Source of the DNA: a virus | Taxonomy: Duplodnaviria > Heunggongvirae > Uroviricota > Caudoviricetes | IMG/VR virus record: IMGVR_UViG_3300021256_000058 | Location: 117,823-181,822 of that record | DNA: 64,000 bases | Strand: one strand, 5' to 3' | Part shown: positions 1 to 64,000 of the stretch, in pieces | Position numbering within the stretch: the first letter of the stretch is position 1 | Layout: the number at the start of each line of letters is the position of its first letter | Notes under the pieces: generated by a model | Seen by the model: only the letters and a program-made list of their open reading frames with translations | Database searches by the model: none | Told to the model about the DNA's origin: nothing | Translations under genes and position numbers: made by a program

Positions 1-698
1 CTACCTTTAGCGTTGCTAGCCCAGACACTCCCGCAAATAATTTCTTAGATACTTCCGGTCGTAAAGTATTGGTAGTTAATTGTACTTCTAATAGCGAATA
101 TGAACCAAAAGATCAGTTTAAGATTACTTGGAAAGATAAAGTTACTGGCGATGATTCAACTGAGACTCAGGTTGGTGTTGTTCAACAAGTAACCGAGGCT
201 TCTACTATTACTGCGGGCGGGGCTGAAGGTGTTCCTAGCGAAGCTCGTGCTCTCTATGATCACACCTTTAGTGCAAGCATTGTTGCTACTAGAAATGGTG
301 ATGATAGTGCAGTTCCAGAAATTAAGACCTTCCGTGTAACCGCAGATCCAGAGCAGTATCCTCCTCAGTTAGCTTTGACTTCTGAGAATGTTACTTTGGA
401 GTCTAATACTGACGTTAAGACTGTTACTGTAAGTGTTACTAATATTGATAACATTAATAGTGATGGTTATACCTATCAGTGGTATAAAGACCTTGGTACT
501 ACTAATGCTCACGTTGTTGATGATGTTGATATTGCGCTCCCTGGTGAGACCAGTGCAACAATTCAGTTCAGTGAGACTAATACTAACATTGGCCAAGGCG
601 GTATCGGTAACTGGTACTTCTGTGCTGTTACTAACACTTTGAACGGTAAGAATAAGACCGTTTACTCTAATAGCGTATATCTCGGTAAGAGCTACTAA
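1..698 (+). CDS. Ig-like domain structural protein, 5' partial (open to the window edge)
   Basis: The frame is open from nt 3 with no stop. The C-terminal ...GNWYFCAVTNTLNG... segment resembles an Ig-fold strand pattern. It ends in TAA, and an RBS-bearing gene follows. Confidence 0.5.
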   Translation, partial: TFSVASPDTPANNFLDTSGRKVLVVNCTSNSEYEPKDQFKITWKDKVTGDDSTETQVGVVQQVTEASTITAGGAEGVPSEARALYDHTFSASIVATRNGDDSAVPEIKTFRVTADPEQYPPQLALTSENVTLESNTDVKTVTVSVTNIDNINSDGYTYQWYKDLGTTNAHVVDDVDIALPGETSATIQFSETNTNIGQGGIGNWYFCAVTNTLNGKNKTVYSNSVYLGKSY

Positions 699-722
699 TA
701 TTAATGAAAGGAGCAAAATATT

Positions 723-1379
723 ATGTCTTTATCAAGTAATGTTAGAGAATATAATGAGTTACTGTGGAAAATTCAAGACCAAAACAAACCTGTAACTGCC
801 ATTTTGCTCCCTAGCGATGAACTGTTGGGTGAAATTGACTTGGAGGGTCGTACTGCGATCCTCCCGGTCCTTGATCCCACTGACCCAACATTTTTAAGTG
901 TACAGCATGACCATTATGCGGAAACTGTTTACTTTAAATGTGCAAGATACTTTGATAATACTGACTTAGCTACTACTGTATGTATCATTCAGTATGTCAA
1001 TGCAAATGGGAAGCAAGGTATCTATCGGGTTCCTTTCTATGATGTAGTGACTTATAGGGATGAAAATATAATGCTCGTTCCTTGGTGTATTGATGGTCTT
1101 GTTACCGAAGCAATGGGCGAAATTCAATTTGCTATCAGATTTTATTTGATCGATCCGGAGAGTATTGCGGTACTCGCGGATGGAACTCATGATGTCGATA
1201 GAATGCGTTATTTGTACAATTTAAATACGCTCCCTCAGACTGCGAAGGTTAAATATGGTTTGGATGCGTTGAGTACAAATGAGGAAACAGATGTTCCGCC
1301 TTCTGTTGTTGAATATTTGCTGCAGAGAGTGCAGGATTTGGAAGACAATACAGATTTATGGTGGACTGATATGTTTTAA
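723..1379 (+). CDS. hypothetical protein of the structural module
   Basis: A 218-codon ORF preceded by the RBS aaaggagcaaaatatt. It contains no internal TAG and ends in TAA. Confidence 0.55.
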   Translation: MSLSSNVREYNELLWKIQDQNKPVTAILLPSDELLGEIDLEGRTAILPVLDPTDPTFLSVQHDHYAETVYFKCARYFDNTDLATTVCIIQYVNANGKQGIYRVPFYDVVTYRDENIMLVPWCIDGLVTEAMGEIQFAIRFYLIDPESIAVLADGTHDVDRMRYLYNLNTLPQTAKVKYGLDALSTNEETDVPPSVVEYLLQRVQDLEDNTDLWWTDMF

Positions 1380-1392
1380 TTAAGAGATTAAG

Positions 1393-1460
1393 GGGGATGC
1401 GTGAAGCTGGCTTTAATGCTGCCATTAGGCGGCGGTCCGCGCATCCCCATTTTCTTTTTA
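1393..1460 (+). terminator. stem-loop with 9-bp GC stem plus T-rich tail
   Basis: gggggatgcg...cgcatcccc forms a 9-bp stem around a roughly 38-nt loop, followed by attttcttttt. A second 6-bp hairpin gcgagc-gaa-gctcgc lies at about 1505-1520. Confidence 0.4.
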
Positions 1461-1590
1461 CCTTTTGGTATTATATTAAAATAAAAAATAAAAAATATAA
1501 GCGAGCGAGCGAAGCTCGCGAGAAAGGAGACCCACTCCGTGTCACTTTAGGTATGGTTGCCCTTGGATGGCAATCTAAATAACTAGGGGA

Positions 1591-2799
1591 TTGCCTCTTG
1601 CTCGGCAACGGCCGGGGGGGGTATCCGTTTCAAATGATGGAAAGATTGGCTAGTGTTATTATTTTGATGGCTCTGGATATTTATAGTTTGATAGTACAAT
1701 AACTAATGTCATTAGTTCTCTTAATGAAATTACTTTTAGTTTTTGGGCAAAACCTACAACTACTACAGGTATTTAGGGTATTTTTCTTATTCGCCAAGGT
1801 GCTTCCTCTCATTAGATAAACTTTACTAATACTGGTATTGTATATAGAGATGCGGCTCACTCATCTCAGACTACTATTGCTTACCCTGCGGCAGTACAAG
1901 ATATATGGACTCATTATCTTTTTAGTTATGCTCATGGTAATTGGATTGTTTATATAAATGCAGCTCTTATTACAAATTAGGGATATACTGGTACAACTCA
2001 TTTAAATGCTAATCTTAATGAAGTAAGAATAGGACGTGCGCAATCATCTTCAGGCAATATTTATTATACTGGATATATAAATGATTTTCGTATTTATAAC
2101 CATGCATTAGCTGCTGAAGAAGTCCGTTCAATAGTTGCTAATGGTTTAATGATTCATTATCCTCTTAATGGTATGCCAGGAGATAGTGACAATATTGAAT
2201 ACGATATTTCGGGTTATCATAATGATGCGGAAATTGTAGGTATTGGCAAACAAGGATTTATTAGTTCATTAGCTGCACCTAGATATGCACAATCTTATGC
2301 CGGGTTTAGTTTAACTAAATACATAAAAAATGCTGATGTAGCATATGACAGTGGAATATGGTCAATATCTTGTTGGGCTCGTAGTGCTGTGCAACCAAGT
2401 GCTTATGAATCTATTTTTTGTTTAGCGAAAGCTGATGGTGAAGATGCTAATAAAAAAGCTTGTATATGTTATTCACCAACAGCTAATACAATATGGTATG
2501 AACTTGAAAATAAGTCCGGTAATATAGCTGGTATATCATATACAAAATGGTATCATTTTGTAATGACTTGTGATGGGTCTACTGGTAAAGTTTATATTGA
2601 TAATGAATTAAAAGCTACTCAAACAGGAATTACAGTTAGAACAGGATGCCATAATTTAGGTATAGGCTGTAGAAGTGAAAATGACGCATTTACTACTGGC
2701 GTTAGACCATTTACTGCTGGCAATCTTTCCGATTTTAGATTTTATACAAAATGTTTAACGGCTGATGAAGTCAGCCAACTTTATAATATGGGTGTTTAA
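1591..2799 (+). CDS. tandem LamG/ConA-like jelly-roll domain protein; TAG read as sense
   Basis: One frame runs from the TAA at 1576 to the TAA at 2797-2799. Its only internal stops are TAG, for example at 1651, 1684 and 1774. It contains two LamG_3-type C-terminal signatures, FRIYNHALAAEEVRSI and FRFYTKCLTADEVSQLYNMGV. The start is uncertain; the TTG at 1591 has poor SD spacing. Confidence 0.5.
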
Positions 2800-2846
2800 T
2801 GCCCCTTCTTCGGGTTATTAACGCCCGGAGAGGAGGATAAACTCTT

Positions 2847-5309
2847 TTGAGTTTACAAATTTGGTTACCATTAAATGGGGATGCTCGTAATATTGGTATT
2901 AACGGGACGGTTCCTACAGCTTAGAATATTACTTATGAAAATAATGGTAAAATTGGGAAAACTGCTTATTTTAATGGTTCTGATAGTGGTATATTAATCC
3001 CAGGTTATTCATTGCCTTCTGGCTCTAGTGATTGGTCATTTGCTGCTTGGGTAAAACCTACCGATGCTATGAGTGGAGCCGCATGTTTTTTAATGAGTTG
3101 TCGTACTGCATCATCTAATGCAGGATATGCTATATTTCTTTATCCTCCTAGTAGAGTGACCATATATAATGGCGGTGGTGGAGGAGATTATTCAGAAACA
3201 GATATTATAGAATTAAATAAATGGCATCATGTTGCTTATAGTATTACTGGAGCAATAATAAAATTATATATAGATGGAATTTTAAAGTATACTGCTAACA
3301 GTGGTAATAATCATATACCAAATACTTATGGTATTGCAATTGGCGGAGCGCAAAATAGTGGAGGGAATGCTAATATTACAAATTAGCGATTTAAAGGTTA
3401 TATGCAAGATGTACGCATTTATAATAATGCGCTTTCAGAAATTGAAATTCAAGAATTAGCAAAAGGATTAATTTTACATTATCCTATGTCTGGAACACCA
3501 TATAGTAATTTAAATAGTATAAGAACTAATTAGTTACCTTCTGACTATCAAGAAGTTGAATACGTAGAAAATGATAAAGATGGTTTAGCTTATATTAATT
3601 TAGGTTTAAGTTTTCCTGATCCATATAATGGTGAGATTAAAATGATTGGGACCGTAGCTTGTTCTAATTTAACAGGAGCACGATAGTTATTTGCTGGTTT
3701 CGGACCAGGAAATAAAGGTAATTATTTAGAATTTTATTCTAATAATAAAATAGGTGTATTTAATGCTTACAGTGGCCCAGCATGTATAGAAAATCATCCT
3801 TATCATTTTGAGTTTGGTTTAAATGCTAGTAGAACTTATGTTAAAGCCAATGGGGTTACTAATACTAGTACTGGTGCTTAGAGTGGCTCATATTTTAATA
3901 GCGGTTATATGTTTACTTTTGCTGGAAGTACTGGCTAGGCAAAAAATATTCGTTTTTATCATACTATTGTATATGATAGTGACATAAAAGTAAGAGATCT
4001 ATACCCTTGTTATCGTATATCTGATAATAAAGTAGGATTTTATGATATTGTAAGTAACACTTTCTTTTAGAATGCTAATACTTCTAGTACGCCAGGTGAA
4101 TTAACTTGTGGCCCATTGGTAAAAAAAATACCTGATACTTATTTGCCATTAGAATATATTTAGAGTGATGGTTAGCAATATATTGATACTGGTTATATTC
4201 CAAATACTAATTCAGAAGTAAGAACTACATTAATGCATTTAAGTAATACTTCAAGTGCTAATTTTTTGTATGGTTCTAGAACTGGTAGTAGTGTTGGTGA
4301 ATTTTATTTCTTTATTTATCCTTAGTTAAATAGTGTCCATTATGGTTATTCAAATAGTGGTAATCGAAGTATTGGTACAATACCAAAATTAAAAGATAAT
4401 GTATTTACTATTTATCATAATAAAGGTTTTGTTATCGTTAATATGAATAATATTAAAGTTACTACAAATGTAACTAATGGAGCATTCACGGGTACTCGTC
4501 CTATGTTTTTATTCGCGATATAGAGTGGTACTACATGGGATGGCCAAAGAGGGCCAGAAAGGATTTATAATTTTGAAATTTTAGAATCTGGTATCCCAAG
4601 AAGAGATTTCCGCCCTTCTTTACGGAAATCTGATTCTGTTCCAGGCATGTATGATTTAGTAAATGATGTATTTTATATTAAAGGTGCTAATTCTACAGGT
4701 GAATTTACTTATGGGTATATTGCAAATGGAGCTAAAGAATGGGACATTTCTGGCCATGGCTACAATTTAACTGCGAATCAAGATTTATCATTATTTATAA
4801 AAGATAATTCTAAGCGTTATAATTATAATTATTTAACTGCTTCTGGGAAATATTTTACTACACCAACAATAGGTAGCGCATGGAGGACTGTATCTTTTTG
4901 GTTTTATCCAGTAATAGCCCCAGCAACTATGCAAGTATTATGGGCAGATTACGAATCTCATGCTGCTTGTGGTTTTTATCCTAATAGCAATACTTTATTA
5001 GTTTCAAGAGATAATTATAAACTTGTTTTTACAATTAATAATATTAGTACAACTAATTGGAATCATATTGTATTAATATATAATGAAAATAAAGAACCGA
5101 TTAAAGCTTATTGTAATAATATAGCTTTAACTGGAACTGCAAGTGGAAGTGGTAATTATTGGAGACATAATGCTCAAATTTTGGAAATTAATGGACGTGA
5201 AAATACTGGAGAAAGTAGTTTAGCTTATTAGATTTCTGATTTTAGAGTATATGCAATAGAATTATCTGATATTGAAATAGAAAAATTATATAATATGAAA
5301 AAAGCATAA
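2847..5309 (+). CDS. LamG-like receptor-binding/fibre protein of about 820 aa with at least 11 in-frame TAG
   Basis: A TTG start follows the RBS ggagaggagga. The N-terminus reads SLQIWLPLNGDARN, and the LamG signatures are VRIYNNALSEIEIQEL and FRVYAIELSDIEIEKLYNM. The whole 2.46 kb frame is interrupted only by TAG and ends in TAA at 5307-5309. Confidence 0.6.
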
Positions 5310-5315
5310 TTATAT

Positions 5316-5352
5316 TGGGAGAACCAAATTAATTGGTTTTCCCAATTTTTTA
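5316..5352 (+). terminator. hairpin plus T-run
   Basis: gggagaaccaa-attaa-ttggttttccc, with one G-U pair, followed by aatttttta. Confidence 0.45.
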
Positions 5353-5388
5353 TTATATTATAGAAATCTAAGAGAGGTGGTAAAATAA

Positions 5389-7806
5389 ATGTCTTTATAG
5401 GTTTGGTTGCCTCTTAATGGAAATGCTAATAATTATGGGCTTATTAAAGGTTCTATTACAAATAATGGGGTTACTTTTTCTGGAGCTGGGAAAATAGGAG
5501 TAAATAGTGTATTTGCAAATAATAAAAATGTTGTAATTACTGGAATTAATATTACTAAAAATGAATGGACAGTTGCTATTTGGGCAAAACATAATAACGC
5601 TACTGCGACAGATCCTAATATGCTGTTTTCTTGTGGCACTAATGGTAATTATACGCATACTCAATTTGCTTTACATTTATAGTCAGACAGTAAACATTAT
5701 TATGGTGTTGTTAATACTAATGCTTATGCTTCTTTTATTCCCATAGACAATATTGCAGAATGGCATCATATTGTAATGAGTTATGATGGACAAACTCTTA
5801 AAGCTTATTTAAATGGTTAGCTAGTAAATACTATTAATGAAAATTTAACACTATTCCAAGGAAATAAAATCAGTATAGGATCTTATTATGCAAATAGTAC
5901 ATCTACTAATTGGCATGGCGGGCTATAGGATTTCCGTGTGTATGACCATGTTCTTACAGATTCTGAAATTTGGCATTTAGCTAACCCAGAAGTATATCAT
6001 TATCATATGAATGATATTAATAATGGTTATAAAAATTATATTTATAAAAAATTACCTGATGAGTACTAGGAAGTTAAATATATTGAATCAACTGGTACAT
6101 AGTATATTAATACTAATTATACAAATGATACAGCAACATCTATTAGAATGAAATATAGATTTTCTGCAACTGAAGTAGGCGCTAATAAAGTAATTGTTGG
6201 CTCTGAAACATCAGGGCATCAATATACTGGAGCATTAGTGCTTAATGGTAATTTATATAGTGGTACATCTATAAGTTATTTTAACACTGGTACATTAACA
6301 GTCAATACTGATTATATATATGATTATTATAGTAGTAATTCTGAAGCATATGTATATAAAAATGGAGTAAAATTTACTAAAACAAGTAATTTAGGGGTTA
6401 ATTGTACTTATGCACCTTGTATTTTTGCTCATAATGCTGGTGGCACAATTAATTAGTATTCTAAATGTAAATTATATTCTTTTTAGTTATATGTTAATAA
6501 TGTTTTATAGCGTAATATGCGTCCTTGCTATCGCAAATCTGATAATAAGCCTGGTATGTATGATTTAACTAATGGGGTATTCTATACTAATGCTGGTTCT
6601 GGAGAATTTATATATGGGCCTATTATAAAAGCTTTGCCAAAAGAATATGTGCCAGTTGAATATTTATAGAGTACTGGTACACAATACTTAGATATGAATA
6701 TGAAGCGTAATTCTGTTAATTTCAGAATTATTGTAGAACAAGAATTTCCAACTTCAACTGGAGAAAGAGATGTAGCTGGTTCATATTCTTCTGGAGCTGC
6801 AGCTGGGGCATTAGTATGCGGTTAGGCCTATGATCCAGCTAAATTATTTATATATAATAAAAGTTACACAAATGCTTAGATAGCTCAACCTATTTTTATG
6901 CAAAATGTGAAACAATAGGTTGAATATGGCACAACAGCTTCATAGCATTATATCCAAATTGGAACGACTAAAGACTTCAAGGCAACTACTAATTTGCCCG
7001 CATCAGATACTAATAATCTTTTTATATTCGCAGGAGGGCCTTCTAATTATTCCAATGCAATAAATGTAAAGATCTATTCATTAGATATAATAGAAGATAA
7101 TATTTTAAAAAGAGCATTACGTCCTTGTTTACGTATTTCTGATAAAAAACCTGGTATGTATGATCTTGCAAATGATATATTTTATATTAATCAAGGTTCT
7201 GGTGAATTCGTATATGGTTCTTAGAATGAATTAATAAAAAATAATAATGCATGGGGACAAAACTATCAAGGGATCTTAAATATAAAAACAGTATAGAATA
7301 ATAATACTCCGCGGTATAGCTCAAGTACCTTTATTGGCACCCCAGCTCGCAATCCGATGCTCACTTTTGGAGAAAGTAGTACTACTAAAAATGCATTAAC
7401 AGATTGTACTGTCAGTTTTTGGATAAAGAAAAAAGCTAATGAAGAAAATATGGTTTTAGGGTCTGGTCCTTATATAGGGGCTATTTCTGGGTCTAAGTTT
7501 TATACTTAGAATGCTGGCACTACTATACAATTATATAAAGATGGAATAGAATATCCTATAACTTCTACTGAATCTAATAACGTACTTTATTTTAACGGTG
7601 CGGCTACGCCAGACACTAATTGGCATCATTTTTGTTTAACTCATGTTAATTTTTCAGCATGGAGTTCAATTATCATGAATAATTATGGTTCTGGCTCAAC
7701 ATGGGATACAAATTCTGATATTTCAGATTTTCGTATTTTTGCAACGGTTCTAACCGCAGATGACATTCAAAAGCTCTATGCTATGGGTCATCCGCCAACA
7801 ACATAA
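5389..7806 (+). CDS. LamG-like receptor-binding/fibre protein, paralog of 2847..5309, with about 16 in-frame TAG
   Basis: An ATG follows the RBS gagaggtgg. The N-terminus is M S L TAG V W L P L N G, parallel to SLQIWLPLNG in the paralog. LamG signatures are FRVYDHVLTDSEIWHL and FRIFATVLTADDIQKLYAMG. The frame is broken only by TAG and ends in TAA at 7804-7806. Confidence 0.6.
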
Positions 7807-7897
7807 GGCCAAATATATTTAATTATAATTTTACTTTTTTCAAATTCTTTGAAAGAGGTAAGATACCAATTTCACCTACATTATTTTAAACATATAT

Positions 7898-7930
7898 ATA
7901 GGGGAGAGGTATAACCTCTCCCCTATTTTT
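7898..7930 (+). terminator. rho-independent terminator
   Basis: A perfect hairpin ggggagaggt-ataa-cctctcccc is followed by a T7 run. A second hairpin, ccctcc...ggaggg, lies just downstream. Confidence 0.7.
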
Positions 7931-7993
7931 TTATTATATGCCCTCCACCTGCTAAGGCCCGGAGGGACTTTAGCAGAAAGGAGATGCTGAAGA

Positions 7994-10900
7994 TTGGCAC
8001 TCTTCAAAATAAGTCAAGGTAATAGTAGCAACCTCCCTACAAATTATCATAATGGATATTGTTACTTTACTATTGATGAAGGTAAGTTATATATCGACTT
8101 TCCTGGCACAGGAGAAGATCAATAGGTAGTAGATGGCGAAACTTTAATACGCCGTCCATTGAATGCGAACCGTGCGGACTTCGTTGGATACGCTCTTACG
8201 CTCGAGTTTGATGGCGATGCACAGCCTAACTATAATGGTTCTACTCCTCGAACCTATAATATTACTCCAGAAGCAATTAGTGCGGTCCGCCGTAACGGAG
8301 ATACTATTCCAGGTCCATTAACTCTTAATGGCGTGTTCACAGTGAATAATGACGCATACATTGACAGTGCAACTGTAGGCGATTTACTTATCAATGGCGG
8401 GACACGTTTCATCGGAGACGTGAATGCAGGTAAGATTACCGCGTCTAGCTTTGTCGGTCCTCTTACCGGGAACGCCACAAGCGCAGATAAAGTAAACCAT
8501 TATATATCAATTCAAATTAATGGTACAGAAAAAGCTCATTATGATGGTTCGGCTAACCAATCGGTTAACCTGACCGCCGAATCCCTTGGTTTACTTGGAA
8601 ACACTACTAAGTATGCTCTTGGCGATGCAGTAGGCGGTAATGCGGTAGCCGCAAATAAATTAACTGTCAATGCAGGTTCTTTAACTCGTCCAGTTTACTT
8701 CTCTGCTGGTGTACCAGTAGCAATAAGTAATACTGATGAAATTGACTTAATTGCTAAACAAGCAAATAGTGTAAAGGAAAATCTTATTATAGAAGCCAGA
8801 GACACTGAGTTATGGCGTTATAATGGTAGTATTTCCCGCACACTAAATCTTACTCCAAGTTTAATTGGAGCTTTCGATATTATAGAAGGTTCTACTGTCC
8901 AAGGCGAATCTATTTTTAATAATGTAGTTTACTTAAATGATGAAACATATGCTGACTCAATGACTATTGAGAATGCAATCGTCACAGGCGCGCTTCGTGT
9001 AGTTGGTGACTTAAATGGTTCTGTTATTAATGCAACTACATTTAATGGAAATTTGAACGGAAATGCAACATCAGCCAACAAAGTAAATCATTGGTTGAAA
9101 ATCCAATTCGATGGTACAGATAAAGCTCAATATGATGGATCGGGAGATAACAAAACTGTTAATATCACCCCAGCTGCTATTGGAGCTTTGTCTACTACAA
9201 CCAAATATGCTGCTTCCGCATCTGTTGGTGGCTCAGCTCTTAGTGCGGAAAAGCTTAATGCTAATGCTGGCGATGCTACGCACCCAATATATTTCGCAAA
9301 TGGTGTCCCGGTTCAAGTCTCTGGAACCTAGGCTATTAACGTTTCATCTGCGGATAAAGTAAATCATTCTTTGCGAGTTGATTTAGACGGTACCACCGCA
9401 GTCACTTATGATGGTGATACTGAAAATAAAAGTGTAGATATTACCCCAGAAGCAATCAATGCTCTCCGCAATACTACGAAATATGCCGGGTCTAACTCGG
9501 TCGGTGGAGCAGCGATTAGCGCAAATAAATTAAATACAAATGCGGGCGATGCTACACATCCAGTTTACTTTGCTAATGGTGTTCCGGTCCAGGTTTCTGG
9601 TACTTAGGCAATTAATGTAGCAAGTGCTGATAAATTAAATCATTATGTAAGTATTTCAGCCGATGGAACTGAAAAAATCCATTTTGATGGATAGAATAAT
9701 GATTCATTTGATATAACCCCAGAAATAATCAATGCAGTAAGACGTAATGGTGATACGATCCCAGGTCCTCTTACTTTGAACGGGGTATTCACTGTAAATA
9801 ATGATGCTTACATTGATAGTGCTACCATCGGTGACCTCTTGGTTAATGGCGGCACTAGATTCGTGGACGATGTGAATGCAGGAAAAATTACTGCAAACAA
9901 TTTTGTTGGCCCATTAACAGGTAATGCTACAAGTGCGGATAAGGTAAATCATTACGTATCTATTCAAATCAACGGAACTGAAAAGGTTCATTATGATGGT
10001 TCCGCGAATCAGTCAGTGAATTTAACTCCTGAGTCTCTTGGTTTGTTAGGTGCTACAACAAAATATGCACTTGGTGATGCTGTTGGTGGCAATGCGGTCA
10101 AGGCTAACGCGCTGAACGTGTCAGCGGCAATTGGTTCTACGACCCGCCCCGTATACATCCCATCATCTGGCGTTCCCGCAGTAATCAGCAATACCGCTGA
10201 AATTGATTTAATCGCTAAGAAGGCTAATAGCCTTAAAGAGAGTTATATCTATTCATTACGTGGCACTGAACAGTGGCGTTATGATGGTTCTACTCAGCGC
10301 ACTTTGGATATTACTCCAAATGACATGGGTATCTTCGATACACTCGAAGGATCTACTGTTCAAGGCGAATCTGTTTTCAATAACGTCGTATATTTGAACG
10401 ATGAAACTTATGCAGATTCAATGACTATTGAAAATGCTATTGTAACAGGGGCCCTACGTGTTGTAGGCGATCTTAATGGTAGCGTAATTAATGCGACTAC
10501 TTTTAACGGTAGTTTGAATGGCAATGCGACTAGTGCAAATAAAGTTAATCAAACTCTTACTATTGAATTAAATGGTACAGCGCAGCCATCATATGATGGT
10601 AGTATTGCCAGACGTATTGAAATTACTCCTGCTTCAATCGGCGCTTTGGCAAGTACCGCAAACTATGCAGGTAGCTCTTCAACAGGAGGACCTGCAACAA
10701 GCGCCCAAAAGCTGAACACTAATGCAGGTTCAGATATTTTGCCTGTCTACTTTACTGGCGGTGTACCCGCAGCAGTAAGTACATCAAAACAAATAAACAT
10801 TCTTGCTCGTGAGGCAAGTAAAACAACTTATAATTTAGCCATCGCTTTTGATGGCACTAATGCTGTCACTTTTGATGGTAGCACTCAAAATAAATCAATT

Positions 10901-22288: not shown

Positions 22289-22628
22289 TGTTTATGCAAA
22301 TCTCGTCAGAGAGTTTGATATTTTTAAAATTTGACAGATCAATTGTCAAGGGAGCTTCCGAACTAATAGAAGTAGTAACGTTATTATGATCGTCTGTCTT
22401 ATGAGTGTAAGTAATACTGTCATTAGATGCATTTGTAATATTTATTGGATTACCAGTAGTAGTATTGGCAGTATAGTACCATGGATAACTTGGAGAAGTC
22501 CAGGTCCAACTCTACTTGCGGCCATCCGCATATCCTGCTTCATAAACTTCATCAAGAAGTTTTTCAAGCTCTTCTTTTGTGAATACGATCTGTCCCTTAC
22601 TATTAGGATAGAACACTTTTACTTTCAT
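22275..22628 (-). CDS. hypothetical protein with 1 in-frame TAG, missed by the ORF track
   Basis: Its ATG overlaps the permease stop as TAATG. The 354-nt frame contains a single TAG and no TAA or TGA, which is notable in AT-rich DNA. Confidence 0.35.
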
Positions 22629-23878
22629 TATTCACTTTTCTCCTTTAACACTAAATTGAGGATAACTCCAACAATCAGACCGAGCGCAGTTGCTGAGAAT
22701 GAAAGTGTAGTTCCTCCAACTGCAAGACCACTAATACCAAGAGAAAGAACAGTAGAGACAATGATTAAATTCTTCTGGATATTAAGGTCAATCTTCTGTA
22801 ACATCTTAATACCTGAGCAAGCGATAAAACCATAAAGGATTATTGCAGCTCCTGCAAATACGCAGCTTGGTATGCTTGCAATAAAAGCTTGTACTGGGGC
22901 AAGGAATCCAAGTAGGACTAGGAATAGCGCTGCTCCCAATGTGACTTTAGTCGACGCAACTCGCGAAAATCCAACACAAGCAACGCCTTCTCCATAGGAA
23001 CAAATTCCGAGAGAACCTACGGAAGTACCGACTACGTTTGCAAGTCCTTCACCGATAAAGAGGCGTCCAAGTCCAGGCTTTTTGTAAAGATCTACACCAA
23101 CAATTCCTCCAAGTGCGGCATGGTCGCTTAAACATTCCATCATTGCGGAAATAGTATATGCAATGTACATTACTATGATGGGCACAAGAGTTGTAAACTC
23201 TACAGCAGCCCAATGAGTAAATGCGAAGTCTGGTACGGAAATGAATTTTAAATTGGCAAATACACTAAAGTCAATCAGCGGGTAAATTCCGCACACAGTC
23301 AAGATGACCGCATATACATAACCAATCAGAGTGCCCAAAAGGAATGGTAGAATTCGAGCAATACCTTTAGCATAATGTGAGATAATAGCGATAGCAAACA
23401 TTGTGATTAGTGCTGCGCTAACGCCCCACATATTTGTAATACCATTTACTTGAACATAAGTAAGAATAAAAGGCATCAGATTTACGCCAATCACAACAGT
23501 GACCGCACCAATAAGAGCATGAGGGAAGATTTTATATATCTTCTCTACTGGTACTTTTGTAAAAATAATACCAAATAAGCAATATACTAAACAAGTTACC
23601 AAACCACCGATTGCAACTGCGGTATAGCCTCCTGCGGCCAAGGCTGCCATTACTGGCGCTACAAAAGCACCAGAACTGGACACAAACATCGGAGACTTAA
23701 ATCCTGTGACAATTAAGTACAGAATTGTAGAAAGCCCTGCCCCAACCAGTGCTCCAGAGACCGCAACACCGCAGATATTTGCAATCAAAACTGTTGCAAC
23801 GAAAACTGAAAGTACAAGTTGAATTGAGAAGACTATCAGTTTATTAAACGGCAATTTGTCTTCAATATTATAAATCAT
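22628..23878 (-). CDS. NCS2-family nucleobase:cation symporter (uracil/xanthine permease-like)
   Basis: It has about 12 predicted TM helices. The C-terminal half, ...GFSRVASTKVT..IPSCVFAGAAIILYGFIACSGIKML, fits the UraA/PyrP signature. It is free of TAG. Confidence 0.75.
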   Translation of the reverse strand: MIYNIEDKLPFNKLIVFSIQLVLSVFVATVLIANICGVAVSGALVGAGLSTILYLIVTGFKSPMFVSSSGAFVAPVMAALAAGGYTAVAIGGLVTCLVYCLFGIIFTKVPVEKIYKIFPHALIGAVTVVIGVNLMPFILTYVQVNGITNMWGVSAALITMFAIAIISHYAKGIARILPFLLGTLIGYVYAVILTVCGIYPLIDFSVFANLKFISVPDFAFTHWAAVEFTTLVPIIVMYIAYTISAMMECLSDHAALGGIVGVDLYKKPGLGRLFIGEGLANVVGTSVGSLGICSYGEGVACVGFSRVASTKVTLGAALFLVLLGFLAPVQAFIASIPSCVFAGAAIILYGFIACSGIKMLQKIDLNIQKNLIIVSTVLSLGISGLAVGGTTLSFSATALGLIVGVILNLVLKEKSE

Positions 23879-24138
23879 TCTTCTACTACTTCTCTTTCTT
23901 TATCTTCAATAATTTCATTTAGGAATGTCCTTAGACTTTTTAGCATATCGACAGGCATATCCCTAAATATTTCGACGCCTTTGGGAAGCATTAGAGGGAC
24001 ATGGCCTGGGAATGCTTTGCAATAAACGTCATACATATGCTTAGCTGTTTCAATATCATACAGCTCGCTATCATAGTAAAGGAGATCAACTATCATATTT
24101 TCCATATACTCTCTCCAGCTCCGCAATAGCTTCATCAA
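23875..24138 (-). CDS. hypothetical protein
   Basis: An intact 87-aa ORF ending in TGA. Confidence 0.45.
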   Translation of the reverse strand: MMKLLRSWREYMENMIVDLLYYDSELYDIETAKHMYDVYCKAFPGHVPLMLPKGVEIFRDMPVDMLKSLRTFLNEIIEDKEREVVEE

Positions 24139-24604
24139 TATTGCTGACTAATACGCCAGCCTGCTTGATAAGACCAGTTACATAGAGATTCTGGTATGAA
24201 TACTGTTGTTCGCCCAATGAAGCAGCTCCGCCAGCATCTTTGGCTTCACTATGAGTAATATAGCACTGACGAGTATCAGTACAAATACCAATAATGTACT
24301 TATTATCTCCGCGTGAGATCTTTTCATGGAACTTACCGATCTCAGCGCATGTTCCAGAAGGCAATACATCACCATCAATGCAAGCAATAAGAACATCTGT
24401 ATTATCAAGCCGAACATTGTCTCCATTGGCAATTTCCTGGCTTCCCGCAAATTTCTTCTTACCCTCGACACCATTTATATCTGTATTCTCAACTGGGGAG
24501 TATACATAGGCATCAGGAAACTTTTCTCTAATCTTAGTGGCCCATTCAATATTGCGGAGATAGTCTCCATAAAAGAAAATCGGACCAGCGAGGTATATTT
24601 TCAT
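24086..24604 (-). CDS. nucleoside 2-deoxyribosyltransferase / Rcl-like (PF05014-type)
   Basis: The N-terminal MKIYLAGPIFF signature is followed by an Asp/Glu-rich core. It ends in TGA. Confidence 0.7.
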   Translation of the reverse strand: MKIYLAGPIFFYGDYLRNIEWATKIREKFPDAYVYSPVENTDINGVEGKKKFAGSQEIANGDNVRLDNTDVLIACIDGDVLPSGTCAEIGKFHEKISRGDNKYIIGICTDTRQCYITHSEAKDAGGAASLGEQQYSYQNLYVTGLIKQAGVLVSNIDEAIAELERVYGKYDS

Positions 24605-24628
24605 ACTCCTTTTTCTCCTTTTTATTTA

Positions 24629-25240
24629 TTATCCAACAGCTTCGATCAAATCATCACGCGGAATATCAGCAATTACATCATAAGCTGCAATAATCTGCTC
24701 ATTATGACGGAAGCCAATCACAAGATGCTGAAGGAACATCTCTGTTTTAATTTCCTTTACAAACGCTTGATCGAGCATACCTTTTATAATTTCATTATAA
24801 GAAAGGCCAGTTTTAGCGAACTCTTTAACTTCTTCATCAGTCAGATTCTGGAAAATTAATACTGTGAAAGTATCAATATCAGTTTCAACTACTAATCCTT
24901 CAGCTTCAAGTTCTTTAATAAATTTTGCACCTTTGTTAGCAAATGCTTGACGCTTATCTGCTTCAGTGAAATCTTCAATGATAATAACAGCAGAAGTTGG
25001 ATCTGGCTTGATATTATCAATTATCGGATCTACTGAAGGACTTGCGCTCGGCTGTACTGTCGGTGTAGGACTGGCACTTGGCTCTGGGCTAACAGATGGA
25101 GCCGGAGAAGGAATCACAGCTTCCAGAGTAGGAGTTGGTGACACAACTGGCTAAACAGGGCTTCTATGGCCGGCAACCGCAGTCACAATAACCGCAATAA
25201 CCAAAAGTATAATAACTAGCCATTTATAATCAAATTTCAT
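24629..25240 (-). CDS. exported or membrane-anchored protein with a Pro/Ser/Thr-rich linker and 1 in-frame TAG
   Basis: The true N-terminus, MKFDYKWLVIILLVIAVIVTAVAGHRSPV-TAG-PVVSPTPT..., lies upstream of the track ORF 24629..25144. It ends in TAA. Confidence 0.45.
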
Positions 25241-25541
25241 TTTTCATATCCTCCCAATAAGCAACAGATTTTCCTGCTGCTTGAGCATATTCTATCTCGC
25301 TTTTGGTTGATGAACCAATATATCTTGTTTCATCTGTTATTACAACAACCGTATCAGCGAGATCAATTTTTTGTTTATGAAGCGCATCAAGTCTTTCCTT
25401 ATCTTCTGCGCTCATGTCAACATGATCTGTGTGATGGAAAACATGCGGCATTAGGATAATAGCTCCCTGCATTGTAAGTTTTTCTGCGGCCTCCATAAAC
25501 AGATCTTTGTAACGGGTACTCCCGCACAAGCAAACTATCAT
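25230..25541 (-). CDS. hypothetical protein
   Basis: An intact 103-aa ORF ending in TGA. Confidence 0.5.
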   Translation of the reverse strand: MIVCLCGSTRYKDLFMEAAEKLTMQGAIILMPHVFHHTDHVDMSAEDKERLDALHKQKIDLADTVVVITDETRYIGSSTKSEIEYAQAAGKSVAYWEDMKNEI

Positions 25542-26020
25542 TTTTGCTCCTTTAAATTAATAACTCTCTGATTAGTAGATCCACGCATCCAAAGGCTAAT
25601 ATCTCTCTGCTCTTGGATAAATGGCCCATCAATCAGTACATCTATCGTAGCTAAAATATCTTTTAAGCGAGGGCTACTATGATTTTGAAGCTCTTCATAC
25701 GTAAACCCTGTCCAAAGATAAATTTTTATATCTGGGTATTCTTCTCTTACCGCAGTTGCAACCATATAAGTAAGAAAAAGATTTTCTTCTGCTAATGGTT
25801 CTCCTCCCATAATGCAGAAATCTCTTTGAATACCATTGGCCTTTATACCATTAATAATTTCATTAATTGTATCTACTGTAAAAGTTTTTCCGCCGTCAAA
25901 GTCCCAAGTCTCTGGATTATGACATCCTGGGCAATGTCTGTGACATCCTTGGACGAAGAATGTCAAACAGACCCCAGGAGCTGCAGCAACATCGTTATAG
26001 ATTATGCCAGCGTATTTCAT
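25538..26020 (-). CDS. nrdG: anaerobic ribonucleotide reductase activating protein (radical SAM)
   Basis: Contains the Cys cluster FVQGCHRHCPGCHNPETW. Its ATG overlaps the nrdD TGA. Confidence 0.85.
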   Translation of the reverse strand: MKYAGIIYNDVAAAPGVCLTFFVQGCHRHCPGCHNPETWDFDGGKTFTVDTINEIINGIKANGIQRDFCIMGGEPLAEENLFLTYMVATAVREEYPDIKIYLWTGFTYEELQNHSSPRLKDILATIDVLIDGPFIQEQRDISLWMRGSTNQRVINLKEQK

Positions 26021-28293
26021 CGCATAATCCCCGTATGCTTGGTTCTTTCTTCAACTTCAGCTTGCTTTCCTTTATTAAAAGCAGTCTTATAGTTGCCTGT
26101 CAAATAACCAGTTACACGGCGGAGTTGCTGGATATTTTCACTACCACAAACTGGGCAATGGTCATTAAATTCACCAGTATAGCCGCAGTCAAGGCAGGTA
26201 TCATTTGGGACATTGATTGCAAAATATGGAATATCATGTTCCATAGCATAATTGACAATTTCTTCAACAGCATCAATATTGTTCAATACTGCACCATCAA
26301 GCTCCACATAAGTAATGCAACCACCATTAGAATAGCCAGTAAGCTGACTTTCAATGTCGATCTTCTCAAATGGAGACACTTCTTTCCATACAGGAACGTG
26401 CATTGAATTAGTGAAATACTCATGGTCAGAAACATTTTCAATTACACCATATTGCTCTTTAAACTTCTTCATAGCAGTATAGCAAAGATTCTCAGCAGGC
26501 GTATAATATACACCAAAGTTCAAACTATATTTCTTTTTGAATTCTGCGCAACGAGTATTAAACAATTGTTCAATATGTTTTGCAAGATTCATACCTTTAA
26601 CAGTAGTATGATCACATCCAATCAATAGCTGAAGAGCTTCGGCAAGGCCAAGTTGACCAATTACTAAAGTGCCGTGCTTAAGCGCGGAACGGATTCCCTC
26701 TTCAGGAATATAACCAGCCATTGTGCCATTTTCATACATGAATTTTGCACTTTCAGGGCTCTGGCTGCAAATCCATTCAAAACGCTCAATTAACATATCT
26801 CTTGCTTCTGCGATCTTCTGGTCAAGATATTTAAGGAAATGATCTTCAAGATTTGGATCACTAATACCATATTCATCAACTATTTGTTTTGCAAGAGTTG
26901 GAAGAATAATAGTAACAGGGCAAATATTACCACGACCATCTTTCTTAAAGCCCATACCATTAATATCGAAACCATTATAAGTTCTACAGCCCATCGTGCT
27001 TACATACTGTGTAGGATCATTTTTATCATATCCCGCATTTACTGACCAATCAACATTAGCGTAATTAGGATACAATCTCTTTGCGGTGCTTTCCAAAGCC
27101 ATGCGATAAAGATCATAGTTAGGAGTACCAGGTTTATCATTAACGCCTTTCATATACTGGAAAATACCACAAGGGAAAATAGAAGTTTTATGCAATTTAC
27201 CAAGTCCTTCAATAGAAACACTAAGGAGAGCCTTAGTTACCATTCTACCTTCTGGAAGCGTGCAAGTACCATAATTAATTGAAGTAAAAGGCAACTGATT
27301 GCCGCTACGGGATTGCAGAGTATTCAGATTATGATACATACCTTCTGCTGCCTGATGGACTTCTTTTTCAGTCATATCATAGGCATAACGATAAATATCT
27401 GCATCTTCTTTAAAATAATCATCTTCAATACCAAATTGCAAGCGTTTTGCATACCCAACTACTTCATTGATATTATGATCGTCAAGATTACCAATGTACT
27501 TGCATCCATCTGCATAATGTTTGTAGAATGATTTGCGGACATAGGGCACCATTGTCCAATCCAGATGAGTTGCACTTACTCCACCAAACTGCTGTAAACT
27601 TTGAAGCTGAAATAAAACTGCAACAAGCTGAAATGCAGTATTCACAGAACCGGCTGGCCGCACATCTGTCTGGCGAGTATTAAACCCATTAGCGAGCAAA
27701 TCATCTAATGGAAGACTTAGGCAATTATGGTCACCAACTGCATAATGATCTAAGTCATGAATGTAAATCATATTACCTTCATGGTTTGCTCTTGCCATGT
27801 CTGATACCAAATAATCAAGAGCATATTGTTTAGTCATATAACTTGTAGCTTCACCCATACGACCGCCAAATGAGTGTTCATCAATGTTAGCGTTCTGGTT
27901 CTGTACATTTCTTGCTTCGAGCTTCTCTCGAATTGGACGAATGAAATCGTCTTGTACATTACGAGCTACTTCTTTTTTATATCTATATCTAATATATGCG
28001 CGAGCCACATCACGGCGCTCTGAGCGCATCAAATAATCCTCAACCCAGTCTTGGATTAACTCTACTGGGATGGGAGCAACACTACCAATGACTTTTTTGC
28101 CAATTTCAAGCGCAATATCTGTTGCTGTATCGTTTTCATAAAGTTTTCCATCAACTTCAATGAAAGCCTTATTAATAGCATTAATAATTTTCTGCGCATC
28201 GAAGTTGACAGTTGAGCCATCACGCTTCAATACATGCATATAAATAAAACCTCCAAACCAAAATATTGTGTTAATTTTCGCGGACATCCACAA
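26017..28293 (-). CDS. nrdD: class III anaerobic ribonucleoside-triphosphate reductase
   Basis: 758 aa with an N-terminal ATP-cone (VLKRDGSTVNFDAQKI), a C-terminal Zn Cys cluster (CLDCGY...CPVCGS) and a glycyl-radical tail RVTGYL. Contains no TAG. Confidence 0.9.
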   Translation of the reverse strand: MWMSAKINTIFWFGGFIYMHVLKRDGSTVNFDAQKIINAINKAFIEVDGKLYENDTATDIALEIGKKVIGSVAPIPVELIQDWVEDYLMRSERRDVARAYIRYRYKKEVARNVQDDFIRPIREKLEARNVQNQNANIDEHSFGGRMGEATSYMTKQYALDYLVSDMARANHEGNMIYIHDLDHYAVGDHNCLSLPLDDLLANGFNTRQTDVRPAGSVNTAFQLVAVLFQLQSLQQFGGVSATHLDWTMVPYVRKSFYKHYADGCKYIGNLDDHNINEVVGYAKRLQFGIEDDYFKEDADIYRYAYDMTEKEVHQAAEGMYHNLNTLQSRSGNQLPFTSINYGTCTLPEGRMVTKALLSVSIEGLGKLHKTSIFPCGIFQYMKGVNDKPGTPNYDLYRMALESTAKRLYPNYANVDWSVNAGYDKNDPTQYVSTMGCRTYNGFDINGMGFKKDGRGNICPVTIILPTLAKQIVDEYGISDPNLEDHFLKYLDQKIAEARDMLIERFEWICSQSPESAKFMYENGTMAGYIPEEGIRSALKHGTLVIGQLGLAEALQLLIGCDHTTVKGMNLAKHIEQLFNTRCAEFKKKYSLNFGVYYTPAENLCYTAMKKFKEQYGVIENVSDHEYFTNSMHVPVWKEVSPFEKIDIESQLTGYSNGGCITYVELDGAVLNNIDAVEEIVNYAMEHDIPYFAINVPNDTCLDCGYTGEFNDHCPVCGSENIQQLRRVTGYLTGNYKTAFNKGKQAEVEERTKHTGIMR

Positions 28294-28311
28294 TATAATG
28301 ATTTTTGCAAT

Positions 28312-28902
28312 TTATTCTTTATCATTTTTCGTCCAAGCGCTGATCGCAGCCAGGACTTGTTCTACCGTTTCATCAAGCAATGCACCCGTACCATTCTGGA
28401 CTTCAACATGCTCAGGAAAACGATTATTTATCCATTTGAAGTCTTGTTCATCTGTGCCATAACGTCTAACGATTTCCGCACAGTCTGGATTCGTTTCACG
28501 CATTAGCTGGCGCAATAGCCTAATTTTATCATCAGCTACAATGTAAATAGGCAATACATCAATTGTAGGGTGCTCTATCAATAACTCCAACCCTTCTGGA
28601 TTCCATACGCCAATATTGATTTGATCGTATTTTAATTCATCAAGAGAGGTTCCATAACACCAGTCTCTAAATACTGTAGCTTCTAACATTCGATTATTCA
28701 ATACTAAATCAGTAAATTTTTCATTAGTAATAAAATGATAATCTACTCCGTCTTGTTCTCCCTCTCTCATGGGCCGAGTTGTACAAGAGACAATCTCATG
28801 GAAGCCGCCATTTGCAACGACTTCCTTAAGAATAGTATCTTTACCTGAACCGGCTTTTCCAAAGAGAGCGACTACCTTAATCTTCATCTTCTTCGCTCCC
28901 AT
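28312..28902 (-). CDS. P-loop deoxynucleoside monophosphate / nucleoside kinase
   Basis: Walker A motif ALFGKAGSGKDT in a 196-aa protein ending in TGA. Confidence 0.55.
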   Translation of the reverse strand: MGAKKMKIKVVALFGKAGSGKDTILKEVVANGGFHEIVSCTTRPMREGEQDGVDYHFITNEKFTDLVLNNRMLEATVFRDWCYGTSLDELKYDQINIGVWNPEGLELLIEHPTIDVLPIYIVADDKIRLLRQLMRETNPDCAEIVRRYGTDEQDFKWINNRFPEHVEVQNGTGALLDETVEQVLAAISAWTKNDKE

Positions 28903-31900
28903 AATATCTACTACTTCGTAATATTAATGTTCCATCCGGACTTACTTCATCAATTTTATACAGTTGATGTCCTCCTTGTGACTGATATTTCTTCGCCACA
29001 AAGTCATCCTCATTTCGCATTCCATTGACAACAATCATACTTCCTCTTGAAAACCAAGAGTTCTCAACAACATGCTTTACGCCATCGTCGCCAATTTGAG
29101 AAATTCTCTTATCAAACATACTGAAATGTTCTTTGCGGAATTTGACATTTACAACTCCATCAACTGTCAACAAAGAAACTGTACTCTTCGTTTTATTCTT
29201 GCCTAATACGGTTCCACAAATCTTTGACAACTGGAACATTTTACCGCCATTACCGAATCTTTTTGCAATTACTGGTTCTTTTGGTAAATCAAAGAAATTA
29301 ACGAAACCATATTTTTCATTTTGGACATGAGCTAATTCATGCTCATGATAATAAAAACATAATGAATCCATCTCCCAAGAAGAGAGATTACCTTTTGCGT
29401 ATTTATTCCAATCTTCCGTGAATATTAAGTTATTCAATTTATCAAGAATCGCTTGCTTATCTGCCGCAATCCAATTTCTGAATACATCCATCCACTTCTG
29501 ATAAATCTTATCCCAATCAGCTAATAAAATAAAATATCTTGTTGCATCTGCCATTACCAAATTCTCATAACCAATTTCAGTCAAGAAATCAATTGCGCGT
29601 TCATCAACTCGATACATAATTTTATCAAATGCACACTTTGCTTTGAGATAACGATTAAACTCATAAATACGTCTTGCCATTACTCTTTCTTCCGTGTCTT
29701 CTGGCAACAAACCATATTTCATTAAGCTTGGAAGATTTTGTAAAGTCAAATTCGATTTTTTATCACAGGTCTCCCATATATACCACGCCATCACAAAACG
29801 ACGATCATACATATCATCAAAAGCTCCGCCTTTAATCAATGAAACCATCGCCTGCTTTTGTGGTTTTACTTTATAATAAAAATCTTTCGGAGAAGTATAT
29901 GGACGTTTCTCAATAATTTTTGCTACCAATTCATCGCCCACATTTACCATACCTTTTAATCCAAAAAGAATCCTATTATTTTTTGCATCTGGAATAAACC
30001 CATAATCGGATTCATTTATATTAACAATACTAACATCAATGCCTGCAGACCGCACATCTCCGATCGCCTTCGCGATTTTCGCATAATCTGTTGCTTTCCC
30101 TGCTTCTGGGTCTGTGGCTCCACTATTAACGATTAAACAAGCCGTATTCCAATATACCGGACTAAAATTAATCGCTAAATAAATCATCTGAACTCCAACA
30201 AATGAATATGGCAATGAATGATTCTTACTAAACGCATATCCCAATGATGGAGCTACTGCAACTTCCCAGATATAACTTGCATAAAGATTGTTTGCTACTT
30301 TTTCATACAATTGTTTGCGCAATTCTGGGATTTTTTTCATCTGTTTCTTTGCAACAATCTTACGTGCGGCATTCGCTTCACCGAGCGTAAAACCTGCAAT
30401 ATTTTCATCCATAAGAATTTCCATCATTTGTTCTTGAAGTGGAACTGTCCCATAATATGCATCACAATGCTGATGAAACGCTGCTTTCTGCGCTTCTGTT
30501 AACTCATGAGCATCCATTTCATCTTCAAACATTTCTGGATTATTCTTAATTCTTACATATCTATCTTGTGGAGACTCTTTACCTTTTTCCGCCATCAAAC
30601 GCATCAACGCTGAAGCTGCGGTCATTTCCAAAATATTCTGCGGTCTAAGTTTCTTCGCGATCATCAAACCAACACCTGTCGCAAACTGGAATATATCAAG
30701 AACATCACCATTCCCAAGATGATCCCAAATTCTCTGATCGCTTAAATCCATTACTTCTGGGTGAAGATATTGATTATAAAACTCACGCAAACTAATATCT
30801 GGAATTTCGCCATCACGCTTTAACAATTCATAACACTGAATAATCTTATCACTTGCTTCTGTCAACAGAAAGTCATACTTTGTATCTCCTGCTGCTTCTG
30901 CTTCATGCAGATCAAAACAAGTAATCAAATCTCCACTTGGAGTTCGCATTACACTTGCCGTATCATATGGCTCGCCCGCATACAAAATTACACCACTTGC
31001 ATGTGAGCTGCGTTTATTGACAAGACCGCAAATATATGTTATGATATCCAATAGACCTGGATAACGATTTACTTCATTAATAAATACTGTTACCGGTTGA
31101 CGACCACGCTCTTCATTTCCATGAACAACATCATCAATATCCCACAAAAATCCACGTTCTTGCGGAATCAATGATGACATATATAACGCATCATCATTAT
31201 TAATTCCATCTGGATATTCATCACTTCTATATCCACGACATGCTGTTTGAATCGCACTTTTCGTGCCTTCGGTTCCAAAAGTTGCTACCTGAACTAATCC
31301 AAACTCTCCACGCTCTTTACGAATTGCATCAAAGATTGCTGGACGTTTTGATGGAGCCAGGTCAATATCAATATCAGGCAATTCCGCACGTTCTTTATTC
31401 AAGAAACGCCAATATGGTAACTGCCAACGGATCGGATCAAGCTGAGTAATACCCAAAAGATAATTAGACAAGAAACCTGTTGCACTTCCTCGTCCCGGTC
31501 CTACGATTGAACCGCACTCCCAGAACAAATCAATGTAATGTTTGAATGTGTTAAAATACGCAAACAAACAGTCATGAAGCTTCTCCCCAATGTAACTAAC
31601 TACATCAGCCTCAGTCTCAATCCGTTCAACATATTCAGTTTTTCCATCCAAACCTTTTTCGCATAATGCCTTTAAGACTTCATTAATCCAATATCTTTCT
31701 TGAATATTATCACTATCTAACAATCTACTAATTGTTGGATACTGTTCATATTTACCTGCGTTTTGTTTTGGATAATCAGTTACATCTACTTTTGGAATAA
31801 TTTGAGTTTTCTCCAGACTAAACCATGAGATTTTATTCTGGAGTTCCATCGTATTTTCAAAAATCCAATCAACAACAGAATCATCTTCAAAAGATGCATT

Positions 31901-32737
31901 TAAAAGCTCTCGGCATTCATCTGCATCCATTAATCTCGCAAATTCATAAAATGCATCTACTTCTCTTGATCCACTGTCTTTATCATCTTTTGAAGTTAAA
32001 TATGCCTTATGAATCGGCCTATCTGCTGCTGTTAAATAATGTGCATCAGTTCCTACTACCATCGGAATATTATAATACCTTGCAATACTTAATAATTTCT
32101 TATTAACCATTACTTGATCTTTTGAAGTCGACGGCGCGCACTCAATATAAAAATCATCACCAAATATATCTTGAACAAATTCAATAAAACTAATGATGTT
32201 ATTATAAAATTTCTGCGCGAGAACTGTATCACCTTTTGCCATCGCAAGTTCCATACCTTGAGCTGATTTTGAAAGTTCTCCACCAATACATGCTGAAGTC
32301 GCAATAACATGGCCTTTATATTTCGCCATTATTTCTTTCAATTCAGACTTTAGAGTTGGAACTCTGTCCATCTTTTGGGCATTATACATATTAAACCAAG
32401 CTGTTGAACTTAATTCTCTCAATGCACGATACCCAATCTCATCTTTCGCAATAACAATAAAGTGAAAATAATGCTGCTTTTGCGGGCTGCGCTCTTCAAT
32501 CAAATAAATCTCATTACCCAGCGCAATCGTAAAATCAGGATATTTTTCACGATATTCTTTTGCAATCTTATTAACTTCCATATGAGCTGACAGACATTCG
32601 TGATCTGTAATTGCTATACCTGTCAGTCCCAATTCGATCGCTTTATCTATCAACTCTTTAGGACGATTAATGCAATCAAGTAACCTAATATTTGAATACA
32701 TTGTATGATTATGACAATTAAAATATTTTGTTACCAT
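28877..32737 (-). CDS. dnaE: DNA polymerase III alpha subunit-type replicase (family C, N-terminal PHP domain)
   Basis: 1,286 aa. The N-terminal PHP signature is NCHNHTMYS..GIAITDHE, and the core is polIII alpha-like. It has zero TAG and ends in TAA. Confidence 0.8.
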   Translation of the reverse strand: MVTKYFNCHNHTMYSNIRLLDCINRPKELIDKAIELGLTGIAITDHECLSAHMEVNKIAKEYREKYPDFTIALGNEIYLIEERSPQKQHYFHFIVIAKDEIGYRALRELSSTAWFNMYNAQKMDRVPTLKSELKEIMAKYKGHVIATSACIGGELSKSAQGMELAMAKGDTVLAQKFYNNIISFIEFVQDIFGDDFYIECAPSTSKDQVMVNKKLLSIARYYNIPMVVGTDAHYLTAADRPIHKAYLTSKDDKDSGSREVDAFYEFARLMDADECRELLNASFEDDSVVDWIFENTMELQNKISWFSLEKTQIIPKVDVTDYPKQNAGKYEQYPTISRLLDSDNIQERYWINEVLKALCEKGLDGKTEYVERIETEADVVSYIGEKLHDCLFAYFNTFKHYIDLFWECGSIVGPGRGSATGFLSNYLLGITQLDPIRWQLPYWRFLNKERAELPDIDIDLAPSKRPAIFDAIRKERGEFGLVQVATFGTEGTKSAIQTACRGYRSDEYPDGINNDDALYMSSLIPQERGFLWDIDDVVHGNEERGRQPVTVFINEVNRYPGLLDIITYICGLVNKRSSHASGVILYAGEPYDTASVMRTPSGDLITCFDLHEAEAAGDTKYDFLLTEASDKIIQCYELLKRDGEIPDISLREFYNQYLHPEVMDLSDQRIWDHLGNGDVLDIFQFATGVGLMIAKKLRPQNILEMTAASALMRLMAEKGKESPQDRYVRIKNNPEMFEDEMDAHELTEAQKAAFHQHCDAYYGTVPLQEQMMEILMDENIAGFTLGEANAARKIVAKKQMKKIPELRKQLYEKVANNLYASYIWEVAVAPSLGYAFSKNHSLPYSFVGVQMIYLAINFSPVYWNTACLIVNSGATDPEAGKATDYAKIAKAIGDVRSAGIDVSIVNINESDYGFIPDAKNNRILFGLKGMVNVGDELVAKIIEKRPYTSPKDFYYKVKPQKQAMVSLIKGGAFDDMYDRRFVMAWYIWETCDKKSNLTLQNLPSLMKYGLLPEDTEERVMARRIYEFNRYLKAKCAFDKIMYRVDERAIDFLTEIGYENLVMADATRYFILLADWDKIYQKWMDVFRNWIAADKQAILDKLNNLIFTEDWNKYAKGNLSSWEMDSLCFYYHEHELAHVQNEKYGFVNFFDLPKEPVIAKRFGNGGKMFQLSKICGTVLGKNKTKSTVSLLTVDGVVNVKFRKEHFSMFDKRISQIGDDGVKHVVENSWFSRGSMIVVNGMRNEDDFVAKKYQSQGGHQLYKIDEVSPDGTLILRSSRYYGSEEDED

Positions 32738-32767
32738 AACTTCGTCCTTTCATAGTTTTCATATTAT

Positions 32768-32796
32768 ATTATAACATATTTTTTTCTAAAAAGCAA
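32768..32796 (-). promoter_or_regulatory. sigma70/sigmaA-type promoter TTGCTT-N17-TATAAT on the - strand
   Basis: Seen on the + strand as attata...aagcaa with an exact 17-nt spacer. It lies upstream of the polymerase start. Confidence 0.6.
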
Positions 32797-32797
32797 G

Positions 32798-34033
32798 TTA
32801 AGCTCCCACCATGATGAGAGTCTTACTTGCACGAGTCGCCAATGTATAGAGATATTGAGTATATTCAATTTTATCTCTATTTCTAAGCCAGGGGGCATCA
32901 AATCCAAGGACTAGATCCCATTCACTACCTTGAGCTTTCCAAGTAGTAATCGCATAACCATAAGCAAAGTCATAAGGCGCAAGTGGTGGTATAGTAGTAC
33001 CTTTGTAATTCTTTAGGTATGTATTAATACGATAGATTGTCTTAGGATCAAGGCTCGGAGTGCCTGTCCGCAGTTGGTCATAATCTATTGGCACCTGTTC
33101 AAATATATCTCCATCTTCCATAGTTATTTCACTAACCAGAAGATCAACAGGATGAGCGCGCAGGTGCTCTGGATAATGTTCTGTATACTTTTTGAATTTT
33201 GTAAGCTTTCCAATAGCGCCATTTGTAAGGGCGGTCATTTGAGTGCTAAGAAAATCCCAATGATTATGCAGACCGATAACTTTATCACCAATCTCAGGAT
33301 CAGCCCCTCTACCAAGGTATCTGCGGGCTGCCTGATTCAGGCTATTGCGCTGGGCATTTGTAGAACAAAGCACCTGGTCTGCGCCAAGTAAACAACCGAT
33401 ATAATCTTCTTCATTCGCATATAGTTCTTTTGAGCTTTTTATAATGCGGACTTCTCCACTCACGTTTCCGAAATCTTTAAAATCTTTACCAGCTCGAATA
33501 TCCATGGACAGGCGAATGATAGCAGAATCCTGGGCCTGCCGCATAATTTCATCAAGAAAGATATGCGGATGGTCCAGGACTCCGTTGATTTGTGTCTTGT
33601 CTATAGGCGGCAACTGACCAGGATCTCCGCAAGCCAAGACATAAATTCTATGTCTAAGCAGCAATTCCCACATATCTTTTGGTAACATTGATACTTCATC
33701 TACTACAATTAATTTATAATTATCTTCCAGTGATACTTTTGGTCGAAATATATATCCGCCACTCGGCATCTGCTTTGCATAGTAGAGAAGTTTATGAGCT
33801 GTTGTTGCATTGGGACAGCCTTTTTGTTTTAAAACATTGGCTGCCTTCCCAGTATATGCCACATATGCGATTTCAGATTCGTGAAGATTAAGAGCCGCAA
33901 TAATAAACTTAATTAGAGTAGACTTTCCACTTCCAGCATAGCCAGAAATAACAGTATAAGGTTCGCCATTTTTAAAGCGCTCAACCGCAATTTTAAGTCC
34001 CTCTTCCTGTTTTCTTGTTAGTTCCATCTTCAT
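32798..34033 (-). CDS. SF1 DNA helicase (RecD/Dda-like)
   Basis: Walker A GYAGSGKST, Walker B VVDEVSML and the C-terminal motif TTWKAQGSEWD. It ends in TAA. Confidence 0.7.
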   Translation of the reverse strand: MKMELTRKQEEGLKIAVERFKNGEPYTVISGYAGSGKSTLIKFIIAALNLHESEIAYVAYTGKAANVLKQKGCPNATTAHKLLYYAKQMPSGGYIFRPKVSLEDNYKLIVVDEVSMLPKDMWELLLRHRIYVLACGDPGQLPPIDKTQINGVLDHPHIFLDEIMRQAQDSAIIRLSMDIRAGKDFKDFGNVSGEVRIIKSSKELYANEEDYIGCLLGADQVLCSTNAQRNSLNQAARRYLGRGADPEIGDKVIGLHNHWDFLSTQMTALTNGAIGKLTKFKKYTEHYPEHLRAHPVDLLVSEITMEDGDIFEQVPIDYDQLRTGTPSLDPKTIYRINTYLKNYKGTTIPPLAPYDFAYGYAITTWKAQGSEWDLVLGFDAPWLRNRDKIEYTQYLYTLATRASKTLIMVGA

Positions 34034-34062
34034 TCCTCATATTTCATTTTCTTATTTATTAT

Positions 34063-34091
34063 ATTATATCATATTATTTATTAAAAGTCAA
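34063..34091 (-). promoter_or_regulatory. sigma70-type promoter TTGACT-N17-TATAAT
   Basis: + strand attata 34063-68 and agtcaa 34086-91, with a 17-nt spacer. It lies upstream of the helicase start at 34033. Confidence 0.65.
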
Positions 34092-34372
34092 TATATTACA
34101 TATCGAGTGATTACTTCTTCATATACATTAACATTATATTTCTTTTTTAAGTATCCAGAGAATTCGTCTACAGTATAAGAGTTCCATAAATCACCTTCGA
34201 AGAAATCATGATTTTGCTGATCTGCGAAATCATTATATTCGTCCTCTAATTCTGCCATCATATCTTCTAAATCAGTATGTTTCTTTATATATGGCGTTAA
34301 ATCAATTTGATCCAATACTTCTTCTGTAATACGAATGTCATCTTCATAGCTATATTTTTGGTAATGTTTCAT
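34088..34372 (-). CDS. acidic hypothetical protein
   Basis: An intact 94-aa ORF ending in TGA. Confidence 0.45.
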   Translation of the reverse strand: MKHYQKYSYEDDIRITEEVLDQIDLTPYIKKHTDLEDMMAELEDEYNDFADQQNHDFFEGDLWNSYTVDEFSGYLKKKYNVNVYEEVITRYVIY

Positions 34373-34448
34373 AATTTACCTCAAAAAATACCCAAAGGAT
34401 TTTTAATTCTTGCGAACGATATGGACGCTCCTCGCCGGCCGGAGCAGT

Positions 34449-36128
34449 TCAAAAGTCCCACTTGACTCGATTGATGATTTCATAATCTTCCATTTTAATT
34501 TGGGCGGATACGCGGCCATTAAATTCATTTCTATCGCACTGTCCAACAACATTTAAAGTAATTACTCCTGCTTCTGGTTGCAGAAGAGCTTTTTCTTCAT
34601 CTTTAATATTAAATTTAATTAATTCAATATCATTTGGAAGAGTGATTTTAACAGTACGTTGATTAGCTCCCATAAATGCAATATCTCGACTGTTAACTTT
34701 TATATTCTCAATGGCTACATAGGGTTTTTCAACGCCTTTACCCCAAGTCATCTCGAAATTGGCAAGGTTAAAGACACTTTCGGGGCTGACCGCAGACGCC
34801 TGATAAATAAAGTCAACATCATAGCGTGGGACAAATTCGAAATTAGCAAGTTTTTGCTCTATCCGTTCATGCAAACTTTCAAAATTATCATCTTTAACTC
34901 CAAATCCGAAGGCATTATCATGGCCTTCAGCATATTCTGTTTCTGGCATATCCAAGAGAAATCCACGAAAATCTCTTAAATCAGATTTATCATATCCTCT
35001 GCCCGATCCTTCCCAACGTTTAACTCCTTCTTTGTCTTCTGTTGGCCGAAGGATTAACACAGGACGTTGATATTTTCCCATTACTTGATTGGCAACATAA
35101 CCAGAAAGGTTTTTATCTAATTTATCAGGATCTATTTTGATAATAATTACTTTATCTTTATCAAGATGTTGGCTGATAATAATACTTTCAACGTATTCCA
35201 TACCTTCATCTTTTCGATCTGTCTGACGCCGTTTAATATTAGTGCAAGTACGGGCCGCCTGCTCAACGCGGGTCTCAACTTGGCCCTTACATCCTCGTTT
35301 TGTTGATGGAATTAATTCATTAGCTCTGAATTCAAGCATGCTTTCAAACAAAAGTAGTTTTTCATCATCTGTGCCTACACGAGTAACTGCATTAATATAA
35401 GGGGCAATATAAAATGCAACATTTGTATAATTCAACCCTTGATTAAAATGCATTTTATCTCGATCAAGCATCATTTGAAATAGAGGACTTTTAATATTCT
35501 CAAGTCCTGTCACTATTAAATGATGCGTCTCAAAAGCTTTTGTATCCATCATATCTGCAATAAGACCGAGCGCAGTCAAATCGCGAAAATCATCGGCATA
35601 ATTTGTCCCCATAAGTCTATCAATATAAGAACAAAATTTAAACACCATACCAACTCCAGACAGACTTTTAGTCGGGTAGTTATCCAATTGATTATTAATT
35701 ACACAAGCATAAGGACTAACCATCTCAGCATTATGGTGATCTATTACTAGTACATCAATACCTTGTTCCTTCAAATCTTTATGTACTTCATAATCATTAG
35801 AACTTGAATCTGGGGCTATTACCATTCTTACATCATGAATGGTTGCTTCAATCAATCCATGCACTTTTTCATCATGCATACGATAATGTATATTATTTTG
35901 AACAAATGATGGAAATAGTCTGTTTAGATAGTTAATTAAAACTGCTGCAGACGTATAACCGTCACAATCACTATCCACTTGAACTAAAATATGGTCATTT
36001 GCTTTGATATGCTTGATTAGCATCTCTACGCCTTCGCGCATATTATTAGCCAGTAGTGGATCAAGAATATCATCTTCCGTAGTATTAATATAATGTTTCA
36101 TATCTTCTTTTTTAATACCACGGTTCAA
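34449..36128 (-). CDS. DHH/DHHA1 phosphoesterase (RecJ-like exonuclease)
   Basis: Contains VQVDSDCDGYTSAAVL and VLVIDHHNAE, the DHH motifs. It is 559 aa and ends in TGA. Confidence 0.65.
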   Translation of the reverse strand: MNRGIKKEDMKHYINTTEDDILDPLLANNMREGVEMLIKHIKANDHILVQVDSDCDGYTSAAVLINYLNRLFPSFVQNNIHYRMHDEKVHGLIEATIHDVRMVIAPDSSSNDYEVHKDLKEQGIDVLVIDHHNAEMVSPYACVINNQLDNYPTKSLSGVGMVFKFCSYIDRLMGTNYADDFRDLTALGLIADMMDTKAFETHHLIVTGLENIKSPLFQMMLDRDKMHFNQGLNYTNVAFYIAPYINAVTRVGTDDEKLLLFESMLEFRANELIPSTKRGCKGQVETRVEQAARTCTNIKRRQTDRKDEGMEYVESIIISQHLDKDKVIIIKIDPDKLDKNLSGYVANQVMGKYQRPVLILRPTEDKEGVKRWEGSGRGYDKSDLRDFRGFLLDMPETEYAEGHDNAFGFGVKDDNFESLHERIEQKLANFEFVPRYDVDFIYQASAVSPESVFNLANFEMTWGKGVEKPYVAIENIKVNSRDIAFMGANQRTVKITLPNDIELIKFNIKDEEKALLQPEAGVITLNVVGQCDRNEFNGRVSAQIKMEDYEIINRVKWDF

Positions 36129-36184
36129 TAGTACCTATTCTACTGGGCTAAGCCCTGGCACCATTGGTGCTATCAATTCATATC

Positions 36185-37285
36185 TCATAAAAATATCCTA
36201 TTTTTAAATAATGTTAAGAATGTTTCTTTGTCTTTATCTACTGGTGCATCTTTATATCCTGTTATCATTGTTTTATCAAATATGAATGATAACTGAACAT
36301 AATTTTTATATTTCATATTGAACCTTGAAAGATTTGCGGTTAAATGCTTAAACTCTGGATCTCCAATAGCTTGAAATTGACGATCAAAAGCAACTATAAT
36401 TTCTTTAGCTCCAGCGTCTAAGAGCATTTGTACTTGATATGCTGATAATGATGAGCCACAACAAGCAACTGAAATATCATTTTCTATACCAAAATAAGTT
36501 TGATATAGTAATGTAGATTTTTCACCTTCAAATACAATCGCTTTACCAATAGCTTTTATATTATCTTTACTATTGTTTAAATTATAAAGGTTCATACCAA
36601 GAGGATGTGAATAAAGAGTTCCACAAATTTTCATTGGTCGATATTTGCCGAATCGTTCTGCATCTTCTTTACAAAGAGTGCGGCCGCGCAGTCCAATGAA
36701 TCTTCCGTTCTCATCAAAATGAGGAATCGTGATCTGGAGCGACCCAGGGTAATAACCGATTCGCGCATGTTTCATTACATCTTCGGCAATACCATCTTTA
36801 ATCCAAGGTCCAATTTTTACATCATAATTAAATCTGCTTAAAATTATATCATCATATTCTTTCAATTGAATATGATAATCTTTTATTTCGATACCATTTA
36901 ATTTATCATATGCGGTAAGGAGTTTCCAATCCTCCAGTGAATCGCCATCATCGTAACTAAATGATGTCGCTATACCGAATCTAAAAGCGATAAACCGCAC
37001 AGCTTCATTTAAATCATACACTTTATGCTGTTGGATTCCCATGACCTTAATAGTCAATTCAAAAATATCAAAGATACTATCGCATCCGGTATAGCATTTA
37101 AACAGTCCACTATTCTCATAATAATAGAGCTTATGGCTGCCTTCTCCTGGGGGGTTATGGCAGATTGTGGCACTTATGATGCCAAAATCTGCATACTCTG
37201 GCTCTCCACCCCATTCTTGTAACAACTCAAAGATATTATCAGTTGTGAGACTGTTTCTTATCTCTGACTTGTCATATGGCATCAT
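36185..37285 (-). CDS. DnaG-like DNA primase
   Basis: CHC2 zinc finger ICHNPPGEGSHKLYYYENSGLFKCYTGCDSIFD followed by a TOPRIM-like core. It ends in TGA. Confidence 0.7.
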   Translation of the reverse strand: MMPYDKSEIRNSLTTDNIFELLQEWGGEPEYADFGIISATICHNPPGEGSHKLYYYENSGLFKCYTGCDSIFDIFELTIKVMGIQQHKVYDLNEAVRFIAFRFGIATSFSYDDGDSLEDWKLLTAYDKLNGIEIKDYHIQLKEYDDIILSRFNYDVKIGPWIKDGIAEDVMKHARIGYYPGSLQITIPHFDENGRFIGLRGRTLCKEDAERFGKYRPMKICGTLYSHPLGMNLYNLNNSKDNIKAIGKAIVFEGEKSTLLYQTYFGIENDISVACCGSSLSAYQVQMLLDAGAKEIIVAFDRQFQAIGDPEFKHLTANLSRFNMKYKNYVQLSFIFDKTMITGYKDAPVDKDKETFLTLFKNRIFL

Positions 37286-37494
37286 AGGTCAGTTAAAACC
37301 CTCACACACTTACCTTTAACCATACCGGTTTTATTAACATAATCACAAAGGAACTTCTGAGGCGGCATCTTTGCGTCCTCTCCCTTGCGGCTATCCAAAA
37401 GACGTTTTGCAAATAGCTTAGTCATTTTATATTCAACCGGGCCATAGAACGGCTTGCTCCATACATGTTCTGCATTAGTCTCTACAATTTTCAT
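37282..37494 (-). CDS. hypothetical protein
   Basis: An intact 70-aa ORF overlapping the primase start. Confidence 0.4.
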   Translation of the reverse strand: MKIVETNAEHVWSKPFYGPVEYKMTKLFAKRLLDSRKGEDAKMPPQKFLCDYVNKTGMVKGKCVRVLTDL

Positions 37495-37639
37495 AATTAA
37501 TCTCCTATATAATTACTTGTATCAATATCTACAACAATTTTATCGCAATATTTATCAAATTCTTCTTGAGTAGGTCTATCCATTATCCAACGATTTTGAA
37601 ATTGAATAAAATCCTCTTCACTCTAAAAGCCAGTTCCCA

Positions 37640-39172
37640 TTAAAAAATAGTCTCCTGTTCAGTGATAATTTTTGTATCATTCAACGGAATGATTTCATAA
37701 TCATAAGTTGTACAAAATATTGGATTTACGCGACAAGTGCCGAGGTCTGCTTTACACCATAAAACTATACCTTTATATCTACCTCTACGGTTTTTATAAA
37801 TTGAAAGTTTTAAATTTGGTGTAGGAAATTTATTTGTTGCTAAAATTACTTCAAGACTTTGTAGATCCTCTTCTTTTACATTCAGAAGAATTGAACCAAA
37901 GTCAATTTTATCTGCGATAGCTTTTGCGCCACGAAGAAGATTCTGGTCTGGTGTTTTTGCTTCTTGATAATCTCCATTCAACTGGGTCGCAGACATAATA
38001 AATATTCCATATTCATTACACAAATCTTTCAATCTAATTGATAACATAAACAGAACATTATCTTCTCTTAATTTAATACCACCACTACGTTTGGTAATTT
38101 CTTCAAGAATTTTGAGACTTGTATGAATATAATCATGAAATACATATTTTACATCATGATCTCGAACATTTTTCTTAATACGATCTTCAATATCCTGCAA
38201 AGAAAAATCTGGCAGCTCTTCAATATAAAGTGGCGAATTTTTTAAAATATTTGCAGCTTCACGCACTCGCTTCTCTTCATCGCCTTCATATCTGCCATCC
38301 AAAATATGATCTTCATTTACATTTGCAAGAAATGCAAGCATCATAGTTTGAATTTCTTCTTTTTCCTGTTCTGTTGTGATATATAATGTCGGCTCAGCTT
38401 GACCATTAGGAACCCAACAACCGAAATCTTCATTAAATAATTTATTACATCCAATAAAACAGGCGTCTGCCACCATGGTACGAGACTTACCGACACCAGT
38501 AGGCGCTGACCGCAAATAAAACTTCTTCAATCTTGCGCCCCTTGTAACTGTATTAATTAATGGCCCATAAAGTGGTACACCTACTTCTGGATGTTCCATT
38601 AAATTATCAATAAGTTCATCAATACCATCACCAGCTTGATATGCTTCTCCATATGAATCATCTACATATTTCATGCGGATTTCATCAATTTTACCATCTA
38701 CTCGATCAGCAATTTGTTCAAGACTAACATTATCAAGCCAATCTTCTTGTTCTTGTTTTTTCTTTACGTCCAAAATATTATCTGGATCATAAATATCAGA
38801 AACATCTACACCAAAACTATCATATGCGCGTAATAGTGTAAACTTTTTTAACCGATTATAATAATAATCAAATGTTGCAGAATCAGCATTTTCACTAACT
38901 TGAGTAAGCCATTCAGCTCCTTTTTGTTTAGTAAAAATAGCCTCGTTTTTGGGACGAGAAGCCAAATAATCAGTAATAGAATTTAATGTAATCTTCTGAG
39001 AACCAAGATTATAGAGCTTATAAATACACCCAAAAACAACTTTATGAAACTGATCTGGGAAATCTTCTTCATTAATTGTATATCTATCAGTATAATCCAA
39101 AAGTTGCGGTTGATTAAATACACAACCTATAACTTGCATTATTGCTGATGTATCAACGTATTTACTACTCAT
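37640..39172 (-). CDS. DnaB-like replicative helicase
   Basis: An N-terminal DnaB-N-like region is followed by the Walker A motif LRSAPTGVGKSR. It is 510 aa. Confidence 0.65.
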   Translation of the reverse strand: MSSKYVDTSAIMQVIGCVFNQPQLLDYTDRYTINEEDFPDQFHKVVFGCIYKLYNLGSQKITLNSITDYLASRPKNEAIFTKQKGAEWLTQVSENADSATFDYYYNRLKKFTLLRAYDSFGVDVSDIYDPDNILDVKKKQEQEDWLDNVSLEQIADRVDGKIDEIRMKYVDDSYGEAYQAGDGIDELIDNLMEHPEVGVPLYGPLINTVTRGARLKKFYLRSAPTGVGKSRTMVADACFIGCNKLFNEDFGCWVPNGQAEPTLYITTEQEKEEIQTMMLAFLANVNEDHILDGRYEGDEEKRVREAANILKNSPLYIEELPDFSLQDIEDRIKKNVRDHDVKYVFHDYIHTSLKILEEITKRSGGIKLREDNVLFMLSIRLKDLCNEYGIFIMSATQLNGDYQEAKTPDQNLLRGAKAIADKIDFGSILLNVKEEDLQSLEVILATNKFPTPNLKLSIYKNRRGRYKGIVLWCKADLGTCRVNPIFCTTYDYEIIPLNDTKIITEQETIF

Positions 39173-39833
39173 CTATTACCTCATCTTCGTCTAAAAACGA
39201 GAACAATTCTTTTCTTTTAATTTTTCTTTGCGGTAAAGGGATATGAATCTCCCTAACTTCTGGTACATACTCATTCATATCCTTATCTTTATTTTTATTA
39301 TTGGCCAGCCATATACTATAATAATAATTATAAGCTGCTTTATATACAAATGGAACGATACCAATGCCATCATTAGCCTTTTCAATTCCATGCTCTTGAA
39401 TTTCATAAAAATATTTCAGAGCTTTTAAGATTCCACTATATGTAAAATTATAATCATTCACATATTGATTAATTTGTTTCTTAATCCTTGGAGAAACATA
39501 ATCAATATGAAATAGATTCATAATATAATCATCTAATTTTTCCGCATCAGTTTTTTCTCTTCTTTTTTCTTGTTCGTAACAAACTGAATGAGCATATTTA
39601 CCATTAAAAAATTGATATGGAGTTTTAGATTTACTAAATTGCTTTTTACAATATACACATGTTACAATATCAAGTGGATCAACTATAGGAACTGTTGGCC
39701 ATTCTGGATGTGATACTCGTCCTCTAAGGTAACAATCCGCATGAGCATAACGTCTTGTTTTCAATTCTACATATGCTGTACGATCTCGATCAAAACGCTC
39801 GCCGCAGATTTGACAAGTAACTTGATGGGCCAA
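39165..39833 (-). CDS. zinc-ribbon protein, possible helicase loader
   Basis: Contains two C..C...H..CY ribbons. Its end overlaps the helicase start by 8 nt. Confidence 0.45.
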   Translation of the reverse strand: MAHQVTCQICGERFDRDRTAYVELKTRRYAHADCYLRGRVSHPEWPTVPIVDPLDIVTCVYCKKQFSKSKTPYQFFNGKYAHSVCYEQEKRREKTDAEKLDDYIMNLFHIDYVSPRIKKQINQYVNDYNFTYSGILKALKYFYEIQEHGIEKANDGIGIVPFVYKAAYNYYYSIWLANNKNKDKDMNEYVPEVREIHIPLPQRKIKRKELFSFLDEDEVIDE

Positions 39834-39856
39834 ATTATCATTCCTTTCTATATAAT

Positions 39857-39885
39857 ATTATACCATATTTTTAGAAAAAAATCAA
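39857..39885 (-). promoter_or_regulatory. sigma70-type promoter TTGATT-N17-TGgTATAAT (extended -10)
   Basis: + strand tattataccat ... aaaaaatcaa with an exact 17-nt spacer. Confidence 0.65.
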
Positions 39886-39926
39886 CCCAAGGTGGAATTC
39901 ACCCTGGGTTGAGTTTTAGTTCTATT

Positions 39927-40910
39927 TTAGTTCAGCAAATCGCTCTTCATTTCTGAAACAATCAGATAGAGGAACTCCGCCTGATCGCGAGTGGTCTCAC
40001 TGACTTTCTTTCCCTTACCCAAGTATTTATCAACAATTTGAGTAATACGCGGAGTATAAAATGCCTGGTCTTTTTCCATGAGCTGACCAACAATTGATTC
40101 AAACTCTTTAATTAGAGCATCATAATCATAATCTACTACTTCTGGTACAACTTCACGAGCATCTGTTACCAGAGCATTTCCACTATTCTTCGCTTCTGCA
40201 TCAATTGCATCATTCAATGCTTTGACCAAAGCCTCATACTCAAAGTCAATAACTGGGGCAATATATTTAAAACGGCACCCAGTATCTGCGCTGTTGTCGA
40301 GAGAACGAATTACAAGACGAACCTTGGCAACACCATTATCTTCATACTTTTCAGCAAAAGCATAAATGTCAGCCATATTCTTCGCAATATCATTATAAGT
40401 TGTTGGGCATGAAGGAACCTGCTGGTTATATTTAGAACCATCCTTGCGGGTGAATTCCTTATCTTTCACATGGGAAATAAACACAACAGCATATCCCAAC
40501 TGAGTGATAGCACGAAAACTCTCTTCAAATTCTTTCTTAACCTTAGTCCATCCACCACCGTAGGGGATGTCACTGAGTTTCTCAACTCCAGCCTGCGCAC
40601 AAACATATTTTTCACAGCACGCTGCTGCAATATCGACAGTATCAACAACAATTGACTTGAAAGTTGCTTTTACTTCATCCTTCTTAAGATCCCGAAGCAC
40701 CTGCTTCAATTCACCCCAAGAAGTTACATCCTGCGCGATAATACCGGGAATTGCATTATATCCTTTTTCAAACGCGAGAAGTAGACAAGATGGCATCTTA
40801 GTTGCTAAGGTTGTTTTTCCTGTTTTACCTTCACCATAAATATATGTAATATATCCACTTAAATCTCTACTTACTTTATGTGGCTGTAGTGCCAAAAGAT
40901 TAATTGCCAT
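39927..40910 (-). CDS. P-loop ATPase (AAA_24 / Sak4-like recombination ATPase candidate)
   Basis: Walker A motif YGEGKTGKTTLA in a 327-aa protein. Confidence 0.5.
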   Translation of the reverse strand: MAINLLALQPHKVSRDLSGYITYIYGEGKTGKTTLATKMPSCLLLAFEKGYNAIPGIIAQDVTSWGELKQVLRDLKKDEVKATFKSIVVDTVDIAAACCEKYVCAQAGVEKLSDIPYGGGWTKVKKEFEESFRAITQLGYAVVFISHVKDKEFTRKDGSKYNQQVPSCPTTYNDIAKNMADIYAFAEKYEDNGVAKVRLVIRSLDNSADTGCRFKYIAPVIDFEYEALVKALNDAIDAEAKNSGNALVTDAREVVPEVVDYDYDALIKEFESIVGQLMEKDQAFYTPRITQIVDKYLGKGKKVSETTRDQAEFLYLIVSEMKSDLLN

Positions 40911-40951
40911 ATTATTTAATTCCTTTCACAACTAATTTTTCCAAGACTGGA

Positions 40952-41902
40952 TTAGAAATTAAATCCAGTCTGGGCTGCCTTTGGTGCTGCGGCAGGAGTT
41001 GCTGCAGGAATCGCAGTATTGGAATTACGATACTCTTCCCAACGCTGCTTTACATCAGCCAGCATAACCTCACGTTCAGCAAGCTTTGCCTTAATTTCGG
41101 TCTTGGTAATTGTCTCAGTACTACCAAACTCATAAGGCTCCTTATTTGCGTTATATACAACAAAATCCTTATGAGAAGTAGGAACTTCTGTTACAATGGT
41201 CTCACCCCAAGCACTCTCAGTTTCGATGGTACGAGTACCAGTCTGAGAAATCTGAGTTACATAAACCTGAGTAAACACAGGCTCATTTACGCTTGCATCA
41301 AGACCTTCAAAATATGCCATAGCCTGTGGCTTCAACACGGACAATTCCATTGGGAGAATTGCTCCACGGAAGTCAAAAGCATAACACTTCAAAATCATTT
41401 TATCCTGAGTATTTCTCTCAGGGTCACCTTCAATCATCGCGGTTCCATAAATAACAACATCAAGACGAGTTGTATTTCTCTGGAGTTCATCATCCTTCAG
41501 AGTAGGAACAACGTGAACAAATCCACCTTCATTACGCTTTGCGGAAACGAGTTCCTCTTTACCACTACGATCAGAATAAAAATCATTCAGACCAATTGCA
41601 CTGTCCACGGATACCTTAACTGCATTCTCTGCGCCAGCACCCATAACAGTACCATAAGTACCATTAATAATGTTGCTCAAAGTTGCAAAACGAGTATCCT
41701 GCTTACCAGAACTGGTAAGTGCGGTAATATAGGTGAAATGAACGGAAACAATATTCAACATTGCGTCATCAGTTGCAATCTCGATTGAACCAGTAATAAA
41801 CTGAGTTCCAGGATTCTTGGAACGCTCTCCAGTCACCTTAACTTCGAGACTGTGATTATACAAAAGACCCTCAATGTGAGCTCTATTCATTGTTGCTTTC
41901 AT
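40952..41902 (-). CDS. hypothetical protein
   Basis: An intact 316-aa ORF with no recognisable motif. The antisense + ORF 40904..41788 is its shadow. Confidence 0.5.
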   Translation of the reverse strand: MKATMNRAHIEGLLYNHSLEVKVTGERSKNPGTQFITGSIEIATDDAMLNIVSVHFTYITALTSSGKQDTRFATLSNIINGTYGTVMGAGAENAVKVSVDSAIGLNDFYSDRSGKEELVSAKRNEGGFVHVVPTLKDDELQRNTTRLDVVIYGTAMIEGDPERNTQDKMILKCYAFDFRGAILPMELSVLKPQAMAYFEGLDASVNEPVFTQVYVTQISQTGTRTIETESAWGETIVTEVPTSHKDFVVYNANKEPYEFGSTETITKTEIKAKLAEREVMLADVKQRWEEYRNSNTAIPAATPAAAPKAAQTGFNF

Positions 41903-41904
41903 TA

Positions 41905-42279
41905 TTAATTATTATCTCCTTCAAAATCATCAATATTAAATGTCTTACCTTTTTCAGTTAATACATAAACGACAGGGTCTTGTCCCACTTTTTCACAGAA
42001 ACCATCTGTGGTCAATTTTCTGAGTGTACCAGACACTCCACGTGAAGTAATCCCCATTCCTTCTGCAACTTCCTTTGCCTTAAACATCGGAAGACTTGAA
42101 TTCTGAAGATACTTCAAAACTTTTGCGCCATTTTCCGTAAGAACTGGCTTATCGGACTTCTGACCGGACAGCATATCAATATATGACTGAACATTTTCAG
42201 TCATGAGATCATTTGCAACATCCGGCGCAGCTTCCATCAACGCATTTAGAAACTTCAAAAATTCTTCTTTCATTTTCAA
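41905..42279 (-). CDS. winged-helix-like DNA-binding protein
   Basis: 124 aa. The C-terminal TSRGVSGTLRKLTTDGF..VYVLTEKG reads as a wHTH. Confidence 0.4.
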   Translation of the reverse strand: MKMKEEFLKFLNALMEAAPDVANDLMTENVQSYIDMLSGQKSDKPVLTENGAKVLKYLQNSSLPMFKAKEVAEGMGITSRGVSGTLRKLTTDGFCEKVGQDPVVYVLTEKGKTFNIDDFEGDNN

Positions 42280-42310
42280 TCTCCGTTTACTATTTTCACC
42301 TTATATAAAT

Positions 42311-42339
42311 ATTATACCATATTTTATTAATAAAATCAA
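42311..42339 (-). promoter_or_regulatory. sigma70-type promoter TTGATT-N17-TGgTATAAT
   Basis: + strand attataccat 42311-20 and aatcaa 42334-39, with a 17-nt spacer. Confidence 0.65.
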
Positions 42340-42371
42340 CTAAATGCGATTTATATTTAATTTAGGATTTT

Positions 42372-42650
42372 TTATTCGAGGCTTGCGTTATAACCTGCGA
42401 TATTTGGGTTAATATATTTTAAGAACGCTTCAAGTTCATCAATATATATCTTCCTATCACCAAGAGCTTCAGGGGTAATAAGAGCATGATACCCGGCAAA
42501 TTCCATACCAGAAGTATCCATATTATAATCTTTTGCTTTCTGTTCCATTGCTCTTGGATTAGCACTTACTACTACACCATTATTGCGCTGAGCAAGATAT
42601 AGTAGCTGCTTGGACTTGCCGGTTCCACGGCTTCCAAGGATGTAATCCAT
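42372..42650 (-). CDS. small P-loop protein
   Basis: GSRGTGKSKQ Walker A motif in a 92-aa protein. Confidence 0.45.
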   Translation of the reverse strand: MDYILGSRGTGKSKQLLYLAQRNNGVVVSANPRAMEQKAKDYNMDTSGMEFAGYHALITPEALGDRKIYIDELEAFLKYINPNIAGYNASLE

Positions 42651-42663
42651 AATTTCTCCCTTA

Positions 42664-43653
42664 CTTTATACTATATCCATATTCTTTAGCCTTGAAATAA
42701 TCCTACCAATAGTCTTCACGAGCATTGAGATCTTGTGGTTTACATTCTTCAATTATTTCAAATGTAAAATTCTCTACACCAAGAGCTAACATAGCAGGAT
42801 AAAGTTTATTGCGGGTAGGCTATTCTGCGCCTATACCGCGCTTAATGTGCTATTTCCATCTTTCTGCAATATTTATTGCTTGACCTACATAGCACATTTG
42901 ATTTTCTAAATTAGTTATTTTATAAATACCAGTTTTTGATTTTGCCCCTACGACTCGGCCAATCAAATCTGTGTAAGGTTTTTCATAATAAACTTTATAA
43001 ATAACTTTGTTGAGAGGCTCCTTATTTCTTAAATAAGGTTCAACAGATCTCAATTTTGCGATTTCTTCAATATCTATATCAGATAATTGTAACCGATAAA
43101 AATCTTTCTTTTCACGTTCAAGTTCTGCGCGCTTGGCTGCCTCTGTAGCAGCAGTAACTTTAGATTGAAATTCTGCAAGTTGAGCCTAAGCAGCTTCTAC
43201 TTGCTGGCCCATCTACCGCGCAGTAGCAAGGAGATCCGCAATAACCTGTTCATACTCAGCCCTACATTCTTCTTCTCCCTCCTGGTATTTAGCACCAGTT
43301 TTTTCAAGAGCATGTTCAAGCTTTTCTTCTGCAAGTTTCATCTAATTATCATAAAAAGTTTTTGCGGCATCTTCTGCTTGAGCCTATGAATTTTTATAAT
43401 ATCTATCGGTTTCATCTACTTTAGTGCGTAATATTTGAAGTTTTTTCTCTTCTTCTGCCTATTGGAGCTATTTAGTATTAATACTTACTTCAATATTACG
43501 CTATTGACTTTCTAATTCTTGTAGGGCAGCGCGCTCATGAGCAATATTCTCTTCATTTATCTTTCGGATTTGTTGCTGAGGTATAATCCGACAGATTATA
43601 AAGACTATTAAACCTACGATTATGCCCCCTACAAGCGCATATATCCACTACAT
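42664..43653 (-). CDS. N-terminal TM helix + long coiled coil + C-terminal GIY-YIG nuclease domain, about 330 codons with 11 in-frame TAG
   Basis: The start is ATG-TAG-TGG, giving M Q W IYALVGGIIVGLIVFIIC, a TM helix. A Q/E/A-rich coiled coil follows. The C-terminus reads GIYKITNLENQMCYVGQAINIAERWK-Q-HIKRG...FTFEIIEECKPQDLNAREDYW-Q-DYFKAKEYGYSIK, which is colinear with I-TevI-type GIY-YIG domains. It is in frame with the track ORF 42850..43053 and ends in TAA. Confidence 0.65.
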
Positions 43654-43672
43654 TTTTAGATAAAAAACAAAA

Positions 43673-43696
43673 GGGGTAAAAATATTATTTTACCCC
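43673..43696 (-). terminator. hairpin terminator
   Basis: ggggtaaaa / ttttacccc inverted repeat lying after the stop of the 43720 gene. Confidence 0.55.
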
Positions 43697-43719
43697 TTCA
43701 ATGCGACTTTATTTATAGA

Positions 43720-43986
43720 TTAGGTCTCGTCAGCATCTGGGTCAAGAGCCATACCAGCATCAGTGAGCTGGAGGAACTTAACCTGCTTATGAGTTCCATC
43801 TTCAAGCTCGATCTCGGCAGGAACGCGCACGCCATAGCCCTTGCGCTGAATAGCACTTGTGAAAATACCATCTACCTGGCGCTTCTCGAGGCCAACTGCA
43901 TTTGCAACATCCTCGGAAGTGAGATCAGCACCGTGATTCTGCTTCAAATAATTAAGTACGTTCTTAGAATTCTCTTTCATAGCCAT
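43720..43986 (-). CDS. small HTH DNA-binding protein
   Basis: 88 aa containing the helix-turn-helix-like segment LTSEDVANAVGLEKRQVDGI. Confidence 0.5.
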   Translation of the reverse strand: MAMKENSKNVLNYLKQNHGADLTSEDVANAVGLEKRQVDGIFTSAIQRKGYGVRVPAEIELEDGTHKQVKFLQLTDAGMALDPDADET

Positions 43987-44051
43987 AATAATCTTTTTCT
44001 CCTTAAAATTGTTTCAATAATTTTTTTTTGTCGTAGGCTTTTTACATATAT

Positions 44052-44080
44052 ATTATAGCAAAAAATTTTCTGATTGTCAA
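44052..44080 (-). promoter_or_regulatory. consensus sigma70 promoter TTGACA-N17-TATAAT
   Basis: - strand ttgacaatcagaaaattttttgctataat. Both hexamers are perfect, the spacer is 17 nt, and it sits about 60 nt upstream of the 43986 start. Confidence 0.75.
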
Positions 44081-44085
44081 AATTT

Positions 44086-44268
44086 TTATTCTAAATATTT
44101 TTGAATCAGTTCATCCAGTTGATCAATTTCAAAAATACTAACGTGTTCTGTCAACTTTAGGATTTCATCTTTTGCTTTTTCAACGACAGTTGAATCGGTT
44201 GAAGTTTGAATCTATTTTTCATACTCGGCAATTTTCTTCGCCAAGTTCTTCAACTCTTTTTGTTTCAT
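44086..44268 (-). CDS. small hypothetical protein of 60 aa with 1 in-frame TAG
   Basis: An ATG follows an aaaggaaagag RBS. The product is M K Q K E L K N L A K K I A E Y E K -TAG- I Q T ... and ends in TAA. Confidence 0.35.
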
Positions 44269-44301
44269 CGGGAATTTCTCTTTCCTTTATTTTACAAATA
44301 T

Positions 44302-44330
44302 ATTATACTACTTTTTTTTAAAAAAGTCAA
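44302..44330 (-). promoter_or_regulatory. sigma70-type promoter TTGACT-N17-TATAAT
   Basis: + strand attata 44302-07 and agtcaa 44325-30, with a 17-nt spacer. Confidence 0.6.
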
Positions 44331-46318
44331 AATTTTCCGTCAAACAAATCATCTAAATCTTTTTCAGTAATGATCTTGACTCCCAATTTTTTTGCTGTGA
44401 CATTTTTACTTGAAGTAGAATTAATATCATTATTGACCAAATAGGTCGTATTCTTTGTTACTGAACCAGTTACTTTGCCACCATGTGCTTCAATCGCAGC
44501 TTTTAATTCGTCACGATTCTTATATTTTTCAGTTTTCCCCGTAATTACAAAAGTCCAGCCTTTTAGTGGCGTAAAGGCAGGCTTGTCCGCATTCCATAGA
44601 CTATTTTTCAGTTGTCCAATTTCATTTACAAAACGATCTGCAGTTCTATAATCAAATGTCCGAATGGCTCTATCCATTTCTGGACCAAAACCATACCATT
44701 CCATAAAACAAAAACCATCTTCAATATCTTCACGAATATTATGCCAATCACATCTATGTTTACAGATTTCTTTTGCTACAGTAGATCCGATTAATGGAAT
44801 ACCAATAGCAGATATAAATTGCCATAATTCATTCGTTTTTGACTGTTCAATCGCATCTAAAATATTTTGAACAGATTTAGCACCGAATCCAGGCTTATTA
44901 ATCCATTCCTTTTGGTAATTATCCAAAAAGTATAAATCAATAAATGAATTCACCCAGCCCCATTCAATCAATTTTTCCAAAGTTGATGCAGAAAGTCCTT
45001 TTATGTCCATTCCTTTCTTTCCGCAGAAATGATCCAATTGATTAATTAGTTTTCCTGAACACTGAGGATTTGTGCAAACATAATTTTCAGTATCATTATT
45101 TTTAACTAATTCAACTTTTCCTCCGCATACTGGACAGGTATATGGTCTATGCCATATGTCCATACCCATCATACCTGGAGTAGATTTAATATATGCAATT
45201 TGAGGAATAATCATATTTGCTTTATATACACCGACAGTCATTCCAGTAGAAGCAAGTCCACCATTAGGCAGTAGTTTATTCATAATTGAAACATTATGCA
45301 TGCTCGCACGTTCAACAATACTGCCTTCTATTTCTACTGGTTCAAATACTGCAACTGGTGTCAATACTCCTGTGCGGCCCATGCTCCATTCAATATCTTT
45401 TAGATAAGTTTCATAAACTTCATCATAAAATTTATAAGCAAGTCCGCCCCGAAAATGATGTTCAGTATAGCCAAGAGACTGGTAATAGTTACAATCATCA
45501 TATTTAAATACTATCCCATCAATAGGATAACTCTCTTCTTTTGCCCAATTTTTAAGAAGAGCAATAACATGTTCAATACGAGACTTGTCTATCATATCTG
45601 CGGTTAGGGTGAGCCAAGGGGCCGGATCAAATTTCCATTCTTGACAAAGATCTATAAATTTATCCGACAAAAATTCGCGTTTCTCTAATCCCTTAATACA
45701 ATCCCATGCGACAAAACTTAATCCACGTTTTTCACACTCTTTATTATCAAGGAGTCTAATGCTACCTGCTGCGAAATTACGAGGATTTGCGAACATGTGA
45801 TTAAATTTCTCAAAGTTCTTGTATGTACAAATAATTTCGCCATCTACAATAACTTCATTTTTTTCTGGGATTGTTAAAGGCACCCCGTAAGCAAATACAA
45901 TATTGTGTAGAATATCTTCGCCAATAATACCATTACCACGGGTTTCCGCCGATACTAATTTTCCATCCACATATCGCAATGAACAGGTTAAACCATCCAT
46001 TTTTGCCATTGCAATAATTCGCTTATTTCCGCAAAACCTAATCACATCATCTATACTTTTGGTTTTATCCAATGAAAGCATAGGATGATTATGTTCTACT
46101 TTTTTAAGCTCATTTACAGAAAAATAATCTACTTTTACTGTTGGGGAATTGGATAAGATGATCCCTGTTTCTTTTTCCATTTCTTGAAGTTTAAAATAGA
46201 GATCATCATATTCTTTATCTGTCATAAATGGATGACCTTCATCATATGCTTTTATGGCATCGTTAAGAAGATCAACCAATTCATCTATTTGATTGTGCCA
46301 ATCAGGAATGTTACTCAT
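44327..46318 (-). CDS. ligA: NAD-dependent DNA ligase
   Basis: 663 aa. Adenylation motif KMDG (AMAKMDGLTCSLRY), Zn finger CPVCGGK...CTNPQC and a C-terminal BRCT-like tail. It contains no TAG. Confidence 0.9.
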   Translation of the reverse strand: MSNIPDWHNQIDELVDLLNDAIKAYDEGHPFMTDKEYDDLYFKLQEMEKETGIILSNSPTVKVDYFSVNELKKVEHNHPMLSLDKTKSIDDVIRFCGNKRIIAMAKMDGLTCSLRYVDGKLVSAETRGNGIIGEDILHNIVFAYGVPLTIPEKNEVIVDGEIICTYKNFEKFNHMFANPRNFAAGSIRLLDNKECEKRGLSFVAWDCIKGLEKREFLSDKFIDLCQEWKFDPAPWLTLTADMIDKSRIEHVIALLKNWAKEESYPIDGIVFKYDDCNYYQSLGYTEHHFRGGLAYKFYDEVYETYLKDIEWSMGRTGVLTPVAVFEPVEIEGSIVERASMHNVSIMNKLLPNGGLASTGMTVGVYKANMIIPQIAYIKSTPGMMGMDIWHRPYTCPVCGGKVELVKNNDTENYVCTNPQCSGKLINQLDHFCGKKGMDIKGLSASTLEKLIEWGWVNSFIDLYFLDNYQKEWINKPGFGAKSVQNILDAIEQSKTNELWQFISAIGIPLIGSTVAKEICKHRCDWHNIREDIEDGFCFMEWYGFGPEMDRAIRTFDYRTADRFVNEIGQLKNSLWNADKPAFTPLKGWTFVITGKTEKYKNRDELKAAIEAHGGKVTGSVTKNTTYLVNNDINSTSSKNVTAKKLGVKIITEKDLDDLFDGKF

Positions 46319-46349
46319 ATAATAAAAATCATCCTTTATTATTTTATTA

Positions 46350-46378
46350 TATTATAACATAAATTTTAAAAATTGTCA
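46350..46378 (-). promoter_or_regulatory. consensus sigma70 promoter TTGACA-N17-TATAAT
   Basis: - strand ttgacaatttttaaaatttatgttataat upstream of ligA. Confidence 0.7.
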
Positions 46379-46379
46379 A

Positions 46380-47219
46380 TTAAAGATTTTGTGTTTTCTG
46401 TTTAAGCTCAGCAATATCTTTCTCAATCTGAGTTAAACGGTCAGTTAAATTATATTGTGGGATGCTAGGATTTGAAGAAGTATTTTTAACATATAGATTT
46501 CCATCTATTAAATAATCACCTTTAAGGTTATCTCCTCCATTATTAGATACATACCCAAGATTTGTTTTTACGCCACTAATACTTGTGGCACCAGTACCTC
46601 CACGAGCAAGAGGAATAGCTGCACTTAGATTGTCTCCTATACCTAAAGCATTACTTAACGCAGGCAAAGAAGTAACTCCAGTACCTCCTCTAGTGACAGG
46701 AATGGCGTCAAAAGTTGCGTTAGCCCCAGATACACTAGCATTTCCTAGCCCAAGCAGATTAGTTAAAGCATTTAATGTTGTTACACCAGTGCCACCAAAA
46801 GCAACAGGAACTGTGCCGAATGACGGCTCTTGATTAGCAGAATTAACTTGTAATACTCCAGTGCCAGAAGTACCAATCATTTTAACTTGGCCAGTACCGT
46901 TACCCGCAAGTAAAGCATTATTGTCTAAACTTTGGCGACCAGTGCCGCCAGCCGCTACTCCGATCGCTTCACCAGAACCTCCAGCTAAAAGCAAACCTTT
47001 TAATTCAGGAATAGATGTAACTCCAGTTCCACCTTGTTCTGGAGCTAGTGGAGCTGTTGTAGAATCTCCTAACCCTAAACTGGCACGTAATGCATTTAAA
47101 TTAGTTACACCAGTACCACCATTATCAGTTTTTAATACTTGAGTACTAGTATCAAATGCAGACTATACTACATTTAATAAAGTATTAATGGTAGCAGTTG
47201 CAAAATTTAATTTACCCAT
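46380..47219 (-). CDS. phage tail-fibre repeat (Phage_fiber_2-like GGTGxTxLxALxxLGLG) protein with TAG at codon 19
   Basis: An ATG at 47217-19 follows the RBS aaggag. The GGTGVTNLNALRASLGLG-type repeat occurs 7 times, on both sides of the TAG at 47163-65. There is a C-terminal coiled coil. The track ORF starts artificially at an internal TTG. Confidence 0.55.
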
Positions 47220-47315
47220 ATATATCTCCTTCCTCTCAAATAAACAAATAAGGGGAAGATAATTCTTCCCCAATATTATAGATTATTATATTAATAAGAT
47301 TAATTAATTTTGCCC

Positions 47316-49691
47316 TTATACCTTAGATACGGTACGAATATTACTACCTTTAATAACTGTATTACCAAGAGCAATACGAGTTAGCTGTGGTACATCTGTT
47401 GCGGGGATACAAATAGATGCTTTATCTCCAACAAGAAGAATACTATCTTCATCGCTAATTAGTTGCGCACCTGCTAGCCCATTTGGGCCTTTAAAGAAGT
47501 TTAATCCTCTTCCTCCACGCTTTTGAGATACAACTTCTTTCTGAAGTACCTTTTTACCCAATCCACTAAATGAGAAGAGAGCAAGCTGGTCTTCTACGTG
47601 TCTAAGAGGCAGGGCCGCAATTACGTAATCTTCATCGCCCAATGCAATACCTTTAACTCCACGAGTCATACGAGAAGTCGCACTAACTTCATTAGAATCA
47701 AACTTAAGGACATATCCATCTTTAGTTACAATAATTAGGGGTTCATCTTTAATAAGAGTCACGACCGCCAAGCCGTCCCCATCAACCAAAGAAATAGCTC
47801 CGATTCCAGTTTTCTTTTTAGTTGCAACATATTCGTCCAAAGGCGTTTTCTTAACTAATCCATTTTTCGTAACAAACAAGACATATTTTGCATTAGTATC
47901 TCTATATATTGAATAAATTGTTACGGGATTTTCATTAGCCTCAAGCGCAACCAGAGATCTAATAGACTGACCTTTAGATACATTTGTGCCTACTGGGATA
48001 TCATTAACACTAATACGATACATTCTTCCTTGATCGGTAAAAATCATAATACTATCTACAGTATTAGTGCGGATTACTACAGAAGTAATATCGTCTTGAG
48101 TCTTAATTCCTTTACCAGCTCTCTTCTGAGTGCGGAAAGAAGTTGTCGGAATCCGTTTAATTAAACCACTTTCAGTCATTACAACAACACATTTTTCAGG
48201 TTCAACATAAACAGTTTCCTTTTCTTCCTTCACAGGATCAATTTGCGTAATTGTAGTACGACGAGCATCGCCATACTTTTTCTTCAGTTCTATGAATTGT
48301 CTAATAAGCTCTGGTACAGGATTTTTAAGGATCTCTGAAAGTCTCTCCACTTCTGCAATTAAATCTTTCTCTTCTGACTTTAAATCTTCAACTTCTAACT
48401 TAGTCAAACGACTGAGTTTCATGTCCAAAATTGCTTTTGCTTGCGCTTCACTAAGTTTATAAGCTGTCTGCAAAGCTGTTTTTGCCGCTACGGTTGATTC
48501 AGAAGACTTAATAATTTTAATTACATCATCAATATTTGCAAGAGCTATAATTAATCCTTCAATAATATGAAGTCTAGCTTTTGCTTTATCCAAATCAAAT
48601 TGTGTAACTCTTAAACAAACATCTTTTTGATGATCCAAATAAACATCAATTAATTGTTTAAGATTCATTAATCTTGGAGATTTACCAGTAAGAGCAACTT
48701 GGTTAAAACTATAAGTTGTTTCAAGATCAGTCAACTTGAAAAGCAAAGGAAGAATTGTATTTGCTGAAGCGTTCTTTTCAAGTTCTATAACAAATCTTAC
48801 ACCCTCATGGGTTGTTTCATCACGAATTGCTGCAATACCACCTAATTTGCCTTCATCGCATAATTTATCAATCTGAGTGATAAGAGTATCTTTTGATACT
48901 TTATAAGGAATACTTGTAAAGATAATTGAATCTTTACCTTTATCACTTTCAATCTCATATTCTCCACGAATACGAGCACGGCCTTTTCCAGTTAGATAAG
49001 CTGAAGCCAATTCTTTCTGGTTAATAACTAGACCACCAGTCGGAAAGTCTGGCCCTTTAACGAATTGAAGCAGATCACCGCACTCACAATCTGGGTTTTC
49101 AGCAACATGAATAATTGCATCCATAATTTCATTTAAATTATGTGGCGCAAAACTACATGCCATAGCTACTGCAATACCAGAAGTACCATTTACCAAAAGG
49201 TTTGGTACAATACCAGGTAAATATGCAGGTTCATCTTCTTCATCTGTATATGCGGGAAGCCAATCTACTGCATTTTTCTTAATATTATTAAGAGTTTCTT
49301 CACCCAGCTTGGCCAGTTTACACTCCGTATAACGATATGCAGCCGGTTCATCTCCATCTCTTGATCCATTGTTCCCATGAAACGCAATCAATGGATAACG
49401 CATATTCCATGGCTGAGAAAGCCATACTAATGCGCCATAAATGGAACTATCACCATGAGGATGGAAACGGCCCATCGTATCACCAACAGGCTGAGCGCAC
49501 TTAACAAACTTTTTATCGTTTTTGTATCCCTTATCCCACATATCCCACAGGATTCTGCGGGCTACTGGTTTTAGACCATCTTCAGCGGATGGAATGGCAC
49601 GATCGGTGATTACACTAAGACTATAATCGAGAAAGCTTTGTTCAACCTCTCCTATAATCGGGGTATCAAGAATTTCGCCCATACTTTTCAA
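47316..49691 (-). CDS. type II DNA topoisomerase A subunit (GyrA/ParC-like)
   Basis: 791 aa with N-terminal AEDGLKPVARRILW and the catalytic Tyr context AAYRYTECKL. Confidence 0.8.
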   Translation of the reverse strand: MKSMGEILDTPIIGEVEQSFLDYSLSVITDRAIPSAEDGLKPVARRILWDMWDKGYKNDKKFVKCAQPVGDTMGRFHPHGDSSIYGALVWLSQPWNMRYPLIAFHGNNGSRDGDEPAAYRYTECKLAKLGEETLNNIKKNAVDWLPAYTDEEDEPAYLPGIVPNLLVNGTSGIAVAMACSFAPHNLNEIMDAIIHVAENPDCECGDLLQFVKGPDFPTGGLVINQKELASAYLTGKGRARIRGEYEIESDKGKDSIIFTSIPYKVSKDTLITQIDKLCDEGKLGGIAAIRDETTHEGVRFVIELEKNASANTILPLLFKLTDLETTYSFNQVALTGKSPRLMNLKQLIDVYLDHQKDVCLRVTQFDLDKAKARLHIIEGLIIALANIDDVIKIIKSSESTVAAKTALQTAYKLSEAQAKAILDMKLSRLTKLEVEDLKSEEKDLIAEVERLSEILKNPVPELIRQFIELKKKYGDARRTTITQIDPVKEEKETVYVEPEKCVVVMTESGLIKRIPTTSFRTQKRAGKGIKTQDDITSVVIRTNTVDSIMIFTDQGRMYRISVNDIPVGTNVSKGQSIRSLVALEANENPVTIYSIYRDTNAKYVLFVTKNGLVKKTPLDEYVATKKKTGIGAISLVDGDGLAVVTLIKDEPLIIVTKDGYVLKFDSNEVSATSRMTRGVKGIALGDEDYVIAALPLRHVEDQLALFSFSGLGKKVLQKEVVSQKRGGRGLNFFKGPNGLAGAQLISDEDSILLVGDKASICIPATDVPQLTRIALGNTVIKGSNIRTVSKV

Positions 49692-50280
49692 CTACCTCCT
49701 TAGACGTCATCTTACCAGTAGCAAGTGAGTCAGCCAACTCATTCCATTGGTGTCCTTGATGACCTTTAATCTTCTGCAAATTTATTCTTTTTCCTTGATT
49801 ATATAATTTATAATATTCTTGAATTAAATCTAAATTCTCAGGTGTTTTATTATCAGATTTAAGCCATCCTTTATCTGCCCAAGTAAACATCCAATTATTA
49901 AATGTATTTACACAATAAGCAGAATCGCTATATACTGTTGGAATAAAGAAATTATCTTTATCTACTCCAAATTGTATAAAAGCCCAAAGAATAGCTTTTA
50001 ATTCTTCTCTATTATTTGTTGTATTTTCACTTGATTTATTATATGATACCATAACTTTTTGGTCTTTGTCAAGTACAATCACCCCAAAGCCACCTGTATT
50101 AGTATCTTTTCCATTTCCTAAGCAACTACCATCTGTATAGATGGTAGTTACATTATCAGGAATTAAACCAAGAGAGCAGAGCATATCAGTCCCGTCTGAA
50201 GAAATAATTATATTAGACATCAATATTTGCCCTCCATGCGTTATCTTCAATGAACTGTTTACGAGGACCGACTGACTCAC
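49666..50280 (-). CDS. rnhA: RNase HI
   Basis: Contains IYTDGSCLGNG, ...NNREELKAILWA and ...SDSAYCVNTF...IKGHQGHQWNELAD. The likely start is the internal Met near 50220, because the track start overlaps the upstream gene by 68 nt. Confidence 0.75.
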   Translation of the reverse strand: MSQSVLVNSSLKITHGGQILMSNIIISSDGTDMLCSLGLIPDNVTTIYTDGSCLGNGKDTNTGGFGVIVLDKDQKVMVSYNKSSENTTNNREELKAILWAFIQFGVDKDNFFIPTVYSDSAYCVNTFNNWMFTWADKGWLKSDNKTPENLDLIQEYYKLYNQGKRINLQKIKGHQGHQWNELADSLATGKMTSKEVVEKYGRNS

Positions 50281-52123
50281 CCATTAAACTCATAAACGTT
50301 TTTGCAACTTCTTCTGCATCATCCATTGTAATACGCTTTAAAGTACGAGTTTCTGGGTTCATAACTGTCTCTGCCATTTCTGCGGGATCCATTTCGCCAA
50401 GACCTTTCATGCGGCCCAGCTCAAATGATCTCCCAACTGTTTTACGAAACTGTTCCAAAGCTGCATCATCTTTGATATACTGAAATTTAGTCCCCATTGT
50501 AGCCTTGTAGAGAGGTGGAACTGCCGCATAGATATAGCCTTTTTCCAAAAGCTCAGGAGCGAACTTCCAGATGAAAGTAAGGAACAGTATGCGGATATGG
50601 CTTCCATCTACATCAGCATCGGCTGTAATGACTATCTTTCCATAACGAAGTTTAGATTCGTCTACAATGACTTTGCCATCTTTAACCTCCAAACCAAAAG
50701 CCTTAATCATACCATCAATTTCTTGATTTCCAAGAGCTTTGTGGAGATCAGCTTTAATTGTATTTAAAATTTTTCCTCGAACAGGAAATACCGCCTGAGT
50801 ATTGCGGTTGCGGGCCTCTTTAGTCGAGCCTGCAGCAGATTTACCTTCTACTATAAAGACCTCACACTCAGAACGATTTTTTGAACTGGCATCTGCGAGC
50901 GTACCAGGCAGGACCGCACGCGCTTTCGCATCGGCTTTCCGCACTGTTTCTTTAGCCTTTTTAGCTTTTTCTCTTGCAGTTCGCGCTAAAAGTGCTTTAT
51001 CAACAATAGCTTTTGCGTCTTTTGGATGATTATTCAGCCAAATACTTAATTCTGTTGATACCAAACGCTGCACAACTGTTCTGGCTTCACTTGAAGAAAG
51101 GACTTCTTTTGTTTGACCACTAAAGACTGGGTCTGGCATAATAAATGAAAGGACAAGAGACAGTCCTTCCTTCAGTTCATCGCCCAGGATATTTGCATCT
51201 TTTTCTTTCAATAAGTTGTTCGCTCTCGCATATTCATTAATTGACATGGTTAGAGCCGTTCTAAAACCAGTAAGATGCGTTCCTCCAGTATTTGGTATGC
51301 TATTGGTATACAGCTTATAAGTATCTGAATAGGTATCATTATACTGCATAGCCAGTTTAACACTAATTCTATCTTCGGTATTTTCACAAAAAAACACTGA
51401 AGTTAAAGGCTTTTTAGATTTATTTAAATCTTCGATATAATCCAAAATGCCATTTTTAGAAACAATAGTTTCTTGCTCTTTATTCTTATATTTAAGAGTA
51501 AATGTAAGACCCGGAGAAAGGTAAGCCAATTCTTGAATTTGCTTTTTTAAGGACTCATAATCTAATTCAATACCCTCTTTAAAGATCTCTTCATCAGGGG
51601 TAAATGAAATCTCAGTTCCAGTTTCTTTTCCGGTATATTTATTAACAATAAAATTAACTCTTTTACCTTTTTTAAATTCCATTGTGGCAATTTTACCATC
51701 ACGAATGGAAGTTACAGTAAAAGTTTTAGAAAGTGCATTTGTAGCTTTTGCACCAACGCCATTCATACCACCAGAAGTATTATATCCTGTTTTACCAGAA
51801 CTATCAAACTTTGCACCAGTATGAAGCTTTGTAAAAATATTCTCAAGAGTTTCAGATCCATCTTTTGCGGGACCAAACGGGACACCGCGTCCATTATCAG
51901 AAATGCAAACTGAATCATTATCTTCCACTCTTATTTTACATTCTGTGCAATAACCATTAAGATATTCGTCAACTGCGTTTGAAATAATCTCAAGAGTGAT
52001 ATGTTTTACGCCATCCGGCCCGACTGACCCGATATACATACCAGGACGCAGCCTGATCGCTTCAATACCTTCAAGTGTTTTTATGTCTTTAACGCCATAA
52101 TTAACCTTTACAGGCACTATCAT
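50213..52123 (-). CDS. type II DNA topoisomerase B subunit (GyrB/ParE-like)
   Basis: 636 aa with the GHKL ATPase motif EIISNAVDE, the EGKSAAGS motif and the TOPRIM motif PVRGKILN. Confidence 0.85.
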   Translation of the reverse strand: MIVPVKVNYGVKDIKTLEGIEAIRLRPGMYIGSVGPDGVKHITLEIISNAVDEYLNGYCTECKIRVEDNDSVCISDNGRGVPFGPAKDGSETLENIFTKLHTGAKFDSSGKTGYNTSGGMNGVGAKATNALSKTFTVTSIRDGKIATMEFKKGKRVNFIVNKYTGKETGTEISFTPDEEIFKEGIELDYESLKKQIQELAYLSPGLTFTLKYKNKEQETIVSKNGILDYIEDLNKSKKPLTSVFFCENTEDRISVKLAMQYNDTYSDTYKLYTNSIPNTGGTHLTGFRTALTMSINEYARANNLLKEKDANILGDELKEGLSLVLSFIMPDPVFSGQTKEVLSSSEARTVVQRLVSTELSIWLNNHPKDAKAIVDKALLARTAREKAKKAKETVRKADAKARAVLPGTLADASSKNRSECEVFIVEGKSAAGSTKEARNRNTQAVFPVRGKILNTIKADLHKALGNQEIDGMIKAFGLEVKDGKVIVDESKLRYGKIVITADADVDGSHIRILFLTFIWKFAPELLEKGYIYAAVPPLYKATMGTKFQYIKDDAALEQFRKTVGRSFELGRMKGLGEMDPAEMAETVMNPETRTLKRITMDDAEEVAKTFMSLMGESVGPRKQFIEDNAWRANIDV

Positions 52124-52150
52124 ATTCCTCCTTTTTTATTTTATACATAT

Positions 52151-52179
52151 ATTATACCATAATTTTTTTACTTTTGCAA
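52151..52179 (-). promoter_or_regulatory. sigma70-type promoter TTGCAA-N17-TGgTATAAT
   Basis: + strand attataccat 52151-60 and ttgcaa 52174-79, with a 17-nt spacer. Confidence 0.6.
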
Positions 52180-52208
52180 ATTTTTGTTTTCAAGACAAAA
52201 CAAAAAAA

Positions 52209-52235
52209 TCCCAAGGGATGTATTACCCCTTGGGA
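52209..52235 (-). terminator. hairpin terminator after the holin-like gene
   Basis: tcccaaggg / cccttggga inverted repeat followed on the - strand by a T-run. Confidence 0.6.
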
Positions 52236-52240
52236 TTAGT

Positions 52241-52558
52241 TTATCCGACTGGCGTATCGTCATAAGTTTCAACGCCACGAATCATTTTTTCATAATTAAT
52301 ACCATCTTTGGTATTCTCTTTCTCTGACTTTTTATAGAAAAAAGCCTAACTTACGCCATATGCTCCCCATGGCATTGACACCATGGCAGTTAGCCAGGGC
52401 AGTTCACCGAAATACTACTTGACAATACAATAAAATGCGAGTATAATAAAAGATAGAGTTGTAATCCAAATTAAAATTGATTCTTGTACAAGAAGTTTTT
52501 TGGAGAACTCAAGAGGTTTCTTTTTCTTTGTCTCTTGGGTTTTTTCTTCTTCAGACAT
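52241..52558 (-). CDS. holin-like 2-TM membrane protein with 2 in-frame TAG
   Basis: The ATG is embedded in the endolysin 3' end as gATGtcTGA. The product has the TM helices ILIWITTLSFIILAFYCIV and LPWLTAMVSMPWGAYGV. It is 105 codons, ends in TAA and was missed by the ORF track. Confidence 0.45.
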
Positions 52559-53861
52559 CGAGAGTGTAGGTTAAGTCAATCCAACCTTCACGGTCGGCCA
52601 ACTTACCATATACTCCTTCTTGTTTAGTGATTACAACTTCTTCACCCTGATGCACTAAACCAAGAACTTCAGAATGCTTATTTGACTCGGCACGAATGTT
52701 CAAAGATTGCGCGGTAATACGCACTTTCTGCCCAGCTGCTACTGATGGTTTTGCCGTGCCTACTCCCCAGCGTGGTACACCATAGCCAGCAATTGAACTA
52801 TAACCAATAGGATAAGTGCGTCTTGCTACTTGGTCAGAAGAGTTGCCTTCAATAGTAACTACAGTAGTTGGGGTGACAGATTCTACGATACCAGTATGGT
52901 TAATACCACCACTGTAATAGAAGAAAATTTGAGAACCAACAGCAGGAGTATTACTCCATTGGCCTGCTGCTTTATAATAATCTGCGGAATAAGAACAAGC
53001 TGCTCCGCAATCACCAGTTTGGCAGATTAGGCGTTCTGCTTTTGCGCGATCGCGTCCGCATAGCACCCAATAGCACCAGTCCGCAAAAACATCGCACCAG
53101 GCATAGCCGTTTTTGTTCCCGTTATAATAACCCGCATTAGCTAAATCACGGGCATATTTTGTCCAGTTATTACCGCCCGCGTTTGCAGTTTTATCATCAA
53201 GCTAAGAATTGCTATTTTTCTCCCGATAGCCAATTTCCGCAGCTGCAATCTTAACTAAATTTTGCGGGGTAATATCTCCACTAACCACAGGAGTTGTGTC
53301 ATCTTTTGGTGTAACATCTGTGGTCGAATCGTCATGCTTATTTTCCTGTGCCTCTTGGATTAATTGTAAATATTTTGGATGAACGTTACCAGTTACCAAT
53401 CCAGTTTTCATAGTAGAAATTGTAACGCTACTACTGTTATTAATATTACGAACATATAAGTTCATTTTAAATAACCAACTTGGAATCTTTTGACCGGTAG
53501 TATATGTTGCACCATCTTTAAGTTTTACAATATCTCCGACAGAGAAATTCTTTACTTGTACTTGGTCATCATCTACAATGACCACGGTTGTCTTAGGATA
53601 GCTTGGATTGGTTACAGTATCTCCAAGAGCTTCATAGAGAGCTGTCCAGCTTTGTGGGCCAAATTCTCCATCTGGATCTAAGGAGTGCTCGGTCTAGAAC
53701 TTTATAACTGCGGCTAGGGTATTTGCCCCAAAATCGCCATCAGCGCCATCTGGGCCAAGGTCGTAACCTAATTCAATCAATTTAGTTTGCATATTTTGAG
53801 TATTAGAGCGATCTCTATTATTCAAACGCAATATAACTGATGGAACCGTTCTTACTGCCAT
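52551..53861 (-). CDS. endolysin: PG_binding_1 + CHAP amidase/peptidase + SH3b, with 2 in-frame TAG
   Basis: An ATG follows the RBS aaaggag. PG_binding_1 reads LGYDLGPDGADGDFGANTLAAVIKF-TAG-TEHSLDPDGEFGPQSW, with the TAG at the conserved FQ position. CHAP reads NGYAWCDVF...NHTGIVESV...EGNSS. The C-terminal SH3b reads KVRITAQSLNIRAE...WIDLTY. The track pieces 52551..53066 and 53202..53585 share a frame. Confidence 0.7.
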
Positions 53862-53884
53862 ATTTATACTCCTTTCTTAATATA

Positions 53885-53915
53885 AAAAAGTAAGGTAGAA
53901 ATAAATTCTACCTTA
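53885..53915 (-). terminator. hairpin overlapping the phoH-like stop
   Basis: aaggtagaa-ataaatt-ctacctt. Confidence 0.5.
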
Positions 53916-55193
53916 CATCTGTTCTGCTATTGCTGCTATTCTGCTTCGATGAATCTTAGTAAGTGTTATTTCACCATAAATATCATGGCCTCTAAATACC
54001 TTTGATGCTCGACGCATACCGTTATTTATTCCAGCAAATGCGATATCATCTACCTAGGCTTTTTCGTCACCATCTATGATACAAATACTATCTTCACCAA
54101 TACGTTGTAATGCTAATTTCATCATCGCAATATCGAGGTTTTGAGCTTCTGAAATATAAATACCAGCTTTCATACCGGTAGTATCATAACCTCTAATATC
54201 AGATAATGGAAGTAGAAGTAATTTTTCTTCATCAATTAATTTTTCTACTTCAATTCTGCTGCCGATTTTACTAATAAGTAAATTACCTATCTAAGAATCA
54301 AGAAGTTTCTCTTCTCTTGTACCGGGCAGATAGCCCAATTTGGCAGCGCCTTTGACCGCAACCGTATTGCAAAATACAATTATCTTTTCAATTTTATGTT
54401 TCTCTAATAAGCTAAATAAATAGCCAAGAGAAAGAATGGTTTTACCAGTGCCCGCAGGACCTTTAATCATAGTAATTTTATTATGAACAAGACTATCTGC
54501 AACAAATTGCTGGTGAATATCACCTGGCATTGGTTTAACTGTTCCGAAATGATCGGATGTAAAAGATGTAAAATTAACTTGTCGCCATCCATCGACTGTG
54601 CGAACTAGTCTGTCTACTGGCTCGCCTTCTGGATTACGTAAGATAAGGTATTGATTTATTAAGCAGTCTATGTCGAATTTATGTGAATAGAAATCTGCCA
54701 TAGTTTGCTCATTGGGGCAAGTAAAATCCATTATACCCGTATATTCATCATCTTCTGGTTCTACTGATTCAAGCATTCCGTCGCCAAAGAAAATGTTAGC
54801 TATTTCAAATAAGCAAGCATCATTGGTTACAAAAATTACTTCATCAGTTCGGACATTATTATTATAATCTATCGCAGTTGCTAATATTTTTGTATCATTA
54901 TTTACAGAAAAATTCTTTTCTAAAATAGGAGCAAGCATATCTTCTGTAAAGATATGAACGTGATATTTACCTCTATTTTTTACTAATAAATTGGTTAAAA
55001 TTCTGGCTTTATATTTGGTATCATCATCTTTATTAGCATTAGTTTTGATAGATTCTAATTCTTGTAAAGTGATAGAAGAAATTACGAACTCTTCGTCAGT
55101 CTTAAAAAGAGTAGGAATTTTTAAGAGTAAAGAGCAAGTATCATAAAATCTTATATCAGTCATCATCGTCTTCTTCCTCCTCATAATATTCAT
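53913..55193 (-). CDS. PIN + PhoH-like ATPase (PhoH2/YlaK-type) with 2 in-frame TAG
   Basis: Walker A GPAGTGKT. The sequence continues across the TAG at 54291 into ..VDEAQN-type DIAMMKLALQRIGEDSICIIDGDEKA-TAG-VDDIAF.., and it ends in TAA. Confidence 0.65.
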
Positions 55194-55209
55194 CTTCTTC
55201 TGATGGGAT

Positions 55210-55422
55210 CTAGAACCCTATTACATGAGTATGTTGGGGTTCTGGCTCTGACATTTTATTGATCGTATTGTTCAATTCTGTGATTTTTACGGTGCAATAG
55301 CCTTTAAGAATTTCTAAGGCCGATAAAAATACAGCGCAGAGCGCATCCAAAAGAGGATAAATTAGAGTACAAAAAACTATACCTAATATAAAGAATATAA
55401 AGTAATTGAGAATAGTAACCAC
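55210..55422 (-). CDS. small membrane protein
   Basis: 70 aa with the hydrophobic core IFFILGIVFCTLIYPLL. Confidence 0.4.
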   Translation of the reverse strand: MVTILNYFIFFILGIVFCTLIYPLLDALCAVFLSALEILKGYCTVKITELNNTINKMSEPEPQHTHVIGF

Positions 55423-55462
55423 TCTCCCCTCATACTTTATATAATAATTATTCTATTTTGTT

Positions 55463-55972
55463 TTATTTATTTTGGCCTTTATTACGGTTTCGTCTAATTG
55501 CTTGATAAAATCCTTCTTTTTCAGCTAAATATAAACGTAAACTAACCTTATGTTTATTAATCATTTCTTTAAATGTTGCAAGATCATCTTCATAATTGTG
55601 AATTTGACGTTGAAGCATTTTGTTCTCATATGATTTGGGATTAAAGTGAGTTGAATGTTTCATTGAATAATAAAGTTGTCTGAGAGCATTATATGCTGGT
55701 CGAAGTTCACAGTCTCTAACATAGCATAAATAATCTATATAAGCGCGTCGATATGCTACTTCCTACCCAACAGTGCGATTCTTAAAATCTACATCATCTG
55801 GATGGCAAGTGGCCGTCCCGCAGAATGTTTTACCATTATATTCAATTATACAACTGGCTATGCCAGTACTTTCATCCCAAGTAAATAAGGGCTCCGTAAG
55901 CATATGGTGTCCTCCTTTATTTAGTATATTAATATTATACCATAAATTTATAGAAAAAGCAAATCCGGACAA
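55463..55972 (-). CDS. hypothetical Cys-rich protein with 1 in-frame TAG (fusion of two track ORFs)
   Basis: The TAG at 55763-65 lies exactly 102 nt, in frame, upstream of the 55663 start, which links 55763..55972 and 55463..55663. Confidence 0.4.
55934..55962 (-). promoter_or_regulatory. sigma70-type promoter TTGCTT-N17-TGgTATAAT
   Basis: + strand attataccat and aagcaa with a 17-nt spacer. Confidence 0.6.
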
Positions 55973-56051
55973 TTTGAAGAAAAAATTAGCCTATGCGGGA
56001 AAATTGCGGCAACGGTCGTTCACGCTGGCCAACTGTCAACAAAAAAGGCGC

Positions 56052-56285
56052 TCATAAAGAGCGCCCTCCCAGTACCTATTCAATAGCCTGCTGCCATTCA
56101 TAGTCATGTTTAATTTTCTTCAATTCTTCTATTGCATCATCAATAGAATAATAGCCATCGTGTTCAAATGAATCACCATAGCCAAGAGAGATCTCTACTT
56201 GCCCGTTAAATTTAAAATCTTGGTCTTCCATTATTACTCCACCACGTCCATGCGCATAGTCCACAATATAGTGCAATACCAACAA
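56052..56285 (-). CDS. hypothetical protein; the track ORF ends in TAG, and TGA follows 8 codons later
   Basis: The TAG at 56076-78 is followed in frame by VLGGRSL and then TGA inside the terminator hairpin aaggcgctc...gagcgcc. Confidence 0.4.
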
Positions 56286-56293
56286 TTACAATT

Positions 56294-56971
56294 TTATCCA
56301 TAATAGCCTCCATCAGGCGGGTCACGTTTAAAATCTTTACATCTTATAGCTTGCCCCGTATAAGCGTTTGCACATTGTAATTCTTTTACACATTTATCAC
56401 AATACACAAATTGTTGATTATAAACTTCTTCTTCAGCTTTTGCTTTAGCACGAAATTCATCAATTTCTTGAATTACAAATTCAAGATCGCAAGGGTAACA
56501 ATCATGAGCATCAACTGATACGTTATAAATCCCATCTTTACCATTATCAAATGGATCAGTTTTATGAGTATGCCCAGAAAGATTCCAGGTTGGATGTTTG
56601 TCTTTATAATTTCCCATTAGCATAGGGTAATGGGTTAGCCAAAGAGAATATTGCCCATACTTAATTCGATAACCAATTTCAATTTTATCAAAGATTTTTT
56701 CTTCATAAAATCTTTCAATGCGTTTATTGCTATCATGATTTCCGATTGCAAGATATTTATGCCCATTTAATCTTTTAAGACATTTAATCCCGGTTTCTGT
56801 ATCTTTAAGTGTGCAATCTCCAAGGATGTAAAGAGTATCTTCGGGGGTTACAATACTATTAAAGCGAGAAATGATTGCTTCATTCATTTCTTCAACAGTT
56901 TTAAACCCTCTTCGCTCATAAACAAAATCTTTATCGTGACAAAAATGCGGGTCACTGGTTACATAAATCAA
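56294..56971 (-). CDS. calcineurin-like metallophosphoesterase
   Basis: Contains IYVTSDPHFCH, ILGDC and GNHD motifs. It is 225 aa, with a C-terminal Cys cluster. Confidence 0.7.
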   Translation of the reverse strand: MIYVTSDPHFCHDKDFVYERRGFKTVEEMNEAIISRFNSIVTPEDTLYILGDCTLKDTETGIKCLKRLNGHKYLAIGNHDSNKRIERFYEEKIFDKIEIGYRIKYGQYSLWLTHYPMLMGNYKDKHPTWNLSGHTHKTDPFDNGKDGIYNVSVDAHDCYPCDLEFVIQEIDEFRAKAKAEEEVYNQQFVYCDKCVKELQCANAYTGQAIRCKDFKRDPPDGGYYG

Positions 56972-56978
56972 TCACTTC

Positions 56979-57473
56979 TCACTCCTTTACATAGATAATA
57001 TTATAATGGTCACTACAACCATCAGTTGCGGGGTCGGTCTGCTGATACCACATGCGGCGGACCGCAGAAACAGGAACAAATGAACGTCCATCTCGTTTCG
57101 CATTACGCTCAAGACAAGTTTCAAGAGGAACTTGAAATGATACTACATTAACATCGGCATTATCCAAATGAAGTCTCTTGAGAATTTTATTACGAGAATT
57201 AAAATTCAAATGAGTGGCATCAACATAAATATTGTCAGGGCCATTTTCATTATCAATTGCCGCATTTGCCGCATCAACAAATTTTTTGAAAACTTCATCT
57301 TCGCGCACAAAATAATATTCGCCTTCTTTAAGATTGGCAAATCTTACTGCATCACGAGAGATATGAATTCCACCATTCTCTGCAATCTGTTTGGCGATAT
57401 AAGTGCTTTTACCACATCCGGGTGCTCCCGACATAAGATATACTTGCTTGTGCTTCATTTTTGAACACTCCAT
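56979..57473 (-). CDS. P-loop polynucleotide kinase-like protein
   Basis: Walker A YLMSGAPGCGKST. It is 164 aa and lies immediately upstream of the metallophosphoesterase. Confidence 0.55.
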   Translation of the reverse strand: MECSKMKHKQVYLMSGAPGCGKSTYIAKQIAENGGIHISRDAVRFANLKEGEYYFVREDEVFKKFVDAANAAIDNENGPDNIYVDATHLNFNSRNKILKRLHLDNADVNVVSFQVPLETCLERNAKRDGRSFVPVSAVRRMWYQQTDPATDGCSDHYNIIYVKE

Positions 57474-57675
57474 TCTGAAAATCTTTTAAAAATTCTTGTA
57501 CTTCTTCTTCATTTGTGCATTCGATATGATTTACTGTTTGTTTACAATTCGGACAATAAAGCACCTTTCTGTGGAATTTACCGTGTTTATGATTATTTCT
57601 TCTACTAATTGGAATCCCGCGTTTACCGCAGTTCATACAATAAAATTCATGCGTTTCATAACTTGCCATCACCAT
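57409..57675 (-). CDS. zinc-ribbon protein
   Basis: CMNCGKR...CPNCKQT. Confidence 0.4.
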   Translation of the reverse strand: MVMASYETHEFYCMNCGKRGIPISRRNNHKHGKFHRKVLYCPNCKQTVNHIECTNEEEVQEFLKDFQNGVFKNEAQASISYVGSTRMW

Positions 57676-57698
57676 TACCTTCCTTTATCTTTAATTAT

Positions 57699-57727
57699 AT
57701 TATACCATATTTTAAATAAAAAATCAA
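57699..57727 (-). promoter_or_regulatory. sigma70-type promoter TTGATT-N17-TGgTATAAT
   Basis: + strand attataccat 57699-708 and aatcaa 57722-27, with a 17-nt spacer. Confidence 0.65.
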
Positions 57728-57744
57728 GAAAGGACTAAATATCT

Positions 57745-58110
57745 TTAGTCCTCTTCTCTCTCTTGGATTACAAAAATGTCTCCACGATGTTCCAACACAT
57801 CATATTTTTTAATTACTTCAATATAAGGCATATCTGAAAATTTAACCTCATAAATTGGTTTTTCTTTTGTAATAGGAACTTGATGGAAACAAGCTACTGA
57901 GCCGGCAATTGCTCCTGCTAAAATTAATATTAAAAACATTTCAGCTGGATCAAAATCTCCACGATTATTTATTCTATATCGCACATATGCAATTAGTCCA
58001 ATTAAAGCACCAATTCCCAGTAGTACTCCAAAAATCCACATATTATCAGGGTCTAGTCCCCAAGAACTTCCAATTTTAACTGTCTCTGTATACTGGTTCA
58101 CAATTTCCAC
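57745..58110 (-). CDS. membrane protein (2 TM)
   Basis: Contains the hydrophobic segments WIFGVLLGIGALIGLIAYV and LILILAGAIAGSVA. Confidence 0.45.
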   Translation of the reverse strand: MEIVNQYTETVKIGSSWGLDPDNMWIFGVLLGIGALIGLIAYVRYRINNRGDFDPAEMFLILILAGAIAGSVACFHQVPITKEKPIYEVKFSDMPYIEVIKKYDVLEHRGDIFVIQEREED

Positions 58111-58555
58111 TTTTAATTTCCTCCCGCACTTGCATTAAGATCTTACCAAGTCTATTTTCGCCAGGAATATTTTTGCATTTAGGACAATGACAATTTCCCC
58201 AAATATTATCATGCCATGTATTACCTTCCTCAAGTTCTTCATCACCAGTCTCCAGAAGCAATTCACGCAGATCAATCCAACGGAATTTCCCACGTACACC
58301 TTCCAACATTACGTCAGTTTTTATAGCGTTCCAGTCTGGGCGTAAGTCAACGTGTCTGCCTATACGCTTGGCTTCTCCTGGTGTGCTGGCCGCTGCTATT
58401 TCTCGCCTAATATTTAGGTCTTTTGTTTTCATAGCCTGAAAATAATGCTCTACTGTTGGGTAATCAATGATTTCTCCTTGACCCGGCTCTTCATGCACTG
58501 GAGATGGAGCAAAATTACTTAAAAAAGCATATTTCCCTTCAAAACTATCAATCAT
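58076..58555 (-). CDS. NADAR (YbiA/DUF1768) domain protein
   Basis: Contains YAFLSNFAPSPV...VEHYFQAMK...GEAKRIGR. It is 159 aa. Confidence 0.65.
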   Translation of the reverse strand: MIDSFEGKYAFLSNFAPSPVHEEPGQGEIIDYPTVEHYFQAMKTKDLNIRREIAAASTPGEAKRIGRHVDLRPDWNAIKTDVMLEGVRGKFRWIDLRELLLETGDEELEEGNTWHDNIWGNCHCPKCKNIPGENRLGKILMQVREEIKSGNCEPVYRDS

Positions 58556-58590
58556 ATTTTAAATCACCTTTATCTTTATTTTATATATAT

Positions 58591-58619
58591 ATTATACCAT
58601 ATTATTTAATAAAAATCAA
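58591..58619 (-). promoter_or_regulatory. sigma70-type promoter TTGATT-N17-TGgTATAAT
   Basis: + strand attataccat 58591-600 and aatcaa 58614-19, with a 17-nt spacer. Confidence 0.65.
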
Positions 58620-58631
58620 TATATAAAATAA

Positions 58632-58666
58632 ATACGGGACACATTATTATGTCCCGTATTTCTTAT
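58632..58666 (-). terminator. hairpin terminator
   Basis: atacgggaca-cattattat-gtcccgtat, followed on the - strand by a T-rich run. Confidence 0.6.
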
Positions 58667-58671
58667 TGACA

Positions 58672-59565
58672 TTATTCAGTTGGTACATTTTCAGTCGGTG
58701 TATTGGTAAGATCTAGCATAATACCAGTAGTATCACCAAGCATAGTAGTAGGCAGTTCACCATTCCACTGTTTAATCCAGTAGTAATCAATCAACTCTGG
58801 ACTCAAAGCTTCTGCGATGCGCTGGTTCATTTCTGCCTCACGCTGGCCTGCATACAGACTTGCTTCAGCTTGAATCTTTACTACCTCAAGATCCGCATTA
58901 GCCGCGATTACCGCCTGTTCAGCGTCTGCATTTGCAGTAATAATTGCACGTTTAGCTCTTGCTTCCTCTTCCATAGTGGCCTGCTCTTGTTCAGTCTGAG
59001 CTTTTAGTTTATTCTGGGCAGCAACCTGCTTTGCTTCTACGGCATTAGTAAAAGCATCAGTAAAGTCCAGATCTTCAATGGAAGTGCCAACAATTTCGAT
59101 ATTGTACTTCTGGAGTAATACAACAAGGATTTCCTCAATTTCAGTTGCAAGCTTATCACGATTATTAATTAGACCTTCAGCAGTATAATGAGCTGTGGCA
59201 GTCTTTACAGCTTCACTGATATTAGGAGCAATGACTGTATCGAAGTAGCCTTTGCCAATAGTGCGGTAAATAGTCATTGCATCACTCTTGCTGATCTGAT
59301 AGTTGATTGTATATGTAACTGCTGTTTCCTGAATGTCTTTAGAAAATGCGCTCATTTGAATTGTATGCTTCTGGATTCGGTTGTCCATTTTTACAACGCT
59401 TGTAAAAGGTGATTTTAGATGAAAACCACTATCAAGCGTATAGTCTGCGACTTTACCAAATGTGACTGGCACTCCAGTAAATCCTGCTGGAACTGAAGTA
59501 AAACATGACAGCCCAATCAGTGTTAGCAATGCAACAATGACAGCAATAACAATCAGTCTTTTCAT
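58672..59565 (-). CDS. SPFH/band-7 (prohibitin/HflC-like) membrane protein
   Basis: An N-terminal TM helix, then an SPFH core (..YTINYQISKSDAMTIYRTIG..), then an Ala/Glu/Gln-rich coiled coil. Confidence 0.65.
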   Translation of the reverse strand: MKRLIVIAVIVALLTLIGLSCFTSVPAGFTGVPVTFGKVADYTLDSGFHLKSPFTSVVKMDNRIQKHTIQMSAFSKDIQETAVTYTINYQISKSDAMTIYRTIGKGYFDTVIAPNISEAVKTATAHYTAEGLINNRDKLATEIEEILVVLLQKYNIEIVGTSIEDLDFTDAFTNAVEAKQVAAQNKLKAQTEQEQATMEEEARAKRAIITANADAEQAVIAANADLEVVKIQAEASLYAGQREAEMNQRIAEALSPELIDYYWIKQWNGELPTTMLGDTTGIMLDLTNTPTENVPTE

Positions 59566-59608
59566 TATTTAGTTTTCTCCTTTTATTCTATCTATAATGG
59601 CTTCCTTC

Positions 59609-60835
59609 TTAGCCGTGGAATTTAAGAAGGAAGCTATTGCTTACTGCTTTGAAAGATTTCTGACCATCAAGGCTACGCAAGACGAATCCCTCACGAGGTT
59701 TCCCATCGAGTTTAGAATTGCCTTCGGCCATAGCCAGAAGTCCATCAACATCAAGTCCATCGAACTTGAAATTACTATCTACTACTGGTACACAAGGTAC
59801 TTCATAGCCATTCAGCTCAATGATCATATCGAGAGTTCCCCAACGACCCTTATCTGAAGTGATTAGGTTAAAAGCCCGGAAATCATGATCTTCGATTGAA
59901 TAATCACGACGCTGGACTCCCGCGCCATAAGTTTCACCCTGGATAGTAACCCACTGAGCTTCTGGATGGTTCATCAGAAATTTATTGAGTACGTTGAACA
60001 TATCATATTTCTGAGCCATTTCCCAGTAAATATTGGTGTCATAATAGCAAGGTTTATCCACGCTATCAAAGCAGACGTTACGAGAACAAACGTAGAAATC
60101 ATTTTTTCTGTGTTTTCCACGCTTCATAGTGAAAGTAGTAGAACTACCATCAATTTTCTCGGTAACAATCCAATCCCCAGTATCATTAAGAATCCAAGGC
60201 ATATTCTGTACACGCTCTTCATCGGTTTTAGCTACCCATTCAGGCCAGCCATTTTTCTTATCTTTCTTTTTACCGAAAAGAACAAATAGAATCTTTTTAC
60301 CCCAAGTGCGTTTCATAAGCCAACGCACGAAAGGCTTACGGAAGATCGCAGGATGGCGCTGAGCCATCTTTTTATATTTATCTGCGGAAGGAGCTTTTCT
60401 CTGGTTATCTTCAGCATCAGCGTAAGTCACACCAAGTTCTTTAGTAAGAAAACGAGACTCACCATCAGCGTACCAAATACGAGAATTATCTTTAGGATCA
60501 TAAATAAGAACATGTCCATCTGCGTCAAGGCCATTTTTCCAACCAAAATCTTCTGCGTGCATAAGGAGACCCTGAGAAAGAACTTTACACATTTTAAGGG
60601 TTTTGACTTTATAATTGCGTTTCTCAAGAAATGCAAAGCATTCCTTATCTGCGGGAACACGAGAGTCAATTTCAAAATAGATTGCAGGATCACCAACTTT
60701 AAACTGGCCTTTCTGCACAATTACTCGCCAGCCACCAACGGTAGCATGTTCTACTCGGTCATAGCCAGGGATAGGATCAATTCCATCTATGGTTACTACA
60801 TATGCAAGCTCACGCTCGCTGTTTGCATTTAGCAT
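59609..60835 (-). CDS. ATP-dependent RNA/DNA ligase-family nucleotidyltransferase
   Basis: The KxDG adenylation motif, in WIVTEKIDGSSTTFTM, sits around residue 225 of 408. Confidence 0.55.
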   Translation of the reverse strand: MLNANSERELAYVVTIDGIDPIPGYDRVEHATVGGWRVIVQKGQFKVGDPAIYFEIDSRVPADKECFAFLEKRNYKVKTLKMCKVLSQGLLMHAEDFGWKNGLDADGHVLIYDPKDNSRIWYADGESRFLTKELGVTYADAEDNQRKAPSADKYKKMAQRHPAIFRKPFVRWLMKRTWGKKILFVLFGKKKDKKNGWPEWVAKTDEERVQNMPWILNDTGDWIVTEKIDGSSTTFTMKRGKHRKNDFYVCSRNVCFDSVDKPCYYDTNIYWEMAQKYDMFNVLNKFLMNHPEAQWVTIQGETYGAGVQRRDYSIEDHDFRAFNLITSDKGRWGTLDMIIELNGYEVPCVPVVDSNFKFDGLDVDGLLAMAEGNSKLDGKPREGFVLRSLDGQKSFKAVSNSFLLKFHG

Positions 60836-60856
60836 TTTTGAACACTCCTTTCTATT

Positions 60857-61090
60857 TTAATAATCTATTTCATCATATTGTTTTAATTCTTCGTTAAAAT
60901 AATATTGAATCTGATGAATTGTATAATCAATACCATTAGCATAGGCATTACAAGTTGCTTCATAATGCCATCCATTAGGTCTATTGCCTTGCTCATAACC
61001 GAGCCTTTCTTCTCTGCCTAATTTATAATGAAGTTCTTTTTCTCGTTTTAAACTTTCTACGAGATTACCTATTTTAATAAATGTTTCCAT
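60857..61090 (-). CDS. hypothetical protein
   Basis: An intact 77-aa ORF ending in TAA. Confidence 0.4.
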   Translation of the reverse strand: METFIKIGNLVESLKREKELHYKLGREERLGYEQGNRPNGWHYEATCNAYANGIDYTIHQIQYYFNEELKQYDEIDY

Positions 61091-61283
61091 TTATTTCTCC
61101 TTCAAGCAAGGCGCATACTCTATCACAAGCATCATCTTTCTCTGCTTCAGTTATTTTACGCCATTTCCAAGCCCAACTAATATAATCGGCTATGGAAGAA
61201 ATGGAACGCTCATAGTATCCATGTTTCTCATGCTGTTTAATGGCGCGATCAATTTTTTCATAGACAGTCATATTAATCCTCAC
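61074..61283 (-). CDS. hypothetical protein
   Basis: An intact 69-aa ORF. Confidence 0.4.
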   Translation of the reverse strand: MRINMTVYEKIDRAIKQHEKHGYYERSISSIADYISWAWKWRKITEAEKDDACDRVCALLEGEINGNIY

Positions 61284-61842
61284 ATTTTCTCAGCACATAA
61301 TTACCAAACTTAATTGATACAGTCGGATTGGCGGCCTTCTTCACTTTTTCAAACGTCTCAAGAACGCCTTTCGGGTTGCTCGACAAAGATTTATCTGCCA
61401 GCATAAGAGCTTTGGCAACATCGAACTCAACTTTGACCCCGTTCATAAAGACTTTTGTCACTGGAGCCGATTCCGCACCAGGGGCGCTGACCGCATGTAT
61501 CGCCTGATCTTCTTTAGCTCTTTTGGTGTTTTCTTCCTTAGTAACCCATTCCAAATTTTTGAGAGAGTTATCTCTGGTATTATGATTCAGATGATCGACG
61601 GTGAGATTCGCGTAGTTAGGAACTGGATTGAAAGTCTGCATAACCAGTCTATGTACGAGTTTCCCTTTATAGACAAGGTAATTATCTTTTACACCAACTG
61701 TCTGCAGAACGCCATTCTTATCTTTGATGCGCCCAAGAGAGGAAACATAAATATCCAAAGCCATACAATATTTCCATTTCTCAATCCCAAAATGGATCTG
61801 CGGACGCAAGAATTTAATCTTTTCTTTGACTGTCATAATCAT
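61273..61842 (-). CDS. HNH homing-endonuclease-like protein
   Basis: Contains LTVDHLNHNTRDNSLKNLEWVTKEEN, an HNH motif, and has a NUMOD-like N-terminus. Confidence 0.6.
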   Translation of the reverse strand: MIMTVKEKIKFLRPQIHFGIEKWKYCMALDIYVSSLGRIKDKNGVLQTVGVKDNYLVYKGKLVHRLVMQTFNPVPNYANLTVDHLNHNTRDNSLKNLEWVTKEENTKRAKEDQAIHAVSAPGAESAPVTKVFMNGVKVEFDVAKALMLADKSLSSNPKGVLETFEKVKKAANPTVSIKFGNYVLRKCED

Positions 61843-62024
61843 CAGCTCCTAACGGTTTTAGTATAATAAGCAATCGTCATAATATATCCAGGTAAAGATT
61901 CATGAGCATAACACATTGTCACACTAACAACTCGATCAGAGAAATGTAATTCTGACCAATATTTTAATTTCTCATTTGCGTCATTTTGATCTTGTACCCA
62001 TATATTTTCAACTTGAAGATACAT
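61842..62024 (-). CDS. hypothetical protein
   Basis: An intact 60-aa ORF. Confidence 0.35.
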   Translation of the reverse strand: MYLQVENIWVQDQNDANEKLKYWSELHFSDRVVSVTMCYAHESLPGYIMTIAYYTKTVRS

Positions 62025-62057
62025 AATTTTTTAATTCCTTATCAACTTTGTATATAT

Positions 62058-62086
62058 ATTATAACATTTTTTTTATTAAAAATCAA
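62058..62086 (-). promoter_or_regulatory. sigma70-type promoter TTGATT-N17-TATAAT
   Basis: + strand attataacat 62058-67 and aatcaa 62081-86, with a 17-nt spacer. Confidence 0.6.
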
Positions 62087-62093
62087 TAGAAAC

Positions 62094-62124
62094 AAAAAAA
62101 GGCAGACGAATTAATCGTCTGCCT
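62094..62124 (-). terminator. hairpin terminator
   Basis: aaaaaaa followed by ggcagacg-aattaa-tcgtctgcc. The stop of the Zn-ribbon gene lies in the loop and stem. Confidence 0.6.
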
Positions 62125-62320
62125 CAATAGCGTCTTGACCATCGAGTGGGCCGCCGATTAATTTCTTTGGTTTACTCTTCTCAAGACATTCGTCACAAAG
62201 GACGCCAGGTTCCCAATCTGATTTTCTGCGAACTGGGAACTATTTCCCGCATTTACTGCAAGTTATCATAGGGGTATTGTCCGGAACAATTTTAATTCTT
62301 CCATTTTCCTATATAACCAT
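62111..62320 (-). CDS. zinc-ribbon protein of 69 aa with 2 in-frame TAG, missed by the ORF track
   Basis: The RBS ggaggt is 7 nt upstream. The product is M V I -TAG- ENGRIKIVPDNTPMITCSKCGK -TAG- FPVRRKSDWEPGVLCDECLEK... and ends in TAA. Confidence 0.4.
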
Positions 62321-62332
62321 ACTCTACCTCCA

Positions 62333-63163
62333 TTAAGTATTATGGAGATAGAACTGCGGCCCTTTTACGAGCCACCAGTCGAGCTCACCAGTTTCATCAT
62401 AATGAGCCCACCGGTCCGCAATAACCTCAAGTTCTTCCATGTCTTTAAAGTACATTTCAGCATGAGGAGCCTCAATTCTATCCGCATGGAAGTGACCAAA
62501 ACACCAGACTTTAAACTTAATTTCATCTTTCAATCGGTCCATCCATGTTTCCATTGAATTATCTACTGTCTTTTGGTCAATTGCCCCAAGGAACATATCA
62601 GTAGGTTCCCAAGAGAGGGGGCAAGTATGACTCAAGACAAAATCAAAATGAGCATTATGATTATATACAAATAAATGTTCAGCTTTTGTCATTTCTTCAA
62701 AACTAAGCTGTTCATCTGCCCACCAACCAGTTTTCTTTGGATTATTATTTAACTCATTCATATTGGCTCGTTGGAGTCGCCACCATTTGTCAACAGAATA
62801 AGCCCCGCCAATAACTGCGCACTTAAATCCATTGATCCAATAGACACCATAATCTTCAAAATAACGAATATGCGGATACTCGTGTTCTAGCCATACATGA
62901 CCGCCAACATTCGCGTCCCAGATCTGGACCATGTCAGAAAGAGATTGCGGTCTTGCTTCATGATTGCCACGAACTACATAAATATAGTATCCTTTGGCAT
63001 CAACTTCTTTTTTAACTCTTATGTCAGTCTTATTAAGGTAGAAATTAAATCCAGCATCTCCCAGAATAATTATTCCTGTATCTTCTGGGGTATATTTATC
63101 AAGGCGCTCATTACACAGCCAAGTGAATTCACCATGACAATCGCCACGTATTAGAAATTTCAT
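62333..63163 (-). CDS. lambda-phosphatase-like metallophosphoesterase
   Basis: Contains GDCHG, ILGDAG and VRGNHEARP motifs. It is 276 aa. Confidence 0.65.
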   Translation of the reverse strand: MKFLIRGDCHGEFTWLCNERLDKYTPEDTGIIILGDAGFNFYLNKTDIRVKKEVDAKGYYIYVVRGNHEARPQSLSDMVQIWDANVGGHVWLEHEYPHIRYFEDYGVYWINGFKCAVIGGAYSVDKWWRLQRANMNELNNNPKKTGWWADEQLSFEEMTKAEHLFVYNHNAHFDFVLSHTCPLSWEPTDMFLGAIDQKTVDNSMETWMDRLKDEIKFKVWCFGHFHADRIEAPHAEMYFKDMEELEVIADRWAHYDETGELDWWLVKGPQFYLHNT

Positions 63164-63187
63164 TTAATTTTACGCCCCTTTCTGAAT

Positions 63188-63529
63188 TTATTTATTATAC
63201 CATAAGACATATTTTGCATTTTCTGGTTTATTTTTTATAAGCCAATCTTTATTACAATGGACTGACCCAAGTTTATTACCATTGGCATCACTCCAGTAGC
63301 CAGAGCCGTCATAATCAATAAAACCGCCATCGGCAACAATCTCTATAAAATCTTGAATAGAATAACAGTCGCCATAGCCAATTTTAGAAATAATGGCTAA
63401 AATTTCAGCACATTCTTCAATATCGGCTTGAACTGCCGCACTATTTAAAGAATTTCTTTTAAATTTACCTATACGACTAGCATAGCGTTTTAAAATCCAT
63501 TCAAAATCTTCTTTTATAAATAGTGACAT
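63188..63529 (-). CDS. hypothetical protein
   Basis: An intact 113-aa ORF ending in TAA. Confidence 0.45.
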   Translation of the reverse strand: MSLFIKEDFEWILKRYASRIGKFKRNSLNSAAVQADIEECAEILAIISKIGYGDCYSIQDFIEIVADGGFIDYDGSGYWSDANGNKLGSVHCNKDWLIKNKPENAKYVLWYNK

Positions 63530-64000
63530 TATTTTAGATCCTCTCGCACAGATTTTTTCATCATAGATAACTGTACTTCGTCTAAAAGAGCATCAACTTC
63601 AGCATTTTTTTCTTTAGAGCAAGTCTCTAAGAATTTATCACATATTTCATCAATATGGATAAGTGCCATAGCTGCTGCTTGTCTCGCATATGCAAGATCA
63701 TACTTGCCTAACTTTACATCTAATAAATACTCAGGGTTAGAAGGATGCAGGCATGATTCATATGATTCGCCTGCTATGTATCTTTCAATATAATCTTCAA
63801 CCCTTAAAAGATGATGGAGTTGTTTAGGATCATATCCATATTTAGCGAGAATATCTTCTTTGCCCTCAAAATGATGCTCTAACGCAGCATATTTTGTATG
63901 AGCAATACCACGCATAGAGTTCATAGCTTGCGGGAGATGATAACGAGCAATTTTTTCTCTATTATCAATTAATTTTTGCCAATCTTCCGCATAGGTTGGG
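63529..64000 (-). CDS. hypothetical protein, 5' end beyond the window
   Basis: The frame stays open upstream of the track ATG at 63924, reading ...PTYAEDWQKLIDNREKIARYHLPQAMNSMRG... It ends in TAA at 63529. Confidence 0.4.
   Translation of the reverse strand, partial: PTYAEDWQKLIDNREKIARYHLPQAMNSMRGIAHTKYAALEHHFEGKEDILAKYGYDPKQLHHLLRVEDYIERYIAGESYESCLHPSNPEYLLDVKLGKYDLAYARQAAAMALIHIDEICDKFLETCSKEKNAEVDALLDEVQLSMMKKSVREDLK

What the first reader, a model, noticed from the sequence alone, without database searches (positions are those of the whole stretch)
1..64000. Amber (TAG) is a sense codon here, and it divides the element into TAG-free early genes and TAG-rich late genes
Between 1591 and 18883 the + strand carries about 17 kb of coding frame. 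It is broken about 60 times, always by TAG and never by TAA or TGA, and the frame is kept across every break. Examples are 8159..9331 to 9371..9607 to 9776..11203, all in one frame. Every gene that reads through TAG still ends in TAA or TGA. The - strand enzymes are the opposite: polymerase (1,286 aa), NrdD (758 aa), both topoisomerase subunits, ligA and the helicases have zero TAG and end in TAA or TGA. This matches the known phage strategy of gating late genes by amber-suppressor-dependent translation. The unusual point here is how cleanly the two classes separate, and how many TAG-gated genes sit inside the early strand. A suppressor tRNA(CUA), or release factor manipulation, must be encoded elsewhere. 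I found no tRNA in this window.
Basis: partly seen in the sequence, partly recalled or inferred. Interest (0 to 1): 0.9.

Follow-up and report, generated by a model that had tools for sequence, protein, structure and literature searches.

The report
Amber-recoded rumen phage, TAG means glutamine
This is part of a roughly 180-kb sheep-rumen phage that reads the stop codon TAG as glutamine, using its own suppressor tRNA, and puts TAG almost only in tail-fibre, lysis and a few nuclease genes; it is a clean example of a strategy already described for gut phages.

Summary
Five consecutive + strand genes (1539-18883) carry 66 in-frame TAG and no in-frame TAA or TGA. Sixteen - strand genes also carry TAG. 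All 65 genes end in TAA (48) or TGA (17), never TAG.

TAG encodes glutamine. In the RuvC-like gene, 5 of 6 TAGs fall on columns that are Gln in 68-72 of 72 homologues. An endolysin TAG aligns with the conserved Gln of solved peptidoglycan-binding domains. Related phages mostly have CAA at these sites.

The predicted suppressor exists. A tRNA(CUA) lies about 14.4 kb beyond the window's right end, in a 33-tRNA array, seen in near-identical assemblies of the same phage. It most resembles the phage's own tRNA-Gln(CUG).

[quoted passage not shown] It follows gene function, not strand, and it is not absolute: RecJ has one TAG and YorH ends TAG-TAA. Related phages carry TAG in the polymerase, NrdD and RecJ.

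This pattern and the code-switch timing model are published (Borges et al.; phAss-1, the nearest named relative). The timing role here is inferred, not shown. Verdict: a new member of a known kind, of modest interest.

The parts
1539..2799 (+). LamG (Laminin_G_3) fibre-like gene A. It starts at GTG 1539 ('MSLxVWLPLDG'), shifts frame at the poly-G tract, then continues in the frame of 1579-2799. There are 2 TAG in the leader (1548, 1584) and 5 in the main frame.
1614..1621 (+). Poly-G tract. It is G8 here, G9 or G10 in other assemblies; only G10 keeps gene A in frame.
   Evidence: L025 gene call of 464 aa
2847..5309 (+). LamG fibre-like gene B, TTG start, 12 in-frame TAG, ends in TAA.
5389..7806 (+). 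LamG fibre-like gene C, 805 aa, 17 in-frame TAG, no CAG, ends in TAA.
7994..15484 (+). Giant repeat-containing fibre-like protein (about 2,496 aa, five repeat units of 1.0-1.45 kb), 18 in-frame TAG.
15557..18883 (+). DUF285-containing 1,108-aa protein, 14 in-frame TAG.
20355..20858 (-). RuvC-like resolvase, 167 aa, 6 TAG. Five of them fall on near-invariant Gln columns.
42661..43653 (-). Protein with a transmembrane segment, a coiled coil and a GIY-YIG nuclease domain, 330 aa, 11 TAG.
52241..55166 (-). Lysis cassette embedded in the replication strand: holin-like membrane protein (52241-52558, 2 TAG), PG_binding_1+CHAP endolysin (52551-53861, 2 TAG) and PIN+PhoH protein (53913-55166, 2 TAG).
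25538..34027 (-). TAG-free block: NrdG, NrdD, guanylate kinase, DnaE/YorL-type polymerase (1,286 aa) and AAA_30/UvrD_C helicase.
34449..36188 (-). RecJ/YorK-like exonuclease, an exception with one TAG at codon 18. The same site is TAG in 7 related loci and CAA or CAG in 3.
36185..41902 (-). SPbeta-like replication genes, TAG-free except two short genes. Contains a 366-aa protein, DnaB/YorI, YorH (its last sense codon is TAG, directly followed by TAA), AAA_24 and YorF. A 47-aa ORF (37497-37640) also has one TAG.
44327..52123 (-). LigA, GyrA/ParC-like subunit, RNase H and GyrB-like subunit, all TAG-free. They are interrupted by a 279-aa fibre-like repeat protein (46380-47219) with one TAG.

Best explanation
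What it is. The window is 64 kb of an uncultivated tailed phage of about 180 kb from sheep rumen (ENA scaffold_114, 172,581 bp). The phage uses genetic code 15.

Shown. TAG is decoded as glutamine. TAG is never used as a terminator. The phage carries one canonical tRNA with a CUA anticodon. This tRNA sits in a 33-tRNA array at the upstream end of the strand that carries the replication genes, about 14.4 kb past the window's right end. It looks like a G36-to-A derivative of the phage's own tRNA-Gln(CUG). TAG supplies about a third of the Gln-type codons in the fibre and lysis genes and in a few nucleases (RuvC-like, GIY-YIG, PhoH-like). In those genes it largely takes the place of CAG. It is essentially absent from the SPbeta-like replication and nucleotide-metabolism genes.

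Inferred. On entering a standard-code host, probably a Clostridia-class bacterium, the TAG-free genes can be translated at once. TAG-containing genes are truncated by host RF1 until the suppressor tRNA has accumulated and been charged by host enzymes. Fibres, holin, endolysin and the DNA-cutting enzymes therefore appear late. This would hold even where those genes sit inside the replication-strand gene block, as the lysis cassette does. This is the code-switch model of Borges et al.
For: Reading through TAG gives whole proteins.
- 66 in-frame TAG and no TAA or TGA lie in five + strand genes.
- Complete Pfam domains span TAGs.

TAG is Gln.
- In the RuvC-like gene, TAGs at codons 8, 65, 116, 121 and 134 fall on columns that are Q in 68-72 of 72 homologues.
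- The endolysin TAG at codon 56 aligns with the Q of 'KFQ' in phiKZ gp144 (3bkh) and in 4nso.
- Against related phages, with TAG scored as a neutral X, 51 of 107 aligned codons are CAA or CAG and 10 are TAG.
- Paralogous fibre N-termini read MSLQIW (CAA) and MSLxVW (TAG).

TAG is not a stop.
- Stop codons are TAA 48, TGA 17 and TAG 0.

The partition.
- TAG:CAA:CAG is 70:105:17 in structural and lysis genes and 2:118:117 in replication genes; Fisher p = 8e-26.

The suppressor.
- tRNA(CUA) lies at L034:4730-4805, in a contig 99.6% identical to the window's contig over 10.9 kb.
- It scores 48 bits against Rfam tRNA, where the gathering score is 29.
- Its closest match is the phage's tRNA-Gln(CUG), 54 of 75 bases.
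- Similar CUA tRNAs in other phage contigs keep the cloverleaf through changes on both sides in 10 of 18 pairs.
- The array holds 33 tRNAs.

Precedent.
- Borges et al. (10.1101/2021.08.26.457843).
- phAss-1, the nearest named relative, with TAG as Gln and three tRNA-Sup-CTA genes (PMC10607447).
- Proteomic proof of code 15 in crAss-like phages (PMC9523058).
Against: - There are no expression, timing or proteomic data for this phage, so 'early' and 'late' are assigned from function only.
- The host and its genetic code are unknown. The only hint is a 3-kb contig binned with a Eubacteriales metagenome-assembled genome.
- RecJ has a conserved TAG. Related phages carry TAG in NrdD (9 of 19), the polymerase (8 of 25), DnaB (6 of 17) and RecJ (14 of 20). 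In that clade the suppressor must therefore act early, or gating is not the main selective force.
- Late genes have lower G3 overall (0.094 against 0.159), so part of the CAG depletion is general codon bias.
- The suppressor has a U1.U72 mismatch and an extra base in the 3' strand of the T stem, and its charging was not tested.
- No RF2, RF1 antagonist or GlnRS was seen in the roughly 100 kb examined. About 80 kb of the genome was not seen.
Confidence: 0.8

Rival explanations
1. TAG is Gln throughout infection, and there is no temporal switch. Either the host supplies suppression or the phage tRNA is present from the start. The uneven TAG distribution would reflect different mutational or codon-usage histories of the gene modules, such as AT-richer, fast-evolving, frequently exchanged fibre genes, and not regulation.
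For: - Related phages have TAG in the polymerase, NrdD, DnaB and RecJ.
- RecJ here has a conserved TAG.
- The late genes have generally lower GC3 and G3.
- The suppressor sits with the whole tRNA array upstream of the replication genes on the same strand, so it may be transcribed very early.
Against: - The bias is extreme: 0 TAG among 345 Gln-type codons in 44 genes against 101 of 311 in 21 genes.
- TAG runs against the G3-avoiding trend of the late genes.
- CAG is depleted about 6-fold, against 1.6-fold for AAG and 2.4-fold for GAG.
- The TAG-bearing genes inside the replication strand include the lysis cassette and DNA-cutting enzymes, classes that are plausibly harmful if made early.
- Borges et al. 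report the same convergence in unrelated clades.
Confidence: 0.17
2. The TAGs are genuine stops. The + strand block would then be a field of decayed or fragmented genes, or an assembly artefact.
For: Under the standard code the block breaks into dozens of short ORFs. One gene is indeed frame-shifted at a homopolymer.
Against: - No TAA or TGA occurs in about 5,640 in-frame codons where about 350 are expected.
- Domains are complete across TAGs.
- TAG positions align with conserved Gln.
- Independent assemblies from several samples give the same sequence.
- A suppressor tRNA is present.
Confidence: 0.01
3. TAG encodes pyrrolysine or some other amino acid. ARAGORN labels the CUA tRNA 'Pyl'.
For: The ARAGORN label. 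Pyrrolysine-using microbes exist in the rumen (general knowledge).
Against: - TAG columns are near-invariant Gln in homologues.
- The tRNA resembles tRNA-Gln(CUG) in its acceptor stem, D arm, anticodon arm and G73.
- No pyl genes appear in the roughly 100 kb of Pfam-annotated genes.
- ARAGORN gives this label to any CUA anticodon, including the phAss-1 suppressors.
Confidence: 0.01

Closest known systems
Alternatively coded (code 15, TAG to Gln) gut phages described by Borges et al. (bioRxiv 10.1101/2021.08.26.457843; later Nature Microbiology 2022); earlier Ivanova et al. 2014 (from my own knowledge)
   Same: - In-frame TAG is concentrated in structural and lysis genes.
- Replication genes are in standard code.
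- The genome carries a suppressor tRNA(CUA).
- Only part of the genes are recoded (here 21 of 65, or 32%; their clades range from 26% to 71%).
- Recoded modules are scattered among standard-code genes, as in their large Jade, Sapphire and Agate phages.
- A heavily recoded nuclease recalls their recoded intron endonuclease.
   Different: - Assignment to one of their named clades was not tested.
- No RF2 or aminoacyl-tRNA synthetase was seen in the part examined.
- The source is sheep rumen.
- The replication module is of the SPbeta Yor type.
Phage phAss-1 / proposed Phassvirus, NCBI 'Caudoviricetes code 15 clade' (Babkin et al. 2023, PMC10607447; OQ749652)
   Same: - It is the best named hit for the DnaE-type polymerase.
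- TAG is read as Gln in virion genes and in several DNA-processing genes.
- It has a large tRNA set (36, against 33 here) that includes CUA suppressors.
- A + strand structural block faces a long - strand replication block.
- No dedicated synthetase was found.
   Different: - The polymerase is only 38.8% identical, and there is no nucleotide-level match.
- phAss-1 has three suppressors, two of them next to nrdD, whereas here there is one canonical suppressor in the distal array.
- The genomes are 136 kb and about 180 kb.
- phAss-1 comes from human gut, this phage from rumen.
TAG-recoded crAss-like phages with proteomic validation (Peters et al. 2022, PMC9523058)
   Same: The reassignment is the same (TAG to Gln), and late genes are recoded.
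   Different: The lineage is unrelated. Here the gene set is DnaE/YorL polymerase, SPbeta-like Yor genes, topoisomerase II, LigA and a CHAP endolysin, which suggests a Gram-positive host. There is no proteomic evidence for this phage.
SPbeta-like phages of Bacillus (replication module yorF-yorL)
   Same: Pfam families YorF and YorH, a DnaB-like YorI, a RecJ-like YorK and a DnaE-like YorL lie in one block. The polymerase is 38% identical to SPbeta YorL.
   Different: To my knowledge SPbeta uses the standard code. Nothing else was compared.

Membership tests
Code-15 (TAG to Gln) alternatively coded phage | Many in-frame TAG in conserved protein-coding genes, with no in-frame TAA or TGA | tested here: met
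   101 TAG in 21 of 65 genes and no in-frame TAA or TGA. Pfam domains are complete across TAGs.
Code-15 (TAG to Gln) alternatively coded phage | TAG positions correspond to glutamine in homologues | tested here: met
   Five RuvC TAGs fall on columns that are Q in 68-72 of 72 homologues. The endolysin TAG aligns with Q of solved PG-binding domains. Of 107 aligned codons in related phages, 51 are CAA or CAG and 10 are TAG.
Code-15 (TAG to Gln) alternatively coded phage | TAG is not used as a terminator | tested here: met
   Of 65 stops, 48 are TAA, 17 are TGA and none is TAG. The 27 further genes in L034 also end only in TAA or TGA.
Code-15 (TAG to Gln) alternatively coded phage | Phage-encoded suppressor tRNA with a CUA anticodon (common in this group but not universal) | tested here: met
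   It lies at L034:4730-4805, the same as L168:13300-13370, in contigs 99.6% identical to the window's contig. It scores 48 bits against Rfam tRNA. It was not read directly on scaffold_114 itself.
Code-15 (TAG to Gln) alternatively coded phage | Structural and lysis genes recoded in preference to replication genes | tested here: met
   TAG makes up 36% against 1% of Gln-type codons; Fisher p = 8e-26.
Code-15 (TAG to Gln) alternatively coded phage | The host uses the standard code, so a code switch occurs during infection | not testable with these tools
   The host is unknown. The only hint is a 3-kb contig in a Eubacteriales metagenome-assembled genome.
Code-15 (TAG to Gln) alternatively coded phage | Peptide evidence for Gln at TAG positions | not testable with these tools
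   This needs metaproteomics, as was done for crAss-like phages (PMC9523058).
Phassvirus (phAss-1 genus) | Genus-level nucleotide similarity and shared synteny with phAss-1 | tested here: not met
   A 20-kb query gave no megablast match in the phage collection. The polymerase is 38.8% identical. The broad layout is similar.
Pyrrolysine decoding system | A tRNA-Pyl together with pylS and pylBCD genes; TAG at sites that are not Gln | tested here: not met
   The tRNA is Gln-like. No pyl Pfam families appear in the annotated genes. The TAG columns are Gln.
Named clades of Borges et al. (Jade, Sapphire, Agate, Garnet, Amethyst, Topaz, Lak, crAss) | Phylogenetic placement with the clade's reference genomes, for example on the large terminase | not tested

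The most novel reading that the evidence does not exclude
Directly after the suppressor lies a second Gln-type tRNA (L034:4806-4957) whose anticodon loop is split by an insertion of about 77 nt. Depending on where the insertion is cut out, the mature loop would read CUCUAAA (anticodon CUA, a second suppressor) or CUCUGAA (anticodon CUG). With the insertion removed, its anticodon arm is nearly identical to that of phAss-1 suppressor 1. If removal of the insertion is regulated, or depends on the phage, it would be an extra, RNA-processing-based timer for the code switch. A poly-G on/off switch in a TAG-rich fibre gene would add a further layer. Neither is established. The insertion is too short for a group I intron, matches no Rfam family and shows no significant folding signal.
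Probability: 0.07. Interest if true: 0.65.

Novelty: new member of a known kind. Interest (0 to 1): 0.3.

Why it matters
- Annotation. The standard code shatters about 17 kb of fibre genes, the endolysin, the holin-like gene, the RuvC-like gene and others into fragments. Code 15 restores them.
- A clean test case. The lysis cassette and two nucleases sit inside an otherwise TAG-free replication-strand block, and the single canonical suppressor sits in a distal tRNA array. This makes the phage a convenient system for testing the published 'code switch times late genes' model, if a host can be found.
- A caveat for that model. In related phages the replication genes do carry TAG, so the clean separation is a lineage-specific state and not a rule.
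- Overall it adds a rumen lineage with an SPbeta-like replication module to the known recoded phages. It does not change the picture.

Tried and rejected
- A megablast of 20 kb against 50,697 phage records gave no match.
- ARAGORN and Rfam found no RNA genes in the window or in the two 10-kb extensions of its own contig.
- The regions around the polymerase in 22 IMG/VR relatives hold no tRNAs.
- More distant relatives reached through P0061, P0119 and P0082 have the marker gene in other contexts, and no CUA tRNA lies within 10 kb.
It therefore cannot say whether the relatives carry a suppressor.
Walking along the contig only worked through cluster-member ids. About 80 kb of the genome, presumably the head, tail and terminase genes, was never seen, so RF2, GlnRS or further suppressors cannot be excluded.
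- The pyrrolysine reading was rejected.
- The pseudogene or artefact reading was rejected.
- Tandem Repeats Finder found nothing in the giant gene because the repeat units exceed its 500-bp period limit. The repeat finder shows them.
- Folding the 77-nt tRNA insertion gives a cloverleaf-like shape, but the z-score is -0.1, so no claim is made.
- I considered whether CAG depletion in late genes is specific replacement by TAG. It is only partly so, because G-ending codons are generally rarer in those genes.


Full report
ORIGIN OF THE WINDOW

The window is identical to part of ENA contig ERZ28612970 SHIW14-1_SAMN02144230-S004 scaffold_114. That contig is 172,581 bp, and the window corresponds to about 89,966-153,965. 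The sample names point to sheep rumen; that reading is mine, from the 'SHIW14' naming. Near-identical contigs of 180.5-180.7 kb occur in sister samples and in other assemblies. The G+C content is 36%. No phage record in the INPHARED copy matches at nucleotide level.

CHECK OF THE OBSERVATION

With TAA and TGA as the only stops, the + strand from 1579 to 18883 resolves into five back-to-back reading frames. They hold 5, 12, 17, 18 and 15 in-frame TAG and no internal TAA or TGA, and each ends in TAA. The other frames of the same stretch carry TAA or TGA at about 6% of codons, so chance is excluded.

Each gene has a ribosome-binding site and a plausible start: GTG 1539, TTG 2847, ATG 5389, TTG 7994 and ATG 15557.

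The window has no tRNA.

Using the gene calls stored with the public contigs, which already use code 15, I tabulated 65 genes:
- 21 genes contain 101 TAG in total, and 44 contain none.
- Stop codons are TAA 48, TGA 17 and TAG 0.

WHAT THE GENES ARE

The + strand genes:
- Three are Laminin_G_3 (concanavalin-like) fibre-type proteins. They match virion-protein PHROGs, and the Pfam profile is covered end to end across TAGs.
- One is a protein of about 2,496 aa built of five repeat units of 1.0-1.45 kb.
- One is a 1,108-aa DUF285 protein.

The - strand carries an SPbeta-like replication module: YorF, YorH, DnaB/YorI, RecJ/YorK and DnaE/YorL. It also carries NrdD and NrdG, guanylate kinase, dUTPase, LigA, both type II topoisomerase subunits, RNase H, an RNA ligase and others.

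Embedded in that strand are TAG-bearing genes:
- a RuvC-like resolvase (6 TAG in 167 codons);
- a membrane-anchored coiled-coil GIY-YIG nuclease (11 TAG);
- a holin-like membrane protein, a PG_binding_1+CHAP endolysin and a PIN+PhoH protein (2 TAG each);
- a fibre-like repeat protein (1 TAG) and several small ORFs.

WHICH AMINO ACID

- RuvC-like gene. In an alignment with 72 homologues, the TAGs at codons 8, 65, 116, 121 and 134 fall on columns that are Q in 71, 72, 72, 68 and 70 sequences. The sixth TAG falls on a variable column.
- Circularity check. Some database homologues might themselves be TAG translated as Q. I therefore mapped codons directly in IMG/VR relatives, scoring the window's TAG as a neutral X. 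Of 107 aligned codons, 47 are CAA, 4 are CAG and 10 are TAG. For RuvC alone, an earlier pass gave 41 CAA and 3 CAG.
- Endolysin. The TAG at codon 56 aligns with the Q of 'KFQ' in the solved PG-binding domain of phiKZ gp144 (3bkh) and with a Q in 4nso.
- Paralogues. The fibre N-termini read MSLQIWLPLNG (CAA) and MSLxVWLPLNG (TAG).

TAG is therefore glutamine. Pyrrolysine, which is ARAGORN's automatic label for any CUA anticodon, is rejected.

THE SUPPRESSOR

I walked outward from the window through exact-protein look-ups and reached the contig end. In scaffold_46 (180,532 bp) the first 15 kb hold 33 tRNA genes, all on the strand of the replication genes. This contig is 99.6% identical to the window's contig over a 10.9-kb overlap.

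One of the tRNAs has a CUA anticodon, at L034:4730-4805. This corresponds to about 78.4 kb on the window's coordinate scale, which is 14.4 kb beyond the window's right end. What is known about it:
- It scores 48 bits on the Rfam tRNA model, where the gathering score is 29. It has U1.U72, G73 and an encoded CCA.
- It is closest to the phage's own tRNA-Gln(CUG), 54 of 75 bases. The two share the acceptor stem, the D arm and the anticodon arm apart from position 36.
- Similar CUA tRNAs are common in large IMG/VR phage contigs. Across them the cloverleaf is kept through changes on both sides in 10 of 18 pairs.

No release factor or aminoacyl-tRNA synthetase appears among the Pfam-annotated genes of the roughly 100 kb I could see. 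About 80 kb of the genome remains unseen.

THE PARTITION

| Gene class | TAG | CAA | CAG |
|---|---|---|---|
| Structural and lysis genes | 70 | 105 | 17 |
| Replication and nucleotide-metabolism genes | 2 | 118 | 117 |

Fisher p is 8e-26 for TAG and 9e-12 for CAG against CAA. TAG therefore largely stands where CAG would be. Late genes also have generally lower G3, so the CAG loss is only partly specific: CAG/CAA falls about 6-fold, against 1.6-fold for AAG/AAA and 2.4-fold for GAG/GAA.

The split is by gene, not by strand:
- Four + strand genes are TAG-free, and 16 - strand genes carry TAG.
- RecJ has a TAG at codon 18 that is itself TAG in 7 related loci.
- YorH ends TAG-TAA.
- Upstream of the window, the radical-SAM and YcaO genes carry 2 and 4 TAG.

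In related phages (polymerase 41-70% identical), in-frame TAG occurs in NrdD (9 of 19), the polymerase (8 of 25), DnaB (6 of 17) and RecJ (14 of 20). Six relatives have none in about 5,000 aligned codons. The TAG-free replication module is thus a state of this lineage. This matches the statement of Borges et al. that recoding of replication genes is variable.

MECHANISM

Shown: the recoding, the Gln identity, the absence of TAG terminators, the presence and Gln-like nature of the suppressor, and the functional bias.

Inferred: host RF1 truncates TAG-containing products until the phage tRNA accumulates and is charged by host enzymes. This would delay fibres, lysis proteins and DNA-cutting enzymes even where they are co-oriented with replication genes.

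The main rival keeps the recoding but denies the timer. It draws on the TAGs in the relatives' replication genes and on the general codon bias of late genes. I give it about 0.17.

COMPARISON WITH WHAT IS KNOWN

Borges et al. (10.1101/2021.08.26.457843) describe the following:
- TAG- or TGA-recoded phages of human and animal guts with suppressor tRNAs;
- preferential recoding of structural and lysis genes, with variably recoded replication genes;
- 26-71% of genes recoded;
- recoded modules scattered through large genomes;
- the code-switch model itself.

The nearest named relative by polymerase is phAss-1 (38.8% identity), filed by NCBI under 'Caudoviricetes code 15 clade'. It has 41 TAG-containing ORFs, three tRNA-Sup-CTA genes and 36 tRNAs (PMC10607447). 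The phage here is far outside that genus.

Peters et al. (PMC9523058) verified code 15 by proteomics in crAss-like phages.

VERDICT

It is a new member of a known kind, and the claimed unusualness is not borne out.

SIDE OBSERVATIONS

A length-variable poly-G tract in a fibre gene, an insertion-split Gln-type tRNA next to the suppressor and a YcaO/radical-SAM cluster are recorded separately as items noticed in passing.

Noticed in passing
window 1614-1621 (inside fibre gene A, 1539-2799): A poly-G tract is G8 in the window and L023, G9 in L026, and G10 in L025 and L027. Only G10 joins the GTG-1539 leader ('MSLxVWLPLDG...') to the LamG reading frame. With G8 the gene is out of frame. This could be slipped-strand on/off switching of a tail fibre, or a homopolymer assembly error.
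   Followed up: partly
L034:4806-4957 (directly 3' of the suppressor tRNA; also in L035-L038 and L143): A second Gln-type tRNA (U1, G73, encoded CCA, good acceptor, D and T arms) has an insertion of about 77 nt in its anticodon loop. Depending on the junction, removing it would give anticodon CUA or CUG. ARAGORN misses it. Rfam tRNA gives 33 bits for a truncated match, there is no group I intron hit, and the insertion has no significant fold (z = -0.1). It was seen only in identical copies, so there is no comparative evidence.
   Followed up: partly
L028:1-8016 = L034:10001-18052 (9-20 kb past the window's right end): A cluster of a PrtC-like protein, a radical-SAM protein, a glycosyltransferase and a YcaO protein lies inside the phage, with a Ser/Gly/Asn-rich 269-aa protein next to it. 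It looks like peptide-modification (RiPP-type) chemistry. The radical-SAM and YcaO genes carry 2 and 4 TAG. Related phages carry similar clusters (L045, L046).
   Followed up: no
window 39162-39170: The last sense codon of the YorH-like gene is TAG, directly followed by TAA. This is the only place where TAG sits at a gene end, so it would behave as a stop with a back-up in either code.
   Followed up: no
window 7994-15484: The giant fibre-like gene is built of five diverged repeat units of 1.0-1.45 kb (68-75% identical at DNA level). The same 'GGTGVT' style of repeat recurs in the - strand 279-aa protein at 46380-47219.
   Followed up: partly
window 22628-23878, 58076-58555, 58672-59565: Several genes are unusual for a phage: a xanthine/uracil permease family transporter (416 aa), a NADAR domain protein and a Band_7 (stomatin-like) protein. 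All three are TAG-free.
   Followed up: no
L001-L022 and L044 (relatives from IMG/VR and ENA): The recoding state varies within the clade. Some relatives have up to 26 in-frame TAG in the replication region, including the polymerase and NrdD. Six have none in about 5,000 aligned codons.
   Followed up: partly
L168:1-15154 (start of the 180.5-kb scaffold_46): A 33-tRNA array is interspersed with small ORFs, a Peptidase_C1-like gene, a LysM gene and an nSTAND3/AAA gene. The gene stock is comparable to the 36 tRNAs of phAss-1.
   Followed up: partly

What the first reader, a model, noticed from the sequence alone, without database searches (positions are those of the whole stretch)
1591..7806. 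Three consecutive genes form a family of LamG-array proteins with a shared N-terminus and a recurrent 35-aa motif
All three genes carry LamG_3-type jelly-roll domains recognisable by the C-terminal D..R(I/V)YNRALS..E(I/V)..LY signature. I count six copies, at about 2100, 2790, 3450, 5270, 5990 and 7790. Genes 2 and 3 start with near-identical peptides, SLQ(I/V)WLPLNG. Both also repeat the motif R..RPC.R.SD.KPGMYDL.N..FY.N.GSGEF.YG four times, near 4010, 4600, 6520 and 7120. Each motif copy follows a LP.EY..VEY(I/L).S.G.QYI.T module. This looks like a diversifiable receptor-binding or adhesin set.
Basis: partly seen in the sequence, partly recalled or inferred. Interest (0 to 1): 0.55.

Follow-up and report, generated by a model that had tools for sequence, protein, structure and literature searches.

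The report
Swappable lectin-fold adhesin genes, rumen phage
Three neighbouring late genes of a large rumen phage that reads TAG as glutamine encode proteins built only from sugar-binding-type (LamG) jelly-roll domains; different strains carry different sets of these genes, and one gene sits behind a run of G's whose length varies, so this is most likely the phage's exchangeable host-adhesion kit.

Summary
With TAG read as Gln there are three genes: g1 1539-2799, g2 2847-5309 and g3 5389-7806. Each carries two Pfam Laminin_G_3 domains, six in total. The 35-aa motif occurs four times.

Three corrections:
- g1 starts at GTG 1539, not 1591, and has the same N-terminus, MSLqVWLPLDG. A run of 8 G (1614-1621) puts it out of frame. 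Other assemblies carry G9 (off), G10 (on) or GGTG7 (on).
- The locus is a replaceable cassette. Strains with ≥93% identical flanks carry two, three or at least five different LamG/X genes.

The genes lie next to a ~2,500-aa tail fibre and a holin. Virion-borne, glycan-binding adhesins are the best reading, but this is inferred, not shown. The fold and the strategy are known. The X family and this combination of features are undescribed.

The parts
1539..2799 (+). g1: N-terminal strand plus LamG plus LamG (419 aa if one G is removed). It is out of frame in this window.
   Evidence: The start is GTG 1539 with an AGGAG ribosome-binding site. The frame breaks at the G8 run. Pfam Laminin_G_3 matches two stretches, E 2e-31. 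The intact equivalent is seen in L032, L035 and L037.
1614..1621 (+). Poly-G tract (G8) inside codons 26-28 of g1. This is a candidate contingency (phase-variable) site.
   Evidence: It is the only G or C run of 7 or more in the 64 kb; 0.03 are expected by composition. The alleles seen are G8 here and in L029, G9 in L030, L031 and L036, G10 in L035 and L037, and GGTG7 in L032. Only the 10-nt versions are in frame.
2847..5309 (+). g2 (820 aa, 12 TAG): LamG 2847-3482, X1 3534-4118, X2 4128-4721, LamG 4722-5306.
   Evidence: Pfam Laminin_G_3 matches two stretches, E 5e-30. The X HMM domains are residues 230-424 and 428-625. The start is TTG with a GGAGAGGAGG ribosome-binding site.
5314..5354 (+). 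Intrinsic-terminator-like hairpin plus T run after g2.
   Evidence: 14-bp stem followed by TTTTTATTAT.
5389..7806 (+). g3 (805 aa, 17 TAG): LamG 5389-6003, X1 6052-6624, X2 6634-7224, LamG 7225-7803.
   Evidence: Pfam Laminin_G_3 matches two stretches, E 1e-22. The X HMM domains are residues 222-412 and 416-612. The source contig's own gene call gives the same 805-aa product.
1665..7801 (+). Strain-variable cassette region, replaced as a block or in parts in related phages.
   Evidence: Homology to related contigs ends at 1405, 1664-1673 or 2228 and resumes at 7802-7805. GC is 0.31 here, against 0.40 upstream and 0.37 downstream.
723..1379 (+). Conserved upstream flank gene (218 aa, no family match).
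   Evidence: The identical protein is found on contigs with different cassettes. It has no PHROG or Pfam hit.
7898..7934 (+). Terminator-like hairpin after g3, inside the conserved right flank.
   Evidence: 13-bp stem followed by a T run. This flank is 97% identical in L032.
7994..15484 (+). Conserved downstream flank: a giant repetitive tail-fibre-like protein (~2,496 aa, TAG-recoded).
   Evidence: Translation. Internal repeats of ~1.19 kb. It is 90-95% identical in L034.

Best explanation
The locus is the exchangeable host-adhesion module of a large (at least 172 kb) TAG-to-Gln recoded phage of rumen Firmicutes.

It encodes late proteins made only of concanavalin-A-like/LamG jelly rolls. Two kinds are present: canonical Laminin_G_3 domains and a divergent, so far unannotated ~190-aa 'X' domain. 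In X, the conserved N- and C-terminal segments (LP.EY..VEYIESTGTQYIDTG and PCYRKSDN.PGMYD.V...FYTN.GTG.F) frame a variable middle.

Inferred mechanism. The proteins are assembled onto the tail tip or fibre region. There they bind host cell-envelope glycans through the variable loops of several lectin domains acting together. Specificity is changed in two ways. First, recombination in the conserved flanks and at domain borders swaps whole genes or domains between strains. Second, slippage in a G8-10 tract three codons before the first LamG core switches g1 on or off. TAG codons, including codon 4 of g1 and g3, confine translation to the late phase, when suppression is active.

Shown: gene structures, domain families, fold, family size, strain-to-strain cassette replacement, tract-length polymorphism and gene context.
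Inferred: virion incorporation, glycan binding, a role in host range, reversibility of the G-tract switch, and the regulatory role of TAG.
For: - Code-15 reading frames, with TAG on conserved Gln columns.
- Six Laminin_G_3 domains.
- The LamG parts hit PHROGs annotated 'virion structural protein': phrog_8510 at E 1e-21, also phrog_26670 and phrog_6011.
- BFVD hits are uncharacterised gut Siphoviridae and Myoviridae proteins, ConA-like proteins, tail fibre proteins and minor tail proteins.
- Context: + strand late block, giant fibre at 7994-15484, DUF285/LRR protein, holin at 19212-19646. There is no signal peptide (sequence).
- Homologues lie beside Mtd_N tail-fibre proteins, in a 239-kb phage-like contig next to another LamG protein, and in a prophage near a terminase.
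- Cassette replacement occurs between conserved flanks in five other contigs.
- G-tract alleles are 8, 9, 10 and GGTG7. The frame is intact only at 10 nt. The tract is unique in the window.
- Precedents exist: hypermutable polyG tracts in Campylobacter phage receptor-binding genes (Sorensen 2021, cited in PMC10877375) and phage contingency loci (PMC12633550).
Against: - No homologue has an experimentally known function. All source names are 'hypothetical protein', and there is no solved structure by sequence.
- No separate virion-attachment domain is visible. The conserved N-terminus is just the leading LamG strand.
- The full-length model of a homologue left the N-terminus and the LamG domains at low confidence, so domain packing and oligomeric state are unknown.
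- The window's own X modules could not be modelled, because the tool rejects TAG=Q translations. The fold was shown on a homologue 42% identical to g3 X1.
- X domains also occur in giant, apparently cellular proteins of bacterial and archaeal MAGs. The domain is therefore a general adhesion module, not a phage-specific one.
- G-tract lengths come from consensus assemblies, and homopolymer miscalls cannot be excluded. Both G8 and G9 are 'off', which also fits a decaying gene.
Confidence: 0.6

Rival explanations
1. The proteins are virion decorations that stick the phage to the environment rather than to the host receptor. Targets could be plant-fibre polysaccharides, mucus or biofilm matrix in the rumen. 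This would raise encounter rates, as in the 'adherence to mucus' idea proposed for Ig-like capsid decorations.
For: The lectin folds are generic. X domains also occur in giant cell-surface-type proteins of gut bacteria and archaea. A separate, conserved giant fibre and LRR proteins could be the true receptor binders. The family is strongly enriched in gut and rumen samples.
Against: Strain-level cassette turnover and a frameshift switch are typical of arms-race loci that face a variable host surface. The genes sit in the tail-fibre and lysis end of the late block, not beside capsid genes.
Confidence: 0.15
2. The jelly rolls are catalytic. On this reading the proteins are polysaccharide lyases or hydrolases (depolymerases) of the ConA-like clan, such as GH16 or PL7, that degrade capsule or wall polymers.
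Confidence: 0.07
3. g1 is simply a pseudogene in this strain, and the G-tract length differences are assembly or sequencing noise or neutral drift. There is no regulated switch.
For: Four of the seven contigs that carry the tract are out of frame, with two different off lengths (G8 and G9). All the data are consensus assemblies. The paralogues g2 and g3 could make g1 dispensable.
Against: Downstream of the tract the g1 frame is otherwise intact over about 390 codons, with no TAA or TGA, and it is identical in several samples. In-frame alleles exist in closely related strains. A G8-10 run is highly improbable by chance at 17% G, and it is the only such run in 64 kb. Its position just after the start is typical of contingency loci.
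Confidence: 0.3
4. Diversity is generated by a diversity-generating retroelement (DGR) acting on these genes, as with Bordetella phage Mtd.
For: A homologue's neighbours carry Mtd_N domains.
Against: The 64-kb window has no template/variable repeat pair. The only long repeats are the 60-75% identical fibre repeats and the motif itself. The paralogues are only 28-32% identical. The domains are LamG, not the C-type-lectin fold that DGRs target.
Confidence: 0.02

Closest known systems
Pfam PF13385 Laminin_G_3 (concanavalin A-like lectin/glucanase superfamily) domains in phage virion proteins (PHROGs 8510, 26670, 6011, 'virion structural protein')
   Same: The six terminal domains of g1-g3 score far above the Pfam cut-off (81-110 bits against 27.6). 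They also match these PHROGs.
   Different: Those PHROG proteins are long multi-domain proteins in which LamG is one part. Here the whole protein is a chain of jelly rolls, and the central X domains match no PHROG.
LamG/LNS/pentraxin fold: laminin alpha2 LG5 (1QU0), PAPP-A LamG modules (8HGG), neurexin LNS, and Bacteroides ovatus BACOVA_03559 putative carbohydrate-binding protein (4DQA)
   Different: Sequence identity is only 9-16%. Only 2 of 50 X domains give even a weak Pfam LamG_3 hit. Profile-profile comparison with the locus's own LamG domains gives only 27% probability. X has its own strongly conserved terminal motifs.
Phage CBA120 tailspike TSP2 (5W6P/6W4Q) and other tail fibres or spikes with lectin-like jelly-roll modules
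   Different: TSP2 is a trimeric beta-helix depolymerase with N-terminal attachment domains. No beta-helix, attachment domain or enzyme domain is detected here.
Hypermutable polyG tracts in Campylobacter phage receptor-binding genes (Sorensen et al. 2021, Cell Rep 35:109214, cited in PMC10877375); phage contingency loci in T2/T4 (PMC12633550)
   Same: A G homopolymer lies inside the 5' part of a putative adhesin gene. Its length differs between populations and sets the reading frame.
   Different: The phage lineage and host phylum are different, and the genome is TAG-recoded. Switching has not been observed within a population here.
TAG-to-Gln (code 15) recoded gut phages, e.g. the phAss-1/'Phassvirus' group (PMC10607447) and crAss-like phages (PMC9523058)
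   Same: Late and structural genes carry in-frame TAG while replication genes largely do not. phAss-1 is the nearest named phage for the DnaE-type polymerase (39%) and for NrdD (41%). That paper also notes tail-fibre locus differences between relatives.
   Different: The relationship is only distant. No DNA-level match exists to any of 50,697 phage records. phAss-1 fibres are described with pectate-lyase domains, not LamG/X arrays.

Membership tests
Pfam PF13385 Laminin_G_3 | HMM score above the curated gathering threshold (27.6 bits) | tested here: met
   g1 scores 109.5 bits, g2 105.0 and g3 81.1, with two matched stretches in each.
Pfam PF13385 Laminin_G_3 | Jelly-roll (ConA-like) three-dimensional fold of these six domains | tested here: inconclusive
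   Only a homologue (P0083) could be modelled. Its LamG parts had a shallow alignment and low pLDDT, although beta strands were predicted. The fold is inferred from the strong Pfam match.
LamG/ConA-like fold superfamily (for the X domain) | Structural superposition on LamG/pentraxin domains | tested here: met
LamG/ConA-like fold superfamily (for the X domain) | Detectable sequence homology to LamG families | tested here: not met
   Pfam gives no hit on g2 or g3 X regions. Only 2 of 50 X domains give a weak LamG_3 hit, best E 8e-4. hhalign probability is 27%. NCBIfam gives none and PHROGs 0 of 50.
Phage receptor-binding / tail-fibre proteins | Encoded in the tail-fibre/lysis end of the late structural block | tested here: met
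   The genes lie between unknown late genes and a ~2,496-aa fibre, an LRR/DUF285 protein and a holin. All are on the + strand and TAG-recoded.
Phage receptor-binding / tail-fibre proteins | Similarity to a protein with experimentally shown receptor binding, or an identifiable virion-attachment domain | tested here: not met
   There are no annotated homologues. The PDB gives no hit by sequence. The N-terminus is a LamG strand.
Phage receptor-binding / tail-fibre proteins | Presence in the virion and binding to the host surface | not testable with these tools
   This needs proteomics and binding assays.
Phage receptor-binding / tail-fibre proteins | Strain-level mosaicism with conserved flanks | tested here: met
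   Five related contigs carry different cassette sets between flanks that are at least 90% identical.
Contingency (phase-variable) locus | Simple-sequence tract inside the coding region whose length sets the frame | tested here: met
   A G8 run lies at codons 26-28. Lengths 7 or 10 are in frame; 8 and 9 are out of frame.
Contingency (phase-variable) locus | Length polymorphism between independent populations | tested here: met
   G8 is found in 1 sample, G9 in 3, G10 in 2 and GGTG7 in 1.
Contingency (phase-variable) locus | Reversible switching or heterogeneity within a population | not testable with these tools
   Only consensus contigs are available, not reads.
Genetic code 15 (TAG = Gln) phage | In-frame TAG in long ORFs, at positions where homologues have Gln | tested here: met
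   The three genes hold 36 TAG codons. TAG lies on the invariant Q17 column of X and on the Q of MSLQ.
Genetic code 15 (TAG = Gln) phage | Suppressor tRNA(CUA) | tested here: not met
   ARAGORN finds no tRNA in the 64-kb window. The rest of the 172-kb contig was not examined.
Diversity-generating retroelement target | Template/variable repeat pair and a reverse transcriptase nearby | tested here: not met
   The window has no near-identical repeat pair.

The most novel reading that the evidence does not exclude
The ~190-aa X domain is a very large lectin-fold family that has escaped annotation. It matches more than 27,000 50%-identity clusters at E ≤ 1e-10 and forms arrays of up to 15 copies in proteins of up to 7,600 aa. 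On this reading it is a principal specificity module of gut and rumen phage adhesins and of giant surface proteins of gut bacteria and archaea. In this phage it is used in a cassette array whose first gene is gated by a hypermutable G tract. That would give a TAG-recoded Firmicutes phage a bet-hedging, multi-lectin adhesin repertoire.
Probability: 0.35. Interest if true: 0.6.

Novelty: new variant of a known kind. Interest (0 to 1): 0.45.

Why it matters
Host recognition is the least predictable part of uncultured gut and rumen phages. This locus offers three concrete handles on it.

1. It defines a domain family. X has clear boundaries, conserved frame motifs and a confident LamG-like model. 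The main annotation libraries lack it, yet it is present in tens of thousands of protein clusters. A model for it would annotate many 'hypothetical' phage tail proteins and giant microbial surface proteins.
2. It is a natural example of cassette exchange, with mapped breakpoints at gene and domain borders. That can guide host-range prediction or engineering.
3. It is a candidate polyG contingency switch outside Campylobacter phages and T-even phages, and in a recoded phage. If real, this widens the known reach of phase variation in phage adsorption genes.

Tried and rejected
- crAss-like phage was my first guess from the TAG recoding and strand layout. I dropped it: NrdD is 68% identical to Thomasclavelia phages, and the DnaE-type polymerase is 39% identical to phAss-1, Enterococcus and SPbeta-like phages.
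- DNA-level relatives among 50,697 phage records: none. A protein search with g3 found only a weak LamG match in Vibrio phage VH7D.
- Searching IMG/VR with the upstream 218-aa gene gave nothing. Searching with g3 returned only distant X-domain proteins (24-41% identity) in phages of mixed genetic codes, and no orthologous locus. Orthologous loci came instead from exact-protein look-ups and from a DNA pattern around the G tract.
- The window's own X modules could not be modelled. The structure tool refuses TAG=Q translations, and the aligner refuses DNA references that contain TAG. A homologous domain was modelled instead.
- A full-length model was made to place the N-terminal strand and see the domain packing. 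The LamG and N-terminal parts were too low in confidence to use.
- The AFDB fold library was unavailable.
- Sequence homology between X and LamG was tested with hhalign. The result was weak (27%), so only fold-level kinship is claimed.
- DGR was rejected, because no template/variable repeats exist.
- Domain-by-domain shuffling of X1 and X2 between positions was tested. X1-X1 identity (34%) and X2-X2 identity (32%) are slightly higher than X1-X2 (27%). This points to inheritance of the LamG-X-X-LamG unit as a whole rather than free shuffling.
- The upstream 510-aa and 218-aa genes were searched for baseplate or attachment signatures. None was found.
- Literature searches for the motif strings found no paper.
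Full report
**1. What is in the sequence**

Under the standard bacterial code, 1500-8000 holds only short ORFs. Counting stops per frame shows long stretches free of TAA and TGA but rich in TAG. With TAG as a sense codon three genes appear on the + strand:
- g1: GTG 1539 to TAA 2799
- g2: TTG 2847 to 5309, 820 aa, 12 TAG
- g3: ATG 5389 to 7806, 805 aa, 17 TAG

Each start codon follows a Shine-Dalgarno-like AGGAG/GGAGG at normal spacing.

TAG stands for Gln. In g3 X1 it lies on the invariant Gln of ESTGTQY. In g1 and g3 it is codon 4 of MSLqVWLPL, where g2 uses CAA and distant homologues have Q. TAG (17) is used about as often as CAA (15) in g3.

Across the window, TAG-containing genes are concentrated in the + strand block 1539-18883. 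Most − strand genes (NrdD, DnaE-type polymerase and others) have none. No tRNA is found in the window.

**2.

- The six LamG C-terminal signatures start at 2083, 2731, 3408, 5238, 5929 and 7726.
- The four P(C/S).R.SD..G.YD...F(Y/F) motifs start at 4005, 4614, 6523 and 7123.
- The four LP.EY..VEYI modules start at 3534, 4128/4143, 6052 and 6634.
- Pfam Laminin_G_3 matches two stretches in each protein, with E 2e-31, 5e-30 and 1e-22.

Three details needed correcting.

(i) The start of g1. Upstream in another frame, GTG 1539 opens MSLqVWLPLDGNLNNqGIASCSATAGG. This is the same N-terminus as g2 and g3. The frame is lost in a run of eight G at 1614-1621, and removing one G joins it to the LamG body.

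(ii) Paralogue divergence. The paralogues are old: g1, g2 and g3 are 28-32% identical. At the DNA level only the motif region is recognisably repeated, at 64-76%.

(iii) 'Module plus motif' is one domain (section 3).

**3. The X domain**

An HMM built from the four window copies (about 190-198 aa each) finds 2-8 complete copies in nearly all of the 120 best homologues of g3. Most of these cover only the central half of g3 and have no Pfam annotation.

The common architectures are pure arrays (XX to XXXXXXX). LamG-X-X-LamG also recurs (P0083, P0022, P0005, P0057).

A 50-sequence alignment shows highly conserved ends and a variable middle. The N-terminal consensus is LP..Y..VEYIESTGTQYIDTG. The C-terminal consensus is LVRDF.PCYRKSDN..G.YD.V...FYTN.GTG.F.

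A profile search of 1.84 billion cluster representatives finds 34,129 proteins at E ≤ 1e-3, 27,176 at E ≤ 1e-10 and 10,668 at E ≤ 1e-30. Some proteins of up to 7,647 aa hold up to 15 matched stretches.

No annotation library covers X:
- Pfam-A has nothing on g2 or g3, and only 2 of 50 domains give a weak LamG_3 hit.
- NCBIfam has nothing.
- PHROGs match 0 of 50.
- The PDB gives nothing significant by sequence.
- Source names are all 'hypothetical protein'.
- The motif strings occur in no paper of the library.

The tools would not accept TAG=Q translations of the window. I therefore modelled a family member that is 42% identical to g3 X1, using the alignment. The model has pLDDT 84.4 and pTM 0.83, is all-beta, and its conserved ends reach pLDDT 95-98.

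BFVD returns uncharacterised gut Siphoviridae and Myoviridae proteins first. ConA-like proteins, tail fibre proteins and minor tail proteins follow.

Profile-profile comparison of X with the locus's own LamG domains is weak: 27% probability, although topologically equivalent strands align. I therefore call X a LamG-like jelly roll by fold, not a demonstrable Laminin_G_3 member. On this count g2 and g3 each hold four jelly rolls and g1 holds two.

**4. Where the window comes from, and its neighbours**

The window is identical to part of a 172,581-bp ENA contig from a sheep-rumen metagenome (L029/L033). It has no DNA-level relative among phage isolates.

NrdD is 68% identical to Thomasclavelia phages TR-TP1 and TR-TP2. 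The DnaE-type polymerase is about 39% identical to phAss-1, Enterococcus and SPbeta-like phages. This points to a large Firmicutes phage. phAss-1 is itself TAG-recoded (PMC10607447).

Gene order around the locus:
- Upstream on the contig: a 2,659-aa LRR_5 protein, then 65-aa, 510-aa and 218-aa proteins without family matches.
- Downstream: a ~2,496-aa repetitive fibre-like protein (7994-15484), a 1,108-aa DUF285/LRR protein, a 112-aa ORF and a holin at 19212-19646.

Terminator-like hairpins follow g2 and g3. The proteins have no signal peptide.

Homologues sit in phage contexts:
- P0083 (MALKVWLPLNG…, LamG-X-X-LamG) lies in a 239-kb contig beside another LamG protein and phage-type ligase genes.
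- P0004 (six X domains) lies beside Mtd_N proteins.
- An X protein lies in a prophage near a terminase.

X also occurs in giant proteins of MAGs: more than 4,195 aa in a Clostridia MAG and more than 2,926 aa, with five X domains, in a Methanomassiliicoccaceae MAG. The domain is therefore a general adhesion-type module of gut microbes and their phages.

**5. The locus is a replaceable cassette**

Exact look-ups of the TAG-free part of g1 and of the upstream 218-aa protein, plus a pattern search around the G tract, recovered related contigs from other samples. Domain scans under code 15 give these architectures (L = LamG, X = X domain):

| Contig | Cassette genes |
|---|---|
| window | [L-L, frameshifted] [L-X-X-L] [L-X-X-L] |
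| L032 | [L-X-X-L] [L-L-?-L] |
| L034 | [L-?-L] [L] [L-L-L] |
| L035 | [L-L] [L-X-X-L] [L-L-L] [L-L-L] [L-L-?-L…] |
| L036 | g1 with the same first LamG and a different second one |

Nucleotide homology to the window ends at 1405 (L034, intergenic). It ends at 1664-1673 (L032, L035, L037), about 45 codons into g1. It ends at 2228 (L036), close to the LamG1/LamG2 border. It resumes at 7802-7805, the stop codon of g3, at 90-97% identity.

The variable interval has GC 0.31, against 0.40 upstream and 0.37 downstream. X1 and X2 are slightly more similar to their positional counterparts in other proteins than to each other (34% and 32% against 27%). The four-domain unit therefore tends to move as a whole. 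There is no DGR-type repeat pair in the window.

**6. The shared N-terminus**

Every cassette gene in every strain starts with M-(S/A)-L-x-h-(W/Y/H)-h-P-h-x-G. So do distant homologues (P0101, P0111, P0100, P0083). Two start this way and then run straight into an X domain (P0072, P0068).

The same motif recurs internally about 20 residues after the first LamG signature in 8 of 13 cassette proteins. Examples are GLMIHYPLNG, GLILHYPMSG and HQLQLYLPFNGNSNNQ. It lies just before the region covered by the Pfam model, which starts at residue ~43.

I read it as the leading strand of a LamG module, not as a dedicated virion adaptor. How these proteins would dock to the particle is therefore open.

**7. 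The G tract**

G8 is the only G or C run of 7 or more in the 64 kb; 0.03 are expected by composition.

| Allele | Contigs | Reading frame |
|---|---|---|
| G8 | window/L029 | off |
| G9 | L030, L031, L036 (three samples; L036 has flanking SNPs) | off |
| G10 | L035, L037 | on |
| GGTGGGGGGG | L032 | on |

Apart from this site, g1 is intact.

The pattern matches the hypermutable polyG tracts of Campylobacter phage receptor-binding genes (Sorensen 2021, cited in PMC10877375) and the phage contingency loci reported for T2 and T4 (PMC12633550). Consensus assemblies cannot show switching within a population, so a fixed pseudogene or homopolymer miscalls remain possible (rival, 0.3).

**8. Interpretation**

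Best-supported reading, at about 0.6: late-expressed, virion-associated, multivalent lectin-fold adhesins. Their specificity is renewed by cassette and domain exchange, and one member is gated by a slippery G tract.

Shown: gene models, code, domain families, fold of X, family size, context, cassette replacement and tract polymorphism.

Inferred: virion location, glycan binding, effect on host range, reversibility of the switch, and the idea that an early TAG (codon 4) keeps the genes silent until suppression is active.

Rivals:
- environmental adherence rather than receptor binding (0.15)
- catalytic depolymerases (0.07)
- DGR targeting (0.02)

**9. Novelty**

LamG-type domains in phage structural proteins, mosaic tail-fibre loci, polyG switches and code-15 late genes are each known. 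New here are three things: the definition of X as a very large, unannotated LamG-like family; the all-jelly-roll LamG-X-X-LamG architecture; and their combination with a variable G tract in a recoded rumen phage. I rate this a new variant of a known kind, of moderate interest (0.45).

Noticed in passing
window 1614-1621: A G8 homopolymer frameshifts g1. Its length differs between assemblies from other samples: G8, G9, G10 and GGTG7. It is the only G or C run of 7 or more in the 64 kb.
   Followed up: yes
window 7994-15484: A giant (~2,496 aa) TAG-recoded fibre-like protein made of four to five ~1.19-kb internal repeats that are 60-75% identical. Its C-terminal part contains ...GAAWNDYAEFR..., which I recall, untested, as resembling tail-fibre intramolecular-chaperone ends. 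Pfam and PHROGs gave no significant hit. It is conserved at 90-95% in a strain whose LamG cassettes differ.
   Followed up: partly
window 15557-18883: A 1,108-aa TAG-recoded protein with a DUF285 (BspA-like leucine-rich repeat) match and four repeated ~100-aa 'TYxxxxxxxxIYxYHR' modules. The contig also encodes a 2,659-aa LRR_5 protein upstream of the window. The late block therefore carries several different adhesin types.
   Followed up: partly
window 42661-43653 (-) and 20355-20858 (-): Two minus-strand ORFs carry many in-frame TAG codons (11 and 6), whereas nearly all other minus-strand genes have 0-2. They may be recoded genes outside the main late block.
   Followed up: no
window 1-64000: No tRNA gene, and in particular no suppressor tRNA(CUA), is found in the window despite heavy TAG recoding. 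The source contig is 172,581 bp, so the gene may lie elsewhere.
   Followed up: partly
window 26017-28287 (-) and 28877-32737 (-): The anaerobic ribonucleotide reductase NrdD is 68% identical to Thomasclavelia phages TR-TP1 and TR-TP2. The DnaE-type polymerase is ~39% identical to phAss-1, Enterococcus and SPbeta-like phages. This hints at an Erysipelotrichaceae or other Firmicutes host.
   Followed up: partly
L043 1-12588; L065 3793-12573: X domains also sit inside giant proteins on MAG contigs: more than 4,195 aa in a Clostridia MAG (721-kb contig) and more than 2,926 aa, with five X copies, in a Methanomassiliicoccaceae archaeon MAG. The domain is not restricted to phages, or these contigs are mis-binned.
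   Followed up: partly
loci L007-L028 (IMG/VR): Phage contigs that encode X-domain proteins appear to use different codes. Some gain ORF length mainly under TAG recoding (L008, L010, L013, L014, L022). Others gain mainly under TGA recoding (L007, L009). GC ranges from 0.28 to 0.60.
   Followed up: no
window 1393-1460: A GC-rich hairpin (GGGGGATGCG…CGCATCCCC) followed by TTTTCTTTTT lies between the 218-aa gene and g1. It looks like a terminator, so g1 probably begins a new transcription unit. The simple scan did not list it.
   Followed up: no

What the first reader, a model, noticed from the sequence alone, without database searches (positions are those of the whole stretch)
32768..62086. Twelve - strand promoters share TTGAYW-N17-(TGn)TATAAT with an exact 17-nt spacer and appear as a tattatacCAT ... 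aaaatcaa motif
The instances lie at 32768, 34063, 39857, 42311, 44052, 44302, 46350, 52151, 55934, 57699, 58591 and 62058. Three have perfect TTGACA and TATAAT hexamers, and most have a TG at -15/-14. Nearly every early operon has one. A weaker -10-only copy lies near 63194. Extended -10 promoters with a near-consensus -35 are typical of Firmicutes sigmaA and not of Bacteroidota. Early transcription therefore appears to rely fully on the host holoenzyme. The late module on the + strand has no such motif, which suggests a different late-promoter recognition.
Basis: seen in the sequence. Interest (0 to 1): 0.55.

Follow-up and report, generated by a model that had tools for sequence, protein, structure and literature searches.

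The report
Host-type promoters of a rumen phage
Twelve near-identical, near-consensus bacterial "housekeeping" promoters sit in front of the replication and nucleotide-metabolism operons of a large sheep-rumen phage. They are real and conserved across the phage family, but they are an ordinary example of a phage using its host's RNA polymerase.

Summary
Twelve minus-strand sites carry TTGNNN-N17-TATAAT with an exact 17-nt spacer, and 11 also have TG at -15/-14 (11 matches against 0.17 expected from shuffles). They form a discrete class: 18-41 bits leave-one-out, against about 15 for the best shuffle hit and 12 for the next real hit. Each lies in an intergenic gap, co-oriented with genes, 23-37 nt (65 in one case) before a start codon. 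Most of those starts have a Shine-Dalgarno sequence, and five sites sit directly behind a terminator hairpin.

In 84 related loci (1.5 Mb) the motif occurs 248 times on the gene strand and never on the other. Eleven of the 12 positions have orthologous copies in relatives. A T(-1)A(+1) start element outside the scoring matrix is also conserved.

The same promoter type fills the non-structural regions of a cultured Enterococcus faecium phage with the same gene order, and is missing from its 51-kb structural block. The phage has an SPbeta-like replication module, uses TAG as a sense codon, and most likely infects a Clostridia (Bacillota) host.

The best reading is strong host sigma-A promoters with the Firmicutes-type TRTG extended -10. 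This is a new member of a known kind. No 5' ends were mapped, "early" and "fully host-dependent" remain inferences, and one of these promoters heads an operon that contains the TAG-recoded lysis genes.

The parts
62058..62086 (-). Promoter P62086: TTGATT-17-TATAAT with TG. Predicted start A at 62051; 27-nt leader to the ATG at 62024 (small ORF, HNH, RNA ligase and Band_7 unit).
   Evidence: (leave-one-out 36.9 bits). Orthologue in L100 at 1110.
62099..62125 (-). Intrinsic terminator hairpin plus T-run, immediately upstream of P62086.
   Evidence: GGCAGACGATTAATTCGTCTGCC followed by TTTTTTT.
58591..58619 (-). Promoter P58619: TTGATT-17-TATAAT with TATG. Predicted start A at 58584; leader to the ATG at 58555 (NADAR gene).
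   Evidence: (40.8 bits).
58630..58661 (-). Terminator hairpin upstream of P58619.
57699..57727 (-). Promoter P57727: TTGATT-17-TATAAT with TATG. Predicted start A at 57692; ATG at 57675.
   Evidence: (37.2 bits). Orthologue in L100 at 4508.
57729..57754 (-). Terminator hairpin that abuts P57727. The -35 hexamer and the T-rich 5' part of the spacer (TTC TTGATTTTTT) also serve as its T-tract.
55934..55962 (-). Promoter P55962: TTGCTT-17-TATAAT with TATG. Predicted start A at 55927; ATG at 55903. It heads the unit of small ORFs, PhoH/PIN, lysin and a holin-like gene, whose genes contain in-frame TAG.
   Evidence: (31.1 bits). Orthologues at L100 6143, L101 6655, L102 5589 and L103 3831.
52151..52179 (-). 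Promoter P52179: TTGCAA-17-TATAAT with TATG. Predicted start A at 52144; ATG at 52123 (GyrB, RNase H, GyrA).
   Evidence: (18.5 bits). The alignment with four relatives conserves only the terminator, TTG, TATG-n-TATAATAT and the Shine-Dalgarno sequence.
52207..52237 (-). Strong terminator hairpin that ends the lysis-gene unit, upstream of P52179. The stem covaries in relatives.
46351..46379 (-). Promoter P46379: perfect TTGACA-17-TATAAT with TATG; ATG at 46318 (NAD-dependent DNA ligase).
   Evidence: (33.9 bits). Orthologues at L100 15799 and L101 15964.
44302..44330 (-). Promoter P44330: TTGACT-17-TATAAT, the only one without TG. It overlaps the ligase stop codon. Predicted start G at 44295; ATG at 44268 (60-aa ORF with one TAG).
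   Evidence: (29.8 bits). Orthologues at L100 17821 and L102 17685.
44052..44080 (-). Promoter P44080: perfect TTGACA-17-TATAAT with TG. It has the longest leader (59 nt) to the ATG at 43986. The unit also includes a GIY-YIG gene with 11 TAG codons.
   Evidence: (18.2 bits). Orthologues at L100 18069, L101 18172 and L102 17940.
42311..42339 (-). Promoter P42339: TTGATT-17-TATAAT with TATG; ATG at 42273 (winged-helix protein, then YorF-like and AAA_24/YorG-like genes).
   Evidence: (32.9 bits). Orthologues in L004-L007, L100 and L103.
39857..39885 (-). Promoter P39885: TTGATT-17-TATAAT with TATG; TTG start at 39833 (YorH-like, then DnaB helicase).
   Evidence: (31.0 bits). Orthologues at L004 4692, L005 2954 and L006 3499.
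39886..39908 (-). Terminator hairpin (CCCAGGGTGAATTCCACCTTGGG) that touches the -35 hexamer of P39885. TTGATTTTTTT is its T-tract.
   Evidence: -26 kcal/mol for the 82-nt stretch folded.
34063..34091 (-). Promoter P34091: TTGACT-17-TATAAT with TATG; ATG at 34033 (Dda-like helicase).
   Evidence: (35.1 bits). Near-orthologous sites in L004-L007 and VRE9_4.
32768..32796 (-). Promoter P32796: TTGCTT-17-TATAAT with TATG; ATG at 32737 (DNA polymerase III alpha). No further strong site lies downstream as far as 19.7 kb.
   Evidence: (37.5 bits). Orthologues in L004-L007 and VRE9_4, aligned.
63194..63202 (-). Weak candidate: extended -10 only (TGGTATAAT), with no -35, 30 nt before the ATG at 63163 (metallophosphatase).
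   Evidence: It does not reach the matrix threshold.

Best explanation
The twelve sites are strong promoters read by the host's primary-sigma (sigma-A / sigma-70 family) RNA polymerase holoenzyme. They drive the replication, nucleotide-metabolism and accessory operons on the minus strand of a 172.6-kb SPbeta-like, TAG-recoded rumen siphophage that most likely infects a Bacillota (Clostridia) host.

Proposed mechanism (inferred from established sigma-70-family biology, not tested here):
- Sigma region 4.2 binds TTGAYW at -35.
- Sigma region 3.0 binds the TRTG / TG extended -10.
- Sigma region 2 melts TATAAT.
- The invariant 17-nt AT-only spacer, T-rich at its 5' end and A-rich at its 3' end, gives optimal spacing.
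- The AT-rich discriminator and a T(-1)A/G(+1) start element place initiation 7 nt after the -10.

The transcripts have 17-31-nt leaders (59 nt in one case), most with an AAGGAGG-type ribosome-binding site. Many units are insulated from the upstream unit by an intrinsic terminator. In two or three cases the T-tract of that terminator is the -35 hexamer and the start of the spacer.

Shown here: the motif exists, is highly non-random, sits before genes on the gene strand, and is conserved in position and consensus across the phage family while the flanks diverge.

Inferred: that it is bound by host sigma-A holoenzyme, that it fires early, and that the host is a Firmicute.
For: - Non-randomness: 11 TG-containing matches against 0.17 expected. 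Leave-one-out scores of 18-41 bits against a null maximum of about 15, with a clear gap to the next real hit at 12 bits.
- Position: 12 of the 24 minus-strand gaps of at least 35 nt hold a site. The distance from the -10 to the start codon is 23-37 nt in 11 of 12 sites.
- Terminator-promoter junctions at five sites.
- Family conservation: 248 hits of at least 18 bits on the gene strand and 0 on the opposite strand in 84 related loci totalling 1.50 Mb. 164 of the hits are non-redundant.
- Independent start element: T(-1) at 85% and A(+1) at 92%, seven nt after the -10. These positions lie outside the scoring matrix.
- Positional orthologues for 11 of 12 sites in relatives whose flanking proteins are 57-89% identical.
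- Alignments show conservation confined to -35, TRTG, -10 and the Shine-Dalgarno sequence, with covarying upstream terminator stems.
- Cultured E. faecium phage VRE9_4 has the same gene order. It has 56 TTG-N20-TATAAT sites, 42 with TG, most co-oriented with the non-structural genes. Its 51-kb structural and lysis block has none on the coding strand.
- No RNA polymerase or sigma domain was found in the window proteins scanned with Pfam, and YonO has no tblastn hit.
- Literature: TRTG is common in Firmicutes; a Y(-1)R(+1) start element is centred 7 bp after the -10; the discriminator is AT- or AG-rich in Terrabacteria; Bacteroides deviates from the consensus (PMC12641261).
Against: - No transcript 5' ends, no binding data and no timing data exist.
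- The host is not identified, only inferred.
- About 100 kb of the genome was not available, so a phage-encoded sigma factor, polymerase or polymerase modifier cannot be excluded.
- Several small ORFs in the window have no annotation, and the TAG-recoded large plus-strand proteins were not scanned against Pfam.
- The motif is more uniform than typical host promoter sets (TATAAT 12 of 12, spacer 17 nt 12 of 12, AT after the -10 12 of 12). This could reflect an extra phage-specific requirement rather than selection for strength alone.
- SPbeta itself, the type relative, has no such sites in its yoq-yos region.
- One of these promoters heads the unit that contains the lysis genes, which does not fit a simple "early" label.
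Confidence: 0.85

Rival explanations
1. The sites are sigma-A-type promoters, but they are not an "early" class. They fire throughout infection, or as a middle class. The true immediate-early promoters lie outside the window. Timing of the products is set elsewhere, for example by in-frame TAG codons that need a suppressor tRNA, or by terminator read-through.
For: - P55962 heads a unit whose genes all carry in-frame TAG, and the unit ends with the lysin and a holin-like gene.
- A conserved terminator sits directly before the lysin ribosome-binding site.
- In VRE9_4 two sequence flavours of the promoter occupy different genome blocks, which suggests sub-classes.
- The genes served are replication and nucleotide-metabolism genes, which are delayed-early or middle in many large phages (general knowledge).
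Against: Nothing in the sequence gives timing. The promoters are close to consensus and need no obvious activator, which is how phage early promoters usually look.
Confidence: 0.3
2. Recognition needs a phage-encoded factor, either a sigma-70-family sigma or a polymerase modifier or appropriator. The extra conserved positions (the A-tract before TRTG, AT after the -10, the TA start) would be its signature rather than marks of promoter strength.
For: - The sites are unusually uniform.
- About 100 kb of the genome is unseen.
- ADP-ribose-related genes occur near the promoters: NADAR in the window, and ADP-ribosylglycohydrolase or Macro domains in relatives.
Against: - Every conserved position matches what is described for host promoters in Firmicutes and Terrabacteria (PMC12641261).
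- No sigma domain was found in the window proteins scanned.
- First-wave genes cannot depend on a factor that has not yet been made, unless it is packaged in the virion.
Confidence: 0.08
3. The motif is the promoter of a phage-encoded RNA polymerase, such as a YonO-like, virion-packaged or T7-like enzyme.
For: SPbeta-group phages can encode YonO, and YonO homologues occur in Clostridium, Enterocloster and Thomasclavelia phages.
Against: - YonO has no tblastn hit in the window, its 9-kb flank or any held relative locus.
- VRE9_4 and phAss-1 carry the motif but gave no YonO hit.
- A bipartite -35/-10 with a 17-nt spacer and TG is the signature of sigma-70-family holoenzymes, not of single-subunit or YonO-type enzymes.
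- In SPbeta, YonO is reported to serve late genes (PMC5467207; abstract and search listing only).
Confidence: 0.02
4. The repeats are not promoters. They would be operators, recombination or packaging signals, or AT-rich low-complexity sequence that matches the consensus by chance.
For: The window is AT-rich (36% G+C). The generic promoter scan finds 87 weak matches against 77 expected, so the loose consensus alone means little.
Against: - The strict motif exceeds the shuffle expectation about 65-fold.
- It is strictly co-oriented with genes: 248 to 0 in relatives.
- It sits at a fixed distance before ribosome-binding sites and behind terminators, and it carries a start element at +1.
Confidence: 0.02

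Closest known systems
Sigma-A promoters of Bacillus subtilis and other Firmicutes with the -16 region TRTG (extended -10)
   Same: TTGACA-like -35, 17-nt spacer, TRTG at -17 to -14, TATAAT, AT- or AG-rich discriminator, and a Y(-1)R(+1) start 7 nt after the -10. These features are as summarised in PMC12641261, read. The window sites show TATG in 9 of 12 and TG in 11 of 12.
   Different: The phage set is far more uniform than a host promoter set: TATAAT and the 17-nt spacer are invariant. The preferred -35 is TTGATT or TTGACT rather than TTGACA. No upstream UP-like element is conserved, and that space is often taken by a terminator.
Near-consensus early promoters of lytic phages that rely on host holoenzyme (T4 and T5 early promoters in E. 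coli; SPO1 and phi29 early promoters in B. subtilis). Recalled from general knowledge, not checked here.
   Same: Many closely spaced, very strong host-type promoters in front of short early operons, with a separate system for late genes.
   Different: The timing and strength of the present sites are unmeasured. The genome also recodes TAG, and one such promoter precedes the lysis genes.
Promoter-like sites of Enterococcus faecium phage VRE9_4 (PP680570) and its EF1-type relatives, found in this analysis
   Same: Same gene order: YorF, YorG, YorH, DnaB, YorJ, RecJ, Dda helicase, DnaE, guanylate kinase, then dUTPase and a resolvase. Same motif before the orthologous helicase and DnaE genes. No co-oriented copy in the structural block.
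   Different: VRE9_4 uses the standard code and has TAATTATAAAGT after the -10 rather than ATATATAGA. DnaE is only 38.8% identical.
Bacteroidota primary-sigma promoters (TTTG at -33, TAnnTTTG at -7)
   Same: Nothing beyond being AT-rich.
   Different: TAnnTTTG is not enriched upstream of genes: 4 of 55 against about 3 expected. The observed motif is the canonical sigma-70 type, from which Bacteroides thetaiotaomicron is reported to deviate (PMC12641261).

Membership tests
Sigma-70 / sigma-A (primary sigma) promoters, Firmicutes extended -10 (TRTG) type | A -35 hexamer resembling TTGACA | tested here: met
   TTG is invariant in 12 of 12 and A is at position 4 in 9 of 12. In 164 non-redundant sites from relatives, TTG is at 98-100% and A at 87% (these positions were used for selection).
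Sigma-70 / sigma-A (primary sigma) promoters, Firmicutes extended -10 (TRTG) type | A -10 hexamer TATAAT, separated from the -35 by 17 +/- 1 nt | tested here: met
   TATAAT in 12 of 12 and a spacer of exactly 17 nt in 12 of 12.
Sigma-70 / sigma-A (primary sigma) promoters, Firmicutes extended -10 (TRTG) type | TG at -15/-14, as TRTG at -17 to -14 | tested here: met
   TG in 11 of 12 and TATG in 9 of 12.
Sigma-70 / sigma-A (primary sigma) promoters, Firmicutes extended -10 (TRTG) type | Located upstream of, and co-oriented with, genes. The start site is about 7 nt after the -10, with a pyrimidine at -1 and a purine at +1. | tested here: met
   All 12 are intergenic and co-oriented. T(-1) followed by A or G(+1) occurs in 8 of 12 window sites. 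In the family, T(-1) is at 85% and A(+1) at 92%, at positions outside the matrix. This is sequence evidence only.
Sigma-70 / sigma-A (primary sigma) promoters, Firmicutes extended -10 (TRTG) type | Transcription actually initiates there, by the host primary-sigma holoenzyme | not testable with these tools
   No RNA or biochemical data are available. See the decisive next steps.
Sigma-70 / sigma-A (primary sigma) promoters, Firmicutes extended -10 (TRTG) type | The host belongs to Bacillota | tested here: inconclusive
   Only indirect evidence:
- The nearest cultured relatives infect Enterococcus and Bacillus.
- phAss-1 is predicted to infect Clostridia (PMC10607447).
- The permease homologues are from Clostridia MAGs.
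- The lysin has CHAP and SH3 domains.
- 37 of 55 genes have a Shine-Dalgarno core.
There is no CRISPR spacer or prophage link.
Bacteroidota sigma-ABfr promoters | TAnnTTTG at -7 (with TTTG at -33) upstream of genes | tested here: not met
   4 of 55 genes have TAnnTTTG within 100 nt upstream, which equals the background rate of 0.056 per 100 nt.
Promoters of phage-encoded RNA polymerases (YonO-type, virion-packaged or T7-like) | A phage RNA polymerase gene in the genome | tested here: inconclusive
   None was found among the minus-strand window proteins scanned with Pfam, and YonO has no tblastn hit in the window or flanks. However, about 100 kb of the 172.6-kb contig could not be read, and the large TAG-recoded plus-strand proteins were not scanned.

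The most novel reading that the evidence does not exclude
In this phage lineage the lysis cassette (PG-binding/CHAP/SH3 lysin plus a holin-like gene) is not under a late promoter. It lies in the replication-gene orientation, inside a unit headed by one of these consensus host-type promoters (P55962). It is separated from the upstream PhoH gene only by a conserved intrinsic terminator that abuts the lysin ribosome-binding site. In the TAG-recoded members of the family, every gene of the unit carries in-frame TAG.

On this reading, lysis timing is set after initiation, by terminator read-through and by the arrival of a TAG suppressor, rather than by promoter class. This would be a concrete, testable case of the proposal that stop-codon recoding gates lytic genes.
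Probability: 0.25. Interest if true: 0.55.

Novelty: new member of a known kind. Interest (0 to 1): 0.25.

Why it matters
The finding gives a clean, family-wide promoter model (TTGAYT, T-rich then A-rich 17-nt spacer, TATGn, TATAAT, AT..TA+1) for a large, uncultured group of gut and rumen siphophages related to SPbeta and to the Enterococcus EF1/VRE9 phages.

The model has practical uses:
- It defines transcription units.
- It supports a Bacillota host assignment for TAG-recoded phages that are otherwise hard to place.
- It provides 12 predicted start sites that can be checked directly in rumen metatranscriptomes.

It does not change how phage transcription is understood. Strong host-type promoters before phage replication genes are textbook. 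The one thread of wider interest is that the same promoter type precedes operons with TAG-recoded genes, including the lysis genes. That bears on whether recoding acts as a translational timer.

Tried and rejected
- Megablast of 12 kb of the window against 50,697 phage records found nothing.
- The GyrB protein alone against IMG/VR found nothing. An alignment of helicase homologues was needed to reach relatives.
- The tRNA scan and the Rfam scan of the whole window found nothing, so no suppressor tRNA or known RNA element lies in the window.
- An exact look-up of the 131-aa protein at the window end, intended to extend past 64 kb, was not on record.
- YonO, the late RNA polymerase of SPbeta, was fetched and searched against the window and all held loci by tblastn. 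There was no credible hit.
- A crAss-like or Bacteroidota origin was considered because of the TAG recoding. It was rejected because the replication module is SPbeta-like (YorF, YorH, DnaE, DnaB, RecJ), the nearest cultured relatives infect Firmicutes, and TAnnTTTG is not enriched.
- The plus-strand perfect consensus at 52419-52447 was considered as a thirteenth promoter. It lies inside a coding region, lacks TG and the family features (8.5 bits), and is kept only in the closest relative. It was left as an aside.
- A first pattern search used a wrong spacer length and returned nothing.
- Two literature queries failed on syntax, and one on the Enterococcus phages was uninformative.
- Neither paper on related recoded phages (bioRxiv 10.1101/2021.08.26.457843 and PMC10607447) mentions promoters.

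Full report
**What is there**

All twelve sites are present on the minus strand at the coordinates given. The only correction is that 46350 should be 46351. Read 5' to 3' on the minus strand, each site is TTGNNN, exactly 17 nt, then TATAAT.

- TTG-N20-TATAAT occurs 15 times in the window, against 2.96 +/- 1.87 in dinucleotide shuffles.
- With TG at -15/-14 added, it occurs 11 times against 0.17 +/- 0.40, and all 11 are among the twelve.
- A position matrix built from the sites gives leave-one-out scores of 18.2-40.8 bits. The best hit in 20 locally shuffled windows scored 15.3. The next best real hit in the 64 kb scored 12.2. The twelve therefore form a discrete class, not the top of a continuum.
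- The consensus is TTGAyT, then a T-rich followed by an A-rich spacer, then TATGg, TATAAT, AT.
- Nine sites have the full TATG, eleven have TG, and two have a perfect TTGACA. The third perfect pair in the window is on the plus strand at 52419-52447.

**Where the sites lie**

I built a minus-strand gene list that allows for TAG read-through. With it, 12 of the 24 intergenic gaps of at least 35 nt contain one of these sites. The best promoter-like match in each of the other 12 gaps scores at most 10.5 of 14.

- The distance from the end of the -10 to the start codon is 23-37 nt in eleven cases and 65 nt in one.
- If transcription starts 7 nt after the -10, the leaders are 17-31 nt (59 nt for P44080). 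Most start codons have an AAGGAGG-type ribosome-binding site in front.
- Five sites (62086, 58619, 57727, 52179, 39885) lie directly behind a G+C-rich hairpin with a T-run, which looks like an intrinsic terminator.
- At 39885 and 57727 the -35 hexamer and the T-rich start of the spacer are themselves the terminator's T-tract.
- No strong site lies between 32.7 and 19.7 kb. P32796 may therefore serve a long unit running from DnaE through guanylate kinase, NrdD and NrdG to the permease, dUTPase and a RuvC-like gene.

**What the genome is**

The window is identical to part of a 172,581-bp sheep-rumen metagenome scaffold: 0 mismatches over the 11,379 nt that could be compared.

The minus strand encodes the following:
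- Replication genes: DnaE-type DNA polymerase, DnaB, a RecJ-like exonuclease, a Dda-like helicase, and YorF- and YorH-like proteins.
- DNA topology and repair genes: gyrase A and B, an NAD-dependent ligase and RNase H.
- Nucleotide-metabolism and accessory genes: NrdD/NrdG, an RNA ligase, NADAR and PhoH.

The gene order matches the yorE-yorL block of Bacillus phage SPbeta. It matches Enterococcus faecium phage VRE9_4 even more closely. By DnaE, the nearest catalogued phages (about 38-39% identity) are phAss-1, the Enterococcus EF1/VRE9 phages and the SPbeta group.

The phage reads TAG as a sense codon. The plus-strand tail-fibre region (1579-18883) forms ORFs of 406-2497 codons only if TAG is read through. 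Several minus-strand genes also carry in-frame TAG. phAss-1 is likewise TAG-recoded and was predicted to infect Clostridia (PMC10607447).

Other host hints are indirect:
- The lysin has CHAP and SH3 domains.
- 37 of 55 genes have a Shine-Dalgarno core.
- The bacterial homologues of the permease come from Acutalibacteraceae and Ruminococcaceae MAGs.

**Conservation in relatives**

Homologues of the Dda-like helicase led to 84 related loci totalling 1.50 Mb (46-69% helicase identity), from ENA assemblies and IMG/VR.

- The window-derived matrix finds 248 hits of at least 18 bits on the gene strand and none on the other strand. 164 of the hits are non-redundant.
- Selection by the matrix makes the logo circular for the positions inside it. 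The two positions just outside it are still conserved: T at 85% and A at 92%. They fall exactly at -1 and +1 if initiation is 7 nt after the -10.
- G then rises to 35-48% some 19-24 nt after the -10, where a ribosome-binding site would lie.
- Four more loci around GyrB homologues (80-89% identity) were added. With them, 11 of the 12 window sites have a counterpart before the orthologous gene in at least one relative. P58619 is the exception.
- Alignments upstream of DnaE and GyrB show that only TTG, TATG-n-TATAATAT, the ribosome-binding site and, for GyrB, a terminator with compensatory stem changes are kept. The rest has diverged.
- The motif is the same in a TAG-recoded relative (L100) and in standard-code relatives (L101-L103).

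**A cultured anchor**

In 127 kb of the 134-kb VRE9_4 genome (host E. faecium, standard code) there are 56 TTG-N20-TATAAT sites, 42 of them with TG. Most are co-oriented with the non-structural gene blocks. These include sites before the orthologous helicase, DnaE and guanylate kinase genes. The 51-kb structural and lysis block has none on its coding strand.

phAss-1 has four sites in the 44 kb examined. SPbeta has none in its yoq-yos region.

**Interpretation**

Every conserved element corresponds to a described element of primary-sigma promoters: -35, a 17-nt spacer with a T-rich part next to the -35, TRTG, -10, an AT-rich discriminator, and a Y(-1)R(+1) start element 7 bp after the -10. TRTG and the AT- or AG-rich discriminator are noted as typical of Firmicutes and Terrabacteria, and Bacteroides as the outlier (PMC12641261). 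TAnnTTTG, the Bacteroidota -7 motif, is at background level upstream of genes.

The simplest reading is strong host sigma-A promoters, and I put it at about 0.85. Recognition by the host enzyme, the "early" label and the host phylum are inferences.

- No RNA polymerase or sigma domain was found among the minus-strand window proteins scanned.
- YonO, the SPbeta polymerase reported for late genes (PMC5467207, seen), has no hit in the window or held loci.
- About 100 kb of the genome was out of reach, and the recoded plus-strand proteins were not scanned.

**The late module**

No copy of the motif lies on the plus strand of the window or in the 9.3 kb upstream of it. That region has almost no intergenic DNA, so the absence on its own says little. 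The motif-free structural block of VRE9_4 makes a different late mechanism plausible. What that mechanism is remains unknown.

**A complication**

P55962 heads a unit of small ORFs, PhoH/PIN, a lysin with PG-binding, CHAP and SH3 domains, and a holin-like gene. The unit ends at the strong terminator upstream of P52179.

- The four genes I checked in this unit (the ORF at 55903, PhoH, the lysin and the holin-like gene) each carry 1-2 in-frame TAG codons.
- A hairpin terminator (53890-53916) sits between the PhoH stop codon and the lysin ribosome-binding site, with no room for a -35/-10 promoter.
- That terminator is conserved, with different stem sequences, in L100 and in L102/L103. The PhoH, lysin, holin, GyrB gene order is conserved in L100, L102 and L103, and partly in L101, which has a lysin but no called holin.

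So the lysis genes sit behind an "early-type" promoter. This is the basis of the novel reading I give at 0.25.

**Verdict**

The feature is a textbook kind of element in a newly described phage lineage: a new member of a known kind, of modest interest.

Noticed in passing
window 1579-18883 (+); minus-strand genes at 55903-55463, 55193-53913, 53861-52551, 52558-52241, 47219-46380, 44268-44086, 43653-42661 and 20858-20355: TAG is read as a sense codon. The plus-strand tail-fibre-like genes form ORFs of 406-2497 codons only with TAG read-through (5-18 in-frame TAG each). Eight minus-strand genes also carry in-frame TAG: 11 in a GIY-YIG gene and 6 in a RuvC-like gene. No tRNA gene lies in the window.
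   Followed up: partly
window 52419-52447 (+): A perfect TTGACA-17-TATAAT on the plus strand, inside the holin-like ORF and pointing antisense into the lysin gene. The chance expectation for a perfect pair in the window is roughly 0.04-0.13 (my own estimate from base composition). It lacks TG and the family features (8.5 bits). It is retained with one change in the closest relative (L100 at 9702) but is absent in more distant relatives.
   Followed up: partly
window 53890-53916 (-), with the lysin start at 53861: A hairpin terminator overlaps the PhoH stop codon and is followed at once by the lysin ribosome-binding site. It is conserved, with different stem sequences, in L100 and in L102/L103, and is absent in L101. 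The lysin therefore seems to depend on read-through, or on a -10-only element (TATATT, TATAAG or TATAAT) just after the T-run.
   Followed up: partly
window 53861-52241 (-); L100 8251-9880, L102 7739-9846, L103 5981-8088: The lysis cassette (lysin plus a small membrane protein) lies between PhoH and GyrB, in the orientation of the replication genes and not with the structural genes. This arrangement is conserved in relatives, although the lysin domains differ (CHAP against Phage_lysozyme2/ELLD).
   Followed up: partly
L100 compared with L101-L103 (loci around GyrB homologues): The close relative L100 has in-frame TAG in the same genes as the window: PhoH 8, lysin 1, holin 1, GIY-YIG 7. Relatives with about 80% GyrB identity have none in the orthologous genes. 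The code change is therefore recent within this lineage, and the promoter motif is unchanged across it.
   Followed up: partly
window 43987-44045 (-), the leader of P44080: This is the only long leader (59 nt). It contains AAGCCTACGACAAAAAA, which is also present after the orthologous promoter in L100. L101 and L102 have a small hairpin-like AGCT...AGCTT element at the same place. It may be a regulatory leader.
   Followed up: no
window 1397-7806 (+); L091, L092 and L093: Three contigs carry the identical 218-aa protein (window 723-1379) but have different numbers and sizes of Laminin_G_3 (LamG) genes downstream. This looks like a rapidly shuffling receptor-binding cassette.
   Followed up: no
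window 22628-23878 (-); L008: A xanthine/uracil permease gene is carried by the phage. A copy that is 74% identical sits on a 9.9-kb contig binned into a Clostridia MAG. The nearest clearly bacterial homologues (35-36% identity) are from Acutalibacteraceae and Ruminococcaceae.
   Followed up: partly
Enterococcus phage VRE9_4, PP680570: 51-113 kb compared with 115-127 kb: Two flavours of the promoter occupy different genome blocks. One has an AT-only spacer with TGATATAATTAATTATAAAGT. The other has TTGACA with a G+C-containing spacer and TGCTATAATAAnnATAGAAAG. They may represent two temporal classes.
   Followed up: no

What the first reader, a model, noticed from the sequence alone, without database searches (positions are those of the whole stretch)
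42664..43653. The densest TAG gene is a membrane-anchored coiled-coil GIY-YIG nuclease with an unusual domain arrangement
About 330 codons carry 11 TAG. One is codon 2 (ATG TAG TGG), which would stop translation almost at once without suppression. With TAG read as Gln, the protein has an N-terminal TM helix, IYALVGGIIVGLIVFIIC. Then comes a heptad-rich coiled coil of around 170 aa, rich in Q, E and A. The C-terminus is a complete GIY-YIG catalytic core: GIYKIT..YVGQA..ERWKQH..FTFEIIEEC..NAREDYWQDYF..GYSIK. I do not recognise a membrane-tethered, coiled-coil-spaced GIY-YIG nuclease as a standard phage protein family. The strict TAG gating, 3.3% of codons, suggests that its untimely expression is toxic. 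It could be involved in host DNA degradation, envelope-associated DNA processing or lysis. The six-frame track shows only a 67-aa fragment of it.
Basis: partly seen in the sequence, partly recalled or inferred. Interest (0 to 1): 0.8.

Follow-up and report, generated by a model that had tools for sequence, protein, structure and literature searches.

The report
Amber-gated membrane-tethered GIY-YIG phage nuclease
A gut phage that reads the TAG stop codon as glutamine carries a conserved but unstudied gene for a DNA-cutting enzyme held on a long helical stalk at the inner face of the cell membrane, and the gene is built so that it can only be made late in infection.

Summary
Window 42661..43653 (minus strand) is a 330-codon gene ending in TAA. 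It has 11 in-frame TAG codons, including codon 2. TAG aligns with Gln in homologs, and two TAGs sit at invariant Gln positions.

The protein has four parts:
- an N-terminal membrane helix, predicted N-out/C-in;
- one predicted helix of about 180 residues;
- a conserved 50-residue domain with no known relative;

It is not a mobile homing endonuclease. It is a core gene at a fixed position (ligase, wHTH, this gene, YorF, DnaB) in a large clade of TAG-recoded phages with SPbeta-like replication genes, probably infecting Firmicutes. A profile search found 868 50%-identity cluster representatives at E<1e-30. No cultured phage has it, and no bacterial chromosome locus was found.

In 18 of 18 loci with neighbours, its TAG share of Gln codons exceeds theirs (29% against 5% pooled). 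A conserved terminator hairpin lies just upstream and there is no Shine-Dalgarno sequence.

Corrections: a RuvC-like ORF is slightly TAG-denser, and the density reflects late-class codon usage on a Gln-rich stalk.

Best reading: a late-made, membrane-confined, non-site-specific DNA endonuclease. Its biological role is unresolved.

The parts
42661..43653 (-). Whole gene: 330 codons plus TAA, with 11 in-frame TAG read as Gln
   Evidence: Searches give the codon count. TAG aligns with Gln in homologs. The identical 330-aa protein P0001 is in public assemblies.
43582..43647 (-). Codons 3-24: single N-terminal transmembrane helix, predicted N-out/C-in
   Evidence: Kyte-Doolittle 19-residue mean is 2.79. 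It is conserved across 53 family sequences (median 2.56). There are 0-1 K/R residues before it and 2-5 in the 15 residues after it.
43111..43581 (-). Codons 25-181: long Glu/Ala/Gln-rich alpha-helical stalk, probably a coiled coil; 7 of the 11 TAG lie here
   Evidence: AlphaFold2 predicts one helix over residues 3-181 with pLDDT mostly above 90. Composition is E 17.6%, A 15.7%, Q 11.8%. Heptad-like periodicity is significant only locally, residues 68-172. Stalk length varies across the family, whose members are 315-434 aa.
42946..43101 (-). Codons 185-236: conserved small middle domain (DFYRL...NKVIWKVYYEKPYTDLIGRVVG) with no match to any known family
   Evidence: Many columns are invariant in the 35-sequence alignment. 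The model has one short strand and two helices. Pfam gives no hit here even at E<=1. The domain is shared with Phass-1, whose tblastn match covers residues 186-330.
42679..42933 (-). Codons 241-325: I-TevI-type GIY-YIG nuclease domain; TAG at codons 268, 278 and 317
43670..43699 (-). Intrinsic-terminator-like hairpin plus T-run, 16 nt upstream of the ATG; no Shine-Dalgarno sequence between it and the start
   Evidence: One search finds 12 pairs followed by a T-run. A hairpin at the same place, kept through differing stem sequences, is present in 15 of 17 related loci. The lack of a Shine-Dalgarno sequence contrasts with neighbouring genes.
43720..43986 (-). Conserved upstream neighbour: 88-aa acidic-tailed protein, winged-helix-like in relatives. 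It is driven by a 12/12 consensus promoter (44080..44052) and ended by the hairpin.
   Evidence: TrmB/MarR hits are only faint, and only on the duplicated versions in L020 and L021. The window copy has no significant Pfam or PHROG hit.
42372..42650 (-). Conserved downstream neighbour: 92-aa protein with Walker-A-like GSRGTGKS and Walker-B-like IYIDE. It starts 10 nt after the nuclease stop with its own Shine-Dalgarno sequence and has no TAG.
   Evidence: It is present directly downstream in 6 of the 8 related loci examined. The only family hit is phrog_1828, of unknown function, E = 3.8e-4.

Best explanation
The gene encodes a late-translated DNA endonuclease tethered to the membrane.

**Shown or strongly predicted**
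- A single N-terminal transmembrane helix anchors the protein. The positive-inside rule places everything after it in the cytoplasm.
- A helix of about 155 residues (roughly 20-25 nm if straight, probably a dimeric coiled coil) carries a small conserved domain and an I-TevI-type GIY-YIG catalytic domain at its far end.
- None of the sequence-specific DNA-binding modules that target homing endonucleases were detected.
- The gene is a vertically inherited core gene of a large clade of TAG-to-Gln recoded phages with SPbeta-like replication genes.
- It sits at a fixed position inside the otherwise standard-code replication module.
- It uses the late-gene codon dialect.

**Inferred mechanism**
- Early in infection the gene is silent. 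Transcription from the strong promoter upstream stops at the hairpin, there is no Shine-Dalgarno sequence, and the amber codons terminate any translation.
- Once terminator read-through and amber suppression set in, the enzyme is made and inserts into the membrane.
- It pairs through the stalk, which would bring two single-active-site domains together.
- It then nicks or cuts DNA with little sequence preference, but only within a shell about 25 nm deep under the membrane.

**Most likely role (weakest step)**
It destroys host or other unpackaged or foreign DNA late in infection. Confinement in time and space would spare the phage's own early replication.
For: **Identity and fold**
- Sequence family matches.
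- The catalytic Tyr/Tyr/Arg/His/Glu residues are invariant in 35 sequences.

**TAG reads as Gln**
- TAG aligns with Gln in homologs, including the invariant Q268 and Q317.
- No gene in the window ends in TAG.

**Membrane anchor and topology**
-.

**Core gene, not mobile**
- The order ligase, 60 aa, 88 aa, this gene, (92 aa), YorF, AAA_24, YorH, DnaB, RecJ holds in relatives down to a profile E of about 1e-73.
- The family has 868 cluster representatives at E<1e-30.
- Only 11 loci were found in 185,579 species genomes. All are MAG contigs, five of them 158-176 kb long.

**Late class**
- TAG share of Gln codons in the window: 0.38 for this gene, 0.41 for the structural genes, 0.05 for the other minus-strand genes.
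- The share is higher than in neighbours in 18 of 18 loci, pooled 28.6% against 4.8%.
- The published pattern for recoded phages is that structural and lysis genes are recoded and replication genes mostly are not (bioRxiv 10.1101/2021.08.26.457843).

**Extra gating**
- Terminator hairpin conserved in 15 of 17 loci, and no Shine-Dalgarno sequence.

**No DNA-binding module**
- Pfam found only PF01541 above its threshold.
Against: - No activity, localisation, oligomeric state or timing was measured. Everything beyond the fold is inference.
- I-TevI Asn90 is replaced by Ser in every family member (GYSIK).
- The heptad signal is only local, so a dimeric coiled coil is not proven.
- The suppressor tRNA or other decoding factor is not in the window.
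- Host DNA degradation is usually an early function in known phages (my own knowledge). That fits poorly with late translation.
- The conserved position among replication genes could mean a role in phage DNA metabolism instead.
- Phass-1, L018 and L020 do have a Shine-Dalgarno sequence. Phass-1 also has a promoter-like site, so weak initiation is not universal.
Confidence: 0.45

Rival explanations
1. It has a role in phage DNA replication or recombination. The nuclease would be tethered where Gram-positive phage replisomes assemble. There it would nick or cut phage DNA late, for example to start recombination-dependent or rolling-circle concatemer synthesis, or to trim branched DNA before packaging. 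It would work alongside the equally amber-rich RuvC-like resolvase.
For: - Its position is fixed between the NAD-dependent ligase/gyrase genes and YorF/AAA_24/DnaB/RecJ in all loci examined.
- The other TAG-dense small gene in the window is a RuvC-like resolvase, with 6 of 8 Gln codons as TAG.
- From my own knowledge, phi29 p16.7 is a membrane-anchored coiled-coil DNA-binding protein that organises membrane-associated replication. This is an architectural precedent and was not tested here.
Against: - No structure-specific or site-specific DNA-binding domain was detected.
- Gene position alone is weak evidence in phages. In this genome a lysis cassette and a permease also sit inside the same strand block.
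- A resolvase is already present.
Confidence: 0.2
2. It is an exclusion or competition nuclease. It would wait at the cytoplasmic face of the membrane and cut DNA as it enters the cell, whether from superinfecting phages, conjugation or transformation. Making it only after the phage's own genome has entered would avoid self-restriction.
For: - The C-in membrane tether and long reach are conserved.
- Delayed synthesis is conserved.
- Single-gene defence proteins with GIY-YIG domains exist: Uzume, PD-T4-3 and PD-Lambda-1 (bioRxiv 10.1101/2024.10.26.620412).
- There is a weak UzuA match over the nuclease domain.
Against: - From my own knowledge, known superinfection-exclusion genes are expressed early or from prophages. 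A late protein would protect only a short time window.
- The UzuA similarity is limited to the catalytic domain and is weaker than the match to homing endonucleases.
- No self/non-self discrimination feature, such as a DNA-modification gene, was identified in the part of the window that was annotated.
Confidence: 0.15
3. It is an ordinary selfish GIY-YIG homing endonuclease of the I-TevI/Seg type that happens to have an unusual N-terminus.
For: - The best family matches are TIGR01453 'group I intron endonuclease' and PHROG or PADLOC 'homing endonuclease' models.
- The closest solved structure is I-TevI.
Against: - The catalytic domain is C-terminal rather than N-terminal.
- No NUMOD, IENR1, zinc-finger or HTH DNA-binding modules were found.
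- The gene is at the same locus in all 19 loci examined, with 42-100% protein identity in those where it was measured. This is vertical inheritance, not sporadic insertion.
- The membrane anchor is conserved.
Confidence: 0.05
4. It is a lysis-associated membrane protein. The transmembrane helix and stalk would act with the holin and endolysin, and the nuclease would thin the viscous DNA released at lysis.
For: - It is late class and membrane anchored.
- Recoding is reported to be enriched in lysis genes.
Against: - The lysis cassette lies about 9 kb away and has its own terminators. It comprises the CHAP endolysin 52551..53861 and a holin-like 105-aa ORF 52241..52558.
- The predicted topology puts the nuclease inside the cell.
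- The gene is never adjacent to lysis genes in the related loci.
Confidence: 0.07

Closest known systems
I-TevI catalytic domain (PDB 1MK0/1LN0; TIGR01453 group I intron endonuclease subfamily of GIY-YIG)
   Same: - Same GIY...YVG...R-x3-H...E catalytic residues.
   Different: - Here the domain is at the C-terminus of a membrane-anchored stalk.
- There is no linker, zinc finger or HTH DNA-binding region.
- Asn90 is Ser.
- The gene is a syntenic core gene, not a mobile element.
Phage T4 endonuclease II (DenA), a GIY-YIG host-DNA-degrading nuclease (PDB 2WSH)
   Same: - This is the functional model for 'degrades non-phage DNA'.
   Different: - From my own knowledge, EndoII is soluble, is made early, and relies on phage DNA modification for self-protection.
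- This protein is membrane-tethered and of the late class.
- Sequence identity is only 14%.
Phass-1 (OQ749652.1) ORFs WIC39637.1 and WIC39636.1, annotated 'hypothetical protein'
   Same: - They are true family members. Read with TAG as Gln, the two fragments join into one 326-aa protein with the same layout: transmembrane helix, stalk, middle domain, GIY-YIG.
- That joined gene has 8 TAG.
   Different: - Only 38% identity, over residues 186-330.
- It has its own promoter-like site and a Shine-Dalgarno sequence.
- It lies next to two tRNA-Sup-CTA genes and NrdD, not in the ligase-YorF block.
Uzume defence protein UzuA (PADLOC PDLC03973) and phrog_26160
   Same: Both have a C-terminal GIY-YIG domain preceded by about 180 residues. 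The match covers profile positions 182-275 of 278, E = 6.4e-7.
   Different: - Similarity is confined to the nuclease domain.
- UzuA is a bacterial or plasmid single-gene defence system (PMC11811056).
- This family was found only on phage-like contigs.
Membrane-tethered cytoplasmic nucleic-acid proteins with an N-terminal transmembrane helix plus coiled coil: RNase Y, ZapG/YhcB, phi29 p16.7 (architectural analogues, recalled from my own knowledge)
   Same: - A single N-terminal anchor followed by a helical stalk that holds a nucleic-acid-acting domain in the cytoplasm.
- JGI labelled one homolog 'YhcB (DUF1043)'.
- There is a weak ZapG hit to residues 1-52, E = 0.048.
   Different: - No significant sequence relationship.
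- The effector domains differ: KH/HD in RNase Y and a DNA-binding dimer in p16.7, against GIY-YIG here.

Membership tests
GIY-YIG nuclease superfamily (PF01541), I-TevI-type subfamily (TIGR01453) | Sequence match above the curated thresholds | tested here: met
   PF01541 scores 44.2 bits against a cut-off of 22.6. TIGR01453 scores 71 bits against 56.05.
GIY-YIG nuclease superfamily (PF01541), I-TevI-type subfamily (TIGR01453) | Three-stranded sheet flanked by helices, superimposable on solved GIY-YIG domains | tested here: met
   [not shown]
GIY-YIG nuclease superfamily (PF01541), I-TevI-type subfamily (TIGR01453) | Catalytic residues equivalent to I-TevI Y6, Y17, R27, H31, E75 | tested here: met
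   Y244, Y255, R265, H269 and E313 are invariant in 35 family sequences and align to those I-TevI positions.
GIY-YIG nuclease superfamily (PF01541), I-TevI-type subfamily (TIGR01453) | Conserved Asn equivalent to I-TevI N90 | tested here: not met
   The aligned residue is Ser328, in the invariant GYSIK motif.
GIY-YIG nuclease superfamily (PF01541), I-TevI-type subfamily (TIGR01453) | Divalent-metal-dependent DNA cleavage | not testable with these tools
   This needs a biochemical assay.
Free-standing or intron-encoded GIY-YIG homing endonucleases (I-TevI, Seg proteins) | N-terminal catalytic domain joined to a C-terminal sequence-specific DNA-binding region (NUMOD/IENR1/zinc finger/HTH) | tested here: not met
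   The catalytic domain occupies residues 241-325 of 330. No DNA-binding module was found in Pfam at E<=1. The region N-terminal of it is a transmembrane helix plus a long helix.
Free-standing or intron-encoded GIY-YIG homing endonucleases (I-TevI, Seg proteins) | Sporadic, mobile distribution among close relatives, with insertion in or beside a target gene | tested here: not met
   The locus and gene order are the same in relatives across the family. The gene is present in all 19 loci examined.
Genetic code 15 (TAG to Gln) late-gene class of recoded phages | In-frame TAG at positions that are Gln in homologs, and TAG not used as a stop | tested here: met
   TAG aligns with Gln, including the invariant Q268 and Q317. 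All 51 window genes end in TAA or TGA.
Genetic code 15 (TAG to Gln) late-gene class of recoded phages | TAG usage like structural and lysis genes and unlike replication genes | tested here: met
   TAG share of Gln codons is 0.38, against 0.41 for the structural genes and 0.05 for the other minus-strand genes. It exceeds the neighbours in 18 of 18 loci.
Genetic code 15 (TAG to Gln) late-gene class of recoded phages | Phage-encoded suppressor tRNA(CTA) or another decoding factor | tested here: inconclusive
   No tRNA was found in the 64-kb window, and the rest of the 172.6-kb genome was not available. Phass-1 has two tRNA-Sup-CTA genes beside its homolog.
Uzume (UzuA) anti-phage defence | Full-length similarity to UzuA and location in bacterial or plasmid genomes | tested here: not met
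   The match covers only the nuclease domain, E = 6.4e-7. The scan of 185,579 species genomes gave only 11 loci, all on MAG contigs, five of them 158-176 kb long.

The most novel reading that the evidence does not exclude
This family may be a previously unrecognised core function of a large clade of amber-recoded Firmicutes phages. It would be a nuclease confined both in space (a 20-25 nm stalk under the membrane) and in time (terminator, no Shine-Dalgarno sequence, amber codons). That confinement would let a non-specific DNase coexist with the phage's own unmodified genome. On this reading, the genetic-code switch would act as a safety interlock for a self-toxic enzyme. The enzyme would clear host or competitor DNA at the cell periphery, or cut DNA entering through the membrane.
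Probability: 0.2. Interest if true: 0.65.

Novelty: new variant of a known kind. Interest (0 to 1): 0.45.

Why it matters
**Annotation.** Standard-code gene calling shatters this gene. GenBank's Phass-1 record splits the homolog into two 'hypothetical proteins'. As a result, a family of hundreds of clusters that is conserved across a major group of gut phages has gone unannotated.

**Test case for recoding.** The prevailing idea is that stop-codon recoding times late gene expression. This gene is a clean case for testing it:
- It is a single amber-rich gene embedded in a standard-code replication block.
- The property is conserved in 18 of 18 loci with neighbours.
- Its product is a predictable, assayable enzyme.

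**If the confinement idea is right.** It would show how a phage can deploy a non-specific DNase without a DNA-modification-based self-protection system.

Tried and rejected
- **Megablast of the 2.4-kb region against INPHARED.** No match.
- **tblastn of this protein and of the Phass-1 homolog against INPHARED.** Only Phass-1 itself shares more than the nuclease domain, so no cultured phage offers an experimental handle.
- **Foldseek against afdb50.** The library was not available.
- **BFVD.** Two unnamed viral proteins share the long-helix-plus-nuclease layout (A0A345BPZ2 and A0A8S5RTR9). No names or context could be retrieved.
- **Literature.** Searches for 'Uzume/UzuA' were mostly noise. A search for GIY-YIG, transmembrane, coiled-coil and phage found nothing on this architecture. 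The phAss-1 paper and the recoding preprint do not mention the gene.
- **Whole-stalk heptad Fourier test.** Not significant; 18% of shuffles reach the observed value. Only windowed, family-averaged analysis gave local signal.
- **Hairpin as a device bringing a distal Shine-Dalgarno sequence close to the start.** Considered and rejected, because the G-run is itself paired in the stem.
- **Holliday-junction resolvase role.** Considered unlikely, because a RuvC-like resolvase is already encoded.
- **Sequencing artefact or pseudogene.** Rejected. The identical sequence occurs in three samples, and TAG occupies invariant Gln positions.
Full report
**1. What is in the sequence**

The feature is a minus-strand gene. 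It starts with ATG at 43653 and ends with TAA at 42661-42663, giving 330 sense codons.

It contains 11 in-frame TAG codons (positions 2, 51, 62, 65, 90, 104, 147, 156, 268, 278, 317) and no internal TAA or TGA. The second codon is TAG. No alternative canonical start lies between the ATG and the nearest upstream in-frame stop, 12 codons away.

**2. The window as a whole**

The window is 36% G+C. No gene among 51 ORFs called with only TAA and TGA as stops ends in TAG.

TAG use separates the genes into two classes:

| Gene set | TAG codons | TAG share of Gln codons |
|---|---|---|
| Four large plus-strand genes, 3069-18883 (one checked: Laminin_G_3 domains) | 59 | 0.41 |
| Minus-strand genes, 19.7-64 kb, excluding this gene | 20 in 12,583 codons | 0.05 |
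| This gene | 11 of 29 Gln codons | 0.38 |

- The Laminin_G_3 match for the plus-strand gene is.
- Against the minus-strand background, this gene's TAG count has a Poisson P of about 1e-11.
- Its TAG use is that of the late class. The high per-codon density (3.3%) arises because the protein is Gln-rich.
- The RuvC-like resolvase ORF 20355..20858 is slightly denser: 6 TAG in 167 codons, and 6 of its 8 Gln codons. So 'the densest TAG gene' is not strictly correct.
- ARAGORN finds no tRNA in the window.

**3. TAG reads as glutamine, and the gene is real**

- The exact Gln-substituted protein (P0001) exists in public assemblies on four contigs. The three shown come from three samples, one of them a 172,581-bp contig.
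- In an alignment of the gene from five related phages, TAG codons in one genome face Gln in the others. Examples are RWK[TAG]H against RWRQH, YVG[TAG]A against YVGQA, and DYW[TAG]D against DYWQD.
- Q268 and Q317, both TAG in the window, are invariant Gln columns in a 35-sequence family alignment.

**4. The protein**

*Membrane anchor.* Residues 6-24 give a Kyte-Doolittle 19-residue mean of 2.79, and nothing else in the protein exceeds 1.6. Across 53 family sequences the anchor is conserved (median 2.56). There are 0-1 Lys/Arg residues before it and 2-5 in the 15 residues after it. By the positive-inside rule the bulk of the protein is therefore cytoplasmic.

*Overall model.* AlphaFold2, run with the family alignment, gives mean pLDDT 86. 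It predicts:
- one continuous helix over residues 3-181;
- a small domain at 185-236, made of one strand and two helices;
- an alpha/beta domain at 241-325.

*Stalk.* It is rich in Glu (17.6%), Ala (15.7%) and Gln (11.8%). A 3.5-residue hydrophobic repeat is not significant over the whole stalk. It is locally significant within about residues 68-172 when family-averaged hydrophobicity is used. A coiled coil is therefore likely but not proven.

*Nuclease domain.*
- PF01541, E = 2.4e-11.
- TIGR01453, 71 bits against a cut-off of 56.
- The family profile matches the I-TevI catalytic domain 1MK0 at E = 2.5e-6.
- Foldseek gives TM 0.80-0.86 to 1MK0 and 1LN0.
- The equivalents of I-TevI Y6, Y17, R27, H31 and E75 (Y244, Y255, R265, H269, E313) are invariant. 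N90 is Ser in all members.

*Other regions.* The middle domain has no match in any library, even at E<=1. No DNA-binding module was found.

**5. Distribution**

- The word-indexed search returned more than 100 full-length homologs. They are 42-100% identical and 315-384 aa long, on contigs of up to about 200 kb.
- The exhaustive profile search found 868 50%-identity cluster representatives at E<1e-30. Most of the 150 listed align over all or nearly all of the profile.
- In one genome per 185,579 prokaryotic species there are only 11 loci. All are MAG contigs, five of them 158-176 kb long, so they are most likely binned phage contigs.
- INPHARED holds one member, the uncultured Phass-1. There the gene is annotated as two 'hypothetical protein' fragments. 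Read with TAG as Gln it becomes a 326-aa protein of the same architecture with 8 TAG.
- BFVD holds two unnamed viral proteins with the same layout.
- I found no paper that describes the family.

**6. Genomic context**

In every relative examined, down to a profile E of about 1e-73, the gene occupies the same slot:

GyrB, RNase H, GyrA, NAD-ligase, 60-aa ORF, 88-aa (or duplicated about 160-aa) winged-helix-like protein, this gene, a 92-aa ORF in most loci, sometimes thymidylate synthase/DHFR, a wHTH protein, YorF, AAA_24, YorH, DnaB, RecJ-like, helicase, Pol III alpha.

This is vertical inheritance of a core gene, not the sporadic pattern of a homing endonuclease.

The host is probably a Firmicute. 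The evidence is:
- a CHAP plus PG_binding_1 endolysin;
- SPbeta-family replication proteins;
- strong AAAGGAG ribosome-binding sites;
- MAG labels dominated by Clostridia, Bacilli and Mollicutes.

**7. The gene is amber-rich everywhere**

In all 19 related loci the gene carries 1-16 in-frame TAG. In 18 of the 18 loci that have neighbouring ORFs, its TAG share of Gln codons exceeds theirs. The pooled figures are 119/416 (28.6%) against 83/1733 (4.8%).

**8. Further gating signals**

- A 12/12 consensus sigma-70 promoter with an extended -10 element (44080..44052) precedes the 88-aa gene.
- A 12-pair hairpin plus T-run (43699..43670) follows that gene and ends 16 nt before the nuclease ATG.
- A hairpin at the same place is present in 15 of 17 loci. 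Its stem sequences differ in a compensatory way.
- No Shine-Dalgarno sequence lies before the ATG in the window or in most relatives. Neighbouring genes have strong ones.
- L018, L020 and Phass-1 are exceptions with a Shine-Dalgarno sequence.
- The next promoter-like site on this strand (42339..42311) lies after the 92-aa gene.

The nuclease and the 92-aa gene therefore form a unit with no recognisable host-type promoter.

**9. Interpretation**

*Shown or strongly predicted:* a membrane-anchored, cytoplasm-facing, long-stalked protein with an intact I-TevI-type GIY-YIG domain and no targeting module. It is a core gene of a recoded phage clade and uses late-class codons.

*Inferred:* it is silent early because of the terminator, the missing Shine-Dalgarno sequence and the amber codons. 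It is made once read-through and suppression are available, pairs through the stalk, and cuts DNA with little sequence preference in a shell under the membrane.

*Biological role.* This is the weakest step. I favour destruction of host or other unpackaged or foreign DNA late in infection. The rivals are:
- a role in late phage DNA replication or recombination, which fits the conserved position and the co-recoded RuvC;
- exclusion of incoming DNA;
- a lysis-associated role, which is disfavoured because the holin-like ORF and endolysin are about 9 kb away;
- a plain homing endonuclease, which is rejected on architecture and synteny.

**10. Verdict**

The claims that this is the 'densest' TAG gene and that its TAG gating is exceptionally strict need correction. 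Function remains open.

This is a new architectural variant of a known nuclease kind. It is widespread but unannotated. I rate it of moderate interest (0.45). It is also a good experimental test case for the idea that code switching times, or safeguards, late gene expression.

Noticed in passing
window 20355..20858 (-): A RuvC-like Holliday-junction resolvase of 167 aa (PF02075; phrog_159 E = 3e-21) has 6 of its 8 Gln codons written as TAG. This is the highest TAG density in the window. It is a second nuclease embedded among standard-code genes.
   Followed up: partly
window 42372..42650 (-): A 92-aa ORF starts 10 nt after the nuclease stop. It has Walker-A-like GSRGTGKS and Walker-B-like IYIDE motifs, yet seems too short for a full P-loop NTPase. 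It is conserved directly downstream in 6 of 8 related loci. The only family hit is phrog_1828, of unknown function. It could be a partner or regulator of the nuclease.
   Followed up: partly
window 43720..43986 (-), promoter 44080..44052, terminator 43699..43670: A highly conserved 88-aa protein with an acidic DPDADET tail sits between a perfect extended -10 sigma-70 promoter and a strong terminator. In more distant relatives it is duplicated to about 160 aa and has faint TrmB/MarR hits. It is probably an abundant early DNA-binding protein or regulator.
   Followed up: partly
window 22628..23878 (-): The phage encodes a 416-aa xanthine/uracil-family permease (PF00860, E = 2e-49). It lies beside a nucleoside 2-deoxyribosyltransferase-like protein (24086..24604), NrdD (26017..28287) and a dUTPase (20855..21289). 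A membrane nucleobase transporter is an unusual auxiliary gene for a phage.
   Followed up: no
window 52241..55193 (-): A late island sits inside the replication strand. It holds a PIN+PhoH protein (53913..55193, 2 TAG), a CHAP/PG_binding_1 endolysin (52551..53861, 2 TAG) and a 105-aa holin-like ORF with a transmembrane segment (52241..52558, 2 TAG). Each is followed by a terminator-like hairpin.
   Followed up: partly
window 46380..47219 (-): A 279-aa protein between gyrA and the ligase gene is made of repeated GGTGVT(S/N)L..L motifs and ends in a coiled-coil-like tail. It has one TAG and no Pfam hit. It looks like a fibre or collagen-like repeat protein in an odd place.
   Followed up: no
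window 58672..60835 (-) and 61273..61842 (-): An SPFH/Band 7 membrane-scaffold protein (PF01145), an RNA ligase with a PHA02142 OB domain, and a separate HNH endonuclease are encoded upstream in the same strand block.
   Followed up: no
L019 (Phass-1 OQ749652.1) 4467..6007: In Phass-1 the homologous nuclease gene lies within 400 bp of tRNA-Leu and two tRNA-Sup-CTA genes. The GenBank record splits it into 46-aa and 144-aa 'hypothetical proteins', which is an annotation error caused by the TAG codons.
   Followed up: yes
window 8960..15484 (+): A very large 2174-codon ORF with 17 in-frame TAG sits among Laminin_G_3-domain genes (3069..7806). It was not annotated here.
   Followed up: no

What the first reader, a model, noticed from the sequence alone, without database searches (positions are those of the whole stretch)
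52241..55972. A lysis and late cassette sits inside the early strand and is translationally gated by TAG
Four genes fill the space between the TAG-free gyrB and the RNA-repair genes. They are a holin-like 2-TM gene with 2 TAG, an endolysin with 2 TAG, a PIN-PhoH ATPase with 2 TAG and a Cys-rich hypothetical with 1 TAG. The cassette has a perfect-spacing sigma70-type promoter upstream at 55934-55962. Transcription therefore looks host-sigma driven, and the timing is instead imposed at translation by amber suppression. The holin start is nested in the endolysin 3' end as gATGtcTGA.
Basis: inference. Interest (0 to 1): 0.7.

Follow-up and report, generated by a model that had tools for sequence, protein, structure and literature searches.

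The report
Amber-recoded lysis module in replication genes
A gut phage of about 180 kb that reads the TAG stop codon as glutamine keeps its cell-bursting genes, each carrying TAG codons, among TAG-free DNA-replication genes; this is a clear new example of a published idea, not a new mechanism.

Summary
On the minus strand between gyrB and the RNA-repair genes lies a unit bounded by a promoter and a terminator, and all its genes carry in-frame TAG. TAG is decoded as glutamine. Family matches run across the TAGs, relatives have Gln at those columns, and near-identical strains show TAG/CAG polymorphisms.

TAG makes up 8 of 43 Gln codons here and 0 of 90 in the neighbouring genes. In 14 relatives the figures are 14-16% against 0.7%. 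The promoter is real, conserved, and one of 11 promoters of the same type on this strand.

- A conserved intrinsic terminator separates the endolysin and holin-like genes from that promoter.
- A unique conserved GC-rich element sits just upstream of the promoter.
- A TAG-free sister clade keeps the same layout and the same late-type codon usage.

TAG therefore looks like an added lock or a marker of late translation, not the sole timer. No suppressor tRNA was found in the roughly 84 kb I could examine. Control of lysis by stop-codon recoding was already proposed by Borges et al. I file this as a new member of a known kind.

The parts
56041..56070 (-). Intrinsic terminator that closes the upstream RNA-repair operon (kinase, metallophosphatase, small ORF)
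   Evidence: Hairpin GGGCGCTC/GAGCGCC followed by a T-tract, -18.4 kcal/mol, z = -5.3. Sequence read.
55965..56030 (-). Conserved GC-rich element directly upstream of the -35 hexamer (core CGACCGTTGCCGC at 56018-56006, then ..TAGGCTAATTTTTT..AAATTGTCC). Function unknown; possibly a binding site for a regulator.
   Evidence: Aligned across 9 relatives. The pattern CGRYCGTTGYYGS occurs once per locus in 25 loci, always at this position and on this strand, and in none of the loci that lack geneA. The stricter 15-nt core AACGRCCGTTGCCGC has one exact match in the window; two further matches need 3 mismatches, one of them overlapping this site on the other strand. No Rfam match and no consensus RNA fold.
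55934..55962 (-). Sigma70/sigmaA-type promoter: TTGCTT, 17-nt spacer, TGgTATAAT (extended -10)
   Evidence: One of 11 intergenic TTGnnn-17-TGnTATAAT sites on this strand. Conserved upstream of geneA in relatives.
55463..55903 (-). geneA, 146 aa, function unknown. AAGGAGG then ATG; one TAG at codon 47 (55765-55763).
   Evidence: 300 unnamed homologues. Weak match to PHROG 32438. AlphaFold model with pLDDT 92.6: a three-strand sheet plus a long helical hairpin, with no PDB fold match. One strain has CAG in place of the TAG.
55156..55422 (-). geneB, 88 aa, membrane protein with an acidic C-terminal tail. GTG start; one TAG at codon 71 (55212-55210). Its 3' end overlaps the PhoH2 start.
   Evidence: Orthologues lie between geneA and PhoH2 in relatives.
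53913..55166 (-). PIN-PhoH (PhoH2-like RNA helicase/RNase), 417 aa (426 aa if it starts at 55193). TAG at 54293-54291 and 54056-54054.
   Evidence: Pfam PIN_4 2e-12 and PhoH 2.4e-27; PHROG 2765 3e-70; NCBIfam PhoH2 6.8e-29. Both TAGs fall on columns that are Gln (or TAG) in every aligned relative that has a residue there. Public gene calls give 417 aa.
53884..53916 (-). Internal intrinsic terminator. The PhoH2 stop codon lies in the stem, which is followed by TTTTTT. The endolysin ribosome-binding site starts about 7 nt further on.
   Evidence: -15.4 kcal/mol, z = -4.3. A terminator at this position occurs in most relatives, with unrelated stem sequences and no TGnTAnAAT after it.
52551..53861 (-). 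Endolysin, 436 aa (PG_binding_1, CHAP, SH3_3). TAG at codons 56 and 220.
   Evidence: The PG_binding_1 match (19-75) spans TAG56 and the PHROG 9589 match (200-376) spans TAG220. Strains show TAG220 to CAG and CAG172 to TAG.
52241..52558 (-). Holin-like small membrane protein, 105 aa. TAG at codons 48 and 71. Its ATG overlaps the endolysin TGA (ATGtcTGA), and no Shine-Dalgarno sequence of its own was noted when reading the sequence.
   Evidence: 1661 unnamed homologues, including a 100% identical public call that uses code 15. No Pfam, PHROG or NCBIfam match. Codon 71 is Gln in most relatives.
52198..52237 (-). Strong intrinsic terminator that closes the unit
   Evidence: 13-bp stem, -22.3 kcal/mol, z = -5.3.
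52151..52179 (-). Separate promoter of gyrB (TTGCAA, 17-nt spacer, TGgTATAAT). Marks the downstream boundary of the unit.

Best explanation
The window comes from a phage of about 180 kb, probably infecting an anaerobic Gram-positive host, that reads TAG as glutamine late in infection.

The region is a conserved module made of two sub-units.
1. A sigmaA-type extended -10 promoter drives geneA, geneB and PhoH2. It has its own conserved upstream element, and the sub-unit ends at an intrinsic terminator.
2. An endolysin and a translationally coupled holin-like gene follow. They have no recognisable promoter and sit between two terminators, so they are most likely reached only by read-through or antitermination.

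All five genes belong to the phage's late translation class. They carry sense TAG codons and use late-type Gln and Leu codons (CAA, TTA). Their replication and repair neighbours avoid TAG almost completely.

Consequence, by inference: before a TAG-decoding suppressor is active, ribosomes stop at codon 56 of the endolysin, before the CHAP domain, and at codon 48 of the holin-like protein, after its first membrane helix. The holin start has no Shine-Dalgarno sequence of its own and overlaps the endolysin stop, so stopping inside the endolysin should also starve the holin start of ribosomes.

TAG therefore works as a lock on full-length synthesis. It was layered on an older, TAG-independent arrangement of terminator insulation, late codon usage and presumably the holin's own clock. 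It is not the sole timer.

Shown: TAG is decoded as Gln; the two gene classes exist; the promoter and terminator layout is conserved.
Inferred: when suppression starts, terminator read-through, translational coupling, and holin function.
For: TAG is decoded as Gln:
- Family matches span the TAGs.
- The window's PhoH2 TAGs fall on columns where the relatives have Gln.
- Strains of the same phage show TAG/CAG polymorphisms.
- Public gene calls use code 15.

Two gene classes:
- Window: TAG is 8 of 43 Gln codons in the unit and 0 of 90 in the flanks (p = 7e-5).
- 14 non-redundant relatives: 40 of 290 and 21 of 134 against 6 of 880, at lineage-specific positions.
- Codon class: in the unit CAG is 14% of the CAA+CAG pair and TTG 18% of the TTA+TTG pair. 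The tail-fibre genes give 14% and 21% (p = 1.0 and 0.85). The TAG-free neighbours give 53% and 52% (p about 1e-5).

Layout:
- Promoter class and its conservation.
- The internal terminator is canonical and recurs in relatives with different stems.
- Other TAG-rich genes on this strand also sit directly behind terminators. The 330-aa GIY-YIG protein has 11 TAGs and follows a terminator.
- The tail-fibre genes are also separated by terminators, with no sigma70-type promoters between them.
- The TAG-free clade has the same layout and the same codon split (13% against 74% CAG, p = 2e-10).

Host clues: the PhoH2 relatives are in phages of Bacillus, Enterococcus, Lactococcus and Alicyclobacillus. 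The endolysin is of the Gram-positive type. The phage carries an anaerobic ribonucleotide reductase, NrdD.
Against: - No suppressor tRNA(CUA), release factor or aminoacyl-tRNA synthetase gene was found in the window, in the 10-kb extensions on each side, or in any fetched locus. Only about 84 kb of the roughly 180 kb could be examined.
- Nothing here measures timing. The sigma70-like promoters could be active throughout infection.
- Terminator read-through or antitermination is inferred only from the lack of a recognisable promoter. A non-sigma70 late promoter overlapping the hairpin cannot be excluded, and my k-mer search found no late-promoter motif at all.
- The TAGs in PhoH2 lie in its last third and the TAG in geneB lies before the acidic tail only. 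Truncated products might keep some activity.
- The second membrane helix of the holin-like protein is weakly hydrophobic in this phage, and the protein matches no known holin family.
- Whether the TAG-free clade is truly standard-code genome-wide could not be checked. In the clade locus whose ORFs I read one by one (L004), TAG is not used as a stop either.
Confidence: 0.6

Rival explanations
1. The whole cassette is transcribed early from a constitutive host-sigma promoter, and amber suppression alone sets when lysis proteins appear.
For: - The promoter is of the same class as 10 others in front of TAG-free replication and repair genes.
- TATAATATA lies upstream of 47 of 258 TAG-free genes but only 1 of 59 TAG-rich genes across all loci. 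An early-type promoter in front of TAG-bearing genes is therefore unusual.
- TAG is excluded from the neighbouring genes.
Against: - A conserved terminator separates the endolysin and holin from that promoter.
- A unique conserved element lies upstream of the promoter.
- The TAG-free clade has an identical layout.
- TAG density is lower than in structural genes and shows no 5' bias.
- geneA loses its only TAG in one strain.
- No suppressor tRNA was located.
Confidence: 0.2
2. Passive-marker model. TAG codons have no regulatory role. They build up by C-to-T drift at CAG codons, and at neighbouring codons, in any gene that only needs translating after the code switch. Timing comes entirely from transcription (terminator read-through or an unseen late promoter) and from the holin's intrinsic clock.
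For: - TAG positions are scattered along the genes and are lineage-specific.
- TAG and CAG turn over quickly within one species.
- TAG density is modest, 10% of Gln codons in the endolysin.
- The TAG-free clade keeps the same architecture and the same late codon class.
Against: - Whatever their origin, TAGs at codon 56 of the endolysin and codon 48 of the holin must block full-length synthesis while TAG is read as stop. A functional effect follows even if it was never selected for.
- In all five sequences compared (the window and four other strains) the endolysin keeps two TAGs and the holin at least one, but the sample is too small to show selection.
- Borges et al. report lysis genes as preferentially recoded in two other clades.
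Confidence: 0.3
3. The TAGs are real stop codons. The ORFs would then be pseudogenes, split genes or assembly errors.
For: Under the standard code each gene is broken into pieces.
Against: - Domain matches continue in frame across the TAGs.
- Orthologues in more than 14 lineages are intact, with Gln at those columns.
- The same TAGs recur in independent assemblies from several samples.
- Allowing TAG as sense raises the summed length of ORFs of at least 100 aa from 16,510 to 22,902 codons.
- At most two genes in the window end at TAG, and both have a backup stop close by.
Confidence: 0.01

Closest known systems
Stop-codon-recoded phages with recoded late and lysis modules (Borges et al. 2021/2022, bioRxiv 10.1101/2021.08.26.457843; read)
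   Same: - TAG is read as an amino acid in structural and lysis genes while the replication genes stay in the standard code.
- Recoded modules are dispersed around a large genome, as described for the Jade, Sapphire, Agate and Lak clades.
- A homing-endonuclease-type gene is heavily recoded.
- Close relatives differ in code.
- TAG is scarce as a stop codon.
- The proposed role is the same: post-transcriptional control of late genes and of lysis timing.
   Different: - The lysis genes here are less recoded than the tail-fibre genes, not more.
- A PIN-PhoH2 operon behind an early-type promoter is part of the recoded block.
- The lysis pair is also insulated by a conserved terminator.
- No suppressor tRNA or code-change module was seen in the sequence available.
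- Which named clade the phage belongs to, if any, was not determined.
Phage T4 lysozyme gene e (from my own knowledge, McPheeters et al. 1986; not checked here)
   Same: A lysis enzyme whose early transcripts exist but cannot be translated, so that the enzyme appears only late.
   Different: In T4 the block is an RNA hairpin that hides the ribosome-binding site, relieved by late promoters inside the hairpin. Here the block would be in-frame TAG codons relieved by a suppressor. The hairpin here is a terminator that does not cover the ribosome-binding site.
Phage lambda pR'-tR'-S-R-Rz late and lysis control by Q antitermination (from my own knowledge)
   Same: A host-sigma promoter is followed by an intrinsic terminator, with the lysis genes downstream. 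Those genes are expressed only when the terminator is read through.
   Different: - Three genes lie between the promoter and the terminator here.
- No Q-like antiterminator or qut-like site was identified.
- Read-through is an inference.
Gram-positive phage holin-endolysin cassettes
   Same: A modular endolysin (cell-wall-binding domains plus CHAP) sits next to a small protein with membrane helices and charged ends. The two reading frames overlap.
   Different: - The order is endolysin then holin.
- The small protein matches no known holin family.
- The cassette sits in the replication module next to gyrB, not at the end of the structural module.

Membership tests
TAG-to-Gln (code 15) recoded phage | In-frame TAG inside conserved genes, aligned to Gln in relatives | tested here: met
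   TAG/CAG polymorphisms between strains.
TAG-to-Gln (code 15) recoded phage | TAG is not used as an ordinary stop codon | tested here: met
   Genes in the window end in TAA or TGA. Only two ORFs reach TAG first, and both have a backup stop 0 or 8 codons later.
TAG-to-Gln (code 15) recoded phage | TAG concentrated in late, structural and lysis genes and avoided in replication genes | tested here: met
   Window: tail-fibre genes 39%, cassette 19%, flanks 0% of Gln codons. Relatives: 14-19% against 0.7%.
TAG-to-Gln (code 15) recoded phage | Phage-encoded suppressor tRNA with anticodon CUA | tested here: inconclusive
   None in the window, in the two 10-kb extensions, or in any of the 93 loci fetched. 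About 95 kb of the genome could not be reached.
TAG-to-Gln (code 15) recoded phage | The host uses the standard code | not testable with these tools
   Host unknown. The strong avoidance of TAG in early genes is indirect support.
Holin-endolysin lysis cassette | Peptidoglycan hydrolase with a catalytic domain and wall-binding domains | tested here: met
   PG_binding_1 1e-14 and CHAP 7e-8, both above the Pfam cutoffs. PHROG endolysin 4e-26.
Holin-endolysin lysis cassette | Adjacent small protein with one to three membrane helices and a charged C-terminus | tested here: met
   First helix at 28-46 (hydropathy 2.5). The second is weak in the window protein but clear in the L004 orthologue. K/E-rich ends. 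The reading frame overlaps the endolysin stop.
Holin-endolysin lysis cassette | The small protein belongs to a described holin family | tested here: not met
   No match in Pfam, PHROGs or NCBIfam at E <= 0.01. 1661 homologues, none named as a holin.
Sigma70/sigmaA extended -10 promoter | TGnTATAAT with TTG of the -35 hexamer 17 nt upstream, placed before a gene with a Shine-Dalgarno sequence | tested here: met
   The -35 hexamer TTGCTT matches the consensus at only 3 of 6 positions, so the generic scan skipped it. Conserved in relatives.
Sigma70/sigmaA extended -10 promoter | Activity, and the time at which it is active | not testable with these tools
   No expression data available.
PhoH2 (PIN domain plus PhoH ATPase) | N-terminal PIN domain and C-terminal PhoH domain in one protein | tested here: met
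   PIN_4 48 bits (cutoff 21.9) and PhoH 96 bits (cutoff 27). The NCBIfam PhoH2 equivalog scores 101 bits against a cutoff of 680, so it is a relative and not an equivalog.
Lambda-type antitermination control of lysis genes | Intrinsic terminator between the promoter and the lysis genes, with no promoter after it | tested here: met
Lambda-type antitermination control of lysis genes | An antiterminator protein or RNA and its recognition site | not tested
   No candidate identified. geneA has no fold match. The GC-rich element lies upstream of the promoter, not in the transcript.

The most novel reading that the evidence does not exclude
A poised-message lysis timer. The endolysin-holin mRNA is made from early on at a low level, from a host-type promoter through a conserved leaky terminator, but it cannot be translated. 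The switch of genetic code, when the TAG suppressor appears, is then the event that starts the lysis clock; a late promoter is not. The unique GC-rich element and the terminator would set how much poised message accumulates. In the TAG-free sister clade, late phage tRNAs for rare CAA and TTA codons would do the same job more weakly.
Probability: 0.2. Interest if true: 0.6.

Novelty: new member of a known kind. Interest (0 to 1): 0.3.

Why it matters
This is a clean, comparison-rich example of the recoding-as-lysis-control hypothesis, which I did not find tested experimentally in the paper library.

Three features make the family a good test case.
- The same gene order exists with and without TAG in sister clades.
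- TAG and CAG are polymorphic within one species.
- The lysis pair is short and could be expressed with or without an amber suppressor.

The data also urge caution. The terminator, the late-type codon usage and the layout are all present in the TAG-free clade as well, so TAG in lysis genes may be a by-product of late translation and not the timer itself.

There is a practical point for annotation. Under the standard code this block breaks into fragments. Even the code-15 public gene calls I inspected list no 88-aa gene between geneA and PhoH2.

Tried and rejected
- Megablast of 50-58 kb against GenBank phages gave no match. The best tblastn relative of PhoH2 is Alicyclobacillus phage KKP_3916 at 42%, and its annotation is all 'hypothetical'.
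- Searches for related loci with single proteins (tail-region protein 723-1379; gyrB) found nothing. An alignment of gyrB was needed.
- Rfam gave nothing at gathering thresholds. Three weak matches in the cassette are probably chance.
- Suppressor tRNA: ARAGORN found none in the window, in all loci, or in the extensions L090 and L092. A look-up of the window's last gene was not on record. An odd tRNA in L009 with an 8-nt anticodon loop is not a CUA suppressor.
- Late-promoter motif: k-mer enrichment upstream of TAG-rich against TAG-free genes recovered only the early TTGATTTT..TATAATATA promoter and one orthologous hairpin family. No late motif emerged. My first idea, that TTTTTTAT(T)ATAT after hairpins is a late promoter, was dropped; those are terminator T-tracts.
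- A whole-codon-table likelihood score did not separate the cassette from either class. The separation appears only in the Gln and Leu A/G-ending codon pairs.
- RNAalifold on the GC-rich element predicted no structure, but my coordinates for some relatives were imprecise.
- geneA: no PDB sequence match and no significant fold match (best E = 0.14).
- I considered a T4 MotA-box reading of TTGCTT and rejected it. The spacing is that of a normal -35 hexamer, and relatives have TTGATT.

Full report
What the window is. With TAG allowed as a sense codon, the summed length of ORFs of at least 100 aa rises from 16,510 to 22,902 codons. The plus strand from 1.6 to 18.9 kb carries five large tail-fibre-like genes with 5-18 in-frame TAGs each. 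The minus strand from 19.7 to 64 kb carries genes that are mostly TAG-free. These include PolIII alpha, DnaB, helicases, NrdD, NAD-dependent DNA ligase, gyrA, gyrB, RNase H, an RNA ligase, a kinase, a metallophosphatase, NADAR and SPFH. The same phage is present in public assemblies as contigs of 172-181 kb, and those were gene-called with code 15.

Checking the observation. The four genes, their TAG counts, the ATGtcTGA overlap and the promoter at 55962-55934 are all present. The family matches cross the TAGs: PhoH covers 226-418, PG_binding_1 covers 19-75, and PHROG endolysin covers 200-376. Several corrections are needed. A fifth gene was missed, an 88-aa membrane protein with an acidic tail and one TAG at 55422..55156. 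The first gene starts at the ATG at 55903, behind an AAGGAGG site. A canonical terminator at 53916-53884 (-15.4 kcal/mol, z = -4.3) lies between PhoH and the endolysin. The unit is bounded by terminators at 56070-56041 and 52237-52198, and gyrB has its own promoter.

TAG is glutamine. In seven relatives found through PhoH and 32 found through gyrB, the order geneA-geneB-PhoH2-lysin-holin-gyrB-RNaseH-gyrA is broadly conserved, although individual genes are missing or unrecognised in some loci. Both PhoH2 TAGs of the window fall on columns that are otherwise Gln. Across relatives, TAG sits at different, lineage-specific positions. Four strains 95-99.7% identical to the window show TAG/CAG polymorphisms in geneA, PhoH2, the endolysin and the holin-like gene.

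There are two classes of genes. In the window, TAG is 8 of 43 Gln codons in the unit, 0 of 90 in the flanks (p = 7e-5), and 66 of 168 in the tail-fibre genes. In 14 non-redundant relatives the flanks have 6 of 880, geneA/geneB/PhoH2 have 40 of 290, the lysin and holin have 21 of 134, and the 330-aa GIY-YIG protein has 42 of 217. Within the species, TAG/CAG changes occur almost only in genes that already carry TAG. None occur in gyrA, gyrB, the ligases or SPFH, although those genes have many CAG codons. The one exception is a CAA-to-TAG change at codon 186 of the metallophosphatase gene in one strain. TAG is therefore selected against in the early genes and tolerated in the unit.

Codon usage agrees independently. 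In the unit CAG is 14% of the CAA+CAG pair and TTG is 18% of the TTA+TTG pair. This is indistinguishable from the tail-fibre genes and very different from the TAG-free neighbours at 53% and 52%.

Transcription signals. On the minus strand, 11 intergenic TTGnnn-17-TGnTATAAT sites lie 23-65 nt before start codons (binomial 2e-14). The cassette promoter is one of them and is conserved in relatives. Across all loci, TATAATATA lies upstream of 47 of 258 TAG-free genes and 1 of 59 TAG-rich genes.

Three findings argue against timing being purely translational. First, the terminator between PhoH2 and the lysin recurs in most relatives with unrelated stems. The gap to the lysin start is usually only about 30-100 nt, and no sigma70-type promoter follows. 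Second, a GC-rich element just upstream of the -35 hexamer occurs once per locus in 25 loci, always at this place, and nowhere else. Third, a sister clade on contigs of roughly 120-195 kb has no TAG in any of these genes. It still has the same promoter, terminators and gene order, and the same Gln codon split, 13% CAG in the unit against 74% in the flanks.

The heavily recoded 330-aa gene shows the same pattern. It follows a promoter, a small TAG-free gene and a terminator, and this holds in the TAG-free clade as well. The tail-fibre genes are also separated by terminators. Late expression in this phage therefore appears to involve reading through terminators.

Mechanism. I conclude that this is a late-translated module of two transcriptional sub-units. 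Until TAG is decoded, the endolysin stops at codon 56 and the holin-like protein at codon 48. The holin start overlaps the endolysin stop and I saw no ribosome-binding site of its own. Premature termination in the endolysin should therefore also deprive the holin start of ribosomes; this step is inferred. TAG acts as a lock added to an older arrangement. Whether it was selected as a timer or accumulated passively is not resolved. TAG positions show no bias toward the 5' end, density is lower than in the tail-fibre genes, and one strain lacks the only TAG of geneA. No suppressor tRNA was found in the roughly 84 kb I could examine.

Gene identities. The endolysin is secure. PhoH2 is secure as a PIN plus PhoH protein. 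The holin-like protein has 1661 unnamed homologues and matches no family; its first membrane helix is strong and its second is weak. geneA has 300 unnamed homologues. A confident model (pLDDT 92.6) shows a three-strand sheet and a long helical hairpin, with no fold match.

Comparison with what is known. Borges et al. already describe recoded structural and lysis modules dispersed in large phage genomes, recoded homing endonucleases, close standard-code relatives, and the hypothesis that recoding times late genes and lysis. Two searches of the paper library found no experimental test of that hypothesis. This window is a new member of that kind. Its specific additions are the terminator insulation, the PhoH2 operon inside the recoded block, and the TAG-free sister clade with the same layout.

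Noticed in passing
window 55965-56030 (-): A GC-rich element of about 60 nt in an AT-rich genome, lying between the upstream terminator and the -35 hexamer of the cassette promoter. It occurs once per locus in 25 related loci, always at this place, and nowhere else in about 0.8 Mb of related sequence. No RNA family or consensus fold was found.
   Followed up: partly
window 42661-43653 (-): A 330-aa protein with an N-terminal membrane helix and a C-terminal GIY-YIG domain of the group I intron endonuclease type (the middle looks like coiled coil by eye only). It has 11 in-frame TAGs, the densest on this strand. It starts about 10-15 nt after a terminator hairpin, and I saw no Shine-Dalgarno sequence. 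The arrangement is conserved in relatives, including the TAG-free clade.
   Followed up: partly
window 20355-20858 (-) and 19716-20276 (-): A RuvC-like Holliday-junction resolvase with 6 TAGs and a neighbouring membrane protein with 2 TAGs. They sit at the strand switch next to the tail-fibre genes and form another TAG-class block on the replication strand.
   Followed up: partly
window, all genes; locus L055: Use of Gln and Leu codons splits the genes into two classes. TAG-free genes use CAG at 53% and TTG at 52%; TAG-bearing and tail-fibre genes use them at 14-21%. The Gln split is even stronger in the TAG-free clade (74% against 13%). Relatives carry tRNA arrays that include tRNA-Gln(UUG) and tRNA-Leu(UAA) (L038, L084). 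This suggests late genes depend on phage tRNAs.
   Followed up: partly
window 39162-39833 (-) and 56052-56285 (-): Two genes otherwise free of TAG reach TAG as their first stop and have a backup stop close behind: TAG-TAA in tandem, and TAG followed by 8 codons and then TGA. Once TAG is decoded, the second protein would gain 8 residues.
   Followed up: no
loci L057, L071-L073, L077, L078, L081, L084 (gyrB region): In several relatives gyrB is interrupted one to three times by insertions that carry ORFs of about 210-310 aa, probably introns or inteins with homing endonucleases. The window's gyrB is uninterrupted.
   Followed up: no
locus L009 448-524: ARAGORN calls a tRNA-like gene with an 8-nt anticodon loop and an undetermined anticodon, inside a 14-tRNA array of a relative whose permease is 84% identical to the window's.
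   Followed up: no
window 22628-23878 (-), 26017-28293 (-): The phage carries a xanthine/uracil permease family gene and an anaerobic ribonucleotide reductase, NrdD, with an ATP-cone. Both are auxiliary nucleotide-supply genes and are consistent with an anaerobic host.
   Followed up: no
locus L092 1-10000 (beyond the window's right end): Just outside the window the same phage encodes radical-SAM, glycosyltransferase, YcaO, cREC_REC and YAcAr-domain proteins, according to the public gene calls.
   Followed up: no
window 55156-55166 (-): The geneB stop codon and the PhoH2 start overlap (ATGATGACTGA). This is a second case of likely translational coupling in the unit. The public gene calls shown for this phage list no gene in the geneB interval.
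   Followed up: partly
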